Below are positions 1 through 59,018 of a stretch of 59,018 bases of DNA, piece by piece (within the stretch, counting starts at the first letter, position 1; every line of letters begins with the position of its first letter). The notes beneath the pieces are model-generated. The model ran no database searches, had not been told where the DNA came from, and saw only the letters and a program-made list of their open reading frames with translations. A program made the translations under genes and the position numbers. This stretch comes from an uncultured Methanosarcinales archaeon (GTDB lineage: Archaea > Nanobdellota > Nanobdellia > Woesearchaeales > DSVV01), in NCBI GenBank assembly GCA_964593285.1, contig CAZQHZ010000007.1, positions 1-59,018 on the forward strand. The letters run 5' to 3'.

Positions 1-55
1 AAATAAATAAATAAATAAATAAATATTTTTTTTAAATTATTTTATTGGTTAAAAA

Positions 56-1339
56 ATGCATGTTACTTTTTTTAGTGAAAATATTTTTATGAATATATCA
101 ATGGGAATTTCTTTTGTTCTATTTTCTTTTTTATTTTTTTTATTTATAATTTTTATAATTTCATTATTCAAAAAACAAAAATTTTCAAAATTAAAATCAT
201 TTGCAAATGTTTCTGTTTTAATTCCAACATTTAATGAAGAAAAAAATATAGTTAATTGTTTAAATTCAGTTTTAAATTCTAATTATAATAAAAAAAATTT
301 AGAAATAATTGTTGTTGATGATGAATCAAAAGATGATACAGTAAATGTTGTTGAAAAGTTTATTGAAAAAAATAAAGATTATGATATAAAATTAATTAAA
401 GCAAAACATCAGGGTAAATCAGGTTGTTTAAATTTAGGTGTAAAACATGCAAAAAATGAATTTATTTTAACAATTGATGCCGATGTTGTTATTTTAAAAG
501 ACACCATTAAAAAATTAGTAACACCTTTAGTTGAAAAAAATGTTGGTGCAACTAATTCTGTTGCATATATTAGAAAACCAAAAAAATTTATTGAATATTT
601 TCAAATGATTGAATTTTGTTTAAATAATTTAATTAGAACATCTTTTTCAAAAGTTTTTAAAAATAGTATTTGGTTTTTTGGTGCTGTTGCTTGTTATAAA
701 AAATCGATTTTAAAAGAAGTTGGTTATTTTAAAAAAGATACACTAACTGAAGATATGGATATTTGTCTTGAAATTTTTAATAAAAAATATAAAATTGTAA
801 CTGTTGAGGATTGTTTTATTTCAACTTTAGCATGTCCATCTGTTTTATTATTATTCAAACAGAGGATGAGGTGGTATTTTGGAGCACTTCAATCATTATT
901 TAAAAATAAAAGATTACTTAAGGGTAAAAAAAGATCTGCACCTGTTATTTTTTTATTTGTAAATCAGTATTGGTGGACTTTTTTTTCATTTGTTTTTTTC
1001 CCAATGACAATTTATCAAGTATATTTTTGGATTCCTTCATATGAAATATTGGAATTTTCATTTTATATATTTAGATGGTTTTCTTTACTTGGTCCATTTT
1101 ATGTATTTTATATGATGCCAGAATGGGGATTTAATTTTTTAAATATATTTGGTGTAATGTCTGGTGTTTTAACTTTTATTATGGGTTTATTTGCATTAAT
1201 TAAATTTAAAGGAGTTTTTAGATTTAAAACATTTTTTGGATTATTTTTTTATTTTCCATATACCATAATTCTTGCAGCAATAATTGTAAGTGGTGTTATT
1301 AAATATACATTTTCAAAGAAAAAATATTTTATTAATTGA
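56..1339 (+). CDS. Processive family-2 glycosyltransferase (cellulose synthase/PgaC-like), membrane-bound
   Basis: SVLIPTFNEE, VVDDESKD, DAD, TLTED and QRMRW (QxxRW) motifs; N- and C-terminal TM helices. Confidence 0.9.
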   Translation: MHVTFFSENIFMNISMGISFVLFSFLFFLFIIFIISLFKKQKFSKLKSFANVSVLIPTFNEEKNIVNCLNSVLNSNYNKKNLEIIVVDDESKDDTVNVVEKFIEKNKDYDIKLIKAKHQGKSGCLNLGVKHAKNEFILTIDADVVILKDTIKKLVTPLVEKNVGATNSVAYIRKPKKFIEYFQMIEFCLNNLIRTSFSKVFKNSIWFFGAVACYKKSILKEVGYFKKDTLTEDMDICLEIFNKKYKIVTVEDCFISTLACPSVLLLFKQRMRWYFGALQSLFKNKRLLKGKKRSAPVIFLFVNQYWWTFFSFVFFPMTIYQVYFWIPSYEILEFSFYIFRWFSLLGPFYVFYMMPEWGFNFLNIFGVMSGVLTFIMGLFALIKFKGVFRFKTFFGLFFYFPYTIILAAIIVSGVIKYTFSKKKYFIN

Positions 1340-2772
1340 TTATGTTAAAAAAAATATTAAACAAAATGAGTATTCAAAAATTTTTAAAAACAAATAAATA
1401 TTTATTATTAATTTTATTGCTTGGATTATTTTTAAGATTATATAGATATACTTCTGAAAGCATTTGGTTAGATGAAACAATTTCAATATTTCTTGCAAAT
1501 CAAAATATATTATTTATTATTAATTTTATTGATCCAACACCACCTTTATTTTATATCTTGTTACATTGTTGGACAATTTTTGGAAATTCACCCCAAATAT
1601 TAAAATTATTGACAATATTAATAAGTACAATTAATATAGTTGCGATATATCTTGTTGCAAAGAAATTATATTCTAAAAAAATAGGTATTTATGCAGCTTT
1701 ATTTGTTGCTGTTTCCCCAATTAATGTTTATTATGCTCAAGAATTAAGAGCATATAGTTTACTTTTTTTGGTATCTACATTTTTAATTTATTATTATTTA
1801 TGTTTTGATAATTCTTTAAAATCAAAATTTTTATATTTTATTTTTTTCATAGCTACAGTATATACTCATATTTATGGATTGTTTATTATATTTGCAATTT
1901 ATTTACATAAATTTATAATTAAAAGAAAAGATTATTTTTATTTTTCAAAATGGTTTAAATTTAATCTAATTTTAGGGTTGCTTAGTTTACCTTGGTTTTA
2001 TCGTATATATCAAATGGTTCTTTTAGATGAAGCTGGTTGGATACAAACACCTTTGCCAAAAGAGTTATTTTTTGTTTTTTTTCAATCAATTTCAGGATAT
2101 TCAATTTTTATATTTGGAATTATTTTGTTTATTGTTGGCTCTATTCTTGCAATATATTCCTTAATAAAGCAATTAAAAAAATCAAAAATTAGTATAGAGT
2201 TTTTATGGATATTAATTCCTGTATTTGTTCCTTTTATATTATCGTTTTGTTTAAAACCTTTTTTTTTCCCAAGATATGCTTTATTAATCAATATACCAAT
2301 TTATATTTTAATTGCCTATAGTTTAAAAGACAATAAGTTTTTTAAAAAAATAATTTTTATTTTTGTATTTTTATCAATATTAGTTGTAATTTTACAATCT
2401 CATTCAACATTAAAAGATCCGTGGAAACAAATAGATGTAAAACCTCCAGTTGGCATTATTGCTTTTTATGAAGCATTTCCATATATATATCTAAATGAAC
2501 CAGATTGCTTTAAAGAAAAATCTATTGACGCTGTTTATGTCTGCGCAGCAGAAAGAGAAATTTTTGCAGTTCAATCAGATTATCCTTTAGATCCAAAAAA
2601 AAAATATAATTTAATCTTATCTAAAGAATGGCTAACAGAGCAAGATAGTTATATTGCACAAAAATATATTGGTGATAATTCAACTAAAGTTGCATATCAT
2701 ATGAATAATGATGTTTGGATTTTTAAAAATATGCGTAAAACAAATCCAATTCATGTAATTTATAAAAATTGA
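1336..2772 (+). CDS. GT-C fold membrane glycosyltransferase (PMT/ArnT-like); start may be ATG at 1342 or 1366
   Basis: SIWLDE, PPLFYILLH, YYAQELRAY motifs; multiple TM helices. Confidence 0.85.
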   Translation: MIMLKKILNKMSIQKFLKTNKYLLLILLLGLFLRLYRYTSESIWLDETISIFLANQNILFIINFIDPTPPLFYILLHCWTIFGNSPQILKLLTILISTINIVAIYLVAKKLYSKKIGIYAALFVAVSPINVYYAQELRAYSLLFLVSTFLIYYYLCFDNSLKSKFLYFIFFIATVYTHIYGLFIIFAIYLHKFIIKRKDYFYFSKWFKFNLILGLLSLPWFYRIYQMVLLDEAGWIQTPLPKELFFVFFQSISGYSIFIFGIILFIVGSILAIYSLIKQLKKSKISIEFLWILIPVFVPFILSFCLKPFFFPRYALLINIPIYILIAYSLKDNKFFKKIIFIFVFLSILVVILQSHSTLKDPWKQIDVKPPVGIIAFYEAFPYIYLNEPDCFKEKSIDAVYVCAAEREIFAVQSDYPLDPKKKYNLILSKEWLTEQDSYIAQKYIGDNSTKVAYHMNNDVWIFKNMRKTNPIHVIYKN

Positions 2773-2894
2773 TTAAAATTTAATATAAAAAGAATAAAAT
2801 TTAATTTTTAAATTAATAGTTTTTTATTTTAAAGAAAAAGATGTATAATTGTAAGAATTAGTTGATGTATTAAAAAAATATATTTGAGTTAAAA

Positions 2895-4391
2895 ATGAAT
2901 TATTTTAAAATTAAATTTATTAAAGGTTTTAATGATTTAATTATTTTTTTTAAAAATAATCTTATTTTATTTTTTTTATTAATAATTGGTTTTTTTTTAA
3001 GATTATTTAAAATAAATGAAATATCTTATTGGGTTGATGAAGCAATAAGCATTAATCAAGTTATGCAACCTTTTTTAACTAACATATTTTTAGTTGCAAG
3101 TGATGTCCATCCACCATTGTATAATATTTTACTTTGGTTTTGGACAAGATTATTTGGATTTAATGAAATATCAACAAAGTTTATGTCTCTTATTTTTAGT
3201 GTTTTATCAATATTACTAATATACTTAATTGCTAAAAAATTATTTTCAAAAAATGTTGCAATTTTTTCTGCAACATTACTTACTTTTTCTAAAATCAATA
3301 TCTATTATGCTCAAGAGACAAGAATGTATAGTCTTTTATTATTTTTATCATTACTTTCTATGTATTACTATATTTCTTTATTTTTAACTGATAATAAAAG
3401 AAAGCAAGATAAAAAATTTTTTGTAGGTTTTTCTTTTAAATACATAATTTCTTCAGTATTATTGATATATACTCACATTTTTTCATTATTTATTTTATTT
3501 ATACAAGGTTTATTTATTGTATTATATCACAAAAAAAAATTATTTTGCTTTTTTAAAAATAATTTTATAATTTTTTTGTTGTATCTTCCGTGGATTCCTG
3601 TAATAATAAATCAATTTTTAAAAGTAACAGATTCATATTGGTTATCAAAACCAAATTTTTTATCTTTATATGAGACAATAGTTGATTTTTCAGGGAGTAT
3701 TTTTTTGTTTTATTTATTTACTTTTATTATTTCAATGTTTTTTTTTTATTCTTTAATTAAAAAATATTTTAATTATAAAATTTTATTTGTATTTTGTTGG
3801 TTTATACTTCCAATATTAATTTTATTTTTAATTTCAGTATTATTTAAACCATTTTTTTTAACAAGATATATTTTATATTGTTCTTTGCCATATTTTATCC
3901 TAATTGCTTATTCAATTAATAAATTAGTAAAGTTTAAAATTATAAAATGTTTAATTATTATAATAATTATTTTTTTTTCTATATTAAGTATTTTTGAATA
4001 TTATAATAACAATTCAAAGGAAGATTGGAACGAGGTTGTTTTTTTTATAAAAAATAATTATAATCATGAAAAAATAATTATACACCCACATTATGAAATA
4101 TTTCCTTTTTTATATTATTTTGATAGAAATTGTTTTAGTAATAAAATTGGGTACGATTTTAAAAAAGATATTTCTTATTCTAATTGTAATAAAAATATTT
4201 TTGGAGTTAATCAAATTTATGATATAAATGTTCTATTAAATGAATCTTTTTGGCTAATTAAATATTATGAAGATTATTATAAAATAAATGATTCTTATTA
4301 CATTTTAGAAGATTTAAATAAAACACATAATGTTTTTTTGTTAAAGAAAATAAAAAATATAGCAATATATAAAGGTAATTTAAAAAATTGA
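2895..4391 (+). CDS. GT-C fold membrane glycosyltransferase (PMT/ArnT-like), paralog of upstream gene
   Basis: SYWVDE, DVHPPLY, YYAQETRMY, KEDW motifs; multiple TM helices. Confidence 0.85.
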   Translation: MNYFKIKFIKGFNDLIIFFKNNLILFFLLIIGFFLRLFKINEISYWVDEAISINQVMQPFLTNIFLVASDVHPPLYNILLWFWTRLFGFNEISTKFMSLIFSVLSILLIYLIAKKLFSKNVAIFSATLLTFSKINIYYAQETRMYSLLLFLSLLSMYYYISLFLTDNKRKQDKKFFVGFSFKYIISSVLLIYTHIFSLFILFIQGLFIVLYHKKKLFCFFKNNFIIFLLYLPWIPVIINQFLKVTDSYWLSKPNFLSLYETIVDFSGSIFLFYLFTFIISMFFFYSLIKKYFNYKILFVFCWFILPILILFLISVLFKPFFLTRYILYCSLPYFILIAYSINKLVKFKIIKCLIIIIIIFFSILSIFEYYNNNSKEDWNEVVFFIKNNYNHEKIIIHPHYEIFPFLYYFDRNCFSNKIGYDFKKDISYSNCNKNIFGVNQIYDINVLLNESFWLIKYYEDYYKINDSYYILEDLNKTHNVFLLKKIKNIAIYKGNLKN

Positions 4392-4440
4392 ATTAATTAA
4401 TATAAATATATTTTTATATAATTTTTAAATTCTATTTATT

Positions 4441-4857
4441 TTATTTTAATAATCTAAAAGTTATAAATTTATGTCCAATAAAATTCCAAAAAAATATAAT
4501 CATAATACTTACTAATTTTGCATAAACATACCAAATCATAAAATATTCAACCAAACTATATAAAATTATTTTATTTAATAGTAATCCAACTAAAGATACA
4601 AAAAAAAATATAATTAATTGTAATGCTATTTTTTTACTTTTATTTTTAAATGTATATTTTTTATTTAGTGTATAATGGGTTATTCCACCAAGTATATATG
4701 AAATAGTTGCAGATATTAAGTAATGAATTTTAAAATATTCTGTAAATACAAATAAAAACATTAAATCAATAATTGTTGCAAATAATGCAATAACTATATA
4801 TTTTGAAAAAATTTTAATTTCGTTTCTAATTATCACTTTATAAAATACAAAAAACAT
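4441..4857 (-). CDS. GtrA-family flippase-like membrane protein
   Basis: 138 aa with 4 TM segments; NKKYTF and WNF..HKFITF motifs typical of GtrA; divergent from Dol-P-Glc synthase. Confidence 0.85.
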   Translation of the reverse strand: MFFVFYKVIIRNEIKIFSKYIVIALFATIIDLMFLFVFTEYFKIHYLISATISYILGGITHYTLNKKYTFKNKSKKIALQLIIFFFVSLVGLLLNKIILYSLVEYFMIWYVYAKLVSIMIIFFWNFIGHKFITFRLLK

Positions 4858-4884
4858 TTAATATATAAAAATTCTCTTTATAAA

Positions 4885-5598
4885 ATGAACTTATCTATTG
4901 TTATTCCTGTTTTTAATGAAGAAGAACGAATAAAAAAATCTTTATTCGAAATAATTAGTTATTTAAAAAATAGTAAAATAATAAAAAATTTTGAAATAAT
5001 TATTGTTGATGATAATTCTAGTGATAATACTTTTAATATTGTTAGTAATTTTGATAAAAAAATAATTGTTTTAAAAAACAAAAAAAATTATGGCAAGGGA
5101 TATTCTATTAAAAAAGGAATTTTAAATGCAAAGTATGATTATATTTTGTTCACTGATGCAGATTTAGCAACACCAATTAATGAAATTGAAAAAATGTTGA
5201 TAGAAATAAAACATTTTGATGTTGTTATTGCATCGCGTAATTTAAAAAATTCAAAAATAGTTGTAAAACAACCATTTTATCGGCAAATTTTAGGTAATAT
5301 TTTTCCATTTATAGTAAGATTTATTTTAATTTCAAATATTAAAGATACTCAATGTGGATTTAAATTATTTAAAAGAAATGTCGCTAGAAAAATTTTCAAG
5401 CTTCAAACAAGATATAGATTTTCATTTGATGTTGAGATTTTATTTATTGCAAAAAAAAAGGGATTTAAAATTAAAGAAATACCAGTTAGATGGATAGACA
5501 AAAAAGGAAGTAAAGTTAATTTATTAAAGGATTCTACAAAAATGTTTATAGATTTATTTAAAATAAAATATAATAATTATAAAAAAAAATATGATTAA
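4885..5598 (+). CDS. Dolichyl-phosphate beta-glucosyltransferase-like (GT2, ALG5/DPG synthase type)
   Basis: LSIVIPVFNEE, NYGKG, FTDADL, DTQCGFKLF, FSFDVE, EIPVRW motifs. Confidence 0.9.
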   Translation: MNLSIVIPVFNEEERIKKSLFEIISYLKNSKIIKNFEIIIVDDNSSDNTFNIVSNFDKKIIVLKNKKNYGKGYSIKKGILNAKYDYILFTDADLATPINEIEKMLIEIKHFDVVIASRNLKNSKIVVKQPFYRQILGNIFPFIVRFILISNIKDTQCGFKLFKRNVARKIFKLQTRYRFSFDVEILFIAKKKGFKIKEIPVRWIDKKGSKVNLLKDSTKMFIDLFKIKYNNYKKKYD

Positions 5599-5604
5599 TT
5601 ATCT

Positions 5605-6078
5605 TTAATTTTCAAGGGCACTACAAATTGTACTTGTACATATTTCTTCACTAAATAAATAAATTACTAATCCAACGATTGTTAAAATAATAGAAGTTAA
5701 ACTAATTACCATAGCAAAAGAAAAATAAAATAGTCCATTAAATTTTTGGGGATATTTTTTATATTTTTTATATGCATTATAAGCTAAAAAAAAAGATATG
5801 GGTGCAAATCCAAAGTTAAATAAAGGAATCCATGAAAAAAGACTTAAAAAAAAAGCAATTTTGGCTTGAAATGAATCTTTTTGATTATTATTTTTTAAAT
5901 TATAAATATATATGCTAATGAAAAAAAATGCTTTTAAAATAAATATATTTAAAAAAATTATAAATAAAAATGTAACATTATTAAAATAACTATAAATTGA
6001 TAAAAAAATTGAGTAAATTAAAGTTATAATTAATGTAATATAAGTAAAATGTAACCATAATCTATTTTGTATTTTCAT
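5605..6078 (-). CDS. Hypothetical multi-pass membrane protein
   Basis: 157-aa hydrophobic ORF overlapping the stop of the upstream GT2 by 4 nt (ATGA coupling). Confidence 0.7.
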   Translation of the reverse strand: MKIQNRLWLHFTYITLIITLIYSIFLSIYSYFNNVTFLFIIFLNIFILKAFFFISIYIYNLKNNNQKDSFQAKIAFFLSLFSWIPLFNFGFAPISFFLAYNAYKKYKKYPQKFNGLFYFSFAMVISLTSIILTIVGLVIYLFSEEICTSTICSALEN

Positions 6079-7436
6079 TTTATTTGTTTATTTCCATTTT
6101 TATTTAACATAAACCATTTCATTTCTCTACTAAATATTGCTTTAAATATTCCAACATTTACATAATATGCTACAACAAGCCCAACAGATAAAGAACCTGC
6201 AATCATTTTTGGAATTTCTTTAATTTTTTTCCCAAGGCTTAATGCAACAATACTTGTTATAATAAAACCACTTGTTAGTAAAACATTTCTAAAAGTTTCA
6301 CTTAAAAAAAGGCCCCATTCTATTGGTGCGGGTCTATTACTAATTATTGATAAGAATCCTATTATTGTAAGCATTAATATAAGCATTGAAAACAAATATC
6401 CTGATGCAAAAATTATTACACTTAATTTATCTTTTTTATTAGTTTGTTTACTTTTTAAAATATTTTTAAAATGTAATTTAAATGCAGAAATAACACCATA
6501 TGCCCATCTCATTTGTTGTTTGCATAAATCTTTAAAAGTATAAGGTGCTTCACATTTACATTCTAAATCTTCTAAAAAAATCAATTTTTTATTTCCTTTT
6601 TCAATTAATCTAAAAGAACATTCAACATCTTCTGTTAAGGTACCAGATGTCCAGCCACCAACATTTATTAAATCCTTTTTTCTAATAGCTTCAGCAGAAC
6701 CACATAAAAATGTATTACCTCCATAATTTTTTATAAATGGTAGTGCAATATTGTGGCATAATAAAGAAATAGTCCCACCAAGTATAGAATATACATTTTG
6801 TTTGAAATTATGAATATTCCACTTCGCTTGAACTACAGAAACATTTTTATCAGCAATGAAAGGAATTAAAATTCGTTTTAAAAAATCTTTTTCTGGTAAA
6901 AAATCAGAGTCAAATATCACAATTATTTCACCATTTGTATATTTTAACATATGATTTAAATTTCCAGGTTTAAATCCAATATTTTCCCCTCTTCTTGTAA
7001 CTTTAATTAAATTTTCATATTTTTTAGCAAAGTCATCAATTTGTTTAGATATTTTAATATCGTTACTATCATCTCCAATGATTATTTCCATTTTATCTTT
7101 TGGATAATCAAAATTAATACATTTTTTTGCACAATTAAGTGCTGCAATTTCATTGTATGTTGGAATTTGTATTGTAACTTTTGGATAATTTATATCTTTT
7201 AATTCTTTTATTTGTTTCTTTTTTTTAAACATAATTGTAACTGCCATTATTAAATAAAAAGAGGCAAGAATTATTGTTATTAATAATAAAAAATTAAAAG
7301 TGTTCTTAAAAAAAAAATGTATATAGTCAAGTATAATTCTAGAATAATCAAAATAGAATAAATAAACATAATTACCTATTGAATTATAAATTTCAAAAAA
7401 TATACTGAATAAATTTTTAACAAATTCTGTAATCAT
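6075..7436 (-). CDS. Processive family-2 glycosyltransferase (cellulose synthase/glucomannan synthase-like)
   Basis: VTIQIPTYNE, GFKPGNLN, FDSDF, TLTED, QQMRW motifs. Confidence 0.9.
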   Translation of the reverse strand: MITEFVKNLFSIFFEIYNSIGNYVYLFYFDYSRIILDYIHFFFKNTFNFLLLITIILASFYLIMAVTIMFKKKKQIKELKDINYPKVTIQIPTYNEIAALNCAKKCINFDYPKDKMEIIIGDDSNDIKISKQIDDFAKKYENLIKVTRRGENIGFKPGNLNHMLKYTNGEIIVIFDSDFLPEKDFLKRILIPFIADKNVSVVQAKWNIHNFKQNVYSILGGTISLLCHNIALPFIKNYGGNTFLCGSAEAIRKKDLINVGGWTSGTLTEDVECSFRLIEKGNKKLIFLEDLECKCEAPYTFKDLCKQQMRWAYGVISAFKLHFKNILKSKQTNKKDKLSVIIFASGYLFSMLILMLTIIGFLSIISNRPAPIEWGLFLSETFRNVLLTSGFIITSIVALSLGKKIKEIPKMIAGSLSVGLVVAYYVNVGIFKAIFSREMKWFMLNKNGNKQIK

Positions 7437-7549
7437 ATTTTCATTGCTCTTTTTTTTTATTTATAAATATTATGGATTTTATTACTATATATGTATTAAA
7501 CATATATAAAAATGCCGTTACTACTAAATAGTACTTTTTTATAAAAAAT

Positions 7550-9114
7550 TTAATTATTTTCTTTTAGCTCCCATATTTTTATTGTTTCGCTTTCATATAA
7601 TAAATTAAATAATTCACTATTTTTCATTAAAAATTCTAATCCAATAATTTTTTTCTCATTAAGCATATCTTTTTTTGTATATTTATCTATTAAAAACAAA
7701 TCGAGATTATATTTTTCAATTAAATATGTTGCATTTTTAATATTTCTTGTTTGCATTAATGAATAATAATCATTTGTTTTATTAATATCGTTTGTTACAT
7801 TATAATAAAGCCAAAATGTTTTTTTTGTTGTAAAATAATTTATTAAATAACTATTTTTCTCATCTGATAATACAATTATATCATCATCTGTATTATCTTC
7901 TAGCCATTTTATAGATTCAATTAATTCTTGATTATTTAAATTTTTATTTATTGTATTTAAATATGTTATTGAACTAATAATTATTCCAAAAATAATTAAA
8001 AATAGTGTTAAATTTCTAATAGTTTTCAATTCCCATACCATTTCTTTAATTCCAAGAATGGTTTTTGCAGAAATTATAACTAATATTAAATTTAAAATTA
8101 TTTTTAAATTTTCATTGATAAATAATATTCCAAGAATCAATATTAATAAAAAAAAATATAATTGTAAATTTTTTATTTTATTTTTCCAGCTTACAACTAA
8201 ATAAAAACCAGCCAAAAAGAATATAAAAAAACTAAATCCTAAGTTGCTACCAAACATTATTAAATTATTTTCTAATAAATTGATGATATTTAAATTCTGA
8301 AAATGAAAAAAGTTATAAAAATTAAATAAATGGATATTTAAAATTAATGCTACAATCGCTATAAAAAAAGGAATAAATAAAAAATAATAATTTTTATCAA
8401 TAAAAATAAAATAATAAATTGTTATGATAATTCCAATTGTTGTAAAACTTGGCTTGAGTAAAAATAATAAGAAAATAGGAATAGATGCAAAATATTTTAT
8501 TTTATTCTCAAAATTTATTAAATAATAAATAATTAAACAAAGCAAAAAAATTAATGAAAATTTTAAATTAGCTAAAAATCCGTAAATAAAAATTTGTGAA
8601 GTAATTAAAAAAAATAGAGCAAAAAAAATATTTCTTTTGTTAAATTTTAGTTTTTTTAAAACAAAAAAGAAAGTAATCAAACTAATTACTCCAAAAATAA
8701 TTGGAAGTAGAATAATTAATATTTCTCTATTAAGATAATTGTCAATATTAATTATTGCAAAATCATAAAATTGATTAATTATTTTATTATCTAATTGATA
8801 TGATTGTTTATATTGTGTATCAAATAAAGGAAAAAATTCCTGATAATTTTTATATTGTATTAAATATGGGCTAATCAAAAAAATTATACCAATAATTAAA
8901 ATTAATATATTTAATAAATTCCAGTTAATTTTAATATTTTNNNNNNNNNNNNNNNNNNNNNNNNNNNNNNNNNNNNNNNNNNNNNNNNNNNNNNNNNNNN
9001 NNNNNNNNNNNNNNNNNNNNNNNNNNNNNNNNNNNNNNNNATACCAATAATTAAAATTAATATATTTAATAAATTCCAGTTAATTTTAATATTTTGAATT
9101 GTTTTTATTTTCAT
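7550..9114 (-). CDS. Multi-pass membrane protein with C-terminal AglB/STT3-like soluble domain (about 469 aa after collapsing the gap)
   Basis: 8886-8940 is identical to 9041-9095 across the N gap; collapsing it joins ORFs 8911-9114 and 7550-8878 in frame (..ILIIG-IIF-LISPY..); WLEDNT..IVLS..SYLI and IEKYNLD-type C-terminal pattern. Confidence 0.65.
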
Positions 9115-9119
9115 CTTTT

Positions 9120-10613
9120 TTAAACTAAATTACATTCTCTTTTATAGATTTTTATTTGATTTTTTATATAAAATTCACTAAAACAATCATCATTAATATA
9201 TGATATCTTAGTAATATTATATCTTGATTTAATTGTTTCATCAAATACTAAATATTTTGCATTATATTTTTGCATTATTTTGATTGCTTTTGTAATGATT
9301 GCTGAAGTATATAATGTTTTTATATCATTTAATCTAATATCTAAATCTTCGACAAATAAATAATTGGTATCTGCAAAATTTTTTTTATTTGCAAAATAAT
9401 TAATTAAATGTCCTTTTTCAATATCCCATATAATAGTAAAATTTTCATTTGTTTCATTTTGTATTTTTTTAAATCCATTAATTATTTCCTTTTCTGTTGA
9501 ATTATCTAATGCATCTTTTATCATTAAAAATGATGGTATAATACTTGTAAATAAAAACAAAATTAACAATAAAAAATAAAAAATAAAAATAAATTTTGAA
9601 AATTTAGTTTTTTTAAAATAATTTATTATATAAACAAAGCCTTCTCCAAATAAAATAACAAATAAAACTCCAAGATAAATTAATCCTAATGTAAAAGGAA
9701 TTAATTTTAAAATAAGCAAAATTGAACATGCACATAAAATTGCAAAAGGCAAAAAAAAGGTTTTTTTCTTTTTGTTTGTTAAAAAAATATATGCAATAGC
9801 TATTAATCCAATTAATGGCAAGATTCCAAGACCAATTAGAATAGTATTTAAATTTATGTCATTAAAATATTTAATTAAAAATTCTTTTGGAATATTACCA
9901 TAAATTATTGATGGGCCATGCATAATTAAAGCATCTTTATAGAAAATTAAATAGGTAAATCCGGTTAAAAAAATAGAAAAAACTAACAATTCTATTTCAG
10001 CTTTTTGAATTTTAAATTTTTCAATCCAAGATATAATAAAATAAAAAATAATTCCTAACAGAATTATTATAACAAATGGGCTAGTAAATATAAAAATTAG
10101 TAATAAAAATATAAAAAGCATTGGTTTTTTTTTAATATTGATTTTTAAAAAAAAATACATTAAATATACACTCAAAGGAACAATAATTGAGTAAATTGAT
10201 GCAGTATTAATTGTTTCATATATATATATTGGAATAAAAGAAGCTAAAAAACTAGATAGTAATGCAACATTTTCATTTTTTGTTATTTGTTTTACAATTA
10301 AAAAAATAGGAAATATAAGTAAACTAGAAAAAAAATTAGTAAAAATTTTAATAGCACACATTGGTTCAAAAAAAAATAAAAAAAATGCTATAATATAGTG
10401 CATTAATGGTAAAAAAAAATATTCTCTTCCCCCATAACTTAATTCATCTTCATATTTAACAAAACCATTATCTTTAATATATTCTGCTTGTCTTAGCACA
10501 AAATAACTTTTTTCATCACTAAGATAAGGCACATTAAGTGCAAAATATAATTTAACAGCAAATACAATTATAAATAAAAATATTAATAAATAAAAATTTC
10601 TTTTTTTAATCAT
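9120..10613 (-). CDS. GT-C/STT3-like multi-pass membrane protein
   Basis: DELSYGGR..PLMH loop, many TM helices, C-terminal W..EKGHLINYFA..NFAD..QKYNAKYL domain. Confidence 0.65.
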   Translation of the reverse strand: MIKKRNFYLLIFLFIIVFAVKLYFALNVPYLSDEKSYFVLRQAEYIKDNGFVKYEDELSYGGREYFFLPLMHYIIAFFLFFFEPMCAIKIFTNFFSSLLIFPIFLIVKQITKNENVALLSSFLASFIPIYIYETINTASIYSIIVPLSVYLMYFFLKINIKKKPMLFIFLLLIFIFTSPFVIIILLGIIFYFIISWIEKFKIQKAEIELLVFSIFLTGFTYLIFYKDALIMHGPSIIYGNIPKEFLIKYFNDINLNTILIGLGILPLIGLIAIAYIFLTNKKKKTFFLPFAILCACSILLILKLIPFTLGLIYLGVLFVILFGEGFVYIINYFKKTKFSKFIFIFYFLLLILFLFTSIIPSFLMIKDALDNSTEKEIINGFKKIQNETNENFTIIWDIEKGHLINYFANKKNFADTNYLFVEDLDIRLNDIKTLYTSAIITKAIKIMQKYNAKYLVFDETIKSRYNITKISYINDDCFSEFYIKNQIKIYKRECNLV

Positions 10614-10713
10614 ATTTTATTAAGAAATAGCAAACTATTTATATTTTTGCAGTTATTATTTATAAATAATATAATAAAATATAAATTTTTTAAATAAATA
10701 AAAGAGGTATTTA

Positions 10714-13700
10714 ATGTCTATTTTTAATAATTTTAGATATTTTTGTAATTTTTTTTTAAAAAAATCACAAATTAGTGTATTTATAATTATAGGTTTACTA
10801 ATTTTAATAACTTTTAGTTTATTTTTTTATGTAAGTAAATTAGAATATTCAAAATTAGAGACACAAATTCCAGAAACATTGATTTTATCAGATAATATAA
10901 GACCAGTACAAGTTTATTTTGAATCTTGTATCGAGCAGTTAAGTGAAAAACCAATTACTCAAATAGGATTAAATGGTGGAAATTTATATCCATTAAATTA
11001 TAGATATTATAATGAAGAAAAATATAATTATTATTGTTTAAATCAATATGGCTTTGGTTGTATTAGTAATATGATTCTAAAAGAAGATATGCAACGGCAA
11101 ATTTCAATGCATATTGAAAATAATTTTCAATCATGTGCAAATTTAAATTTTTTTGAACTGCAAGGTTTTAAAATAGATAAAGGTCATTTATCAATTAATA
11201 CAGTTATTTTAAAAAATGAAGTAAAAATAAAAGCACATTATCCAATTACTTTTACAAAAGATGATAAATCATTATCAATTGATTATTTTTCATCATCCAT
11301 AAAAGTTCCATTAGGCGAACTTTATGATTTATCAGTTTTTATTTTAAATTCAGAATTAAAAAAGGACCATTTCAATCAAGTCGATTATATGGTAAATTAT
11401 AATTTTTTAAATAACAATTATAATGACAATAATTTAATTATAAAAAAACACAAACCACATCCAGATATAATTTATAATTTAATTAAAGATGATTATTACT
11501 TTAATTTTGCACTTCAAGGTTCTTTAAATTTAGGTATAGAAAAATTATTTTTTTCACAAAATCATGTTTCTTCAAATGGTTGTTGTTATATTCCATATGA
11601 TAATACTTGTTTTGTTAATGTTCCAAATTTTTTATGTGAAATAAAAAATGGTGTGTTTGATTCAAATTCAAATTGTAATTGTGCAATTGATTCAAATAAG
11701 ATATTAAATGAAGATTTAAAGCCTACAACTTTAAATGCAAATAATTGTAATAATACTTATAATTATGTAACGAATGATTTTTCATTAAATGAAAGAATTC
11801 ATGGTGAATCTTGGTGTAGTTATGATTCTTTAACCGGTAATGGAAAGGATTATGTTGGTTCAAGGCATTATATGCATTATTGTATAGATGGGGTTGAATA
11901 TGTTGAAGAATGCAGGGATTATAGACAAGAAATATGTGTCTCTACTAAAATTAATGAATCTAATACTATTTATTCAAAAGCAATGTGTAAACCAAATAGG
12001 TGGGAAGATTGTCATTTATGTGATAGTTTTGAGTGTTGTAATGATAATAATTATAGAGATTGTATTTGGCAAGATAATTTATCAATAAATTCTAAGTGCG
12101 TACCATTAGTTCCACCCGGATTTAAACACTGGGAAGGTGAGAGTAGAGAATTTTGTTCTATTGCAAATAATAAAGATGAGTGTGTTGGTTTTAGTTGTAA
12201 TGATTCATGGGTTAGTGATAATTCTTATTTATGTTATATGCAAGGTGATTGTGGAAATTATAGAAATATTTTTGATAAAAAAACAAGTTTTGGTTTTTTT
12301 CATACAGATTTAAAGGCAATAGTTAATGATTCAATTTTTCCAAATAAAGGATTTACTACAAAAGGAAATAATCAATTTATTTCATTTAATTATAGTTCTT
12401 TTAATAGACAAAAAGTTATGTCAAGTAATTTAAACGAAAATTATGATATTTTATCAGGGATTTTAGTTTCTTTTTATTCATTTTTAGATCAATTATCTAA
12501 AATTTCTTCAAATGTAAAAAAAGATGATTTTAAAGTTACAAATTTTGCATTTTGCAATTTATGGCAAGCTCCATTTGAAAATATTGATTGTAGTAAATGT
12601 GATGGTGGTTATTTTAGACCATGTACTGAATATAAGTGCAAAAGCATTAGTCAACAATGTATATATGAAGAAATTAAAGGAAAAGGTTATTGTATGGAAC
12701 GTGAAGATTTAACTAATAATTTACCAATTATAACATTAAATGATTCTTTAACAGAAAAATCCTTACGATTAGAAGAAAAAGAAATTATTTTAGATAATTT
12801 AATTTTAAGAGGATATAAAGTTAAAGAAAACTTATCTCAAAACCAAATTATAAACATAGGGATTAATACAAAAAAAGAAACAACCTGTAAAATGAGTTTT
12901 ATTCCAAAAAATAATTATGTTTCTTTAATGTCAAACCCAATTGGTAACAATTCTTTTGTTGAAAACCATTTAATAAATTTGAGGATACCACCAAAACCAA
13001 AAATATCAACAAAAATATTTGATATTTTTGATTCAAAAAATATTTCTTCTTTTTTAAATTCATTTTATGATTTACAAAGCGATATATTTTATCAAAAAAA
13101 TGAAAATGAACTTTTATCAGATATTTTTTCAATAATTTTTGGAAATTCTATTTTTGATGATAATGCAAAAAAAACATCTTTTATCAATTTACTATTTGAC
13201 AATTCATTGCAGTCAAGACAAATATTAAAATTGTTATTAGAAAAAATAAATAATGGTGGGTATTATGCTTTTATTTATTGCATGGATAGAGCAGGTCAAG
13301 AAAACATACATCCTTTTTTTATTGAAATTGATATAGATGATTCATTTATGGAATTAAATCCACCAAAAATTTTAGGTATTATTCCAAAAAATAATTCTTT
13401 ATTTAGTTATTTAAATGACAATATATTAATTGAATTATTTTTAAATGAACCAAGTGATTGTAGATATAGTTTGCATGATGTTGATTTTTTTAGTATGAAT
13501 AATAGTTTTGAGTGTGTTAATTCAAATAATTTATTATCACCCCAATTTGGTGGAAGTTATTCTTGTAAAACAAAATATAATACATCAAAAGATGATATAA
13601 AACTTTTTATTAGATGCAAGGATTTACCTACAATAAATAAAGAAGTTGATTTTAAATTATATTTAGAAAATGAAACAAAATTAGAAAAAATATTATTTAA

Positions 13701-14280
13701 TGATTTTTTAATAAATCAAAATAATTTTTCAGTTTCAAAAAATAATATGTCTTTGTATTATTATTTAGATGATAATTATGATTGTAATTTAATTTTAAAT
13801 TCATCAGTTACAATAAATGGTAGTTGTAATTTGTCTAATAAAAAACAATTAGGTTTATATGAATGTATTTTTAAGCAAGATTTTTCAAAAATTAATTTTA
13901 ATAACTTAGATAATAATTATTTTTTAAATTCAAAAATTGTATGCAAAAATAATAATTCAACTAATTTTAATGTACACAATGAAAGTATAGTTTACAAATT
14001 AAATAGATCAAATGAATTAAAAATAGTTGATTTTAAACCAAAAGGAGATATTTATTCAACAAATCCAACATTATATGTAAAAACAACAAAAAGTAATAAT
14101 GTTAAGTGCGGTTTTTTTAATAATAAAAATTTAGGGGTTTATTCTATGGAAAATATTGTTGATTTTGAATTTTCAACAAAATTAGTTAATTTAAATAAAG
14201 GTTCTCACACATATTTTGTTAATTGTTTTGATTCTTATGGGAATGAAGCTTTAAAAGAGATTGATTTTTATATTAATTAA
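10714..14280 (+). CDS. Large Cys-rich surface protein with class III (type IV pilin-like) signal peptide
   Basis: KKSQ followed by hydrophobic ISVFIIIGLLILI; Cys-rich middle; C-terminal repeats ending in Y/F-x-x-C-x-D-x-x-G-N. Confidence 0.7.
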   Translation: MSIFNNFRYFCNFFLKKSQISVFIIIGLLILITFSLFFYVSKLEYSKLETQIPETLILSDNIRPVQVYFESCIEQLSEKPITQIGLNGGNLYPLNYRYYNEEKYNYYCLNQYGFGCISNMILKEDMQRQISMHIENNFQSCANLNFFELQGFKIDKGHLSINTVILKNEVKIKAHYPITFTKDDKSLSIDYFSSSIKVPLGELYDLSVFILNSELKKDHFNQVDYMVNYNFLNNNYNDNNLIIKKHKPHPDIIYNLIKDDYYFNFALQGSLNLGIEKLFFSQNHVSSNGCCYIPYDNTCFVNVPNFLCEIKNGVFDSNSNCNCAIDSNKILNEDLKPTTLNANNCNNTYNYVTNDFSLNERIHGESWCSYDSLTGNGKDYVGSRHYMHYCIDGVEYVEECRDYRQEICVSTKINESNTIYSKAMCKPNRWEDCHLCDSFECCNDNNYRDCIWQDNLSINSKCVPLVPPGFKHWEGESREFCSIANNKDECVGFSCNDSWVSDNSYLCYMQGDCGNYRNIFDKKTSFGFFHTDLKAIVNDSIFPNKGFTTKGNNQFISFNYSSFNRQKVMSSNLNENYDILSGILVSFYSFLDQLSKISSNVKKDDFKVTNFAFCNLWQAPFENIDCSKCDGGYFRPCTEYKCKSISQQCIYEEIKGKGYCMEREDLTNNLPIITLNDSLTEKSLRLEEKEIILDNLILRGYKVKENLSQNQIINIGINTKKETTCKMSFIPKNNYVSLMSNPIGNNSFVENHLINLRIPPKPKISTKIFDIFDSKNISSFLNSFYDLQSDIFYQKNENELLSDIFSIIFGNSIFDDNAKKTSFINLLFDNSLQSRQILKLLLEKINNGGYYAFIYCMDRAGQENIHPFFIEIDIDDSFMELNPPKILGIIPKNNSLFSYLNDNILIELFLNEPSDCRYSLHDVDFFSMNNSFECVNSNNLLSPQFGGSYSCKTKYNTSKDDIKLFIRCKDLPTINKEVDFKLYLENETKLEKILFNDFLINQNNFSVSKNNMSLYYYLDDNYDCNLILNSSVTINGSCNLSNKKQLGLYECIFKQDFSKINFNNLDNNYFLNSKIVCKNNNSTNFNVHNESIVYKLNRSNELKIVDFKPKGDIYSTNPTLYVKTTKSNNVKCGFFNNKNLGVYSMENIVDFEFSTKLVNLNKGSHTYFVNCFDSYGNEALKEIDFYIN

Positions 14281-14347
14281 ATAATTAATATTTATTTTTT
14301 AGATAGATTTTTAATAATTTAGAATTATTTTTTAATATTAATAAAAA

Positions 14348-14466
14348 TAGCGGGGGAAGGATTTGAACCTTCGACCTCCGGGTTTCTTGAATCTTTTGTG
14401 CTTAAAATATTAAACACAAATAAGATATATGAGCCCGACGGGCACTCCTGACTGCCCTACCCCGCT
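14348..14466 (-). tRNA. tRNA-iMet(CAT) with 44-nt intron at position 37/38 (intron 14384-14427)
   Basis: Reverse complement AGCGGGGTAGGGCAGTCAGGAGTGCCCGTCGGGCTCATA-[intron]-ACCCGGAGGTCGAAGGTTCAAATCCTTCCCCCGCTA; A1-U72 pair and three G-C pairs in the anticodon stem indicate an initiator; CCA not encoded. Confidence 0.93.
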
Positions 14467-14559
14467 ATATTTTCTTAGAAAATTCAAACTATTTATAAAT
14501 ATTTTTGTTATTTGGATTTAAAATTGATATTTTATAAAAATAAACTGAAAATAAATAAT

Positions 14560-16326
14560 TTATTGTATTTTTATTTTATTAATTTCTTCTTTTAAATTTT
14601 CAGAACCTTTTTTTAATTCTTGTGCAATTATTGTTAATTCTTGCATTGAAGCTGTAGTTTCTTGAATAGATGCACTCATTTCTTCTGCGCCTGCAGCACT
14701 CTCTTCAGCAACAGCACTAACATCAGCAATTGATTTATCAATTGTTGATATAAAATCTTCTTCAGTTTCAGCAAGTTTTTCAATACTTGTTGTTTGTTTA
14801 TCAATATTGCTAATAATTGCAGAAATTCCTTCAAGTGAAACTAAAGCATCTCCAATAACTTTGCTTCCTTGTTCGACATCATTTGTTCCATTTTTTATTG
14901 TATTTACTGCATTATTTGTTGAATTTTGAATATCAGAAATTAAATTTGAAATATTTTGTGTTGCTTTTTGGCTTTCTTCTGCCAATTTTCTAATTTCATC
15001 AGCAACAACGCTAAATCCTTTTCCAGCTTCACCAGCTCTAGCAGCTTCAATAGTTGCATTTAATGCAAGTAAATTAGTTTGTTCTGATATATTATTGATA
15101 ACATCTATTATTTTCCCAATTTCTTGGCTTTTTTGACCAAGTAAATCTATATTAGATGATGTTTCATTAAATATATTTTTTATTTTTGTAATATTCTCAT
15201 TTGCAATCCCTGCAGATTCTTTTCCTTTTTGTGCATTTTTATTTGCAAGGCCAGAAGATTCTGAAACTGTTTTTATTTCTATAACTTCTTTTTTTAAATG
15301 TTCATTTAAATTTCTAATAATTTCAGCAGTTTTATTAACTTCTCTTGATTGTGTTTGGGCACCTTTAGCAATTTCTTGAATAGTTGCTGAAATTTGTTCT
15401 GTTGCAGAGCTTGTCTCTTCAGAAGAATTCATTAATTTTGCAGATGTTTTATCAACAATTAAAAAATTATCATTGATTTTGGTTATTAAATTTTTTGTTG
15501 AATTAACTACTTTATTGTATGCATCAACTAGATATTTAATTTCATTATTTCCACTTGCATTAATATTTAATTTATAGGTATAATCTTGTTCTGAAAGTTT
15601 TTTAAAAGCAGTAGTTATTTTTTCAATAGGGTTAGTTATTAAATTTGTTACAAAAGTAATTAAAAAAATTAAAATTAAAATAACTATTCCAGTAATAGAA
15701 AATAAAACAATTAAAGCAAAATTAATTTCTTTTGAAATAATTTGATTAACTCTTTCTTGCTCAATACCAACAAAATAAATTCCAATTATTTCATTATTTT
15801 TATTAAATATAGGTTCATATATTGTTAAATGAGAAACATCTAAAATATATGCTTGTCCAATATAAACATTACCATTAATCATATCTTGGTATGCAGCACT
15901 ATTTTTTCCAAGGTATGTCCCAATAGCTCTTTCATTGTTTTCTAATCGAATGCTTGTAATTATTCTTTTAAAATCGTCATTTTCTTTTACAAAAATGGTT
16001 CCAACTATTCCTAATTCACGACTTATAGTATCAATAGCATCATAACGATTTTCAATACTCTTATTATTTTTATCAATTAATTTTCCGTCATGATAATTTA
16101 ATTCGCCAAATTCTCCTCTCATGTATTCTTTAAATGAAAATAAATCTCCATGTAATTTTGTATCTAAAATTTCATTAGAAGTATTTTCTGCTAAATTTTT
16201 CATTCTATTAACACTAACAATTGTTAAAACAGTAGATAAAATTATAATACATAGCAAGGTAACAACTAATATTTTGTTCTTTATTTTCATTTCATTAAAA
16301 CTTTTAAAAAAATTCAAAAAATTCAC
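14560..16326 (-). CDS. Methyl-accepting chemotaxis protein with extracellular Cache-like sensor and HAMP domain (exact start uncertain)
   Basis: TM-sensor-TM-HAMP; signalling tip [38 protein letters not shown]; sensor TIFV..RIITS..GTYL..Y.G.A.IL resembles Cache 3/2. Confidence 0.95.
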
Positions 16327-16330
16327 CTAT

Positions 16331-16522
16331 TTAACTGTATTTATTATATAAAGATTCAAGTTTTTGTTGTGCTAAGCCCTCACCAAGTAACGATGCAAGC
16401 ATTTGTTTGCATTGATCTAGAAAATTTTTTGGATCAGAATCAGAAAAACCATCAATTTTATCAGCACTTGCTGCACCAAGAATTGATGTTATTACATTTT
16501 TTGCATCTTCTTTTACTCCTAT
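16331..16522 (-). CDS. Small helical protein, paralog of 24589-24780 (63 aa from probable ATA start; track start GTG at 16531)
   Basis: Shares LGAASADKIDGFSD.DPK.FLDQCK.ML..LG..LA.QKL..LY with its paralog; ends 4 nt before the MCP start. Confidence 0.8.
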   Translation of the reverse strand: MGVKEDAKNVITSILGAASADKIDGFSDSDPKNFLDQCKQMLASLLGEGLAQQKLESLYNKYS

Positions 16523-16574
16523 TTTAACCACCGTTTTTTATTATATAGTATTAAATTAAATATATATATAATTA

Positions 16575-17051
16575 TTAAGTATTAAAACTATTTGTATTTA
16601 AATAATTTTGTAGTTCTTTATGAATAGTATCATATATTTTTCCCATGTTTTTTTGAATTTCGTTACTTAATTTTTCACCAAAATCCATATTTTTTGGTTT
16701 AATTAAATAAAAAAATATTTTGGTCTTTTTATTCATTTTTTTTATTTTATTTTTTATTTCATTAAATGCAATATTATGTGATGAGTAATTATCACTATTA
16801 AATTTTATTTCATTGATTTCTTTTTTAATAAATTCTCCATAATTTAAATCAATCATTGCACAATCAATTATATAAATGATTTCATATTCTTCAATGTAGC
16901 CTAAAATATCCATACTACTTGCAGAATAATAGCAATCAACCAATTTGTTATTTTTAAATTCATTTTCTAATTTTTCTGTAATTATTAATCCTACAGCATC
17001 ATCATTTCTAATTAAACTACCATATCCAATTATTGCTATTTTTTTTTCCAT
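16575..17051 (-). CDS. Hydrogenase maturation endopeptidase (HybD/HycI family)
   Basis: IIGYGSLIRNDDAVG, IIDC and SSH motifs; D.GEKLS C-terminal pattern; hyp context. Confidence 0.88.
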   Translation of the reverse strand: MEKKIAIIGYGSLIRNDDAVGLIITEKLENEFKNNKLVDCYYSASSMDILGYIEEYEIIYIIDCAMIDLNYGEFIKKEINEIKFNSDNYSSHNIAFNEIKNKIKKMNKKTKIFFYLIKPKNMDFGEKLSNEIQKNMGKIYDTIHKELQNYLNTNSFNT

Positions 17052-17256
17052 TTTTAAAATTAATATTTTATTTTAATTTCTTTTTAATAAATATTACTAT
17101 TTANNNNNNNNNNNNNNNNNNNNNNNNNNNNNNNNNNNNNNNNNNNNNNNNNNNNNNNNNNNNNNNNNNNNNNNNNNNNNNNNNNNNNNNNNNNNNNNNN
17201 NNNTAAATATTACTATTTAATAAATTTTATATATTAATAAATTTTCTATTTATTTT

Positions 17257-17475
17257 ATGTGTTTAGCAATACCTGCAAAAATTATTGAAATTAATAAAGA
17301 TAATTCTGCTAAAGTAGATTATGGTGGAGTAAAAAAACAAATAAGACTTGATTTAGTTGATGTAAAAGTTAATGATTATGTTTTAATTCATGCAGGATTT
17401 GCTATAGAAAAAATGGATAAAAAAACCGCACTTAAAACAATTAAAGATATTAATAAATTAATTTTAAATGATTAA
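17257..17475 (+). CDS. hypC: Hydrogenase assembly chaperone HypC
   Basis: MCLAIP start; DYVLIHAGFAI. Confidence 0.97.
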   Translation: MCLAIPAKIIEINKDNSAKVDYGGVKKQIRLDLVDVKVNDYVLIHAGFAIEKMDKKTALKTIKDINKLILND

Positions 17476-17530
17476 TCAAATTGTTAATTTAAAATAATTA
17501 GTTTTTATATTAAGTTTAATAATAATTAAA

Positions 17531-18592
17531 ATGAAAAATGCATATTGGGATCAAAATTTATATTTAAATAAAAATGATCTAATTAAAGAAATAAAAAAAA
17601 TAGCATCAACAATAAAAAAAGATGTTAATTTTATGGAAGTTTGTGGTGGTCATACTTATTCTATAATTAAATTTGGTATAAAGGAAATATTGCCTAAAAA
17701 TGTAAATTTAATTTCAGGTCCAGGCTGTCCTGTTTGTATAACTTCAGCTAACGATATAGATTCAATAATTGAAATTGCAAAATCAAATGTTCCAATTGCA
17801 ACTTATGCTGATATGTTAAGGGTTAAAGGATCAAAATATTCTCTTGAAGACATAAAATCTAAAGGAGCAATTATTAAAACAATTTATTCAACTTCTGAAT
17901 TAATTGAATTAAAAAAACACTATCCAAATATTGTTTTTTTTGCAATTGGTTTTGAAACAACAATTCCAATGACAACATTTGTTTTACAAAATAATATACC
18001 TGTCTTTTCATCACACAAAGCATTACTTCCTGGGCTTAGAGCATTAATTGATGAAAAATTAAATATTGATGGATTTATTCTTCCAGGACATGTTTGCAGT
18101 GTTATTGGGTATAAAGATTTTAAATCATTAAATATATATCAAGCGGTTTCTGGTTTTGAAGCTGAGCATTTATTAAGGTCTATTTATGCATTGCTTGTTT
18201 TAATCAAAAACGAAAAAAAAGATGTTGTTAATACATATTTTGAGGTTGTAAAAAAAGAAGGAAACATTAAAGCAAAAAAATTAATTAACAAACATTTTAT
18301 ATTAAATGATTCAAATTGGAGAGGAATTGGAGTTATTTCAAATTCAGGATATGAAGTAATGAATAATAAATTAAATGCAAAAGTTATTTATAAAGATAAA
18401 TTAAAAAATATACAAACAGAAAAAAAATCATTATGTAGATGTGGTGAAGTATTAAAAGGAATTATTAGTCCATTAAAATGCCCTTTATTCTCAAAAAGAT
18501 GTACACCTAATAATCCAATTGGTGCATGTATGGTTAGTAGTGAGGGTTCATGTAATATTTATTATTTATTTAATGAACAAAGAAATAATTAA
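17531..18592 (+). CDS. hypD: Hydrogenase formation protein HypD
   Basis: MEVCGGHT, GPGCPVC, GFETT, PGHV and C-terminal Fe-S cysteines CRC..CPLF..CTP..GACMVSSEGSC. Confidence 0.96.
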   Translation: MKNAYWDQNLYLNKNDLIKEIKKIASTIKKDVNFMEVCGGHTYSIIKFGIKEILPKNVNLISGPGCPVCITSANDIDSIIEIAKSNVPIATYADMLRVKGSKYSLEDIKSKGAIIKTIYSTSELIELKKHYPNIVFFAIGFETTIPMTTFVLQNNIPVFSSHKALLPGLRALIDEKLNIDGFILPGHVCSVIGYKDFKSLNIYQAVSGFEAEHLLRSIYALLVLIKNEKKDVVNTYFEVVKKEGNIKAKKLINKHFILNDSNWRGIGVISNSGYEVMNNKLNAKVIYKDKLKNIQTEKKSLCRCGEVLKGIISPLKCPLFSKRCTPNNPIGACMVSSEGSCNIYYLFNEQRNN

Positions 18593-18614
18593 AAATTTTT
18601 AATTTATAAAAAAT

Positions 18615-19919
18615 TTAATTTATTTTAAATCTTTCTAAACTTTTTTTGTTTTCATCACTTATTTTTGCTAATTCTTGTGCCATTGTAGATACTCGTTGCA
18701 TTGCAGCTGTGGTTTCTTCCATAGATGCACTAACTTCCTCTCCACCTGCAGCATTTTCTTGTGCAAAAGTACTAACTTCACTAATAGATTTTTTAACATT
18801 TTCAGTTAATTCAACTTGATTTGTTGTTTTTGAAACAATATCTTTTATTTGTTGATTCATGTTGTTAATAATTGCAGAAATTCCTTCAAGTGAAACTAAC
18901 GCTTCATTAATAATTGTTGCACCTTCATCGACTTCTTTATTACCACTAGTTATTGAATTAACTGCATTGTTTGTTGAATTTTGAATATCTGAAATTAAAT
19001 TAGTAATATGTTGTGTTGCTTTTTGTGATTCTTCTGCTAATTTTCTAATTTCATCAGCAACAACGCTAAATCCTTTTCCAGCTTCACCAGCTCTTGCAGC
19101 TTCAATAGTTGCATTTAATGCAAGTAAATTAGTTTGTTCAGATATATTATTGATAACATCAACTATTTTTCCAATTTCTTGACCCTTTTGTCCAAGATCT
19201 GAAATGACATTAGAAGCACTACCAACGGTAGTTTTAATTGCTTTTATTTTGTTATTAGCATTTCCTGCAGCGGTTCTACCTTTAGATGCATTATTATTAG
19301 CAATATCAGCGGATTGTGCTAATGAATTTACACTCTCAGATACTTTTTTAATGGTTTCATTTAATTCTGTCATCATTTTTGATGTTTCAGCAACTAAACT
19401 AGATTGATTTTCAGAACCTTTTGCAATTTGTTGCATGGTTGATGAAACTTGTTCTGCAGAAGCATTAACCTCTTCACTTGAAGAAGATAAATCTTGTGCA
19501 CTATTACTAATTGTAGAATTATTTTCATTAGTTTTTGTTATAACTTCTTTAATATTTTTTGAAATTAAATTTAAAGATCTTGATAATTCTTCTATTTGAT
19601 CATTTGTTTTAATTTCATTCATTTCTTTAGTTAAATCTCCTTTACTTATTGTATTTGCAAAATCAACACATTTTTTAAGGGGATTTGAAATGTCTTTTTG
19701 AACATAAAAGCCGATTGCTATTGCAATTGCTAAGGCAATAATTGATGAAATTATTGTGATATAAGTTGCATTAAAAAAATGCATTCCAATAAATTGTATT
19801 ATTAATGCAAAAATTGTTACAACAAAAAAACCCAAAATAATTTTTAATTCAATATTTATTTTTTTTAATTCATTTGTTTTATTATTTTTTTTTAATTCTT
19901 CAGTGTTTTGTTCAGACAT
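18615..19919 (-). CDS. Methyl-accepting chemotaxis protein lacking an extracellular sensor domain
   Basis: Two adjacent TM helices with a very short loop, HAMP, conserved signalling tip; GGAG SD upstream. Confidence 0.95.
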
Positions 19920-20023
19920 TTTTTACTCCTTTATTATATTATTTTGATAATAATTTTTAAAAATATGAAAGTTAGTAAAATAATAACTTATTTTATTTAT
20001 ATAAGTTTTTGATAATTTTAAAA

Positions 20024-20075
20024 TAGTAACAAATTATTTTTCTGCATAGTAACACTTTTTATAATATTAGTAACA
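20024..20075. promoter_or_regulatory. Three direct TAGTAACA repeats in a divergent promoter (candidate regulator/NikR sites)
   Basis: TAGTAACA at 20024, 20047 and 20068. Confidence 0.4.
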
Positions 20076-20136
20076 TTTTTATATTAGTTGTTATAAACAA
20101 AAATTATATTTAAAAATATATTTAAGAAGGTTAAAA

Positions 20137-20508
20137 ATGGTTTTTAGTTGTTGTAAATATAAAAAAGGTTGTTATTTTTTATCATTGTTTTATAAATCTA
20201 AAAAAAATAAAAAAAACTTAAGGGAATTTGTAATCTTTTATTGTAATGAGAATTATAATTTTTGTTTTAGAAAAAAAATTGCAGACATAGTTGGTTTAGA
20301 GAGAGTTCCTTTTAATTTACTTGCAAATGGCACAATTTTTGAGAATACAACTATTTTATCTTGGTCAGAGAGTGTTAAAAAAATATTTTACAAAGTATAT
20401 TTTAACATTGAAAATAATATAGATAATAAAATAACTTCTAAATGTGATAATAAATTTTTATTATCTAGATTTGACAATCTAATTATTAAAAAAAAAGAGG
20501 TGTTTTAA
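20137..20508 (+). CDS. Small Cys-rich hypothetical protein, putative metal-binding
   Basis: CC.....C.F ... YC......C.R ... VP.NL.ANG pattern; SD-like AAGG upstream. Confidence 0.6.
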   Translation: MVFSCCKYKKGCYFLSLFYKSKKNKKNLREFVIFYCNENYNFCFRKKIADIVGLERVPFNLLANGTIFENTTILSWSESVKKIFYKVYFNIENNIDNKITSKCDNKFLLSRFDNLIIKKKEVF

Positions 20509-20509
20509 A

Positions 20510-20806
20510 ATTATTATTGCTCTTGCAACAAATGATTTAGTAAATGTTTCAAATAATATAGATGAATCAAGTGGTTTTTTATTAATAAACATTGAAAATA
20601 AAAAAATTATTAATAAAAATTTTACAATTAATTTTAATTTATCTAAAAATGAGAACGATTGTAAATTTATTGTTGCAAGAAGTTTTAGCAAAGAAAAATA
20701 TTTAGAATTATTTAATAATAAAATTAAACCAATTGTTACAACATTTGAAAAAATTGATGATGCATTAAATGAGATTTTAAATAATTCTGAATATATAAAC
20801 GAATAA
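20510..20806 (+). CDS. NifB/NifX-like (FeMo-cofactor-binding family) small protein, missing from the ORF track; probable ATT start
   Basis: Open frame IIIALATNDLVNVSNNIDESSGFLLINIENKKII..CKFIVARSF..KIKPIVTTFEKIDDALNEIL (98 aa); GAGGTG 7 nt upstream of ATT. Confidence 0.65.
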   Translation: MIIALATNDLVNVSNNIDESSGFLLINIENKKIINKNFTINFNLSKNENDCKFIVARSFSKEKYLELFNNKIKPIVTTFEKIDDALNEILNNSEYINE

Positions 20807-20860
20807 GAAATGTTGTAATAATTTTATAAATTAATAAATACTGTAAATGAGGTTATAAAT

Positions 20861-21667
20861 ATGATTAATTCATGCAAAGAAAGATTTTTAGAAGATAACA
20901 ATGATGCATTATCAAAAAAAATTAAAACTATTTATAGAAAATTATTTTATAATCAAAAAAATGATGATGTAGTTTTTAACCAAATAAATAAATTAGAAAA
21001 ATTATTATTGGACATTAATTTTTCAAAAAATGATGAAAGAAAAATTTTAAATTTTTCATTAAATACTAATATGGTTCCTTTTTTTCAAAAAATTTATGAA
21101 AAACATGAAACAAATCTTGAAAATAAATTTGCTGAAAAAATTTTATTAAATTCTAAAGAAAAAATATCAAATTATCATTTATATAATAGATTTAATACAT
21201 TAATACAAAATGAAATTAAATTAGCAAATATAAGTTCAAAAGATAATCTTTTATTTATTGGCTCAGGTTCATTTCCAATATCTGCAATATTATTTGAAAA
21301 TTATCTAAATTGTAATATTTCTTGTTATGACAAAAATCTAGTGGCTGTAAAAAAATCAAAAGAAGTATTAAAAAAAATGAACCTTGATGAAAAAATAAAT
21401 GTGTATAATAAAGATGGTTGTAATTTAAATGAAAATAATTATGATGTTATTGTTTTAGCACTACTTTCAAAACCAAAAAAAGAATTATTACATAAAATAA
21501 AGCCATTATTAAATTATGATACTAAATTAATATGTAGAACAAGTGATGTTTTAAGAGAATTTTTTTATGAAAAAACACCAATAGAAGAACTTAAAAAATA
21601 TAATGTTGTAGATAAAACTTATGCTAAATATAATCAAACAATATCATCTATTTTACTAAAAAAATAA
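20861..21667 (+). CDS. Nicotianamine synthase-like SAM-dependent aminobutyryl transferase
   Basis: ETNLE..FA, Y.RF..LI.NE, LFIGSGSFPISA, YDVIVLALL..PK, CRT..LREFFY motifs of the NAS/CntL family. Confidence 0.8.
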   Translation: MINSCKERFLEDNNDALSKKIKTIYRKLFYNQKNDDVVFNQINKLEKLLLDINFSKNDERKILNFSLNTNMVPFFQKIYEKHETNLENKFAEKILLNSKEKISNYHLYNRFNTLIQNEIKLANISSKDNLLFIGSGSFPISAILFENYLNCNISCYDKNLVAVKKSKEVLKKMNLDEKINVYNKDGCNLNENNYDVIVLALLSKPKKELLHKIKPLLNYDTKLICRTSDVLREFFYEKTPIEELKKYNVVDKTYAKYNQTISSILLKK

Positions 21668-21819
21668 AAATTTATATTGGATTGTAATGTTTTAAAAAAT
21701 AAAAACTTTCAAAAGGTTTAATAACTTAAAAATTTAAAAACTTTAAAAAATTAATTAACTAAAAATTTAAAATAAAGATATTTTTTATAAATTTTAAATA
21801 AATTATTAAGGTGGTTTTA

Positions 21820-22581
21820 ATGTGTAATGAATGTGGTTGTGATGAAAAATTAGAAAATAGTATTGAGAATAATAAATTTGATATAAAAGAGGAATCAAAT
21901 AATAATAACGAGATAAAAATTGAAAAAAATATTTTAGATGAAAACGATTTAATTGCTGATAAAATTAATCACGAATTTATACATAAAGAAATTTTGTGTG
22001 TAAATATATTAGGTTCGCCTGGAAGTGGAAAGACAACTTTTATTGAAAATATTTCAAAATACTTAGGTTCAGATAAAATTTTTGTTATTCAAGGTGATTT
22101 AGAATCAGATGTTGATAAAATTAGGCTTGAAAAACAAAATATTAAAACATTTCAAATAAATACGCATTCAGGTTGCCATTTAAATTCTGAAATGATTTTT
22201 GATGCATTAAAAAAAATAAATTTAGAGGGCATTAATTATTTGTTTATTGAAAATATTGGAAATTTAGTTTGTCCAGCAAATATTAAATTGGGTCAAGAAA
22301 TAGACATAATAATAAGTTCAACTACTGAAGGATCAGATAAACCAAAAAAATATCCAATTATTTTTAATAATGCAGATGCAATATTAATTTCAAAGATGGA
22401 TTTAGCAAAACATGTTGAATTCAATGAACAAGAATATGTAAGTGATTTAAAACAAATAAATAATAAAGGAGAAATATTTTATGTAAGTTCAAAAAAAGAA
22501 GATTCCTTTAGAAAAGTAGCTGATTTTTTTAAAAAAAATTTAGATAAATTAAAAGAAAAATCAAAAAAACACAACCATTAA
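21820..22581 (+). CDS. hypB: Hydrogenase nickel incorporation GTPase HypB
   Basis: MCNECGC N-terminus, GSPGSGKTT, GCHL, ENIGNLVCPA, EGSDKPKKYP; the track GTG at 21811 is probably part of the SD. Confidence 0.96.
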   Translation: MCNECGCDEKLENSIENNKFDIKEESNNNNEIKIEKNILDENDLIADKINHEFIHKEILCVNILGSPGSGKTTFIENISKYLGSDKIFVIQGDLESDVDKIRLEKQNIKTFQINTHSGCHLNSEMIFDALKKINLEGINYLFIENIGNLVCPANIKLGQEIDIIISSTTEGSDKPKKYPIIFNNADAILISKMDLAKHVEFNEQEYVSDLKQINNKGEIFYVSSKKEDSFRKVADFFKKNLDKLKEKSKKHNH

Positions 22582-22624
22582 TTATTTTTTTATTTTATTA
22601 AAAAAAATAAATAAATAATAAAAA

Positions 22625-23641
22625 TTAACAAATTCGTGGAACAATTCTTCCAGTTGGGTTATTTAAAATTTTTGTTCCAAGTTCTGTTTTTATTATAATT
22701 TTATTATCTTTTGTTACTTCACCGATAATTGAAGCCATTTTATTATATTTTTTTAATATGGATAAAGTTTTGGTGGAATTTTTTTTATTGCAAACACAAA
22801 TAAATCTTCCTTCACATGCAAGTTCATAAACATTTAATCCAAGCATTTCACATACAATTTTTACTTCCTTTTTAACAGGTATATTTTCTTCATTTAAAAC
22901 CATCCCTATTTTATTTTTTTCACATAATTCATTTAATGTTGAAGCAATTCCTCCTCTTGTTGCATCTTTTGCTTGTTTTATTAAACTATTAATTTCTAAC
23001 AATTCATTAATTAATGCTTTAGAATCCGTAATAATTGAAGTTTCAAAATCAAGTCTTTTTGATAAAAGAGCAATAGAATGCTCCCCAATCCCACCAGATA
23101 AAATTATTTTATCTCCAATTTTTAATTCATTATTTAAAATATTTTTATTATTTGCAATTCCAATTCCAGAAGTATTAATGATTATTTTATCAAGACTTTT
23201 TTTTTCAACAACTTTTGTATCTCCAGTAACTATTGGAATTTTAAATTTTTTAGATAATTTTGAAATTGAATTAATTATTTTTTTTAAATCATTTTTCAAA
23301 AAACCTTCTTCAATAATAATTCCTAAACTCAAACCAATTGGTTTTGCACCCATAACTGATAAATCATTTACAGTTCCACAAAATGCAATATCACCAATAT
23401 TTCCTCCTGGGAAAAAAATTGGTGAAATAGTATATGAATCTGTTGTAAAAACAACGTTTTTATTATTACCAATATTAATATATGCAGAATCTTCATCATA
23501 TCCTTGCCATTTATTTTTAAAGTTTCCTAAATTTTTTCTTATAGATGAAATCAGAAATTGCATCTCTTTTCCACCTGAACCTTCAGTTAATGAAACAAAT
23601 TCATCTTTTTGATAATCAATATTATTTGTGTTTTTTTTCAT
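22625..23641 (-). CDS. hypE: Carbamoyl dehydratase HypE
   Basis: GSGG, TTDSY..PIFFPGGNIG, GTVNDL, DATRGG, C-terminal PRIC. Confidence 0.97.
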   Translation of the reverse strand: MKKNTNNIDYQKDEFVSLTEGSGGKEMQFLISSIRKNLGNFKNKWQGYDEDSAYINIGNNKNVVFTTDSYTISPIFFPGGNIGDIAFCGTVNDLSVMGAKPIGLSLGIIIEEGFLKNDLKKIINSISKLSKKFKIPIVTGDTKVVEKKSLDKIIINTSGIGIANNKNILNNELKIGDKIILSGGIGEHSIALLSKRLDFETSIITDSKALINELLEINSLIKQAKDATRGGIASTLNELCEKNKIGMVLNEENIPVKKEVKIVCEMLGLNVYELACEGRFICVCNKKNSTKTLSILKKYNKMASIIGEVTKDNKIIIKTELGTKILNNPTGRIVPRIC

Positions 23642-23669
23642 TTTTAATTATTACTTTATAATTTTCGTT

Positions 23670-24107
23670 TTAATGAGGGTGTATATGTTCTTTTTTATTT
23701 TTATTTAATTGGCTTGTTAAAGTTAATTTACCATGTTCAACACCTTTAGTTGCAAGTATTTTTTTTGATAATTCTTCAATTTCTTTATTTTTTCCTTCTA
23801 AAATTAACACTTCCATACAACTTGTATGGTCAACATGTATATGTAAAGTACTTTTTACAACATCATAATGATGCTGTAGATGTGTTAAATGTCTTTGTAT
23901 GTCCTTATGATCATGATCATAAATAAAAGTTAATGTACCAATACAATTAGAATTTGGATCATTTATTTTTTGTTCTATTAAATAATTTCTTATTAAATCC
24001 CTTATTGCTTGTGAACGGTTATTATAGCCATGTTTTTTAATAATTTTATCAAATTCTTTTAATTGATTAGGTTCAAATGCAATACTTTTTCTATTTATTT
24101 TTTCCAT
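23670..24107 (-). CDS. nikR: Nickel-responsive regulator NikR
   Basis: RHH N-terminus (NRSQAIRDLIR), YDH, QHH and HIHVDHTSCME nickel-ligand motif. Confidence 0.93.
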   Translation of the reverse strand: MEKINRKSIAFEPNQLKEFDKIIKKHGYNNRSQAIRDLIRNYLIEQKINDPNSNCIGTLTFIYDHDHKDIQRHLTHLQHHYDVVKSTLHIHVDHTSCMEVLILEGKNKEIEELSKKILATKGVEHGKLTLTSQLNKNKKEHIHPH

Positions 24108-24156
24108 TTTAAATTTTTATATAAATTATTTTATTTTTTGATTATAAATATATATA

Positions 24157-24510
24157 TTAAATAAGTTCTATTTTTTTTATAATAACTTCTTTTCCATCAA
24201 TTATTTTTGTATTTAATGAATAACATTTGCTACAATAAATATCATCTAATCTATCAATAATTGTTTTTGTATTGCAATCATTACAATAAATAATCCCTTT
24301 TTTTTTTATTATTTTTAACTTTATAATTTTATTTTCAAAAAAATCATCTTCTTTTAGGAGATTTTTAAAATAAAATTTAATTGGCATTGCAGAAAAGGTA
24401 CTTAAATTACCAATTTCTAAGTTAATTGCCATATTTTTATTTATTTTTTTTGAAATTATAATTTCTTTAATTTGTTTAATTAAATTTTTTGTAATATCTA
24501 ATTCATGCAT
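24157..24510 (-). CDS. hypA: Hydrogenase nickel chaperone HypA
   Basis: MHE start; CNDC and CSKC zinc motifs; GKE. Confidence 0.93.
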   Translation of the reverse strand: MHELDITKNLIKQIKEIIISKKINKNMAINLEIGNLSTFSAMPIKFYFKNLLKEDDFFENKIIKLKIIKKKGIIYCNDCNTKTIIDRLDDIYCSKCYSLNTKIIDGKEVIIKKIELI

Positions 24511-24588
24511 TTTTTAGTGAGGTATTTTATTATTTAAATAATTATTTAAAAAAATTATTTTAATTTAGAATTAAAAAAAAGTATTGTT

Positions 24589-24780
24589 TTAACAATATCT
24601 ATCATACAATGCTTGCAGTTTTTGCTCAGCTAATGCAGGTCCAAGCATTCCACCAAGCATTTCTTTACATTGGTCTAAGAAAGCTTTTGGGTCTGTATCT
24701 GAAAACCCATCAATTTTATCTGCACTTGCAGCTCCAAGTAGTCCACCAATCAATGTTTTTGCTTCATCTTTTACGCCCAT
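24589..24780 (-). CDS. Small helical protein (63 aa), paralog of 16331-16522
   Basis: Strong similarity to paralog; unusually GC-rich for this window; lies between hypF and hypA. Confidence 0.85.
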   Translation of the reverse strand: MGVKDEAKTLIGGLLGAASADKIDGFSDTDPKAFLDQCKEMLGGMLGPALAEQKLQALYDRYC

Positions 24781-24884
24781 TTTGAAAATCTTTAGTATTG
24801 TTATTTAATATTAATTTATTTAATTATTTATTTAAATTTATTTTTTAGAATACTATAAAAAGTTTGTTTTGTACTTTGTGGTAG

Positions 24885-27212
24885 TTAAAACTTATTTTTT
24901 AATGAATTTGCAATAATGCATTGACCATAACTAATCCCACCATCGCCACATGGAACGTTTTTATTCAAGATCACTCCTTTATTTAATAAGTACGATGAAA
25001 TTTGATTATTATATGCAACTCCACCAGAAAAAACGATCTTTTTATTTTTGTTATTTTTTAGGAAAATATTTTTTACTTTAGTAATTATATCTTGTTCATC
25101 AAAATTTTTATTTTTTTTTGCAATTAAATATAATCCTTTTGCAATATATTCAAAAGCCATATTTGCTAAATATTTATTATGGTCATTTTGATAGTTATTA
25201 TTTTTGTTTATTTTTCTATTAATAAAAACATATTTGATTAAAGGTGTTGTCATTAATGTATCAATTCCATTTATATTTTTTATAATCGGTTTTAATTTAT
25301 TAAAATCATTTTCTTTTTTTTTGTAATTATGAAAATCATCAGCGAAACTTTCAAGAAGCATAGCACTTCTTGCATCATATGTTGTTTTTTCACATAAATT
25401 AAAAATTGCAGATATTGCATCAATTATTCTTCCAGCACTTGAAGTTTTATAAATATTAAAATTCTCTTTTATTTGTTTTATATATAATTTTGTTTCACTT
25501 TTTTTAAATAATTTTAATTTAATTAATTCTTCTTCATTAAATATTTTATTTAAAATTCCAAAAAGCATTTTTTTTGGATTAACTGCACTAGAATCTCCAG
25601 AAAGCATAATTTGATCTTCAAGTTTTCCAATTCTTTTAAATTTAGAATTATTGTTAACATCAAATATTTCACCACCCCAAATTTTATTATCTTCTCCAAA
25701 TCCAAGGCCATCACAAGAAATACCTATATAATCTTTTAAATTATATTCTCCAGAAACACTTGCAACATGTGCTTTGTGATGTTGAATTTTTATTAATTTT
25801 GCATTTAATTTTTTTGCTAAATATTTTGCATATTTTGTTGTTTCATATTCTGGATGTAAATCACATGTAATTATTTTAGGTTTTGCTTTTGTAATTTTAA
25901 GCATTGTTTGAATATTTTTTTTAAAAAATTCAAAAGTTTTAAAATTGGATGTTGTGCCAATATGCCCTGATAAAAAAGCATTATTATTTTTTGCAATACA
26001 AATTGTATTATTCATTTCAGCCCCAAGTGCTAATGTATCTTTGCATTTTATAGGTAGTTTTATAGGTATTGGAGCAAATCCTCTTGAACGCCTTATAATT
26101 AATGGTTTATTTTGTATTACTTTAATTACTGAATCATCAACTTTATTAATTATTTTTCTTTCATTTGTCAAAATATTTGTTGTAATTTTTTTGTTAATAA
26201 TTTCTTTTTCATTAGTAATTATTGGTTCACCAGGAATATTTGCAGAAGTCATAATTAATGGTTTATTTATAAATTTAAAAAGTAAATAATGCAAAGCAGT
26301 ATATGGCATCATTATTCCAAGGGTATTTAATTCAGAAGTTTCTTTGTTTAATTTTTTATTTTTTTTTTCTAATATTACAATTGGTCTTATTGAAGAAGTT
26401 AAAATTTCTTCTTCTTTTTTATTTAAAATAACATATTTTTTTGCCATATTTATGTCTTTTACCATAATTGCAAAAGGTTTATCATATCTATTTAATGCAC
26501 TTTTTATTTTTTTAATAGCTATGTTATTTAAAATAGAAGTAATATGAAATCCACCAATTCCTTTTATTGCAATTATTTTATTTTTTCTTAGTAAATCTGC
26601 AGTTATTTTTATTTTTTTAATATCATCTTTTTCATTTATTATTTTATTATTGTTCATTAATTTTAATTTAGGACCACAATTTTTACACGCAATTGTTTGT
26701 GCATGATACCTTCTATCTAATGGGTTAGTATATTCTTTTTTGCAAGCTTTACACATTTTAAATTCACCCATACTAGTAAAAGGTCTATCATATGGGTAAT
26801 CTTTAATCATACTAAATCTTGGCCCACAATTTGTACATGTAATAAAATAGTAATTGTATCGTCTATTATTTTTATCATTTAATTCGTCAATACAATCATT
26901 ACATAAAAAAATATCTGCAGGAAGAATGGTTTCTTCATTTTTCGAAGTATTTTTACTTTTTATTATTTTAAAATCATTATAATCTTTTTCATTATATTTG
27001 TCGCTTACATCATTTATTTTTATTTCATTTATTTTTGCTAATGGCGGTAATTTTTTAAAAATATCTTTAAATTCTTTTTTATTTGTTAGTATTAAAACTC
27101 CAGAGCCCGTGTTTAATACATATCCTTTAACATTGTTTTTAATGGCTTCCTTATAAACAAAAGGTCTAAATCCAACACCTTGTACAATTCCTTTTATTTT
27201 AATTAAATACAT
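24885..27212 (-). CDS. hypF: Carbamoyltransferase HypF
   Basis: GIVQGVGFRPFVY acylphosphatase domain, four CxxC motifs, KGIGGFH, QHHKAH, PCGDGGISYGQ. Confidence 0.97.
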   Translation of the reverse strand: MYLIKIKGIVQGVGFRPFVYKEAIKNNVKGYVLNTGSGVLILTNKKEFKDIFKKLPPLAKINEIKINDVSDKYNEKDYNDFKIIKSKNTSKNEETILPADIFLCNDCIDELNDKNNRRYNYYFITCTNCGPRFSMIKDYPYDRPFTSMGEFKMCKACKKEYTNPLDRRYHAQTIACKNCGPKLKLMNNNKIINEKDDIKKIKITADLLRKNKIIAIKGIGGFHITSILNNIAIKKIKSALNRYDKPFAIMVKDINMAKKYVILNKKEEEILTSSIRPIVILEKKNKKLNKETSELNTLGIMMPYTALHYLLFKFINKPLIMTSANIPGEPIITNEKEIINKKITTNILTNERKIINKVDDSVIKVIQNKPLIIRRSRGFAPIPIKLPIKCKDTLALGAEMNNTICIAKNNNAFLSGHIGTTSNFKTFEFFKKNIQTMLKITKAKPKIITCDLHPEYETTKYAKYLAKKLNAKLIKIQHHKAHVASVSGEYNLKDYIGISCDGLGFGEDNKIWGGEIFDVNNNSKFKRIGKLEDQIMLSGDSSAVNPKKMLFGILNKIFNEEELIKLKLFKKSETKLYIKQIKENFNIYKTSSAGRIIDAISAIFNLCEKTTYDARSAMLLESFADDFHNYKKKENDFNKLKPIIKNINGIDTLMTTPLIKYVFINRKINKNNNYQNDHNKYLANMAFEYIAKGLYLIAKKNKNFDEQDIITKVKNIFLKNNKNKKIVFSGGVAYNNQISSYLLNKGVILNKNVPCGDGGISYGQCIIANSLKNKF

Positions 27213-27461
27213 TTTTATATATAAAAATTTTTAAATATTAATAATTATGTTTTTTAAATGAAAAAATTTATAAATAATAGTTATAAAAATAATTTATAAA
27301 AATAGTGTTGTTAATATTTTTAAAATTTTTTTAAAAATAAAATAAGGAAATAATAATATTGGATAAAATATGAAATAACAAAAGTTTTATAAATTATATA
27401 TTAAATATGTATAAATATAAAATTAATATAATTTTTTGAAATTTTTTATGAGGTGAATAAA

Positions 27462-27821
27462 ATGAGTGCGAATGTATTAGTTGTTGATGATTCAGCTTTT
27501 ATGAGAAATATGTTGAAAAATATCATTTCTCAATCTGGAGCAACAGTAGTTGGCGAGGGAGCAGATGGACAAGAGGCAATAGATAAAGTAAACGAATTAA
27601 AGCCACAAATAGTTTTTCTTGATATCATGATGCCAAATGTTAATGGATTAGAAGCATTGAAAAAAATAAAAGAACAAAATCCTGGTGTTAAAGTTGTTAT
27701 GTGTACTTCTGCAGGTCAAGATAAAATAATTGCAGAAGCGGTTGAAGCTGGAGCATCTGAGTTTGTAAAAAAACCATTTAAGCCAGATGAGATAAATCAA
27801 ATAATTTCAAAACTTTCATAA
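27462..27821 (+). CDS. cheY: Chemotaxis response regulator CheY
   Basis: VLVVDDSAFMR, LDIMMP, CTS, KPF; GAGGTGA SD before ATG 27462. Confidence 0.93.
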   Translation: MSANVLVVDDSAFMRNMLKNIISQSGATVVGEGADGQEAIDKVNELKPQIVFLDIMMPNVNGLEALKKIKEQNPGVKVVMCTSAGQDKIIAEAVEAGASEFVKKPFKPDEINQIISKLS

Positions 27822-27878
27822 TTGTTTTATAATTAAAATATAAGTATGGTTTTTATATTTAAAAGAGGTGAATAAATA

Positions 27879-28238
27879 ATGCCAGATATATTAGTAGTGG
27901 ATGATTCAATTTTTATTAGAAATATTCTAAAAGATATGTTACATAGATTGGGTTTTACAAGTCTTGATGAGGCATCTGATGGTCTTGAAGCAGTAGAAAA
28001 AACAAAATCAGGAGAATATAAATTAATTTTTATGGATATAATGATGCCAAGAATGGATGGTCTTCAAGCAATAAAAGAAATCCGAGCATTAAATCCAGAA
28101 CAACAAATTGTAATTTGTACTTCTGCAGGTCAAGAAAAAATAGTAAATGAAGCTGTAAGCAGTGGAGCTAAAGAATTAGTCTTAAAACCCTTTGATTTAG
28201 TTGAAATTAAGCAAATTGTTGAAAAATATTTAATGTAA
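27879..28238 (+). CDS. cheY: Second CheY
   Basis: ILVVDDS, MDIMMP, CTSAGQ, KPF. Confidence 0.92.
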   Translation: MPDILVVDDSIFIRNILKDMLHRLGFTSLDEASDGLEAVEKTKSGEYKLIFMDIMMPRMDGLQAIKEIRALNPEQQIVICTSAGQEKIVNEAVSSGAKELVLKPFDLVEIKQIVEKYLM

Positions 28239-28271
28239 TTTTAATGTTTTAAATCAATTTTGGTGTTTTAA

Positions 28272-29300
28272 ATGATAAATTTATTGATTGTTGATGATTC
28301 AGCATTAATTAGAAAAATAATTAAAGCGAGTCTTGAGGATGTAGAAGGTATTAATGTGGTTGGCTATGCAGTTGATGGTGAAGATGCATTAAAAAAAATA
28401 AGTAAATTAAAACCAGATATTGTAACTTTAGATATGAATATGCCAAAAGTTAATGGTCTTGAAGTTTTACGAGAAACTTTTGATAAAAAACCAATTCCTT
28501 TTTTGATAATTAGTTCAGAGCCTAGTAAGGATTCAAAAGAAACACTTCTTGCACTAGAAGAAGGTGCAGTAGATTTTATTTTAAAACCAAAAAACATTAC
28601 AAATAAAGAAAATTTAGATTATTTTAAAAGTATTTTACTTGATAAAATTTATTTAGCAATAAAATCAAAACCTCATGTTTTTCATCCAATTAAAAAAAAA
28701 GTAGTTCATAAATTTAGCTCAAAAATAAAAAAAATTTTAATTATTGGGGCATCAACAGGAGGTCCTTCAACGATTTCTAAATTATTTTCAGAACTACCAC
28801 CAAATTTATCATTCCCTATTTTAATTGTTCAACATATGCCAGAAGGATTTACGAAATATTTTGCACAAAGACTTAATTTAATTTCACAATTTGATGTAAA
28901 AGAAGCAGAAAATGATGAATTAATTTCAAACAATGTTGCATATATTTGTCCTTCAGATTATCATATGGAAATTTATTTAGATGAAAATAATTTATATAAA
29001 ATAAAATTGCAAAAAGGTGAAAAATTAAATCATGTTAGGCCAAGTATTGATGTTTTATCAAAAAGCGTTGCGCATTTATTTAAAAAAAATGCATTGTTAT
29101 TAATTTTAACCGGAATGGGCAAAGATGGAACTGATGGTGCAAGAAGTATAAAAAAACATGGCGGAATAGTAATTACTCAAAATAAAGAATCATCTATTTT
29201 ATTTGGTATGCCAAAATCAATTATTGATAATAACTTAGCAGATCAAATTATTGATCTTTCAAAAATGTCTGTTTTAGTAATTAAAAAATTGGATGGATAA
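28272..29300 (+). CDS. cheB: Chemotaxis methylesterase CheB
   Basis: Receiver domain plus GASTGGP, VQHMP, RPSID, LTGMGKDG, FGMP. Confidence 0.96.
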   Translation: MINLLIVDDSALIRKIIKASLEDVEGINVVGYAVDGEDALKKISKLKPDIVTLDMNMPKVNGLEVLRETFDKKPIPFLIISSEPSKDSKETLLALEEGAVDFILKPKNITNKENLDYFKSILLDKIYLAIKSKPHVFHPIKKKVVHKFSSKIKKILIIGASTGGPSTISKLFSELPPNLSFPILIVQHMPEGFTKYFAQRLNLISQFDVKEAENDELISNNVAYICPSDYHMEIYLDENNLYKIKLQKGEKLNHVRPSIDVLSKSVAHLFKKNALLLILTGMGKDGTDGARSIKKHGGIVITQNKESSILFGMPKSIIDNNLADQIIDLSKMSVLVIKKLDG

Positions 29301-29302
29301 AA

Positions 29303-29677
29303 ATGAATATGGACGAATTTAAAGAATTGTTTATAGAAGAAGCAAAAAAAAGTATAACTGAAATTGAAAATAATTTAATTTTATTAAAAGAAAATTATGA
29401 TGAAAATGTTATGTTAAATTTAAAAAGACAATTTCATACATTGAAGGGAAATTCTGCTTCAATGGGATATGATAATTTTTTTGAATTATCAAAATCATTA
29501 AATGATCTATCATGCCAGGTTATTGATAAAAAGTTAGAATTTAATTTAGAATTACTTACTTTATTTGATAGTGCAAAAAATGTACTCTTAGATGCATTAG
29601 ATGAAATAAAAAATGATAATTTAACAAATTTTAATGATAATGGATTAACAAAAAAAATACAAAATATGCTTTATTAA
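29303..29677 (+). CDS. Stand-alone Hpt (CheA P1-like) protein
   Basis: FIEEA..RQFHTLKGNSASMGY; own stop codon; cheA retains its own P1. Confidence 0.88.
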   Translation: MNMDEFKELFIEEAKKSITEIENNLILLKENYDENVMLNLKRQFHTLKGNSASMGYDNFFELSKSLNDLSCQVIDKKLEFNLELLTLFDSAKNVLLDALDEIKNDNLTNFNDNGLTKKIQNMLY

Positions 29678-29694
29678 TTTTAAATAATAAAAAA

Positions 29695-31674
29695 ATGGAG
29701 ATAACCCAATACAAGGAACAATTTGTTTCAGAATCAAGAGAACATATAGATTTATTAAATGAATCTATTTTAATTTTAGAAAAAGAACCCCAAAATTTAG
29801 ATGTAATTAATAAATTATTTCGTTCATTTCATACATTAAAAGGAAATTCTGCAACAATGGGTTATAACAAATTTTCTGAATTATCTCATCATTTAGAAGA
29901 TATTTTAGATAAAGCACGTTCAAAACAAATTGTTTTAAATTCAGATTTAATAGATGTTTTATTTAAAGGTATAGATCTTTTAGAAAATGGTCTTGATTTA
30001 ATTTTAGATGATAAATCAGAAGAGTTAGAAATAAAAGAGATTACTTTAGATGTTGAAAATATTATTTCATCCATATCATCAGATGGCGTAGCTTCTGATG
30101 CAAACAAAAAAAAAAATGAAAATAAATTAACAAAAGATGAAATTGAAAAATTAAAAAAATTAGAAAAAGAAAATAAAATTTTTGAAATTATTATTTTTTT
30201 TGATAAAGATAACGCATTAAAAGGTGCTAAATCTTTAATTATTTTACGAGATTTAAATTCTTATTCAACTATTATTAAATCTTTTCCAGCAAAAGATAAA
30301 TTATTATCAAAAGAATTAGATGACGAATTGAAAATAATAATTTCAACTAAAAAAGAAAAAGAGTTTATTGAAAAAAATTTTAAAGAAATTTCTGGAATTT
30401 CATCATATAAAATAAATGATTTTAAATTAAATGAATTTATTAATGAAGAAAACGAAAAAAATAAAGATTTTTTAAAAGAAAACGATAAAGCAAAAATTGC
30501 AAAAATACAGCAAGATGCAATGAATAAACAAATTCAAAGTGTTAAAATTGATATAAAAAGTTTAGATAATTTAATGAATCTTGTTGGAGAACTTCTTATT
30601 AGTAAAATAAGACTTGAACAAATTTCAAAAAATTATGATGATAAAATTCTAAAAGGAATTATTAATAATTTAACAAGATTAACTGTTGATATTCAAGATC
30701 AAGTAATGAAACAGCGAATGATACCTATTGGAAATATTTTTAATAGGTTTCCAAGAATGGTTAGGGATTTAGCAAAAAAAGAAAAAAAAAAAGTTGAATT
30801 AATAATTAAAGGACAAGATATAGAGTTTGATAGAACAATATTAGATGAAATAGGCGATCCATTAGTTCATTTGCTAAGAAATTGTATTGACCATGGTATT
30901 GAAATGCCTGAGGAGAGAGAAAAATTATCTAAAGATGCTCAAGGGACAGTAAAATTAGTAGCAAGGAAAGAACAAAATAATGCAATTATTGAAATTTTTG
31001 ATGATGGACAAGGAATAGATCCAATAAAAGTTAAGGAAAGTTGTATAAAAAAAGGAGTAATTTCAAGAGAAGAAGCTGATTCAATGGATGAAAAAGCCTT
31101 AATTAAATTGATTTTTAGACCAGGAATTAGTACAAACACTGTGATTACTGAAGTTTCAGGCAGAGGTGTTGGTATGGATGTTGTAGAAACAAAGATTAAA
31201 TCACTAGGTGGAAATGTAAAAGTTGATTCTACAGTTGGAAAAGGAACAACAGTTAAAATTCAGTTACCTCTAACACTTGCAATTATTAATTCTCTTTTAG
31301 TTCAAGTTGATAATCAAAGATATGCAATTCCATTATCTGGAATTAATAGAACAGTTAAATTAAAACATGAATCAATTAAAACAATACAAGGTAATGAAAT
31401 TTTTTTATTAATGAATAAAGATGTACCTTTAGTTTGGCTTTCAAAAATATTACATGGTAGTAAGCAAAAAAAAACAGATACATATACTGTTGTGGTTGTT
31501 GAAAAAGATGATTCTAAAATTGGTTTAGTTGTTGATTCTATTTTATCACAGCAACAAATTTTAATAAAAAGTTTAGATGATATAATTAAAGGAATAAATG
31601 GCCTTGGTGGTGCAACTATATTAGGTGATGGAAAAGTTGCAGTTATTTTAGATGTTGGAACACTTTTTGATTAA
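29695..31674 (+). CDS. cheA: Chemotaxis histidine kinase CheA
   Basis: FRSFHTLKG (P1), P2, LDNLMNLVGEL, HLLRNCIDHG, DDGQG, SGRGVGMDVV, C-terminal CheW domain. Confidence 0.97.
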   Translation: MEITQYKEQFVSESREHIDLLNESILILEKEPQNLDVINKLFRSFHTLKGNSATMGYNKFSELSHHLEDILDKARSKQIVLNSDLIDVLFKGIDLLENGLDLILDDKSEELEIKEITLDVENIISSISSDGVASDANKKKNENKLTKDEIEKLKKLEKENKIFEIIIFFDKDNALKGAKSLIILRDLNSYSTIIKSFPAKDKLLSKELDDELKIIISTKKEKEFIEKNFKEISGISSYKINDFKLNEFINEENEKNKDFLKENDKAKIAKIQQDAMNKQIQSVKIDIKSLDNLMNLVGELLISKIRLEQISKNYDDKILKGIINNLTRLTVDIQDQVMKQRMIPIGNIFNRFPRMVRDLAKKEKKKVELIIKGQDIEFDRTILDEIGDPLVHLLRNCIDHGIEMPEEREKLSKDAQGTVKLVARKEQNNAIIEIFDDGQGIDPIKVKESCIKKGVISREEADSMDEKALIKLIFRPGISTNTVITEVSGRGVGMDVVETKIKSLGGNVKVDSTVGKGTTVKIQLPLTLAIINSLLVQVDNQRYAIPLSGINRTVKLKHESIKTIQGNEIFLLMNKDVPLVWLSKILHGSKQKKTDTYTVVVVEKDDSKIGLVVDSILSQQQILIKSLDDIIKGINGLGGATILGDGKVAVILDVGTLFD

Positions 31675-31691
31675 ACATGTGAGGGATTAAA

Positions 31692-32360
31692 ATGATAAAA
31701 AAAACTAATAAAAAAATTATAAAGAAAAGTAAAAAAACTACAAATAAATTATCAAATTTACAAATTGATGCTTTAAGAGAGATTAGTAGTATCACTTCAG
31801 GTAATGCAACAAGTGCATTAGCAAAATTAATTAATAAAAGAGTAAAAATAAATATTCCAAAAGCAGAATTTTTAACAATAAAGGAATTAACTAATGAACT
31901 TGGTGGAAAAGATAAGATGGTTATGTCAATTTATGTAACCGTTTTAAGTGAAGTTACAGGGCAAGCAATTTTTTTATTTTCAAGAAAATCAGCTTTAAAA
32001 ATGATTGATTTAGTTTTAAAAAAAGATATAGGAAAAACTAAAGTTTTAGATCATTTATCAGAATCTGCTTTTGGTGAGATGGCTAATATTTTTGTTGGAA
32101 CATATCTTAATGCATTATCAAACATGTTTAAATTAACAATCCTTCCAGGAATTCCTGTTGTTGCAAATGATTACGTAGGACCTATATTAGAATATGTAAT
32201 GGGACGAATTACAAACCCTGAAAAAAAAACATTATGTTTTGAAACAAAAATCAATATTGATGGAAATGATGTTTCAGGAGATTTTATTTTTATGTTTGAT
32301 GAAAAATCATATAGTTTAATTTTAAAAAAATTAAAAGATAATTATGATATTACTTTTTAA
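31692..32360 (+). CDS. cheC: CheC family phosphatase (first active-site Asn replaced by Ser)
   Basis: DALREISSI..GNA and SAFGEMANI..P motifs. Confidence 0.9.
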   Translation: MIKKTNKKIIKKSKKTTNKLSNLQIDALREISSITSGNATSALAKLINKRVKINIPKAEFLTIKELTNELGGKDKMVMSIYVTVLSEVTGQAIFLFSRKSALKMIDLVLKKDIGKTKVLDHLSESAFGEMANIFVGTYLNALSNMFKLTILPGIPVVANDYVGPILEYVMGRITNPEKKTLCFETKINIDGNDVSGDFIFMFDEKSYSLILKKLKDNYDITF

Positions 32361-32511
32361 TTTAGTATATATAAAAAAAAATTGCTATCATAAAAATTGT
32401 TTATTTATAAATTAAGAAGGGAAAAAAATATAAATAGAAGTATAAAAAAGATATAAATATATAATTTATAATTTATGTTAGATTAATTAAAAAATAAAAA
32501 GGTTTTATAAA

Positions 32512-33147
32512 ATGGAAGAACATTATTCTTTATCAACTGATGAATTAGAAGCATTAAAGGAACTTGGAAATATAGGTATTGGAAATGCAGCAATTGCGTT
32601 GTCAAAAATTTTAGATAAAAAAGTTAATATGAGTATTCCTGATACTTCATTTATACCAATTACCACTTTTTCGGATCATTTTGGTGGACCAGATTCAATT
32701 GTAATGACAATTTTTTCACCAATTTTAGGAGAATTATCAGGTGAAACATTATTTATTTTTTCACAACAATCAGGGAAAGGTTTAGTTGATTTAATGATGG
32801 GAAATGAACCAGGTAATACTGTAAATGAATTAGATGAAATGGGTGAATCTGCTTTTAAGGAGATGGCTAATATTTTTGTTGGAACATATCTTAATGCAAT
32901 TTCAGATATGATGAATATTAAACTTCTTCCAGGAGTTCCAATTGTTGCAACAGATATGGTTGAATCAATTCTCAACATTTTTTTATTAAAAAATGGTGAA
33001 TATGCTGATAATATTTTATGTAGTAAAGCAAATATAAGTATAGATGGACATAAAGTAGATGGTGATTTCATTTTTTTATTTGATTTAGAATCATTGCAAA
33101 AAATTGTTAAAAAAATAAAAGAATCATATGGTGATTTGGTTAATTAG
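32512..33147 (+). CDS. cheC: CheC phosphatase
   Basis: EALKELGNIG.GNA and SAFKEMANI..P motifs. Confidence 0.93.
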   Translation: MEEHYSLSTDELEALKELGNIGIGNAAIALSKILDKKVNMSIPDTSFIPITTFSDHFGGPDSIVMTIFSPILGELSGETLFIFSQQSGKGLVDLMMGNEPGNTVNELDEMGESAFKEMANIFVGTYLNAISDMMNIKLLPGVPIVATDMVESILNIFLLKNGEYADNILCSKANISIDGHKVDGDFIFLFDLESLQKIVKKIKESYGDLVN

Positions 33148-33992
33148 TGAATATGGATGAAGAAATTGTAATTGGAATGGGTAAACTTGTTGTTGTAAAT
33201 CAACCTGCCATTTTATCAGGTATAGGGCTTGGTTCCTGTGTTGGTTTAATGCTTTATGATAGTGTAAAAAAAGTTAGCGGAATGGCACATATAATGCTTC
33301 CAGATAGTCAAAAAGCAAAATTTTTAGAAACAAAACATACTTCAATTATTGCTGATGATGAAGAATTTACAACTAAAACTTTTAAAAATTCACTAATCGA
33401 AAAAGAATATGAAATATCTGCAATCACAAATACTGTTGAAGATACTTTATCTAAGTTTAAAGAATTGAGCCCTTTTTTAACATTAATTAGCTCATCTTTT
33501 TCTCAAGATTCATTAAATAAATTACTTGAGGATATTTTTTTAATTAATAAAACTGCTAATGTAGTTATAGCTGAAAAAAATAGTAAAGATTTTTATATTC
33601 CATATTTGGTTAAAGGTGTTATTGATGTAATTACTCCACCAATTTATAAAAAAAAAATTGATTTTTCTCTAGATTTTGTAAATAATCAAAGATATTTTAG
33701 GTTTGCCGATATTGCAATAAATAAAATGCTAGATAAAATGTATTCTTTTGGTTGTAGTAAAGAAAATATTAAAGCAAAAGTAGTTGGTGGTGCTCATATG
33801 TTTTCACATTGCCAGGTAAAAATTAGAAATATTGGTGAAGAAAATTCAAAAAAAGTAATTGAAATTTTAAATGATTTAAAAGTACCAATTGTACAAAAAG
33901 TAGTTGGTGGTGATGTTGGTAGAACCGTTAAATTTAATACGTCTGATTACAGTGTAAAAATAACTTCTAAAGAAGGAGAAATAACTTTATAA
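33147..33992 (+). CDS. cheD: Chemoreceptor glutamine deamidase CheD with inserted degenerate receiver domain
   Basis: GLGSCVG, GMAHIMLP, FAD, AKVVGGAHMF, IGEEN, GG..GRT; about 120-aa insert between LPDS and RFAD. Confidence 0.9.
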   Translation: MNMDEEIVIGMGKLVVVNQPAILSGIGLGSCVGLMLYDSVKKVSGMAHIMLPDSQKAKFLETKHTSIIADDEEFTTKTFKNSLIEKEYEISAITNTVEDTLSKFKELSPFLTLISSSFSQDSLNKLLEDIFLINKTANVVIAEKNSKDFYIPYLVKGVIDVITPPIYKKKIDFSLDFVNNQRYFRFADIAINKMLDKMYSFGCSKENIKAKVVGGAHMFSHCQVKIRNIGEENSKKVIEILNDLKVPIVQKVVGGDVGRTVKFNTSDYSVKITSKEGEITL

Positions 33993-34002
33993 GGGTTTTA
34001 TT

Positions 34003-34857
34003 ATGGTAAATCAGGAAAATTTTATTTCAAATGTTAATATTGTTGATGAAGATAAATGGCTTATTTTAAAAGAAACTATAAAAAAAGAATTAAATTTTCA
34101 AGTAAATAATTATAGAGATAATTATTTAAAAAGGCGTGTTGAATGTAGATTAAGAATTTTAAATTTAAATTCATATATTGATTATGTTAATTTATTAGTA
34201 ACTGATGAAGCAGAAAAAAAAAAATTAAATAAAGAATTAACTATTCATGTAACACATTTTTTTAGAGATAAAAGTCTTTATCAAGAAATTCAAGATTGGA
34301 TAATTCCCCAAATAATTAAAGAAAAACAAGAAAAAAATTTATATAAAATAAGGATTTGGTCAGCTGGTTGTTCTGTTGGTGCAGAACCTTATTCAATAGC
34401 TATTATTTTAAGAGAAGTTTTGGGTAATAGTATTAATAAATTTGAAATTAAAATTGATGCAAGTGATGTTGATCAAGAAACTATAAGTAAAGCAATACTT
34501 GGAATATATGATTTACAATATTTTACTGAAACCTCGCCATTAATACAAACTAAATATTTTCAAAAAATTAATGATGATTTATATTCAGTATTACCTATAG
34601 TGAAATCAATGGTTAATTTTAAAATACAAGATATATTCGATGAATCATCAATAATGAAGTACGATCTTATATTTTGTAGAAACACTGTAATTTATTTTGA
34701 TAAACAGGCAAAAGTTGATTTATATGAAAGCATTTATAGTAAATTAAATAAAGGTGGTTTTTTAGTTTTGGGTAAATCTGAATTTTTAGATAATACCGCA
34801 AGGACAAAATTTATCGTTTATAATAATAATGAAAGAATTTATAGAAAACCTTTTTAA
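34003..34857 (+). CDS. cheR: Chemotaxis methyltransferase CheR
   Basis: TIHVTHFFRD, IWSAGCSVGAEPYS, DLIFCRNTVIYFD, LGKSE. Confidence 0.96.
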   Translation: MVNQENFISNVNIVDEDKWLILKETIKKELNFQVNNYRDNYLKRRVECRLRILNLNSYIDYVNLLVTDEAEKKKLNKELTIHVTHFFRDKSLYQEIQDWIIPQIIKEKQEKNLYKIRIWSAGCSVGAEPYSIAIILREVLGNSINKFEIKIDASDVDQETISKAILGIYDLQYFTETSPLIQTKYFQKINDDLYSVLPIVKSMVNFKIQDIFDESSIMKYDLIFCRNTVIYFDKQAKVDLYESIYSKLNKGGFLVLGKSEFLDNTARTKFIVYNNNERIYRKPF

Positions 34858-35005
34858 TAATTTATAAATTATTATATTATCAATATTAAGTTATAATTTA
34901 TTTTATAAGTTTTTTATTTATTTTATAATGATAACTAAAATATTTATATTAGTAATTAAATAATAATAAAAAGTAAGTAAGAAATACATTTATTTTGATT
35001 TAAAA

Positions 35006-35731
35006 ATGGAATATAAAAATAATAATTCAGATGAATCTTTAGATACTAAAAAAAAATATTCAGAAAGGCAATTAGTTGTTTTTTCTTTAGGAAATGAAGA
35101 ATTTGGTGTTGATATTAATGAAGTAAATAGTATTATTAAATTAGAGCCAATTACTAAAATTCCAAATTCATTTAATTTTATAGAAGGAGTTATAAATCTT
35201 AGAGGAAAAATTGTTGTTATTATTAATTTGGCAAGAAAACTTGGTTTACCAACAAAAGAAAATGATAAAGATACAAGAATAATCATTATTGAAACTAAAG
35301 ATCAAAACAATAAAGAAACAATGATTGGAATGATTGTTGATCACTCAAGAGAAGCAATTAGATTATCTGAAGATCAAATAGAGCCTGCACCACCATTAAT
35401 TACACAAAGAATAAAGATGGATTATTTAGAGGGCGTTGGAATTATTGAAAATCGATTATTAATTTTACTTGACTTAGCAAAAGTTTTATGTGATAATGAA
35501 ATTACTAATGTACAAAATTTATCAAAAATATCAAAAGATAATAATTTAAATATTGAAAATGATAAAAAACAAAATGATATAAATGAATTAGCTAATAAAA
35601 ATGAAAATACTAGTGAAAATAAATTAGAAAAAGATAATAAAGTTAATGAAGAGAATAAAGAAAATAGCGATGTAAAAAAAGATACAAGTACAAAAGTTAA
35701 AGAAAATAATGATGTAAAAAATACAAATTAA
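35006..35731 (+). CDS. cheW: CheW with low-complexity N/K/E/D C-terminal tail
   Basis: QLVVFSLGNEEFGV, EGVINLRGKIV, GMIVD, RLLILLD. Confidence 0.95.
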   Translation: MEYKNNNSDESLDTKKKYSERQLVVFSLGNEEFGVDINEVNSIIKLEPITKIPNSFNFIEGVINLRGKIVVIINLARKLGLPTKENDKDTRIIIIETKDQNNKETMIGMIVDHSREAIRLSEDQIEPAPPLITQRIKMDYLEGVGIIENRLLILLDLAKVLCDNEITNVQNLSKISKDNNLNIENDKKQNDINELANKNENTSENKLEKDNKVNEENKENSDVKKDTSTKVKENNDVKNTN

Positions 35732-35792
35732 AAAATTATTAAATCATAAAAATATTTATTTTATTAAGGATAAACAAAGAGGTGTTTTTTTT

Positions 35793-36194
35793 TTGAAAAT
35801 AAAAAATTGGATGAATAAAAATGTTAAAACAATTACAAAAAATGAAACTATTTTTAAAGCCACAAATATTATGAAAGAATCTTTTGTTGGACAATTAGTT
35901 GTAATTGAAAATTCATTTCCTATTGGTATTTTAACTGAAAGAGATATTTGCTATAAAGTTGTTTCATTAAATTTAGATCCAAAAAAAACACCTGTTGAAA
36001 AAATCATGACAAAAACATTAATTAAAGCACATATAAATGATACTATTTCTGAAATTTCAAGAAGAATGTCTCTTGCAAAAATAAAACAAATTCCAATAAT
36101 TGATGAAAATAATTCTTTAGTTGGAATTATTAGTTCAAGTGATTTAATAAGAATTGTTGCATCATTGCATAGAGATATTGATGGTATTAATTAA
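35793..36194 (+). CDS. CBS-domain pair protein
   Basis: GILTERDI, VEKIMT, LVGIISSSDL; GAGGTG SD before TTG. Confidence 0.9.
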   Translation: MKIKNWMNKNVKTITKNETIFKATNIMKESFVGQLVVIENSFPIGILTERDICYKVVSLNLDPKKTPVEKIMTKTLIKAHINDTISEISRRMSLAKIKQIPIIDENNSLVGIISSSDLIRIVASLHRDIDGIN

Positions 36195-36285
36195 TCTTTA
36201 TTGCTTTAATTTTATCATTAAAATTAATAAATTTATTTTTCATATTTAAATAAATTTAAATATTAACTAATATATATTATTTAGA

Positions 36286-37458
36286 ATGGATAATTTTAAA
36301 ACAATAATAACAGCATTTGCAAAACAAAGCCTTGGAGGGCTTGCAGGTGAATTATTATTAGATGATTATTGTAATAAATTTAATATAAAAAATCTTTCTT
36401 CATTAGATGAAATACAAAAAAAAAAGTTTATTAATGCTTTTATTTATGGTGTATTTCATAAACACATGTCAAAATCTAAAATAGATACTATAAGATTACA
36501 TGTTAATTTACTATTTTGTCTAGACAATGCAACTAAAAAAATATCAACAATGCTCAATAAAGATGTTTTTTTAAATCCATTAGACATGAAATATCAAACA
36601 TTTGAAAATTTTGAAAAAATTATTAATAATTTAGGTGATGGTGTTGTTGTTATTCCTGTCCATGTTACAGGTTATGTTTCTGCAACAATTTTGATTTTTA
36701 TTTATAGGGATAGTGCAATTTTACTTGGAAATATTATGCTAAAATCTATGCTTGGGATAGAAAAATCTGATGATTTTTTTGATGATATGAAACAATCAGC
36801 AATCCAAGAATTTTTTAATATTGTAATTCCAACATTTGCAGATACTATTGCAAATACATTAAATCAAGAAATATTTATTAATTTACCAGAAACAGAAATT
36901 ACAGATGTTCAAAAACAAATTGATTATGCATTTAGTAAATTTAATTTTGATGGTGATGAAAATTATGGTATAAAAAAAATAATGTCAACATCAATTGGTT
37001 TTGTTATTGATAAATCCAATACAATAAATGGAATGTGCTTTTTATTGCTCGAGTCTGAACCTGAAATTATTTATGATTCACTTGGAAAAAGCAATATTAA
37101 AATTGATGATACATTAGAATCTATGAATTTAGAAAAAATTGAACTTTTAAAAGATCCAAATAGATATAAAGTATTACTTGATTTTTTAATTAATTTTATT
37201 CCTGAAAATACAGGTATTATTATTGATAATTTGATGGAAGAATTAGGTATTTCAAGTTTAAATAATGTTTCTGTTGGTATTCGAAGACAATTTGTTAAAA
37301 AATTAATTAATGATTATTTTAGTAGTAATTCTAAAAAAATAGTTGATTTTATTCAAAATAATTGCGAAAAAATATTTAATATTGGAAGTAAAATAAAAGA
37401 AGATGATAATTTAAAGACAACTTCTGGAGTTGAAAATTTAATGAAAAAAAATAAATAA
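36286..37458 (+). CDS. CheC-like domain flanked by two related small helical domains
   Basis: Central NATKKISTML ... SAIQEFFNI..P CheC-like region; N- and C-terminal about 70-aa segments resemble each other. Confidence 0.7.
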   Translation: MDNFKTIITAFAKQSLGGLAGELLLDDYCNKFNIKNLSSLDEIQKKKFINAFIYGVFHKHMSKSKIDTIRLHVNLLFCLDNATKKISTMLNKDVFLNPLDMKYQTFENFEKIINNLGDGVVVIPVHVTGYVSATILIFIYRDSAILLGNIMLKSMLGIEKSDDFFDDMKQSAIQEFFNIVIPTFADTIANTLNQEIFINLPETEITDVQKQIDYAFSKFNFDGDENYGIKKIMSTSIGFVIDKSNTINGMCFLLLESEPEIIYDSLGKSNIKIDDTLESMNLEKIELLKDPNRYKVLLDFLINFIPENTGIIIDNLMEELGISSLNNVSVGIRRQFVKKLINDYFSSNSKKIVDFIQNNCEKIFNIGSKIKEDDNLKTTSGVENLMKKNK

Positions 37459-37459
37459 T

Positions 37460-38299
37460 TTAGTTATTTATTTTATGATACAAATTTTTTAAATATTCTG
37501 ATTTAAATTTAAAATTATTTATTTTTGCAAGTTTTTGTATTGCTCTATCAAATTTTGAGCCATATTGTGCACCTAATTTTTTTCTATAACAAAATTTTTC
37601 ATCTAACCCAATAAAAAATGCAGTTTCTCTTAATATTTTTTTCTCAATATTGTTATCTATTTTATATTTTCCAGGAATTTTTAATGCATAATCCACTAAT
37701 TTTTTATTTAAAAACGGTAGTTTTAATTTTATATTAAAATGATTTGCAATTTTAAAATCTCTAATTAAGTCTCTTTCATAAATTTTATTTAAACCATTTC
37801 TACATTCTTCATTAATATTTTTTGAATTTTTATGTCTTAAATACCCTGCAAATATTTCTTCTGAACCAATCCCTGAAAAAACAATATTTATATTATCTTT
37901 TTTAGCTTCTTCTAATGCCTTATATATAGATAAACCAACCCCTATAGTGATTACATTGTCTGTTTTTAGTAATTTAATTATTTTTTTAATATATTTTTCT
38001 GTTTCTTTAATATTTATAGTTGTTATTTTATGATTAAAATTATAATGTTTTGCAATAATTTTACTATGCATAATATCTCTTGATTCTTCTAAATTTTCAT
38101 CTAAGATTCCTGAAGTATAACAAGAAAAATAAATATTTAATTCTTTTAATATAAAACAAATTAAAGTCGAATCAATCCCACCAGAAAATAAAACTCCTAT
38201 CTTTTGTCTTTTTATATCAATATTTTTAAAATTAATTTCTTCTTTAATACTTTCAAATAATAATTCTTTTAATTTTATTTTAATTTCTTCTTTATTCAT
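37460..38299 (-). CDS. Asparagine synthase C-terminal (synthetase) domain protein without glutaminase domain
   Basis: LFSGGIDS, SGIGSEEIFAGY, RD, LPFL, EKKILR, RKK.GAQYGS. Confidence 0.88.
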   Translation of the reverse strand: MNKEEIKIKLKELLFESIKEEINFKNIDIKRQKIGVLFSGGIDSTLICFILKELNIYFSCYTSGILDENLEESRDIMHSKIIAKHYNFNHKITTINIKETEKYIKKIIKLLKTDNVITIGVGLSIYKALEEAKKDNINIVFSGIGSEEIFAGYLRHKNSKNINEECRNGLNKIYERDLIRDFKIANHFNIKLKLPFLNKKLVDYALKIPGKYKIDNNIEKKILRETAFFIGLDEKFCYRKKLGAQYGSKFDRAIQKLAKINNFKFKSEYLKNLYHKINN

Positions 38300-38315
38300 T
38301 TTTGCTAATAAAAAA
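38278..38315 (+). repeat. 38-bp direct repeat, copy 1 (start of asparagine synthase-like gene)
   Basis: 37/38 identical to 42469-42506. Confidence 0.8.
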
Positions 38316-38377
38316 CATAAATTTTATAAATATTTAAATTTTAAAAAACTTATAAATTAAACTTAAAAGGTTAAAAA

Positions 38378-40602
38378 ATGAAATATAATAAAGTTATCTT
38401 AAATTTTTCGATTTTTATTGTTATAGTTGTATTATTTTCAATTTTTGTTTTTGCTCAAAATTATGAAACAATTAATTTTGTCAAAGAAGAAGTGAAATGT
38501 ATTTTTGAAAATTCTAATGAAATGCAAAAATGTTACACTACAGATGGTAGTTTTGGATGCTCAGGAATTAATTCTTGTATAGCTTATGTGTCTGGTGAAA
38601 AAGGTAAAAAGCTTGAATGGAAAAGTACATCTGAAGGTTATGGTTATACTATTATTGATGGAGAAGATGAAAAAATAGAATTTAAATCTCAAAAAAGTAG
38701 TACTCAAAATATTGTTAAAGAACAAGTGAAATGTATTTTTGAAAATTCTAATGAAATGCAAAAATGTTACACTACAGANNNNNNNNNNNNNNNNNNNNNN
38801 NNNNNNNNNNNNNNNNNNNNNNNNNNNNNNNNNNNNNNNNNNNNNNNNNNNNNNNNNNNNNNNNNNNNNNNNNNNNNNAAGTGAAATGTATTTTTGAAAA
38901 TTCTAATGAAATGCAAAAATGTTACACTACAGATGGTAGTTTTGGATGCTTAGGAATTAATTCTTGTATAACTGGAATTAAAGGTGAGAAAGGGAAAAAA
39001 TTTGAATGGAAAAGCTCTTGTGAAAGTTATAACTATACAATCATTGATGGGAATGCAAAATATGTATATTTTAAATGTAAAATAGAAGAACCTATTTTTG
39101 ATGAACAAGAACAAGATTCAAATGAAAATGATTCATTTAACGAAGAAACTATTGAAGAACATGCAGAATTCAAATATATATCTGAAAGCAACGAAACTTT
39201 AAGTGAATTTTATCCATCAGAAATAGTTTATGGAATCGATGAATATGGTAAAACTAAACCAATGTATTGTGATTATGATACTTCTAAAGATGGAATTAGT
39301 ATAATTATTAAGAAAAACGGACACTATGATAATACACAAACTGTAACAAAATTAAATGAATACCTTAACACAGTTGATAATATAAAAAATATATCTAACA
39401 AAGGTATAAAAAAATTTACTGGTTCTTCTGTAACTGAATTTGATAGGTTTATTGAAGATTTAATTTTAAATGATAATGTGGGTTTTGCAATTATTGTAGG
39501 AAATGATTTACCTGTAACTACTATTACTGATCATAAAGCTATGTTAAATTTAAGTGCTAATGATAATTTGTATAGTATTGTTGGAAGAGAGCCTAATGGA
39601 TGTAAAGATATTGCATTGTCTTATGTTTTTGCTCCTTTTATTTATGAAATTGATGAAAAAAACGAATTTATTAATGGAGTATTTAATAATTTTATTAGAT
39701 ATCATAAAAATTTAGAAGAAACCTATAACAATTTTAATTCTAAAGCATTATTTATTAATTGGGATAATAATTTATCTAATACAATTGGCCACCCGATTGG
39801 TTTTTCTAATGATAGAGTATCCAACTATTTATTTTATGACTATGAATATACTCTTAATTCAGATTTATTGAATTTAAATGAGAAATTGAGGGATTCCCCT
39901 TTTTTCTTGAATTATAAAGTTCATGGAAGCCCAAGTAGTCTTGGGATTGGTTTTTTAGAATCTCCAATTTCAGAAATATCTCATGATACAATTTATACAT
40001 CTCCTAATGAAGTTTTAAATTATTATGAACAAAACCAGAACTCTCTTTCTTTATTTATTGACGTTGCTGGAGCTTGTAGTCAAGATGTTCTTTATGTCCG
40101 AAATGATGAATCTTTTTGTTGTTGGCCTCAAACCTGGCTAAAAACTGGTATTTGGAACTTTATGCATGTAGCGGGTGACACTGATAATATAGGATATAGT
40201 TTCGGAAAGAACCTAATAGATGAACGTATAATTGGTCTTGCATATAAAAAAACTCATCATAGTCAAGGCATGTTCTATGGAGATATCCTTGCAATAATGC
40301 CTCCCAGTGATAATAGTAATCAAAAAATTGAGTTGTCAGAAAGCCAAATAGAAAATGATAAAGAAGGAGATTTTTTAATTTGTAAAGACTCTTGTCGTCT
40401 AGATGGGAAATGTTATCCATTTGGATATAGAATTGCAGATAAATTTTGTTCTAACACAGGTTCTTTTATCAATCAATTAAATGAAGGAAATTATTGTGAA
40501 AATAATTTTGAATGTTCTTCAAATTTATGTATTGATAATAATTGTATAGAACAAAAATTATTACAAAAAGTAATTAATTTATTTAAGAGGTTATTTAATT
40601 AA
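38378..40602 (+). CDS. Secreted protein: signal peptide, tandem Cys repeats, gingipain/C25-like peptidase domain, Cys-rich C-terminus (one gene across the gap)
   Basis: Gap flanks are duplicated and join the two ORFs; KE.VKCIFENS repeat twice; IIVGNDLP..NDNLYS, VHGS, AGACS, FYGD motifs. Confidence 0.65.
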
Positions 40603-40617
40603 ATTTATTTACAGAAA

Positions 40618-41421
40618 ATGGATTTTAAAAAAATACCTTTTTTGGTTAAAGGAAGTATTATTGGTTATATCATAACTTTTTTAATTTTGTTTATTTTATT
40701 TTTATTAGCAATTATTTTAGATTCTAAATCTTTTATTCTTGATTCTAATAATTTGGCTATACTTTTTTTAATATCAATTTTTGCATTAGTTGGAATTATT
40801 TTTGGGTTAATTTCTACAATAATATTTGAATTAATAAAGAGTAAAAAAAAAAGTTTTTTTTTTACAATATCAATTTCAGTAGGTTTCATGATTTTATTTA
40901 TATTTATTTTAGCTTATTTTGTTTACTTTTTTACCCCTTCAAATAAAGTAAAGATAACAAATACAATCATCTTAGAGGAAGATTTTTCAAATTACTATTT
41001 TTTTAGTAGCCATAAAGATTTTAAAGGGAGGACTAATTTTAATTTTATAGGCGGATATAGTAACTTAAGTTTAAAAGTTAATCCAAAAAACATTCCTCCA
41101 AGTACATTTGGTTTGATGTTTAGTAAAGATAGTTGTATAGATATTTTTATAATTCCTAAAGTAGATTATAATTCTTTTTTAGATTTAGCAAATTCAAGCT
41201 CACAAAAAGTAATATCTCATTTATGTTATAGGACAATTGAAAGTCCTTATAAAAATATAGCAAAAATTGAACATATTTATAAAATAAATACAAACTCAAT
41301 TAATGAAAAACCTCAAGAGATTAAAATAAAAAAAACACCTTTTTTTTCTGTTTTAGCAATTTTATGTATAGTAATTTTTTATATTAATATTCACCTTATT
41401 AGAAAAATGTATAACAATTAG
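40618..41421 (+). CDS. Hypothetical membrane protein
   Basis: Three N-terminal TM helices, soluble domain, C-terminal TM. Confidence 0.7.
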   Translation: MDFKKIPFLVKGSIIGYIITFLILFILFLLAIILDSKSFILDSNNLAILFLISIFALVGIIFGLISTIIFELIKSKKKSFFFTISISVGFMILFIFILAYFVYFFTPSNKVKITNTIILEEDFSNYYFFSSHKDFKGRTNFNFIGGYSNLSLKVNPKNIPPSTFGLMFSKDSCIDIFIIPKVDYNSFLDLANSSSQKVISHLCYRTIESPYKNIAKIEHIYKINTNSINEKPQEIKIKKTPFFSVLAILCIVIFYINIHLIRKMYNN

Positions 41422-41662
41422 TTATTTTATTTGTTCTAATTTTTTTTAAATATATTCTTTAAAAGATGATGATAAAAATAGTTTAATAATTCAATGTATC
41501 AGCATTTAAAATTAAAAAAGCAAAAGTTAAATAAACTATATATTAAATTAATTATGTTGTAAGGTCAAATCATGATTTGTAATTTGCCGTATTAGTAGAT
41601 ACGTCCTACTATTTTTAAGAATATTTAAAACCCCATACATTTTTAGTGTAGAGATGAATTTC

Positions 41663-41836
41663 TTATCTATTTTTATGATTTAAACGAATTATACTTATTA
41701 TTGCAGATAAATAAAACAATCCTGCAGTAATTATACTAATTATGTTTTTGTTTAAAAAAAAGACTCCTAAAAAAAGGGTTCCTGCAATAATAAATAATAC
41801 TATATTTAATACCAAAATATTATTTTGCTTTTTCAT
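41663..41836 (-). CDS. Small two-TM membrane protein (57 aa, below track cutoff)
   Basis: MKKQNNILVLNIVLFIIAGTLFLGVFFLNKNIISIITAGLFYLSAIISIIRLNHKNR. Confidence 0.5.
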   Translation of the reverse strand: MKKQNNILVLNIVLFIIAGTLFLGVFFLNKNIISIITAGLFYLSAIISIIRLNHKNR

Positions 41837-42062
41837 TTTTTATCAAACTGATTAATTGTTAATTTTTTATTGATTACAAAAAGTTACAATTATTTAAAGA
41901 TTTTTGAAATTTTTGGTGTGGGACAAAAAAGATTTGATAGAATTTATACTGCTAACATTCTAACATATATTGAGCATAATTTGTGGTGGTTAGCAGATTA
42001 AATTTGTTCCAAATTCAAAAATATAGAAACATTTATAAATATCATTAATAATTATTTTTTAT

Positions 42063-42440
42063 ATGAAAAATAGTTTATTTGCAAAAATTTATTTTATTTT
42101 AATGATATTTTATGGCGTTCTTAATATATTAGCAAATGTTATTAAATATTTAGTTGGCGTAAAATCTCCACTTTTTATAATAGTTGGTTCTTTTTTAACA
42201 ATTTATAGTCTTGCAGTAATAATATTAAGCATAGTTGCTTTGGTAAATTTTATTAAAAATAATTTTTCAAAAAGTATTTTGATAGTTCCTTGTATTATTT
42301 TAGGTATGTTTGTTGTTGGATTATTTATGGGAATCATCGGTTTAGTAATGAATATAAATTTTGTTGGTTTTTTAGGTTTATTTGATTTAATTTCAGCATT
42401 TTTTATAATTGGTTTTTCAATATATCAATTAATTAAATAA
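42063..42440 (+). CDS. Hypothetical 4-TM membrane protein
   Basis: 125-aa hydrophobic ORF with TTTATAAAT TATA-like box upstream. Confidence 0.7.
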   Translation: MKNSLFAKIYFILMIFYGVLNILANVIKYLVGVKSPLFIIVGSFLTIYSLAVIILSIVALVNFIKNNFSKSILIVPCIILGMFVVGLFMGIIGLVMNINFVGFLGLFDLISAFFIIGFSIYQLIK

Positions 42441-42468
42441 CACATTATATTTTTGAAAACTAATTTAT

Positions 42469-42506
42469 TTTTAATTTCTTTTTTATTCATTTTTGCTAAT
42501 AAAAAA
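42469..42506 (+). repeat. 38-bp direct repeat, copy 2 (relic 5' end of asparagine synthase-like gene)
   Basis: Minus strand reads MNKKEIKNKL versus MNKEEIKIKL for the intact gene. Confidence 0.8.
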
Positions 42507-42564
42507 GCAAATATTATAAATTATTTGTTTTTATTTTATATTATTTATAATTAATGGTGTTTTT

Positions 42565-42819
42565 ATGGAAGAAATATTAATTGGAAAAGTAAAAAAATAT
42601 TATTCAAAAATAAATATTGCAGTAATTAAATTATCAAATAAATTAAATAAAAATGATTTAATTCATTTTAGAGGATTTAATACTGATTTTGAGCAAATTA
42701 TTGATTCAATTGAACATAATAATAAAAAAATTGATTTTGCAAATTCTCCGATAGAAATTGGAATAAAAGTTAATAAAAAAGTTAGTGAAAACGATGAAGT
42801 TTTAAAAATAATAGAATAA
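42565..42819 (+). CDS. Translation elongation factor-like small beta-barrel protein (U32 peptidase C-terminal-like)
   Basis: IGKV..YYSKI.IAVIKL..L..D.I.F.G..TDFEQ.IDS..IGIKV..V.END.V pattern. Confidence 0.75.
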   Translation: MEEILIGKVKKYYSKINIAVIKLSNKLNKNDLIHFRGFNTDFEQIIDSIEHNNKKIDFANSPIEIGIKVNKKVSENDEVLKIIE

Positions 42820-42999
42820 GTTTTATTATTTATTTTTTGTAAAAATTTTAATTATTTTTTTTAATTTTTAAACTTTTTTTGTTTTTTAAAGATATTTATT
42901 ATTATTTACGAAAGCTATTTAAATTAAATGAAATTCTTGTCTTTAAGCTTTTTATTTAAAAATATAATTATATTTTTTTTAATAAATTTTAGAAAAAAA

Positions 43000-45525
43000 A
43001 TGGATGAAAACAATAAAGAAAACGAAAAAATAAACGAAAATGATGATTTAATTGATGATTCAACTAATTTAATTAATGATTTAAAAAATGATAAATTGTT
43101 TTTGGCACCAATAGATAAAGAAATGAAATCTTTTTATCTAGATTATGCAATGTCAGTTATTATTGGTAGAGCATTACCTGATGTAAGAGATGGTTTAAAA
43201 CCAGTTCATCGAAGGATTATATATTCGATGAACGAACAAGGAATGCAATTTAACAAAGCTTTTAAAAAATGTGCAAGAATTGTTGGTGATGTTTTAGGAA
43301 GATACCATCCACATGGCGATAGTTCAGTATATGATGCCTTAGTTAGAATGGCTCAAAGTTTTTCTTTAAGATATCCATTAATTAAAGGTCAAGGAAATTT
43401 TGGTAGTATTGATGGTGATAGTGCAGCTGCAATGAGGTATACTGAAGCTAAAATGAATAAAATTTCAGATGAATTAATTGCAGATATTGATAAAGAAACA
43501 GTAGATTATGTAGATAATTTTGATGGTTCATTAAAAGAACCAGTAGTATTACCTTCAAAAATTCCAAATTTATTAATAAATGGAACTTCAGGTATTGCTG
43601 TTGGTATGGCAACTAGCATTCCACCACATAATATTAATGAAGTTTGTAGTGCAACTATTGCAGTATTAGATGACCCAGAAATACATATTAAAGAATTATT
43701 TGAACATATTCAAGGACCAGATTTTCCAACAGGGGCAATAATTACAAGTAAAAACGCAATATTAAGAGCATATACAACAGGAAAAGGAAAAATAAGAGTT
43801 AAAGGAAATGCATTCATTGAAGAAGTAAAAGGAAAACGATGTGTAATTATTGATGAAATACCATACATGGTTAATAAATCAATGCTTATAGAAGAGATTG
43901 CTTCTCAAATAAATAATAAAGTTATCCAAGGAATTTCAGACATAAGAGATGAATCTGATAGAAAAGGTATGCGAATTGTTATCTTTTTAAAAAAAGATGC
44001 AAATCAAGACATTGTTTTAAATCAATTATTTAAATATTCAAGACTTCAAGTAACATTTAGTATGAATTTTTTGGCATTACTAAACAATGCACCAAAAGTT
44101 ATGGATTTAAAAGAGATAATTGTTAATTTTATTGAACACAGAAAAATTATTATAACTAGAAGAACAAAATTTGATTTAAGAAAAGCAAAAGAAAAAGAAC
44201 ATATTCTTTTAGGATTAGTTATTGCATTAGACAATATTGATGAAGTAATAAAATTAATTAAATCTTCAAAATCAACAAATGAAGCATTAAATAATTTAAT
44301 TGAAAATTTTTCTTTAACAGAAAAACAATCTAAAGCAATTTTAGAAATGAGGCTTCAAAGATTAACTAATTTAGAACAAGACAAAGTTAGAAATGATTTA
44401 ATACAAATAAAAGAATTAATTAATGAACTAGAATCAATTTTAGCTTCAAAAGAAAAAATTAAAGATATTATAAAAACAGAAATTAATGAAATTTCTTCTA
44501 AATATTCAGATAATCGAAAAACAAAAATTTTAGATGAAGATGATGATGAAGATATAGATATTGAAGATTTTATTGAAAAAGAAGAAGTTGTAGTTACTGT
44601 TAGTCATTCTGGTTATATTAAAAGAATCCCACTAAATTCTTATAGGGCACAAAAAAGGGGAGGAAAAGGGATTATTGGTTTGTCAACAAATAAAAAAGAA
44701 GATGTAGTAGAACATTTATTTATTGCAAATACTCATGATTATATTTTATTTTTTACAGATAATGGCCAAGTTCATTGGCTTAAAGTTTGGAAAATACCTG
44801 AAGCTGGTAGATATTCTGCAGGAAAAGCTATTGTTAATTTATTAGATATTTCAAAAGATCAAAAAATTGCATCTTTTGTTAAAATAAGTAAATTTGAAGA
44901 AGATCATTATTTAGTTATGGCAACAAAAAATGGTTTAGTTAAAAAATCAAGTTTAAAAGACTATTCAAGACCAAGAGCTGGTGGAATTAAAGGTATTTTA
45001 ATTGATGAAGGTGATAGTTTAGTTAATGTTATTAAAACTAATGGTGATAACCAAATTTTTTTAGCAACAAAAAAAGGAATGGCAGTAAAATTTAATGAAA
45101 ATTGTGTTAGATGTATGGGTCGTGTTTCAAAAGGTGTTAGAGGTATTAAGTTAAAAAAAGAAGATTGTGTTGTTTCTATGGGTAGAGCTGATGATGAAAA
45201 ATCACTACTTACAATAACTGAAAATGGTTTTGGTAAAAGAACAAACATCATTGATTATCGTCTTATAAATAGGGGGGGAGTTGGTGTTAGAAATATTATT
45301 TGTTCACAAAGAAATGGAAATGTTGTTTGCGTGAAACCTGTTACAACAGATGATGAAGTTTTATTTATTTCAAAAAATGGAATAATTATTAGAACACCAA
45401 TTGAAGGAATTTCAATTATTGGCAGAAACACACAAGGTGTAAAGTTAATGAGATTATCACTAGATGATAAAGTTGTTGCAGCTGCAAAAATTGCATCATC
45501 TGATGAAACAAAAGAAGATATTTAA
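43000..45525 (+). CDS. gyrA: DNA gyrase subunit A (probable start 43000)
   Basis: [36 protein letters not shown], GyrA-box QKRGGKG, C-terminal pinwheel repeats. Confidence 0.97.
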
Positions 45526-45615
45526 AATATTTTTAAACTTATTTTAAAAATTTAAATCTTTTTTCTTAATTTTTTTAATAATATTTAAATATCATTAGAT
45601 ATAAATTTGATTATC

Positions 45616-48600
45616 ATGAAAAAAAGAGGTTTGTTTTTAATCATAAATTATTTACTATTTTTTATTATTTTATTTCCTTTTGCTTTTTCTCTGGAAGGCT
45701 GGGATAAATTTGTAAAAATTAATATAAAAACAATTGATGAAATAGCACCCCAAAATTATCAAGTTTTAGTTAATTTTGATGATACTATTATTAATGATTT
45801 TAATTGGTATTTAAATTGTAATGATGTACGATTTATTGATGAACAAGGAAATTCATTAAATTATTGGATTGAAGAATGTGATAATTCTTTAAAAAATGCA
45901 AACATTTGGGTTAAAATTAATCAAGAAATAAATAATTATGGACTTAATATTACAATGTTTTATGACAATCCAGATGCAGATTCAGAAAGTGATGGGAAAA
46001 ATACATTTGTTTTATTTGGAGATTTTTTAAATAATGAATTAGATGATGGTTGGACGTGGGATGTAATAAAACATGAAAATGAAAAAACAGACGGAGATAT
46101 AGACTTTGAGGATGGAAAATTAATATTAAAAAGTTCTCATTCAAAAGATGTTTGGAATAATGATTATCAAGCAACTCTTGTCTGGCAAGATGAAAAAGTT
46201 CAAGATAATTTTGAAGCAATTGTAAAAATTTTAGATCAAACATCTACTCATGATTGGGCGAAATCAGGCATTATTGTTCAAAATACAAATGAAGCTAAAA
46301 AAAAAGATGGAAAAGCAAATGTTTTAATTACTCCAAGATATGGTGTTGCTTTTCAATGGCAAGAAACTGGTTGGTTAGGAACAAATTATTATGCTCCTAA
46401 TGAAAAATTTAATAATGAATTAGATATTAATTTTCCAATTTACCTTAAATTACAAAAAAAAGACAATAAAATTTCAACTTTTTATAGTTATAACCAAGAA
46501 ACATGGTTTCAAGTAGGTTCAACAAAAATACCAGCTGGAATTAATAATGAACAATACATCGCTTTATTACATACTACCCATAATTCTGGAAGTCAAATAG
46601 GAAGGGCTGTTTTTGATATGTTTTATACAAAAAAATATGTTTCAAATGAGCCAATTGTAGAAATAATTACTTCTGATTGTACTTCAAATTGTGAGGATAA
46701 AGAATGTGGTGATGATGGTTGTGATGGTGTATGTGGTATTTGTGATGATAATGAATTTTGTAATGAAGATGGTCAATGTGTAGAATGTTTAGATAATAGT
46801 CATTGTGATGAAGAAAATAATGAAATTTGTAATCAAGAAAATCAATGTATTATTGAAGAAGATGAAATTAATATATTTTTTCATGCAATAGTTTGTGATT
46901 ATGAAAATTTACTTCCAAAATGGGCACATCATGATGTTAATTACCATAATCCAAAAAAACCAAATAAAATAAATTCTACAACTGCAATTGATTTTATTGA
47001 ATTAAAAGGAGATTTTTGTTCTTTTGATAATTTAGAATTTCAATTTAGTAAAGATAATGAAAATTGGCATAATATTGGTGAATCTAATGCCGAAGGCGGA
47101 TTAATTTTAACTTTAAATGAATCAAAAATAGACGAATATGGTATCAATTTAGGAGAATTATATTTTAGAACAATTGAAAATGAAGACTATATCAATTTTT
47201 CAGGACCAAATGATGAAGATTATATAAGTGCAGAATTTTATTGCCATGAAGATATTGAATTATTTGATAATATAGAAAAAATTAATCTAGAATTTAATAA
47301 AAACTATTATTGTGTTGCATTTAATACAAAAGAACCTGAATGTTATATTGGTGAAAATAAATGTAGTTCTACATATGGTTATTTAAATTGTTCTTTAGAT
47401 GATTATAAATGGGTTGTAGTAGAACCAACTGTAGGTAAAGATTATTGTGAAAATTGTTCAGAAGACAATATTTGGATTAATGGTAAATGCTGTGGGATTT
47501 TAGAAAATGAAGAAATTAAAGCTAGGTTTTGTGGAAGTGACACTAGTTGTGATACTGATGATAGTGATATAGCATGTTGTGATTCTTGGAATTCTTGTGT
47601 ATTTAATGGTCAATGTTATCCAAACAATCATCTATTTTATGAAGAAAATATGTATTGTAAAGAAGGAGTTTGGATTGGTGGTGATGGTAATGAAGAGGCA
47701 TGTAATGAATTTATTTCATATTGTTCAACATATTCTGATTGTGAATTACCAGAAAATAGTGGCTGGAAAGTGAGTATTAGTAGGTGTTGTGGTGATGATG
47801 GTTTAGAAGATCCTGATTGTGAATTAGATAATATAGAAAATTTATTTGAGCAATTTAATATGTCAATTCCAGAATATAGTTTGTCAGAAACAATTACTAA
47901 TGATGATTTAGTTATTGATGAAATAAATTTTGAAATTTCAAATTCATCAGAAATTTTAATTTATAGGTCAATTGAAGATAATTCAATTGTAAGAATAGAT
48001 ATTTATTCATTAGATTATAATGAATCATTAATTAATTTTGATGATAAAATGCTTAATATTTCAAAAAATAGTCATGCAGAAATATTTTATCTTGATAATA
48101 AATGGTTTATAAAAGGTGAAAATACATCAATTCATATGTTTGATCAATATTTACCACAAGCAAATTTTAATATTTCAGAAAATATATTATTAGCTAATGA
48201 TGGTGCAATAATTATTGATGACCTTGGAAGTATTTGTATGATTTTAGAAGATGGTTCAAGATACGAATTTGTATCTGGTGAAAATAATTTTGCTTTTTTT
48301 GTACCTTATGGCAATCATGAATTTGAAATTTGTTTTAAAAAAAAATCTGAAGATATATTCAATTTAAATTTTAATGAATGTTTTTATTGTGGTGAGATTA
48401 ATTTTTTAGATCAAATAAAAAATTTAAATTCAAAAATTGAACTTGAAACATCTGATTTGGCTTTACCAATCTATACAGATATTATAAATAGTCGTGATTT
48501 AAATAATAAAATTAATATGTTATTATCAAATAATTTTTCAAACATAAATTTATTAGAAATAAAAAATCTTGATAATTTAGGGACAACAACAACTACTAAT

Positions 48601-48873
48601 GGTTTTTTTGAAATAGTTGAAAAAAACAATACACGTTTTTTAAAAATAATTTCACAATTAAATTTAAAAAAACCAAATTATATAAATACATACAAAACTG
48701 AAAATTCACCTTTAACTAGAATTAATTTTAAAAATGATAATTTACATCAAAATTTTAAAGACACTTCTTTAAATAAACGTAATGAAGTTTTATTATATGG
48801 TATTAATAGTACTCGTTTAAATAGATTTAAAGATGATGTCAAATTTTTATATAATCAAGTTAAAATTTCATAG
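45616..48873 (+). CDS. Large secreted protein: DUF2341-like and concanavalin-like domains plus acidic Cys-rich region
   Basis: Signal peptide; DVRF..LNYWIE..IWVK..MFYDNP pattern; WAKSG; CGDDGC repeats. Confidence 0.7.
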   Translation: MKKRGLFLIINYLLFFIILFPFAFSLEGWDKFVKINIKTIDEIAPQNYQVLVNFDDTIINDFNWYLNCNDVRFIDEQGNSLNYWIEECDNSLKNANIWVKINQEINNYGLNITMFYDNPDADSESDGKNTFVLFGDFLNNELDDGWTWDVIKHENEKTDGDIDFEDGKLILKSSHSKDVWNNDYQATLVWQDEKVQDNFEAIVKILDQTSTHDWAKSGIIVQNTNEAKKKDGKANVLITPRYGVAFQWQETGWLGTNYYAPNEKFNNELDINFPIYLKLQKKDNKISTFYSYNQETWFQVGSTKIPAGINNEQYIALLHTTHNSGSQIGRAVFDMFYTKKYVSNEPIVEIITSDCTSNCEDKECGDDGCDGVCGICDDNEFCNEDGQCVECLDNSHCDEENNEICNQENQCIIEEDEINIFFHAIVCDYENLLPKWAHHDVNYHNPKKPNKINSTTAIDFIELKGDFCSFDNLEFQFSKDNENWHNIGESNAEGGLILTLNESKIDEYGINLGELYFRTIENEDYINFSGPNDEDYISAEFYCHEDIELFDNIEKINLEFNKNYYCVAFNTKEPECYIGENKCSSTYGYLNCSLDDYKWVVVEPTVGKDYCENCSEDNIWINGKCCGILENEEIKARFCGSDTSCDTDDSDIACCDSWNSCVFNGQCYPNNHLFYEENMYCKEGVWIGGDGNEEACNEFISYCSTYSDCELPENSGWKVSISRCCGDDGLEDPDCELDNIENLFEQFNMSIPEYSLSETITNDDLVIDEINFEISNSSEILIYRSIEDNSIVRIDIYSLDYNESLINFDDKMLNISKNSHAEIFYLDNKWFIKGENTSIHMFDQYLPQANFNISENILLANDGAIIIDDLGSICMILEDGSRYEFVSGENNFAFFVPYGNHEFEICFKKKSEDIFNLNFNECFYCGEINFLDQIKNLNSKIELETSDLALPIYTDIINSRDLNNKINMLLSNNFSNINLLEIKNLDNLGTTTTTNGFFEIVEKNNTRFLKIISQLNLKKPNYINTYKTENSPLTRINFKNDNLHQNFKDTSLNKRNEVLLYGINSTRLNRFKDDVKFLYNQVKIS

Positions 48874-48950
48874 TTTTCTAAAAAAATATACATATTATTT
48901 AAAATTTCAAATAAAAAAACATATAAATACATAGTGCCTAACCTTATTTT

Positions 48951-50045
48951 ATGTTTATTAGATCAAAAAAAATAAAAAATAACCTTTATGCATATGCTAT
49001 AAAAAATAAATGGACTAAATTAGGTCCAAGACAGTGTTATAGTAAATATTTAGGTAAGGTTATTGTTTTAAAACAAGAAAATAATTTAGATTTTGAAGAA
49101 ATATTTAATTATAAAATAAATAAAAATGATCCTTATTATTTAGTAAGATACATTATTATAAAAGAATTAACTAATTATGGTTTTAAAAAAAAGAATGAAT
49201 TTAAGTATTATTATGATGATATTGTTATTAATTTAATTAATGGAACAATTAAAAAAAACAAAAAAAATATTGTATTAATGTTAAATAATGATTTTTTATC
49301 TACTTTTACATTAAAAAAATTAATTTTTTTTAATTCAACAAAAGATAAAAATAATGTAGCACTAGATTTAGCAAAATCTTTTATTCAAGCAGGAATTGCA
49401 GTTAGACAAGATTTATTTATTCAATTATTTAATTTAATTTACAGAAACGGCCAAACATTTATTGAAAAAAAAAAAATTATTAAAAAGAATAAAAAAAAAT
49501 TATCTTCTAATAAAATAGAAAAAAATGATAAAAATACTAAATTATTAGATAAGAAAGTAATTATCGTTTCTGGAACTCCAGGGACTGGTAAAACTACATT
49601 ATCAGAAATTCTTGCAAAAAAAATTAATGCAAAATATGTTGATGTAAACACAATTATAAAAAATAATAAATTAAATAATGAATATGATGATGAAAAAAAA
49701 TGTTATATTATTGATGAAAAAAAATTAGTTGAAAAATTAAAGAAAATGATTAAAAATTCAAAAAATTCATTAGTTATAGATTCACATTTATCTCATTATT
49801 TACCAAAAGATGTAGTAGGCTTATGCATTATTACAAAATGTGAATTAAAAGAATTAGAAAAAAGATTAAAAAAAAGAAAATATAATAAACAAAAAGTGAG
49901 AGATAATTTGGATTGTGAAATCTTTGAAGTATGCAAAATTGAAGCAATAGAGAATAATCATAACATAATTGAAGTATTTACTGATAAAACAATTGATTAT
50001 AATCAAATTATTAATAAAATAGATAAATTAAATAATAAAATATGA
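48951..50045 (+). CDS. Fusion of an unknown N-terminal domain with AK6/Fap7-type adenylate kinase
   Basis: C-terminal half IVSGTPGTGKTT, VIDSHLSH, LEKRLKKRKY...KVRDNLDCE; Lys-rich linker. Confidence 0.8.
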   Translation: MFIRSKKIKNNLYAYAIKNKWTKLGPRQCYSKYLGKVIVLKQENNLDFEEIFNYKINKNDPYYLVRYIIIKELTNYGFKKKNEFKYYYDDIVINLINGTIKKNKKNIVLMLNNDFLSTFTLKKLIFFNSTKDKNNVALDLAKSFIQAGIAVRQDLFIQLFNLIYRNGQTFIEKKKIIKKNKKKLSSNKIEKNDKNTKLLDKKVIIVSGTPGTGKTTLSEILAKKINAKYVDVNTIIKNNKLNNEYDDEKKCYIIDEKKLVEKLKKMIKNSKNSLVIDSHLSHYLPKDVVGLCIITKCELKELEKRLKKRKYNKQKVRDNLDCEIFEVCKIEAIENNHNIIEVFTDKTIDYNQIINKIDKLNNKI

Positions 50046-50147
50046 ATCAATAAAAAAATAAAGGAAATTAATAAAAAATTTTAAATATAACAATACATAT
50101 TTTATTTAAATATATACATATATACAAAAAATTATTATTTTTTAAAA

Positions 50148-50930
50148 ATGGGGTTTTTGTCAATATTTAAAAAACGGAAAAATATTACTTTAGATAATAG
50201 TCATGTTATTGATGAAAAGCTTGATTCTTTTGCAAATTCTGTTGCAGGTCATTTAAATATTTTAAAACATGATATAAATTTACAAAAAAAATGGGTTGAT
50301 TATTTGCATTCAATTTCAAATAAAATACATGATATGCATTCAAATCATAAAGAACTTACAAAAAATGACATGAATAATGTTAAATCATGGATTAATCATA
50401 TATTTTCTAATCAAAAAAAACAGGAAAATGATATAAAAAAGTTAGAAAATGATCTTTTAAGCATGGTTAATCAATATAAAGAAATTAGTGCTAATTTACA
50501 AAATAAATTATCTTTAATTGAACAAAATTTAGGTAAATCAAATGAAAATATTAAATCTCATTTACTTGAAATTATTAATGAAAAATTTAATGAAACTGAA
50601 AAGAAATTAAATCTATTTGAAGAAAATATAAATAAATCAACTAAAAGTGAAGTTATTGATGATAATAAATTTACAAATAATTTTAAAGATACTATGTTTA
50701 CAAATCCAGAAAGAAAATTATTAAACATATTACTTGATTTACCAGACCCAATTTCTTATTCAAAATTAGCTCAAATGACAGGTAATAGTGTAAATACTGT
50801 GCGTGTTATTATGAATTCACTTAAAAAAAAAGATGTAATTGAAGAAAATTTACTTCCTTCTGGAGAAAAATTATTTAATGCAAAAAATAAAGAAAAAATA
50901 AAGAAAATTTATAATATTGAATGCGTGTAA
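50148..50930 (+). CDS. Coiled-coil protein with C-terminal winged helix-turn-helix
   Basis: Heptad-rich middle; FTNPERKLL..L..PISYSKLAQMTGNSVNTVRVIMNSLKKKDVI HTH pattern. Confidence 0.8.
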   Translation: MGFLSIFKKRKNITLDNSHVIDEKLDSFANSVAGHLNILKHDINLQKKWVDYLHSISNKIHDMHSNHKELTKNDMNNVKSWINHIFSNQKKQENDIKKLENDLLSMVNQYKEISANLQNKLSLIEQNLGKSNENIKSHLLEIINEKFNETEKKLNLFEENINKSTKSEVIDDNKFTNNFKDTMFTNPERKLLNILLDLPDPISYSKLAQMTGNSVNTVRVIMNSLKKKDVIEENLLPSGEKLFNAKNKEKIKKIYNIECV

Positions 50931-50952
50931 ATTGTCGGGATATTCTCTTAAT

Positions 50953-51461
50953 GGCATTATAATGCCTTTTCAGCCCTTCTAGATATTTATTTTGCATTTT
51001 TATTTAATTTTGTTATAATGTTTGCAATGTTTGCAATGTTATAAATGCAATGCATTATAATGCATTTTTTATGTTTTTTAGGCATTTTTCTTTATTTTTT
51101 TAATAATGTACTCACTTTTTTGTATTTTTTATTAAAAATTCATTGATTTTTTTATCATTTTTAATATTTTATCTAATTATTTACTTGATTTTATTAAAAA
51201 AAAGAAATTATTTGTTAAAAATCTGGCATTATACTTGTTATAATGCATTGCAACACATTATAATGCATTATAATGGCCATTGCAATGCATTATATAATGC
51301 ATTGTAATGCATTTCTTTGTTTTAACAAATGTTTTTATAAATATTTTAGCTTTTTAATTACTTATTTATAAATAAATAGTAAAAATTACATAGTTAAAAA
51401 CAAAAATCAAATTATTTTTTAGTTATTTTTTATTTAAAAGCCGTCAAATGGCATTATAATG
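50953..51461. repeat. Array of palindromic CATTRYAATG 10-mers around a T-rich spacer
   Basis: Exact copies at 50955, 51053, 51256, 51266, 51278, 51300 and 51452; degenerate copies at 51011, 51020, 51029, 51236 and 51246. Confidence 0.9.
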
Positions 51462-51818
51462 TTTTCTCAGTGGGTTTATTTATTTTATATTTTAATTTAA
51501 TTCTAATTTAATTTATTTATTATTTTACTATTTCTTAATTAGTGATTTTAATAATAGAATAACTTGCTAGCAAGAATGTTTTATTCTTCTTTAGCTTTGA
51601 AAACCGTTGTGTTTTTCAAAAAAATTTTAATTTATAAATCATTTATTGAAGAAATAATTTTTTTAATATTTAAAAATAAAATTTGTAAAGTGATTGTGTT
51701 GATTGTGTCTTTATTTTTTTATCATAGATGGTTAATTTTTGATTAACTTTTGGTTAATTTTTTAAATAATATTAAATTACTTTATTTTAAATATAATTTA
51801 TAAATTATATAGTATTGG

Positions 51819-53195
51819 GTGATTTTTATTAAAAGTAACAAATTATTTGGCACAGATGGAATACGGGGAACTTCTAATATATTTCCAATGACTGCAGACA
51901 TTGCATTAAAATTAGGGCAAGCATGTGGTAAATATTTCTCAAATAATAATTATAATGGAAATAAAAAAATAAAAGTTATAATTGGAAAAGATACAAGGGT
52001 TTCTGGGTATATTTTTGAGTATGCTTTAACTTCAGGACTATGTTCTATGGGCGTAGATGTTTATTTAGTTGGTCCAATGCCAACTCCTGCAATTGCTCAT
52101 TTAGTTAGATCATTTAATGCTGATTTTGGGATAGTAATTTCAGCATCCCACAATCCTGCAAAAGATAATGGCATAAAATTTTTTGATAATTTGGGCTATA
52201 AATTATCTGATGAAATTGAAGAAAAAATTGAATCAATGGTTTTTAGTAATAATTTTGATACTTCTAATATAAGTATTAATAAAGTTGGAAAAGCTTTTAG
52301 AATAGATGATGCAGCAGGTAGGTATATAGAATTTGCAAAAAATTCAATAAATAATCAATCATTAAAGGGTTTAAAAATTGTTCTTGATTGTGCAAATGGT
52401 GCAGCATATAAAGTTGCTCCTTTGATTTTTAGAGAACTAAGAGCAGAAGTTATTGTTTTTGCAAACAAACCTGATGGTTTTAATATAAATGAAGAATGTG
52501 GTTCATTAAATCCAAAAAATGTTATAGCTTCTGTTTTAGCAGAAAAAGCAGATATTGGTGTTTGTTTAGATGGCGATGCTGATAGAGTTATTTTAGTTGA
52601 CGATAAAGGAGAAATTGTTGATGGTGATGATATTTTAGCATTATGTGCAGTAGATTTAAAAGAGAAAAACGAGTTAGTAAATAATAAAGTTGTTGCAACA
52701 GTTATGAGTAATTTAGGTTTTGAAGAATTTTTAAAAAATAATAATATTGAAGTATTACGAACAAAAGTTGGTGATAGATATGTTATTGAAGAAATGAAAA
52801 ATTCTAATATTGTTTTAGGTGGAGAACAATCTGGCCATATTATTTTTAAAAATTATAATACTACTGGTGATGGTACAATTGCAACATTAAAAATTTTATC
52901 AATTTTAATAAATTCTAACAAAAAGTTTTCAAAACTTAGAAAAAAAATTGAAAAATATCCTCAAATTTTATCAAGTTTTAATGTTGTAAAAAAAACACCT
53001 ATAAAAAAATTAAATTCATATAATGAAATATTAAAATTCGAAAAAGAAATAAAAAATGGTCGAGTTTTAATTAGATATTCTGGGACTGAAAATAAATGTA
53101 GAGTTATGGTTGAAGGAAAAGAAAAAAAAAATGTTGAAAAAGTTACAAATAAAATATCAAATTTAATCAAAGAAGAAATTGGTGTAAAAAAATGA
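51819..53195 (+). CDS. glmM: Phosphoglucosamine mutase (true start possibly ATT at 51828)
   Basis: LFGTDGIRG, GKDTRVSG, SASHNP..DNGIK, DGDADR, VGDRYV, GGEQSGH, RYSGTE. Confidence 0.95.
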   Translation: MIFIKSNKLFGTDGIRGTSNIFPMTADIALKLGQACGKYFSNNNYNGNKKIKVIIGKDTRVSGYIFEYALTSGLCSMGVDVYLVGPMPTPAIAHLVRSFNADFGIVISASHNPAKDNGIKFFDNLGYKLSDEIEEKIESMVFSNNFDTSNISINKVGKAFRIDDAAGRYIEFAKNSINNQSLKGLKIVLDCANGAAYKVAPLIFRELRAEVIVFANKPDGFNINEECGSLNPKNVIASVLAEKADIGVCLDGDADRVILVDDKGEIVDGDDILALCAVDLKEKNELVNNKVVATVMSNLGFEEFLKNNNIEVLRTKVGDRYVIEEMKNSNIVLGGEQSGHIIFKNYNTTGDGTIATLKILSILINSNKKFSKLRKKIEKYPQILSSFNVVKKTPIKKLNSYNEILKFEKEIKNGRVLIRYSGTENKCRVMVEGKEKKNVEKVTNKISNLIKEEIGVKK

Positions 53196-54388
53196 AAGCA
53201 GTAATTTTAGCTGGTGGAAAATCTACTAGAACATATCCATTAACCTTAACAAGGCCAAAACCTTTGTTAAAGGTTGCAAATAAAACAATTATGGAGCATA
53301 ATCTTGAACAATTAAATGGGATTGTTGATGAAGTTTTAATAATTGTTGGTTATAAAAATGAGATGATTATTAATTATTTTAAAAATCAATTTAAAAAGAT
53401 AAAAATAAAATATATTATTCAAAAAGAGCAGCTAGGAACAGGACATGCATTATTATTAGCAGAGCCTTTTTTAAAAGATAAATTTTTGGTGATGTGTGGT
53501 GATGATTTTTATTCTAAAAAAGATATTATAAAGCTAACAAAATATAATAATGCTACATTAGTTTTTGAAAAAGAAAATCCAAAAGAATTTGGTGTGTTTA
53601 TTGTTGAAAATAATAAAATAATTAATTTTATTGAAAAGCCACAAGATTTTGAAATAGGTTTGTGTAATACTTCTTGTTATATTTTAACATCAAAAGTATT
53701 TGATTTGCTAAAAAAATTAAAAAAAAGTCCTCGTGGTGAATATGAGTTAACTGATGCTGTTTTAGAATTAATTTATCAAAATGAATTTAAAATTGTAAAA
53801 GTTAAAGATTATTGGATTCCAATTTCATATTCATGGGATTTATTGAATGCTAACTCTCACTTTTTAAAAGATATTAAATCAAATATCAAAGGTATTGTTG
53901 ATAAAAGTGTAAAAGTTGATGGAAATTTAATTTTAGGAAAAGAAAGTGTAATATTACCAGGAGTTTTTATTGAGGGAAATGTAATTATTGGAAAAAATTG
54001 TAAAATTGGTCCTAATACTTATATTAGAGGTCCAACAACTATAGGTAATAATTGTAGAATTGGTCCAAGTGAAATTAAAGCAAGTATTTTTTTTGATAAT
54101 TGTAGATGTGATCATGTATCCTGTATTGGTGATTCAATTTTAGGTGAAAAAGTTCATATTGGTGCACATACTGTTGTTGCAAATTTAAGACATGATGGAA
54201 AAAGTCATAAATCTTTGATAAAAAATCAATTAATTGATACAAAAAGACGTAAGTTAGGTGTAATTTTTGGAGATAATACAGACACTGGAATTAATACTTC
54301 ATTTTATCCTGCAAGGAAAATGTGGCCAAATACTTTTACATTTCCATCTGAAGTAGTAAAAGAAGACATAATTGATAGAAAATTATAA
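53192..54388 (+). CDS. glmU: Archaeal-type bifunctional sugar-1-phosphate nucleotidylyltransferase/acetyltransferase (GlmU)
   Basis: MKAVILAGG..TR..PLT..RPKPLL, QLGTGHA, SPRGEYELTD, hexapeptide repeats, ANLRHD, RRKLG; coupled to glmM. Confidence 0.9.
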   Translation: MKAVILAGGKSTRTYPLTLTRPKPLLKVANKTIMEHNLEQLNGIVDEVLIIVGYKNEMIINYFKNQFKKIKIKYIIQKEQLGTGHALLLAEPFLKDKFLVMCGDDFYSKKDIIKLTKYNNATLVFEKENPKEFGVFIVENNKIINFIEKPQDFEIGLCNTSCYILTSKVFDLLKKLKKSPRGEYELTDAVLELIYQNEFKIVKVKDYWIPISYSWDLLNANSHFLKDIKSNIKGIVDKSVKVDGNLILGKESVILPGVFIEGNVIIGKNCKIGPNTYIRGPTTIGNNCRIGPSEIKASIFFDNCRCDHVSCIGDSILGEKVHIGAHTVVANLRHDGKSHKSLIKNQLIDTKRRKLGVIFGDNTDTGINTSFYPARKMWPNTFTFPSEVVKEDIIDRKL

Positions 54389-54417
54389 TTTGTTAGTTAG
54401 GCACTATGAATTTTTAT
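54110..54417 (+). repeat. 308-bp direct repeat, copy 1 (glmU 3' end plus 29 bp downstream)
   Basis: Identical by eye to 56764-57071. Confidence 0.93.
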
Positions 54418-54475
54418 ACTTACTATTATAAAATCATACAAAAGTATTTAAATATAAAAAAAAATTTGTTTAACA

Positions 54476-56725
54476 ATGAAAAATACTAAATCTCAAGCAT
54501 CTTTTGAATATATGTTAGTTATTGGTATTATGTTTTTTGGTGTTATTGGTGCTGTATCTTTTTTACTTGGATATTTAAATTTTACAGAAAAAGAAGTTTC
54601 TAGTGAAAAAATAAATGAAGTTTCTGAATTAATAAATAAACATTCTACAGAAGCATTTTATAGTACTGGAATTTATAAAAAAGAATTGTCATACCAAATA
54701 CCAAAAGAAGTTAATAATATATATACATATAGAAATACTGAAAATACTTCATCTTTTATTGTTTTTGAAACAAAAAATCAAAATTTTACATATGCTTTAA
54801 ATACAGTTGTTTGTGCAAATTTTAGTGAAGGAATTAGTTCTGGAAGAATTATAATTGAAAAAGGTTTTAACAATAATCATGTTAGTTTTTGTACAAGCGT
54901 TAATACTGGTGAAAAATGTAGTTGTTCTTTTTTTAAAGACTGTATTTTAGATGGTAAAATTATTGGTCATGGATTAAATGATTCTTTTTTTGAATTTAAT
55001 GAGGTTTCTTATGGTGGGAATTGTGATAGTTTAGGGTTACGAAGTTGCAATGATGGTGTTTTAGGGGGTAATGAAAGTTATAAATTTTCAAGTTGTGTTG
55101 TTTTAGAACCTTTAGATTGTATTGGTCCTAATGATGATTTAATTAATCATGGTAGCAGTAAATTATATTATGAATCAGAAATTGTACCTTTTGGTGAAAC
55201 ATGTCAAAATGAAACAAGAAATTGTTATAATGGTTCTTTAAGTGGTTCATATACTAAATTAACTTGTGAGATTACACCACAAGATATTACTCCAGATTTT
55301 TTTAATTTTGAAAATATAGATTCTTCATTATTAGATGATTTTGTATATTCAGAAATTATAACTCCATCAAATTATGATGGTCCATTAGAAGTTAATATAA
55401 CAGGTGATGGAAATCCTAAATTAAAAATAAATAGTGGTGATTGGATTACTGAAGGTTTTATGTATCTTGGAGATACATTACAATTAAGATTAACTTCGCC
55501 AACAGAAGAAAATACCACTTATAGTTCTATATTAACTTTAGGAAATTATAGTACTACTTGGAATGTTAGAACTGGTTTTTCATGTAATCTTCCGTGGGGA
55601 GAAATAATTAATCATAGTGAAAATGTAACTGCATTTAATAATTCATCTGTACCTTGTGGTTCTTTATGTATAAATGAAACAAGAACATGTGATGATGGTG
55701 TTTTAAATGGAAGCTTTACTAATCAAAGTTGCAGTGTTGTAATTTGTGAAAGTTGTACTAGTCCTTGCGGAAATACTGTAATTCATGGGGAAACTGATAC
55801 TTGTTATGAGAGATGTAGTACTTCTAGTGAAACAAGAACTTGTGATGATGGTTCATGGAATAGTTCTTTTAGTTCAGGTTATACATATTCAGAAGAAAAT
55901 CAAAATTGTAATTCATGTACTTTACCATGGGGTGGAACAATCTCTCATGGACAAAGTACAACAGCATATCACTCATCTTCAGTTCCATGTGGTTCTAGTT
56001 GTACTTCACAAACTAGAACTTGTAATGATGGTACTTTAAGTGGATCTTATGATTATCAAAGTTGTTCTGTTCAAGCATGTGCTTCTTGTTCAAGTCAAAC
56101 GTTTTCTTGGGGAAGTGGTTGTAGTGCTTCAATTTCAGCAACAAATCATGGTAATACAAGAACAATTTCTAATACTGTTTCAGGTTATACAGGTTCTGCC
56201 AGATATAGATGTAATGATGGTTCATGGACTCAAGAATGGGAAACTTGTTCTGTTAGTTGTACTCCTCAAACTTGTTCGTCTTTAGGTTATAGTTGTGGTA
56301 GTCATCCAGATGGTTGTGGTGGTACACTCAATTGTGGAGGTTGTAATTCAGGTTATTATTGTGAAAGTGGTATTTGTAAAACTTGTACATATACATGTAA
56401 TACATGGGGGAGGTGGTGTTATACAGATCCATTTAATTACCCTTATGGTGATGAATCAAAAGCAGATTATGTTTATAAATCATCATATATTGTTTGTACT
56501 TCCCCATATACTGCCGGTGGTTATGGAAGAAAATGTGAAAGCTGGGACAGTCCTTGTAGTTGTTCTAATAAGTGTACACAATGGGGTAGATATTGTTATA
56601 CTAGTGCAGACGGTAGTAGTGCAGAATTAGTTTTTTCTTCTGATTATGTAGTTTGTACAGCTCCAGATTACCCTTATGGTGGATTTCAAAGAGCATGTAA
56701 TACATATACTTTAAGTTGTAGTTAG
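54476..56725 (+). CDS. Type IV pilin-like leader Cys-rich repeat surface protein
   Basis: KSQASFEYMLVIG class III leader; repeats C.LPWG..I.HG..VPCG..C..ETRTC.DG.L.GS; DITPDFFNF domain; twin C..WGR.CYT C-terminal repeats. Confidence 0.8.
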   Translation: MKNTKSQASFEYMLVIGIMFFGVIGAVSFLLGYLNFTEKEVSSEKINEVSELINKHSTEAFYSTGIYKKELSYQIPKEVNNIYTYRNTENTSSFIVFETKNQNFTYALNTVVCANFSEGISSGRIIIEKGFNNNHVSFCTSVNTGEKCSCSFFKDCILDGKIIGHGLNDSFFEFNEVSYGGNCDSLGLRSCNDGVLGGNESYKFSSCVVLEPLDCIGPNDDLINHGSSKLYYESEIVPFGETCQNETRNCYNGSLSGSYTKLTCEITPQDITPDFFNFENIDSSLLDDFVYSEIITPSNYDGPLEVNITGDGNPKLKINSGDWITEGFMYLGDTLQLRLTSPTEENTTYSSILTLGNYSTTWNVRTGFSCNLPWGEIINHSENVTAFNNSSVPCGSLCINETRTCDDGVLNGSFTNQSCSVVICESCTSPCGNTVIHGETDTCYERCSTSSETRTCDDGSWNSSFSSGYTYSEENQNCNSCTLPWGGTISHGQSTTAYHSSSVPCGSSCTSQTRTCNDGTLSGSYDYQSCSVQACASCSSQTFSWGSGCSASISATNHGNTRTISNTVSGYTGSARYRCNDGSWTQEWETCSVSCTPQTCSSLGYSCGSHPDGCGGTLNCGGCNSGYYCESGICKTCTYTCNTWGRWCYTDPFNYPYGDESKADYVYKSSYIVCTSPYTAGGYGRKCESWDSPCSCSNKCTQWGRYCYTSADGSSAELVFSSDYVVCTAPDYPYGGFQRACNTYTLSCS

Positions 56726-56728
56726 TTT

Positions 56729-57071
56729 ATTAAAGCAATATTTTTTATGGTAATTCAAGGTGCGATCATGTATCCTGTATTGGTGATTCAATTTTAGGTG
56801 AAAAAGTTCATATTGGTGCACATACTGTTGTTGCAAATTTAAGACATGATGGAAAAAGTCATAAATCTTTGATAAAAAATCAATTAATTGATACAAAAAG
56901 ACGTAAGTTAGGTGTAATTTTTGGAGATAATACAGACACTGGAATTAATACTTCATTTTATCCTGCAAGGAAAATGTGGCCAAATACTTTTACATTTCCA
57001 TCTGAAGTAGTAAAAGAAGACATAATTGATAGAAAATTATAATTTGTTAGTTAGGCACTATGAATTTTTAT
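56729..57071 (+). pseudogene. Orphan glmU 3' fragment (repeat copy 2 at 56764-57071 plus about 35 bp of diverged leader)
   Basis: No start codon in the glmU frame; diverged 5' part reads IFYGNSRC versus IFFDNCRC and has a 1-bp deletion. Confidence 0.85.
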
Positions 57072-57091
57072 CAAATTTATTAATAAATAGC

Positions 57092-57757
57092 TTAATGTGT
57101 CTCTTTTTTTATTTTTTCAATATCATTATCAATATCTTTTAAAAGTGAATACATGTTAATTAAAGAAAAAAATACATCTTCATATAACATATCTTCTTTT
57201 AATTTTTCTAATCTATTGAATTCTTCATTTTTATGGTGGTATTGGTTATAATTTTTTTTAATATAGTTATTTGTTGCATTTTCACTTAATTTAAATATTA
57301 AATCAGAATTTTTTTTATCTTTTAATTTTATATAACTAAGTTTATTACAATAATCATCAAATGCAACTTTTCTAACTTCTAAGAATTCTTTTAATGAAAT
57401 ATCATCATTATTAATGGAAAATTCTTCAAATTTATCACTGGTTTTTTCATCATCTTTATTATTTATTTGAAAATCATTTTTTAAATCATTTTGTAGCAAA
57501 TAGTAAAAAATATTCATACTATTAAAAATTTCTTTATAAAAAATTTTATCTGATTTTTCAGATTTTAATAAATCATAATCGTCATTTAAAAAATTACTTA
57601 AATATCTTCCAGAATTATATTTTGCAGATTCAACTATAAAATTTGCAATAAATGAATCTTTTTTTTTAATTGCTTTATAAATTTCTATTCCTAAATTCTC
57701 TTCTTTGTTAACATAATTTATTATTTGATCTTTTATTTTTAATTCTAAATTATTCAT
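57092..57757 (-). CDS. Hypothetical protein
   Basis: 221-aa ORF filling the intergenic space; no recognisable motif. Confidence 0.65.
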   Translation of the reverse strand: MNNLELKIKDQIINYVNKEENLGIEIYKAIKKKDSFIANFIVESAKYNSGRYLSNFLNDDYDLLKSEKSDKIFYKEIFNSMNIFYYLLQNDLKNDFQINNKDDEKTSDKFEEFSINNDDISLKEFLEVRKVAFDDYCNKLSYIKLKDKKNSDLIFKLSENATNNYIKKNYNQYHHKNEEFNRLEKLKEDMLYEDVFFSLINMYSLLKDIDNDIEKIKKETH

Positions 57758-57876
57758 TTTAATATATTATTGTATCTATTAATATTTAAAGTTATCTTTT
57801 AATAGTGATACTAAATCTTGTTTCATTTAAAAATATTTAATAAATTTTATATATGTTGGTTTATTTTACCAAATTT

Positions 57877-59016
57877 ATGGATTATCAATTTTCTGCATTA
57901 GATATAAATTTTTTAGTTAAAGAGTTAAATACTATTTTAAATAGGGCAAAAATTGAAAAAATTTATCAGTTTAAAAAAAAAGAATTTTCTATTTTATTTC
58001 ATATCCCAAATTTAGGGAAAAAATTCTTGAGAATCTCAATTCCAAGTTTTGTCCATTTAACACAATTAAAAGAAGAAGCACCATTAAATCCTTTTCAATT
58101 TTGCTTAGCTTTACGAAAATATTTACAAAATGCATATTTAATAAATATTAAACAATTAAATTTTGAAAGAATTATTGATTTTACTTTTGATACAAAAAAT
58201 GAAGAGATGCATTTAATTATTGAATTTTTTTCTAAAGGAAATTTATTTTTAACAGATTCAAATTATATTATTAAAATACTTCTTGATCCACAAAAATGGA
58301 AAACACGAACTTTACGGGGAAATGTTTTATATGAATTTCCAAAAAAAGATTATAATCCTTTTTTGATAAATTATGAAGATTTTTCAAATTTAATTGATAA
58401 TTCTAATAAAGAATCAATAGTTAAAACCCTGGCTATAGATTTAGGTTTTGGTGGATTATATTCTGAAGAGATTTGTTTTAATGCAAAAATTGATAAAAAT
58501 AAATATTTTTTAGATGATAATGAAAAAAAAGAATTGTATAATTCAATGATTAATTTAATAAATTCAAAAATTAATGCTAATGTTTTATCTAGCACTAAAG
58601 ATGATAAAAAATTTATTCTTCCATTTAATTTAAATTCAATTGATAAAAATTTAAATTATGAACAAAAACATTTTGATTCATTTAATGAGGCATTAGATTT
58701 TGTTTTTTCAGATAATAAAATTTTAAATGCAAAAGAAGAATCAAAAAAACCTTTTGATAAAGAAAAAAACAAATTATTACTTCAAATAAAACAACAAGAA
58801 AATCATATTGAATTATTAGAAAATGAGATAAAAGAAAATACAAATAAAGGAAATATCTTGTATAATAATTATTCTAAAATAGAACCCTTCATTGAAAAAC
58901 TAAATGAATTATTAAAAAATAAATCACAAAAAGAAGTAAGAGAAATTATAAAAGATATTAAATTTATTAAAGATATTAATTTTAAAGATAAAACTGTTAT
59001 TATTGATATAGATTAA
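57877..59016 (+). CDS. NFACT/Rqc2 (RqcH) ribosome quality-control protein, N-terminal part only
   Basis: SALD...LVKEL, IEKIYQ, FCLALRKYL, FERII, EFFSKGN, LGFGGLYSEEIC, SFNEALD; stop TAA at 59014-59016. Confidence 0.85.
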   Translation: MDYQFSALDINFLVKELNTILNRAKIEKIYQFKKKEFSILFHIPNLGKKFLRISIPSFVHLTQLKEEAPLNPFQFCLALRKYLQNAYLINIKQLNFERIIDFTFDTKNEEMHLIIEFFSKGNLFLTDSNYIIKILLDPQKWKTRTLRGNVLYEFPKKDYNPFLINYEDFSNLIDNSNKESIVKTLAIDLGFGGLYSEEICFNAKIDKNKYFLDDNEKKELYNSMINLINSKINANVLSSTKDDKKFILPFNLNSIDKNLNYEQKHFDSFNEALDFVFSDNKILNAKEESKKPFDKEKNKLLLQIKQQENHIELLENEIKENTNKGNILYNNYSKIEPFIEKLNELLKNKSQKEVREIIKDIKFIKDINFKDKTVIIDID

Positions 59017-59018
59017 TT

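Follow-up and report, generated by a model that had tools for sequence, protein, structure and literature searches.

Hydrogenase maturation genes interleaved with a CheF-less chemosensory cluster in a woesearchaeal genome suggest steering by hydrogen or redox state

In a genome of the Woesearchaeales the genes for [NiFe] hydrogenase maturation are interleaved with chemoreceptor genes beside a complete F1-like che cluster, and we propose that this CheF-less chemosensory system is coupled to a cytoplasmic [NiFe] hydrogenase and serves H2 or redox (energy) taxis. We place this proposal about midway between probable and improbable: the gene pairing suggests steering by hydrogen or redox state, short of proof. 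The window, that is the whole stretch of DNA analysed, comprises 59,018 nucleotides, of which positions 14560–37458 hold hypA–F, a maturation protease, nikR, two MCP genes and the F1-like che run (open reading frame list and Pfam, each match over its cut-off). This hyp–MCP–che block is more than a chance arrangement, as it contains the only two MCPs of the whole genome and as the linkage recurs in relatives.

Organization of the locus

The hyp, che, MCP, protease and nikR genes named in the first-pass annotation could all be confirmed in place by open reading frames and Pfam. The left end is formed by three genes which, as described there, run in the same direction, here on the minus strand: MCP1 (14560–16326; Cache, HAMP and MCP domains), a small STAC-like protein, 66 amino acids in length (16331–16531, ending 4 nt ahead of MCP1), and the hydrogenase maturation endopeptidase HycI (16575–17051; PF01750, TIGR00072 over cut-off). 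A strandless scaffold gap of about 100 N in the sequence (~17104–17203) separates the protease from hypC, and the placement of these three genes therefore depends on the scaffolding. To the right of the gap follow hypC (17257–17475) and hypD (17531–18592, motifs intact), both on the plus strand and assigned by Pfam, MCP2 on the minus strand (18615–19919; HAMP and signalling domain) and, again on the plus strand, a gene for a nicotianamine-synthase/CntL-like protein (20861–21667; PF03059 over cut-off) and hypB (21811–22581; Pfam and NCBIfam). The next five genes form one minus-strand run (27212–22625) of hypF (24885–27212; Pfam), a second small STAC-like protein with 63 amino acids (24589–24780), hypA (24157–24510; Pfam), nikR (23670–24107; Pfam and NCBIfam) and hypE (22625–23641; AIRS/AIRS_C, 47–60% identical to the genes at the HypE position of relatives). 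Thus, the second small paralog indeed lies between hypF and hypA, and hypF indeed diverges from cheY, with 240 bp between them.

The che run occupies 27453–37458 on the plus strand. It consists of two cheY genes (27453–28238), cheB (28272–29300), a stand-alone Hpt resembling the P1 domain of CheA with the histidine retained (29303–29677; Pfam and NCBIfam), cheA with P1–P5 (29695–31674), two cheC genes (31692–33147), cheD with a receiver-like insert of ~120 amino acids (33147–33992; Pfam and NCBIfam, the receiver likeness judged by eye), cheR (34003–34857), cheW (35006–35731) and a CBS-pair protein (35793–36194), assigned by Pfam throughout, and ends with a CheC/FliY-like protein of 390 amino acids with extra helical ends (36286–37458; NCBIfam match below cut-off), which has homologues in the che clusters of the relatives G206 and G019. 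The catalytic motifs of CheA, both CheY proteins, CheB and HypD are intact. The F1 core is complete (CheA with P2, CheW, CheY, CheB, CheR, CheC, CheD and MCPs), and the closest named relatives of CheA are from Nanobdellota/Woesearchaeota, followed by Methanoperedens. Based on the gene set, these nearest named homologues and a small tree we call the system F1-like. A metagenome scan with CheA yielded one weak locus. Contamination or a bacterial island could be ruled out by the genome-like GC content, a contamination of 0.12% and the nearest CheA relatives from Nanobdellota.

According to Pfam and hydropathy, MCP1 has two transmembrane helices, an extracellular single Cache domain, HAMP and the signalling domain, and MCP2 has a transmembrane hairpin with a 7-residue loop followed by HAMP and the signalling domain, with no ligand-binding domain. 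MCP2 is 47% identical to an MCP that is encoded directly 3′ of mvhA in G030, and G030, G150, G219, G041 and L211 all have such sensor-less hairpin MCPs at their hydrogenase or hyp loci.

Hydrogenases of the genome and its relatives

As noted in the first-pass annotation, the window encodes no hydrogenase subunits. The large subunit is located on another contig (C2), which rules out orphan hyp genes, and it carries the cleavable tail expected from the protease, 24 residues past the DPCLSCATH motif. This enzyme, HdrA-MvhD/MvhG/MvhA, is the only NiFe hydrogenase of the genome; its L1/L2 cysteines are intact and its large subunit is nearest to 7t2r and 5odc. Judged from its sequence it appears to be Mvh-like (group 3c-like), and the intact motifs suggest an active state. 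It resembles MvhAGD-HdrABC of group 3c, but HdrB was not found in the genome, as there is no CCG-domain protein. A trimeric [FeFe] hydrogenase is encoded on contig C19, and the costly NiFe system is therefore not the sole route of H2 turnover in this genome.

Two unrelated NiFe classes are linked to che genes, the Mvh-like one here and in family f31 and a Huc-like one elsewhere. The 503-amino-acid Huc-like (group 2a-like) enzyme of the relatives is nearest to Huc (7uus/7utd), has neither an export signal nor a clear membrane helix, and is present in 6 of 11 relatives with che and hyp genes and in none of 15 genomes with hyp genes only. Six of its 15 loci have che genes in the retrieved flank; in 12 of 15 the small gene lies directly upstream, and in 12 of 15 a protease gene is found; the enzyme has a tail. 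Regulatory [NiFe] hydrogenases of group 2b have a large subunit without a cleaved tail, and neither enzyme belongs there, the one being Mvh-like and the other tailed. The partner of the group 2b enzymes is a histidine kinase according to the available HydDB text. For Woesearchaeota the accessible part of PMC8421398 reports only group 3b [NiFe] and A3 [FeFe] enzymes.

The small STAC-like protein

Besides the two window copies, contig C11 encodes a third paralog. The proteins of this genome have 63–73 amino acids and those of the relatives 54–57, which is slightly short compared to STAC. The consensus contains FGPxSA and LGxxxA, the latter occurring twice in the 63-residue copy, with the glycine and alanine nearly invariant; the structure of that copy is predicted (pLDDT 90) as four helices in two hairpins (residues 3–15, 17–23, 31–46 and 48–62). 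Model and motif suggest that the window paralogs belong to a four-helix family resembling STAC. A spurious open reading frame could be ruled out by the third-position bias (1418 versus 462 and 419) and by ribosome-binding sites; apart from the latter, no common motif was seen by eye in 15 upstream stretches.

The small gene was found in 11 of 12 genomes with che and hyp genes and in 4 of 289 others, and the tree-corrected pairs test supports this distribution (6.0 same, 0 opposite, 7 pairs, median p 0.03). In relatives it lies directly before the Huc-like hydrogenase or beside HAMP-only receptors; its commonest neighbour is the hydrogenase small subunit, and of the 10 relatives that have the short form, 7 show a HAMP-terminated receptor abutting a copy. 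In this genome a HAMP-only receptor was not found next to any of the three copies, several loci place the gene next to unrelated genes, and G077 and G167 have it with neither CheA nor HypD. Three cysteines are common in the relatives' protein, of which the window copies keep one.

Fold and profile comparisons, made with Af1502 (5A1Q) and CbrA STAC in view, yielded no clear match: Foldseek with the model reached a best E of 4.4 and VIA a best Z of 5.9, with 5A1Q not among the matches listed; a profile search of solved structures returned weak matches, the best being the FliG N-terminal domain (E 0.024), which is a lead only. Sequence comparison did not connect the family to STAC-bearing kinases, the ESM Atlas returned only unnamed clusters, NCBIfam had nothing real for 43 family members, and a metagenome scan with the alignment gave 0 loci. 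The STAC protein Af1502 is missed by sequence searches, as stated in the available part of PMC4834066.

Recurrence of the linkage in relatives

We compared 301 genomes of the same order, 18 che-bearing and 283 others. HypD is present in 12 of the 18 and in 15 of the 283, and it occurs in 9 of 13 che-bearing families. Hydrogenases are not generally enriched in che genomes, as the [FeFe] control shows (7/18 versus 78/283, p 0.29). The synteny, whose recurrence in relatives the first-pass annotation had left to be checked, does recur: in 8 of the 12 genomes with che genes and HypD, representing 6 of 9 families, no more than ~3 kb separates at least one che or MCP gene from a hyp or hydrogenase gene, so that the genes are not unlinked in all relatives. 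Three placement models put the chance of linkage in 6 of 9 families at 1e-6 to 0.011. The che-bearing relative G206 lacks HypD and encodes a fusion of an [FeFe]-hydrogenase domain with an MCP.

The main alternative is that che, hyp, hydrogenase and small genes form an ancestral or transferred lifestyle block, kept by motile, more self-sufficient lineages and lost piecewise elsewhere, with perhaps shared regulation and no signal from hydrogenase to receptor. We regard this as a serious candidate, though rather doubtful. It is favoured by the tree-corrected che–hyp test, which does not reach significance (median p 0.125; 9 pairs, of which 4.1 same and 0.3 opposite) in a sample of 57 hand-chosen genomes with positives over-represented, and by the HypD/E tree, where 7 of 12 che-linked sequences fall within one 11-row clade (support 91/94), so that much of the pattern may trace to one ancestral block. 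The KaiC-DUF835-cheC-hypF run of G294, a genome lacking the che core genes, and the hypF fragment behind cheR in G274 look like decay products; G295, G019, G262 and G206 group together in the CheA tree and not in the RNA polymerase tree, which points to intra-order transfer; and FlaC tracks hyp (over cut-off in 6/15 hyp-only genomes and 0/28 with neither trait), fitting a broad lifestyle syndrome. HypD is absent from 6 of the 18 che-bearing genomes, and CheB from 15 of 27 with HypD. Against such a block, the AU test rejects a single unbroken clade of the 12 che-linked HypD/E sequences (p 0.006), the linkage involves two hydrogenase classes, and the small gene follows the intersection of che and hyp and neither trait singly. 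Furthermore, the adjacent pairs vary (cheY|hypF, cheR|hypF, cheD-hypF, cheW-small-hydrogenase, mvhA-MCP, cheW..hypF) among proteins that are 40–60% identical, a linkage which simple hitchhiking should not preserve. Later loss of che genes could also explain the AU rejection.

Output of the chemosensory system

CheF was found neither in this genome (95.9% complete) nor in any of 18 relatives, with the search control positive in 3 of 14 genomes. The ArlD/E switch domain PF04659 was not found in the genome, divergent forms being possible, and the NCBIfam cut-offs for ArlI, ArlJ and ArlH are not reached by any of the ATPases and platform proteins or by the KaiC protein. There are five archaellin genes on three contigs, with a FlaC-domain gene as neighbour, and on contig C4 a type IV pilus operon begins with a cheY-cheC-DUF835-KaiC block. 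The motor parts that were not found and this pilus operon would also fit a system that governs the assembly of pili, attachment or the expression of genes (perhaps those of the hydrogenase) instead of swimming, with hyp as target or co-regulated partner; at least 10 receiver proteins in the genome and the HxlR-like and NikR regulators in the relatives' clusters point the same way. We nevertheless consider it unlikely, as the CheB, CheR, CheC and CheD set and the archaellin genes with their FlaC-domain neighbour fit the control of behaviour, and as the che/hyp cluster has no DNA-binding response regulator. This alternative concerns the output, and a hydrogenase input is compatible with it.

Nickel genes

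The two MCPs are separated from the che run by a stretch that includes nikR, hypA/B and the nicotianamine-synthase-like gene. The synthase-like protein scores 49.7 with Pfam (cut-off 27.1) and 39.9 with the CntL model, far below the cut-off of 350; it is possibly a nickel metallophore synthase. A homolog search with it returned one relative with 46% identity, and a scan of the genome collection returned none. A taxis towards nickel for the hydrogenase, with nickel or a nickel-metallophore sensed by the receptors or by the small protein, would suit this position, the small gene adjoining hypA/hypB here and in G072, G160 and G219, and the NicO and CbiM transporters, which were looked for and not found. 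It is nonetheless very improbable, as the synthase-like gene is lineage-specific (2 of 241 genomes), the small gene most often neighbours the hydrogenase small subunit and not a nickel gene, and the window small proteins have a single cysteine and no histidine.

Proposed coupling and comparison with known systems

For the preferred hydrogenase-coupled taxis we suggest the following course. The Hyp proteins, NikR and the protease would mature the NiFe enzyme on C2, presumed active from its motifs, and its H2 turnover would alter the state of the enzyme or the cellular reductant pool, such a change being established chemistry for hydrogenases. Gene context and topology suggest that the small STAC-like protein may relay the hydrogenase state to the HAMP domain of MCP2, and that the Cache domain of MCP1 may read an outside solute. 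The intact genes suggest that CheW, CheA and CheY would transmit the signal and CheB, CheR, CheC and CheD adapt it. The output would avoid CheF and probably proceed via the C4 block to pili or archaellin filaments. For this course count the HypD co-occurrence with its [FeFe] control, the linkage, the use of two NiFe classes, the distribution and surroundings of the Huc-like enzyme, the distribution of the small family, the G206 fusion, the sensor-less MCPs at hydrogenase or hyp loci and the [FeFe] hydrogenase on C19 as a second route of H2 turnover. Against it count the non-significant tree-corrected test, the genomes with only one of che and HypD, the one HypD/E clade, the FlaC pattern, the hydrogenase subunits outside the cluster, the small genes without HAMP-only receptors or beside unrelated genes, the single one of the three cysteines kept in the window copies and the canonical motor link, which was not found. 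The coupled H2/Ni/redox-taxis locus of the first-pass annotation is partly supported, as regards the tailed large subunit and the recurring linkage; a hydrogenase-to-receptor signal, shared expression, nickel sensing, swimming (CheF and ArlD/E were not found) and a search for partners or hosts are conjectural. More tentatively, and with rather less confidence, we extend the scheme to Woesearchaeales, together with one or more records titled Pacearchaeota, with a cytoplasmic Huc-/Mvh-like [NiFe] sensor, a STAC-like coupler and a CheF-free CheC/KaiC output to filaments.

The euryarchaeal F1 system (CheA/W/Y/B/R/C/D with CheF and ArlCDE) shares its core and adaptation genes with the present one, and the nearest named non-DPANN relatives of CheA are from Methanoperedens. 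It differs in that here CheF and ArlD/E were not found, the archaellin genes are scattered, a stand-alone Hpt and a CheD insert are present, and hyp genes lie within the cluster. The available text of PMC9680633 states that DPANN have no chemotaxis system, contrary to which some of these archaea with reduced genomes retain a full chemosensory system without CheF; an excerpt of PMC11606122 reports CheABCD transcripts for one Woesearchaeota genome. In the literature covered, mostly non-subscription texts without supplements, we did not find a hyp/[NiFe]–che linkage in DPANN described. CheF-less chemosensing in DPANN bears on the finding of niches or partners in H2 gradients. If the extended scheme is true, it would provide the first [NiFe] H2 receptor for archaeal taxis and a second wiring of archaeal chemotaxis to the motor, and it would for the first time assign a function to STAC proteins that stand alone, the role of STAC being called elusive in the accessible part of PMC7918813. 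The locus family offers a small set of soluble components amenable to expression and testing.

H2 taxis has been shown for Methanococcus maripaludis, the receptor not being named in the available part of PMC3817446. The HydDB text as available (PMC5037454) lists [FeFe] group C2 as a putative chemotactic class, the only one that it gives for H2 taxis. This hydrogenase–MCP link is matched by the G206 fusion, whereas in the present genome the enzyme is of the [NiFe] type, separate from the receptor and on another contig. The STAC protein Af1502 and the HAMP-only receptor Af1503 (PMC4834066, in part) resemble our small protein in the small stand-alone four-helix (here predicted) form, the LGPx(x)A-like motif and the coupling to HAMP-ended receptors seen in relatives, whereas our protein is linked to hydrogenase and che genes instead of solute transporters, its short version in the relatives having conserved cysteines. 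Finally, MCP2 shares the hairpin–HAMP–signalling layout without sensor of CetA, as far as described in the available text of PMC2628428; unlike CetA/CetB, no PAS domain was matched among the 27 locus proteins in the Pfam scan, which leaves the STAC-like protein as candidate partner.

Organization of the locus

All genes that the first-pass annotation had named between positions 14560 and 37458 are present in the order and orientation described, as judged from the ORF list and a Pfam scan. The left block on the minus strand comprises the receptor MCP1 (Cache, HAMP and signalling domain, 14560–16326), a 66-aa ORF (16331–16531) and the maturation protease. A scaffold gap of ∼100 N separates the protease end from hypC–hypD, which are followed by MCP2 (18615–19919, minus strand; sensor-less transmembrane hairpin, HAMP and signalling domain), a nicotianamine-synthase/CntL-like gene (20861–21667), hypB and, on the minus strand, hypF, a 63-aa ORF (24589–24780), hypA, nikR and hypE. 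At a distance of 240 bp from hypF lies the run cheY–cheY–cheB–Hpt–cheA–cheC–cheC–cheD–cheR–cheW–CBS, then a CheC/FliY-like gene (36286–37458). The catalytic motifs of CheA, CheY, CheB and HypD are all intact and the GC content of the locus is that of the genome. CheD (33147–33992) contains a receiver-like insert of ∼120 aa, which is also found in G295, G041, G051 and (by length) G072; its phospho-site aspartate looks lost in the window copy. The synthase-like gene next to hypB occurs in 2 of 241 same-order genomes. As neither of the nickel transporters NicO and CbiM was found in the genome, nickel may be acquired by way of a metallophore. Elsewhere in the window, glycosyltransferase and multi-membrane glycosylation genes are clustered at 56–10613, and the last 57 codons of a nucleotidyltransferase gene (53192–54388) are repeated at 56869–57042, after a 749-aa pilin-like gene (54476–56725), either by a short duplication or as an assembly artefact.

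The genome and its hydrogenases

The genome (G000) comprises 1.18 Mb in 38 contigs with a completeness of 95.9% and a contamination of 0.12%. The label DPANN-like is supported by CheA, whose closest named homologues are from Nanobdellota/Woesearchaeota, followed by Methanoperedens. The only MCPs found in the genome are those of the window. The NiFe large subunit which the maturation protease had been taken to imply is indeed encoded elsewhere, on contig C2 (L056:7834–12225), downstream of an HdrA–MvhD fusion and MvhG. This MvhA has the motifs RSCGICPVSH and DPCLSCATH, a tail of 24 residues of the cleavable type, and 7t2r and 5odc as closest solved structures. The HdrA–MvhD protein is ∼100 aa shorter than in the relatives G219 and G030, and an HdrB-type CCG domain was not found in G000. 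Contig C19 carries a trimeric [FeFe] hydrogenase, and contig C9 a 6581-aa ORF (23767–43512), probably a surface protein. At least half of the sampled words of window positions 22000–31900 are present in each of three DNA runs that bear the title microbial mat metagenome; with the possible source set aside, 0.94 and 0.69 of the words are found in two runs from a single study.

Co-occurrence and linkage in the order

One set of 301 genomes of the order was screened for HypD (28 matches, 27 after removal of one below the cut-off), CheB (25 matches, 18 after removal of three in frames >1000 aa and four weak ones), MCP and [FeFe] hydrogenase. MCPs are present in 17 of the 18 CheB genomes, and CheA in 16 of the 17 relatives among them. 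HypD was found in 12/18 che-bearing genomes vs 15/283 others (odds ratio 36, kin not being independent) and in 9 of 13 che-bearing families; with four more genomes having CheA and MCP but no CheB the counts are 12/22 vs 15/279. As a control, [FeFe] hydrogenase occurs in 7/18 che-bearing vs 78/283 other genomes (p 0.29); four of these 85 positives, the unpublished genomes G130, G203, G205 and G207, were counted in this control only. When mapped onto a tree of RNA polymerase from 57 hand-picked genomes, a set enriched for positives, the joint presence of che genes and HypD requires nine changes and is thus scattered. On this positive-enriched set the independent-pairs test agrees in direction and is not significant (4.1 same and 0.3 opposite of 9, median p 0.125).

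The hyp–MCP–che synteny recurs in relatives: of the 12 genomes that have che genes as well as HypD, eight have a hyp or NiFe gene no more than ∼3 kb from a che or MCP gene, among them G000 (cheY|hypF). The others are G295 (cheW–small gene–hydrogenase–...–hyp), G280 (cheD–hypF), G150 and G219 (cheR|hypF, with MCPs also at hyp or mvh genes), G030 (mvhA–MCP), and G072 and G041 (cheW ∼2.8 kb from hypF); the loci fetched for G019, G160, G181 and G100 showed no such link. The chance of linkage in 6 of 9 families under random placement is 1e-6 to 0.011. In G219 hypC and the divergent protease are followed by hdrA–mvhD, mvhG, mvhA and an MCP, whereas in the window the small gene and MCP1 follow; this difference suggests that the mvh genes left their former spot between protease and MCP in the window lineage. 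MCP2 shares 47% identity with the MCP directly after mvhA in G030. The arrangements KaiC–DUF835–cheC–hypF in G294, where CheA and CheB were not found, and cheR followed by a hypF fragment in G274 look like remnants.

A 503-aa hydrogenase large subunit with a tail, closest to Huc, occurs in 6 of 11 relatives with both systems vs none of 15 genomes having HypD without che; the sequence of its small subunit has neither an export signal nor a clear membrane helix. A scan of the genome collection gave 15 Huc-like loci, six of them the same as in the order sample. The fetched flanks of 6/15 contain che genes, including 5/9 new loci, one of those titled Pacearchaeota. In G206 (Woesearchaeales), which has che genes and no HypD, an [FeFe]-hydrogenase domain is fused to an MCP (L186:3794–5659), and the genes around it are of archaeal type. 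HydDB describes this fusion architecture as C2 (PMC5037454).

A small STAC-like protein family

Codon bias and ribosome-binding sites identify the small ORF as a real gene. G000 has three copies, the third on contig C11, where it overlaps the beginning of a CheC-like gene (L093:1501–2375). The family was found in 15/301 genomes: 11/12 with both systems, 0/6 with che only, 0/15 with hyp only, and four others, two of which carry CheA and MCP; recall may be biased, as the profile was seeded with 11 window-like sequences and one from G019. Independent pairs give 6.0 same and 0 opposite of 7 (median p 0.03). The gene lies 11–76 nt upstream of the Huc-like small subunit in 12/15 loci, and a receptor ending at HAMP adjoins it in 7/10 relatives with the short form; some loci have unrelated neighbours. 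A 25-kb contig of one named record encodes both CheA and a close homologue of the small protein, 8 accessions from each other.

The predicted structure has four helices in two hairpins, and the consensus holds FGPxSA and LGxxxA. Predicted fold, consensus and HAMP-ending neighbours fit the published description of STAC proteins, for example, Af1502, as coupled to HAMP-only archaeal receptors (PMC4834066). We call the protein STAC-like, not STAC, because a structural match of the model to Af1502 was not obtained. Two cysteines are invariant and a third is frequent in the relatives; the window copies retain one. Several longer proteins (P0040, P0066, P0073, P0079, P0083; P0061, P0064) carry the domain C-terminally, behind an N-terminal domain without family match or an ACT domain, and one of these proteins is named from a gammaproteobacterium. 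The extra ends of the window's CheC/FliY-like protein match the profile weakly (E 0.005 within the genome). Many Woesearchaeales Cache–HAMP receptors without output domain, usually beside a small gene (L073, L080, L086, L089, L195, L208, L217), could form split receptors together with sensor-less MCPs.

Discussion

Judged from the sequences, the che–hyp association is real and recurrent. Its parts are known and newly arranged, apart from one component family that is new, and a motor adaptor is missing. PMC9680633 states that DPANN have no chemotaxis, while PMC11606122 mentions one Woesearchaeota genome with CheABCD transcripts, and fla genes in the majority. The hydrogenases reported in PMC8421398 are of groups 3b and A3; 'chemotaxis' is absent from the main text of that paper and likewise from the accessible text of PMC11216029. 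F1 systems and CheF-less Chloroflexota are treated in PMC13747009. We found no published description of hyp/[NiFe]–che linkage in DPANN; loci of this kind may appear in the supplements to PMC8421398 and PMC13747009.

Genes and context make hydrogenase-fed H2 or redox taxis the best reading, to which we give about an even chance. MCP2, which has the layout of CetA (PMC2628428), requires cytoplasmic input, and the gene tracking both systems is that of the STAC-like protein. The main rival, a co-inherited che/hyp block retained by lifestyle, is possible and clearly less probable: 7 of 12 che-linked HypD/E sequences fall into one clade, but a tree uniting all 12 is rejected (AU p 0.006). On the HypD/E tree (24 of 27 HypD genomes) che linkage takes 6 changes vs 8.3 shuffled, and 21 of 300 shuffles are as low. 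Also compatible with retention by lifestyle, FlaC exceeds the cut-off in 7/17 che genomes, 6/15 with hyp only and 0/28 others. We consider it unlikely that the chemosensory output is not swimming, and very improbable that the locus serves nickel sensing.

As to the output of the favoured taxis, CheF was found neither in G000 nor in 18 relatives, nor was ArlD/E found in G000. Five archaellin genes are scattered in G000, one adjoining a FlaC-domain gene, and three ATPase systems and a KaiC protein fall below the ArlI, ArlJ and ArlH cut-offs. On contig C4 (L054:4875–19131) cheY–cheC head a single-strand type IV pilus run of DUF835, pilin, KaiC, pilins, ATPase and two platform genes. In G280 and G160 the che cluster is adjoined by a KaiC–DUF835–cheC block, and we suggest the cheC–DUF835–KaiC block as a candidate substitute for CheF in a CheF-independent output.

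What the first reader, a model, noticed from the sequence alone, without database searches (positions are those of the whole stretch)
50148..51810. Coiled-coil/wHTH gene followed by a palindromic 10-bp iteron-like array: candidate non-canonical origin or partition system
Seen: the longest non-coding gap in the window (about 890 bp) holds about 12 exact or degenerate CATTRYAATG palindromes. These include perfect GGCATTATAATGCC (50953-50966) and AATGCATTATAATGCATT (51049-51066), and a head-to-tail run with 10-bp period (51236-51275). Two clusters flank a roughly 150-bp T-rich spacer (51067-51224). The adjacent gene encodes a long coiled coil plus wHTH. The motif does not look like a G-string ORB, and no orc1/cdc6 or parA is nearby. 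Inference: cognate binding array for the wHTH protein, acting as origin iterons plus unwinding element or as a centromere-like site.
Basis: partly seen in the sequence, partly recalled or inferred. Interest (0 to 1): 0.8.

Follow-up and report, generated by a model that had tools for sequence, protein, structure and literature searches.

The report
DPANN winged-helix protein with cognate array
A tiny uncultured archaeon has one dense array of 10-base palindromes beside the gene for a coiled-coil DNA-binding protein; relatives across its class keep such arrays and change the repeat as the protein's DNA-reading helix changes, so it is likely a centromere-like platform that may tether the chromosome to the membrane, and probably not the replication origin.

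Summary
In detail: 7 exact and 7 two-mismatch CATTRYAATG sites form two clusters, and 7 of the genome's 9 exact copies lie here. The gene encodes a short aromatic, basic N-terminal helix, a helix of about 145 residues and a C-terminal winged helix.

In the genome's own family, 22 of 24 genomes with the gene have the array. The two-cluster layout holds in 33 of 34 loci and survives gene inversion and insertions. Distant homologs across Nanobdellota carry different arrays that track the recognition helix; lineage is a confound.

The origin reading fails where it could be tested. The genome has a canonical ORB origin at orc1 on another contig. In one complete relative the strand skew switches at orc1, 400 kb from the array. 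The spacer is not a conserved AT-rich element. A second skew test was inconclusive.

In other orders of the class the gene lies 3-9 kb from orc1 (8 of 8), often beside xerA. ParB is absent here and a ParA-like gene is unlinked.

Best reading: an undescribed single-protein, centromere-like anchoring element that works like RacA/RocS/RicO with the domain order reversed. Binding and role are inferred.

The parts
50148..50930 (+). Gene for a 260-aa protein ('W'): N-terminal aromatic/basic helix, long coiled-coil-like helix, C-terminal winged helix
   Evidence: ORF; HTH_24 at residues 188-232; model pLDDT 80.9; 28 close homologs
50148..50177 (+). Residues 1-10: conserved M-G-[IFL]-[LF]-x-x-F-K-K-K pattern, predicted membrane-binding amphipathic helix (inferred)
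   Evidence: Pattern in 56 of 92 homologs vs 48 of 1,117 control proteins; moment over residues 1-9 of 0.52 in 34 family proteins vs 0.34; an 11-residue Eisenberg test showed no difference
50199..50639 (+). Residues 18-164: one long predicted helix with conserved Trp/His positions, likely a coiled coil
   Evidence: W49, H64 and H67 nearly invariant
50703..50912 (+). Residues 186-255: winged-helix domain; recognition-helix motif at residues 212-223 nearly invariant in the close family
   Evidence: Foldseek top hits are MarR/ArsR-type winged helices
50953..51066 (.). Left cluster: palindrome at 50955, conserved short linker, 9-bp-period half-site run (51011-51038), palindrome at 51053
   Evidence: same layout in 12 aligned loci
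51067..51224 (.). T-rich spacer carrying one CTCACTTTT word at 51111-51119
   Evidence: spacers of 104-246 bp in 33 of 34 family loci
51225..51311 (.). Right cluster: eight phased sites with 9-, 10- and 12-bp spacings
   Evidence: family-wide spacings of 10 bp (69 times) and 12 bp (25 times)
51452..51461 (.). Distal exact site; its flanks repeat those of the first site
   Evidence: no substitution listed inside the site while 51462-51487 diverges in two other runs
48951..50045 (+). Upstream neighbour (context): uncharacterised domain fused to an adenylate-kinase-like domain; two separate genes in most relatives
51819..54388 (+). Downstream neighbours (context): phosphoglucosamine-mutase-like and GlmU-like genes; frequent but not constant neighbours

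Best explanation
The palindrome array is likely the binding platform of the neighbouring coiled-coil/winged-helix protein, which would assemble on it as phased oligomers and is predicted to tether or organise this one chromosomal site at the membrane, as a motor-less centromere-like anchor. Shown: a single array per genome, conserved linkage and layout, repeat change alongside the recognition helix, and a position away from the skew-defined origin in one complete relative. Inferred: each winged helix reads a 5-bp half-site; 10/12-bp palindromes and 9-bp direct half-site runs nucleate a polymer; the coiled coils bridge the two clusters or two sister copies; the N-terminal helix inserts in the membrane; the complex helps position or segregate the chromosome, possibly with the unlinked ParA-like ATPase. 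Autoregulation may be a side job. Odds: about 0.9 for cognate binding, about 0.5 for this role.
For: Array unique in the genome. Paired motif in 22 of 28 family genomes, all among the 24 with the gene; tight tandem form in 5 of 401 phylum genomes, all of this family. Array stays when the gene is inverted (L017, L043) or a gene is inserted (L014, L031, L036, L051, L052). It lies between two gene 3' ends in 8 of 26 loci, where it cannot be a promoter operator. Helix classes map to different repeats and to clades. Central dinucleotides GC 96, AT 89, AC 18, GT 15 fit a double-stranded site. In other orders of the class the homolog is 3-9 kb from orc1 in 8 of 8 genomes with both hits, and xerA is adjacent in 5 of 9 windows. 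No ParB in this genome or 18 of 21 relatives; an unlinked ParA-like gene is present. HTH plus coiled coil plus amphipathic helix is the build of RocS and RicO.
Against: No binding, membrane or segregation data. In the genome's own order the locus is 54-404 kb from orc1 (4 genomes), unlike typical parS, ram or ricS sites. No linked motor. The array is missing or degenerate in 2 of 24 gene-bearing family genomes, and no array was found near 11 of 14 homologs of one helix class. Arrays are promoter-proximal in L017, L043, L038 and in family f87, as operators would be. One of two amphipathicity tests was negative. Motif classes were defined by eye on the same loci, and kin share them.
Confidence: 0.5

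Rival explanations
1. The protein is a transcription regulator and the array is an operator, roadblock or titration sink that controls its own gene or neighbours such as the glmM/glmU/glmS genes.
For: MarR/ArsR-like fold. Array within 56-119 bp of the gene's start in L017 and L043; small extra clusters at promoter-like positions in L012, L038 and G397; arrays upstream of the gene in family f87.
Against: Between convergent 3' ends in 8 of 26 loci; the downstream gene varies; no scattered regulon, since only 2 exact sites lie elsewhere in the genome. More than ten phased sites, a 145-residue helix and a membrane-type N-terminus exceed what an operator needs (inference).
Confidence: 0.22
2. The array is a secondary or dormant replication origin with the protein as an alternative initiator, in the manner of Sulfolobus WhiP or plasmid iteron/Rep pairs (recalled).
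For: Two phased clusters around a T-rich spacer next to a winged-helix gene; near orc1 in other orders. An outward-pointing word flanks these loci: in 53 distant loci CTCACTTT 58 vs AAAGTGAG 0 upstream, and 13 vs 57 downstream.
Against: In complete chromosome G404 the best single origin is about 1,120 kb, at the orc1-polD operon (score 46.5, 0 of 300 nulls); the array as origin gives z 0.69 and -0.30, and adding it as a second origin lowers the fit. ORB-type boxes lie upstream of orc1 in this genome. Spacer AT averages 72% vs 65% for the loci, is under 70% in 11 of 33 and falls to 48%. No phage family or viral contig hit.
Confidence: 0.13
3. The complex is a chromosome landmark for division or dimer resolution (nucleoid-occlusion-like or terminus-organiser-like) rather than a segregation anchor.
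For: xerA adjacent in 5 of 9 windows and a dif-like inverted repeat upstream of 8 homologs in the other orders; polarised flanking word.
Against: In G404 the array is about 530 kb from the inferred terminus and about 100 kb from the xerA-like gene. The dif-like pattern is absent from this genome and G404. In the other orders the locus sits beside orc1, not opposite it.
Confidence: 0.1
4. The repeats belong to a structured non-coding RNA or terminator at the gene's 3' end.
For: Palindromic runs can fold; 12 sub-threshold miRNA-hairpin matches in Rfam.
Against: No Rfam match reaches its gathering score. Non-palindromic centres AC and GT are equally common on one strand (18 vs 15). The array leaves the 3' end in inverted and insertion loci.
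Confidence: 0.03

Closest known systems
RacA / RocS / RicO chromosome anchors of Firmicutes (bioRxiv 10.64898/2026.03.06.710092: abstract and section 13 read)
   Same: Small HTH DNA-binding domain plus coiled coil; RocS and RicO add an amphipathic helix; RicO and RacA bind specific motifs and anchor the chromosome without a linked motor.
   Different: Domain order is reversed here (helix first, winged helix last). No Pfam, NCBIfam or PDB hit ties it to them. One dense array beside the gene instead of sites spread around the origin. Archaeal.
Plasmid centromere plus binding protein: TubR/tubC with TubY (PMC7762940: abstract and start of introduction read); pSK1 Par, R1 parC/ParR, R388 StbA/stbS (recalled)
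   Same: Tandem phased sites beside the gene of the binding protein, often in two clusters; TubY joins HTH, coiled coil and a membrane-binding amphipathic tail.
   Different: Chromosomal and inherited with the lineage; no linked NTPase; palindromic 10-mers mixed with 9-bp half-site runs; no sequence match.
Archaeal SegAB (PMC7617429: passages read; PMC12139799 and PMC8682754: search listing only) and AspA-ParBA (recalled)
   Same: Site-specific DNA-binding protein with a centromere-like palindrome near its gene.
   Different: No adjacent ParA/SegA, no ParB domain; long coiled coil and membrane-type N-terminus.
Archaeal oriC with Orc1/Cdc6 and ORB boxes; WhiP-type alternative origins (recalled)
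   Same: Repeat clusters flanking a T-rich stretch in a large intergenic gap beside a winged-helix gene.
   Different: Not next to orc1 in this order, no G-string ORB, no conserved AT-rich element, no skew switch in G404; the canonical origin exists elsewhere.

Membership tests
Archaeal oriC (Orc1/Cdc6-ORB) | Adjacent orc1/cdc6 gene | tested here: not met
   orc1 on contig C12; 404 kb away in G404
Archaeal oriC (Orc1/Cdc6-ORB) | ORB boxes with G-string | tested here: not met
   The array motif is unrelated; ORB-type boxes lie upstream of orc1 on C12
Archaeal oriC (Orc1/Cdc6-ORB) | Strand-skew switch at the site | tested here: not met
   G404: z 0.69 and -0.30 at the array vs 4.14 and -5.23 at orc1. 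The G024 test on about 46% of the genome was inconclusive.
Iteron / alternative-initiator origin (WhiP- or Rep-like) | Winged-helix gene beside phased repeats | tested here: met
Iteron / alternative-initiator origin (WhiP- or Rep-like) | Conserved AT-rich unwinding element | tested here: not met
   Spacer AT 48-86%, following the genome
Iteron / alternative-initiator origin (WhiP- or Rep-like) | Initiation of replication at the site | not testable with these tools
   Needs marker-frequency or replication assays; no raw reads were listed
ParABS / SegAB / AspA partition systems | Linked Walker-type ATPase | tested here: not met
   No ParA among the annotated neighbour clusters; ParA-like gene on another contig
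ParABS / SegAB / AspA partition systems | ParB-like domain in the binder or genome | tested here: not met
   No ParB_N match in this genome; 3 of 21 relatives match
ParABS / SegAB / AspA partition systems | Centromere-like repeats beside the binder's gene | tested here: met
   22 of 24 gene-bearing family genomes
ParABS / SegAB / AspA partition systems | Origin-proximal position | tested here: inconclusive
   3-9 kb from orc1 in 8 of 8 genomes of other orders; 54-404 kb in 4 genomes of the own order
RacA / RocS / RicO anchors | HTH domain plus long coiled coil | tested here: met
   (helix predicted; oligomer not shown)
RacA / RocS / RicO anchors | N-terminal MerR/MarR-type HTH, C-terminal helix, sequence homology | tested here: not met
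   Order reversed; no family or structure hit to them
RacA / RocS / RicO anchors | Amphipathic membrane-binding helix | tested here: inconclusive
   Pattern and 8/9-residue moment enriched; 11-residue Eisenberg moment not enriched
RacA / RocS / RicO anchors | Anchors DNA to the cell envelope in vivo | not testable with these tools
   Needs imaging or reconstitution
MarR/ArsR-type autoregulated transcription factor | Winged-helix fold | tested here: met
MarR/ArsR-type autoregulated transcription factor | Operator consistently at a promoter | tested here: not met
   Between convergent 3' ends in 8 of 26 loci; promoter-proximal in others

The most novel reading that the evidence does not exclude
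This family is the missing chromosome-segregation machine of Nanobdellota: a membrane-bound coiled-coil/winged-helix protein that polymerises on a lineage-specific centromere and pins the chromosome to the membrane without ParB or a linked motor. It would have begun beside oriC and xerA, with paralogous partners, and its centromere word would have been rewritten at least six times together with the recognition helix, giving a natural protein-DNA recognition code.
Probability: 0.33. Interest if true: 0.9.

Novelty: new variant of a known kind. Interest (0 to 1): 0.72.

Why it matters
How DPANN archaea segregate and position their chromosomes is open; the review passages read (PMC7617429) name no DPANN segregation system. 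This locus gives a concrete candidate with a defined protein, a defined DNA word and six or more natural protein/word pairs. That makes swap experiments in vitro possible without culturing the organisms. It also shows that a repeat array flanking a T-rich gap in DPANN need not be the origin. If the anchor reading holds, archaea evolved a RacA/RicO-like solution independently, with the domains in reverse order.

Tried and rejected
Raw cumulative GC/AT skew in the window and in G404 was dominated by gene orientation. A codon-usage G-test was confounded and not significant against its null; it was replaced by the fourfold-site test.

The G024 skew test covered about 46% of the chromosome, and its GC and AT signals disagreed: inconclusive. 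No skew test was possible for a genome where the locus is next to orc1.

The homodimer prediction gave no verdict. A second fold with the deeper alignment had not finished, and the wide structural search did not run.

A palindrome-only motif scan missed arrays built of direct half-sites.

A PspA/ESCRT-III reading was considered because of the N-terminal helix. No such family is among the 25 most-shared Pfam hits of 84 members (151 families matched), and the model shows no hairpin.

PHROGs: no hit for the protein. Viral contigs: none of 51 candidates confirmed. Rfam: nothing at gathering score. No RNA holder listed.

ArsR-type neighbours as the binder: one is not found in this genome and the other is on another contig.

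Eight paper searches returned no description of this family or array. Most subscription journals are outside the library. The supplements of bioRxiv 10.64898/2026.05.13.725050, which lists an unnamed winged-HTH marker (OG0000296), could not be seen and may concern one of these proteins.

Full report
Observation. The 888-bp gap 50931-51818 is the longest non-coding stretch of the window. It holds 7 exact CATTRYAATG sites, against 0.75 expected for the window, with 0 of 100 shuffles reaching 7, plus 7 two-mismatch sites. The whole 1.18-Mb genome has 9 exact copies, and only 1 of 1,726 700-nt windows has four or more half-site hits. The left cluster (50953-51066) has two palindromes around a run of half-sites with 9-bp period. 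The right cluster (51225-51311) has 10- and 12-bp phasing. A 158-bp T-rich spacer lies between, and a lone site sits at 51452.

The protein. ORF 50148-50930 (260 aa) has an HTH_24 hit at residues 188-232. The model shows a short helix at 3-7, one helix from 18 to 164, a loose linker and a winged helix (pLDDT 80.9, pTM 0.31). Foldseek finds only generic MarR/ArsR-type domains, and sequence searches of the PDB find generic coiled coils and HTH domains. Close homologs that carry a source name are labelled Woesearchaeota, Nanoarchaeota or Nanobdellota; their recognition helix is almost invariant. The N-terminus follows an aromatic/hydrophobic-then-basic pattern in 56 of 92 homologs vs 48 of 1,117 control proteins. 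Its hydrophobic moment over residues 1-9 is 0.52 in 34 family proteins vs 0.34, but an 11-residue test on another scale showed no difference. It resembles the membrane-targeting helices of MinE and Noc (recalled). Membrane binding is inferred.

Linkage in the family. The gene is found in 24 of 28 genomes of the own family and paired motifs in 22 of 28, all among the gene-bearing ones. The four genomes without the gene lack the array, which assembly gaps would also explain, and two with the gene (G402, G375) lack paired sites. The tight tandem form occurs in 5 of 401 phylum genomes, all of this family. Of 34 distinct family loci with a strong array, 33 show two clusters 104-246 bp apart, and the left arm aligns base by base over 12 loci. 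The array stays in place when the gene is inverted (L017, L043) or when another gene is inserted between them (L014, L031, L036, L051, L052). In 8 of the 26 loci where the next gene could be placed, it lies between two 3' ends.

Co-variation across the class. A broad profile hits 265 of 401 Nanobdellota genomes at E 1e-6. That count includes paralogs and six genomes flagged unpublished, which enter only such tallies. Among 92 distinct homolog loci, repeats sort by recognition-helix class: GxSINTVRVxM with CATTRYAATG (36 of 38); KSVNSIRVYM with the same word (2 of 2); KTMNTIRVY/SPNSVKVY with CGTTATAACG (2 of 2); EKSIRN with GGACA repeats (9 of 9; a tenth close variant, L058, fell below the count threshold); LNYxTVKN with GTGACA or GTTACA (3 of 4); SxxTVKN with CGTYTARACG or TAGTCGACTA (4 of 4); ERSTIRGQIN with TGTTTAAACA upstream of the gene (6 of 6); a more distant type, SKSSFY, with GTCCCA/GTCTCA upstream (3 of 6). 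No array was called for 11 of 14 DKSTIRGQ homologs or 3 of 7 unclassified ones. The six foreign words checked never reach four hits per window in this genome. Caveats: classes and motifs were drawn by eye from the same loci, and they follow clades of the protein tree, so this shows persistent pairing with motif turnover, not co-evolution independent of descent.

Is it the origin? This genome has one orc1/cdc6 on contig C12, preceded by a 904-bp, 89% AT gap with ORB-type boxes. On the complete 1.84-Mb chromosome G404, which carries the same array at 734 kb, strand asymmetry at fourfold codon sites is best fitted by an origin near 1,120 kb, at the orc1-polD operon (score 46.5; null maximum 23.3; 0 of 300). 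The array as origin gives z 0.69 and -0.30, and as a second origin it lowers the fit. A test on G024 was inconclusive. Spacer AT content follows the genome and falls to 48%. So a main origin is not supported; a dormant one is not excluded.

Position and partners. In the own order the locus is 54, 122, 208 and 404 kb from orc1. I chose 11 genomes from other orders of the class for long contigs (small genomes, probably Pacearchaeales: inference). In 8 the homolog lies 3-9 kb from orc1; one shows only the paralog, at 15 kb; two have no orc1 hit. These genomes are kin. There the gene usually faces a convergent paralog, and xerA is adjacent in 5 of 9 windows. This genome lacks ParB and has an unlinked ParA-like gene. 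A second word points outward from these loci: in 53 distant loci CTCACTTT outnumbers AAAGTGAG 58 to 0 upstream and 13 to 57 downstream. Its reader is unknown.

Mechanism. Shown: one array per genome, conserved layout and linkage, motif turnover with the helix, position off the skew-defined origin in one complete relative. Inferred: the protein binds the half-sites as dimers, polymerises along the phased sites, bridges the clusters or sister copies through its coiled coil and holds the site at the membrane (0.5). Rivals: regulator (0.22), dormant origin (0.13), division or dimer-resolution landmark (0.10), RNA (0.03).

Comparison and novelty. It works like RacA, RocS and RicO, which join an HTH, a coiled coil and, in the last two, an amphipathic helix (bioRxiv 10.64898/2026.03.06.710092, abstract and section 13), and like TubY with a plasmid centromere (PMC7762940, abstract and start of introduction). 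It is not a member of these families: the domain order is reversed and no homology was found. It fails the tests for oriC and for ParABS/SegAB. Archaeal Xer/dif context is from PMC2958812 (passages). Eight paper searches found no description; the preprint on 208 complete genomes rotates them to orc1, and a search of its text found no mention of skew (passages). Two unchecked notes of this scan describe what look like paralogous loci and lean the same way; they are not independent support.

Verdict. A real, conserved, apparently undescribed protein-DNA element of Nanobdellota: a new variant of the motor-less anchor/centromere kind, role inferred. Interest 0.72.

Noticed in passing
Own genome C5:16352-16963 (-); L159:2009-2533; L241:5943-6605: A second coiled-coil/winged-helix paralog without the aromatic N-terminus; convergent with the main gene in the other orders, with AAAAGTGAG words and often an ATTCGG...CGA inverted repeat just downstream.
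   Followed up: partly
Own genome C4:33900-37400; L159:1075-1587: A long gene-poor stretch with a conserved 170-aa protein that has no Pfam or NCBIfam name, an 81-codon frame resembling the family's N-terminus, outward-pointing AAAAGTGAG words and an assembly gap. In G404 the matching locus is near the inferred terminus and 6 kb from the ParA-like gene.
   Followed up: partly
L241:4604-4636; L242:5749-5781; L243:11313-11345: A dif-like inverted repeat upstream of the homolog in 8 loci, with xerA close by and orc1 a few kb away, which is odd for a terminus element.
   Followed up: partly
window 48951-50045: An uncharacterised domain fused in frame to an adenylate-kinase-like domain; these are two genes in most relatives and a frequent neighbour across the order.
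   Followed up: partly
window 50932-50938 and 48933: Two more recurring words near these loci: TTGTCGG right after the stop codon (7 copies in the genome) and TAGGCACT/AGTGCCTA (6 copies; present in 38 of 92 loci).
   Followed up: partly
L176:8580-8640; L012 near 2900-2950; L038 near 520-560: Small secondary clusters of the motif at promoter-like positions: between two genes 17 kb from the array in G397, before an ArsR-like gene, and before the gene itself.
   Followed up: partly
L091:7550-8990: A three-gene cluster with a small GTPase, resembling the haloarchaeal origin-associated oapABC genes (name recalled), 13 kb from the array in G404; on other contigs in the own genome.
   Followed up: partly
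Own genome C5:129-951: The XerA-like gene appears split into two frames at a contig end.
   Followed up: no
window 50292-50390: The long helix has a twice-repeated W-[IV]-x-[YH]-[LI] pattern with conserved histidines that could form a metal site between chains.
   Followed up: no
window 54476-56725: A 749-aa Cys-rich repeat protein with a pilin-like N-terminus and no Pfam hit.
   Followed up: no
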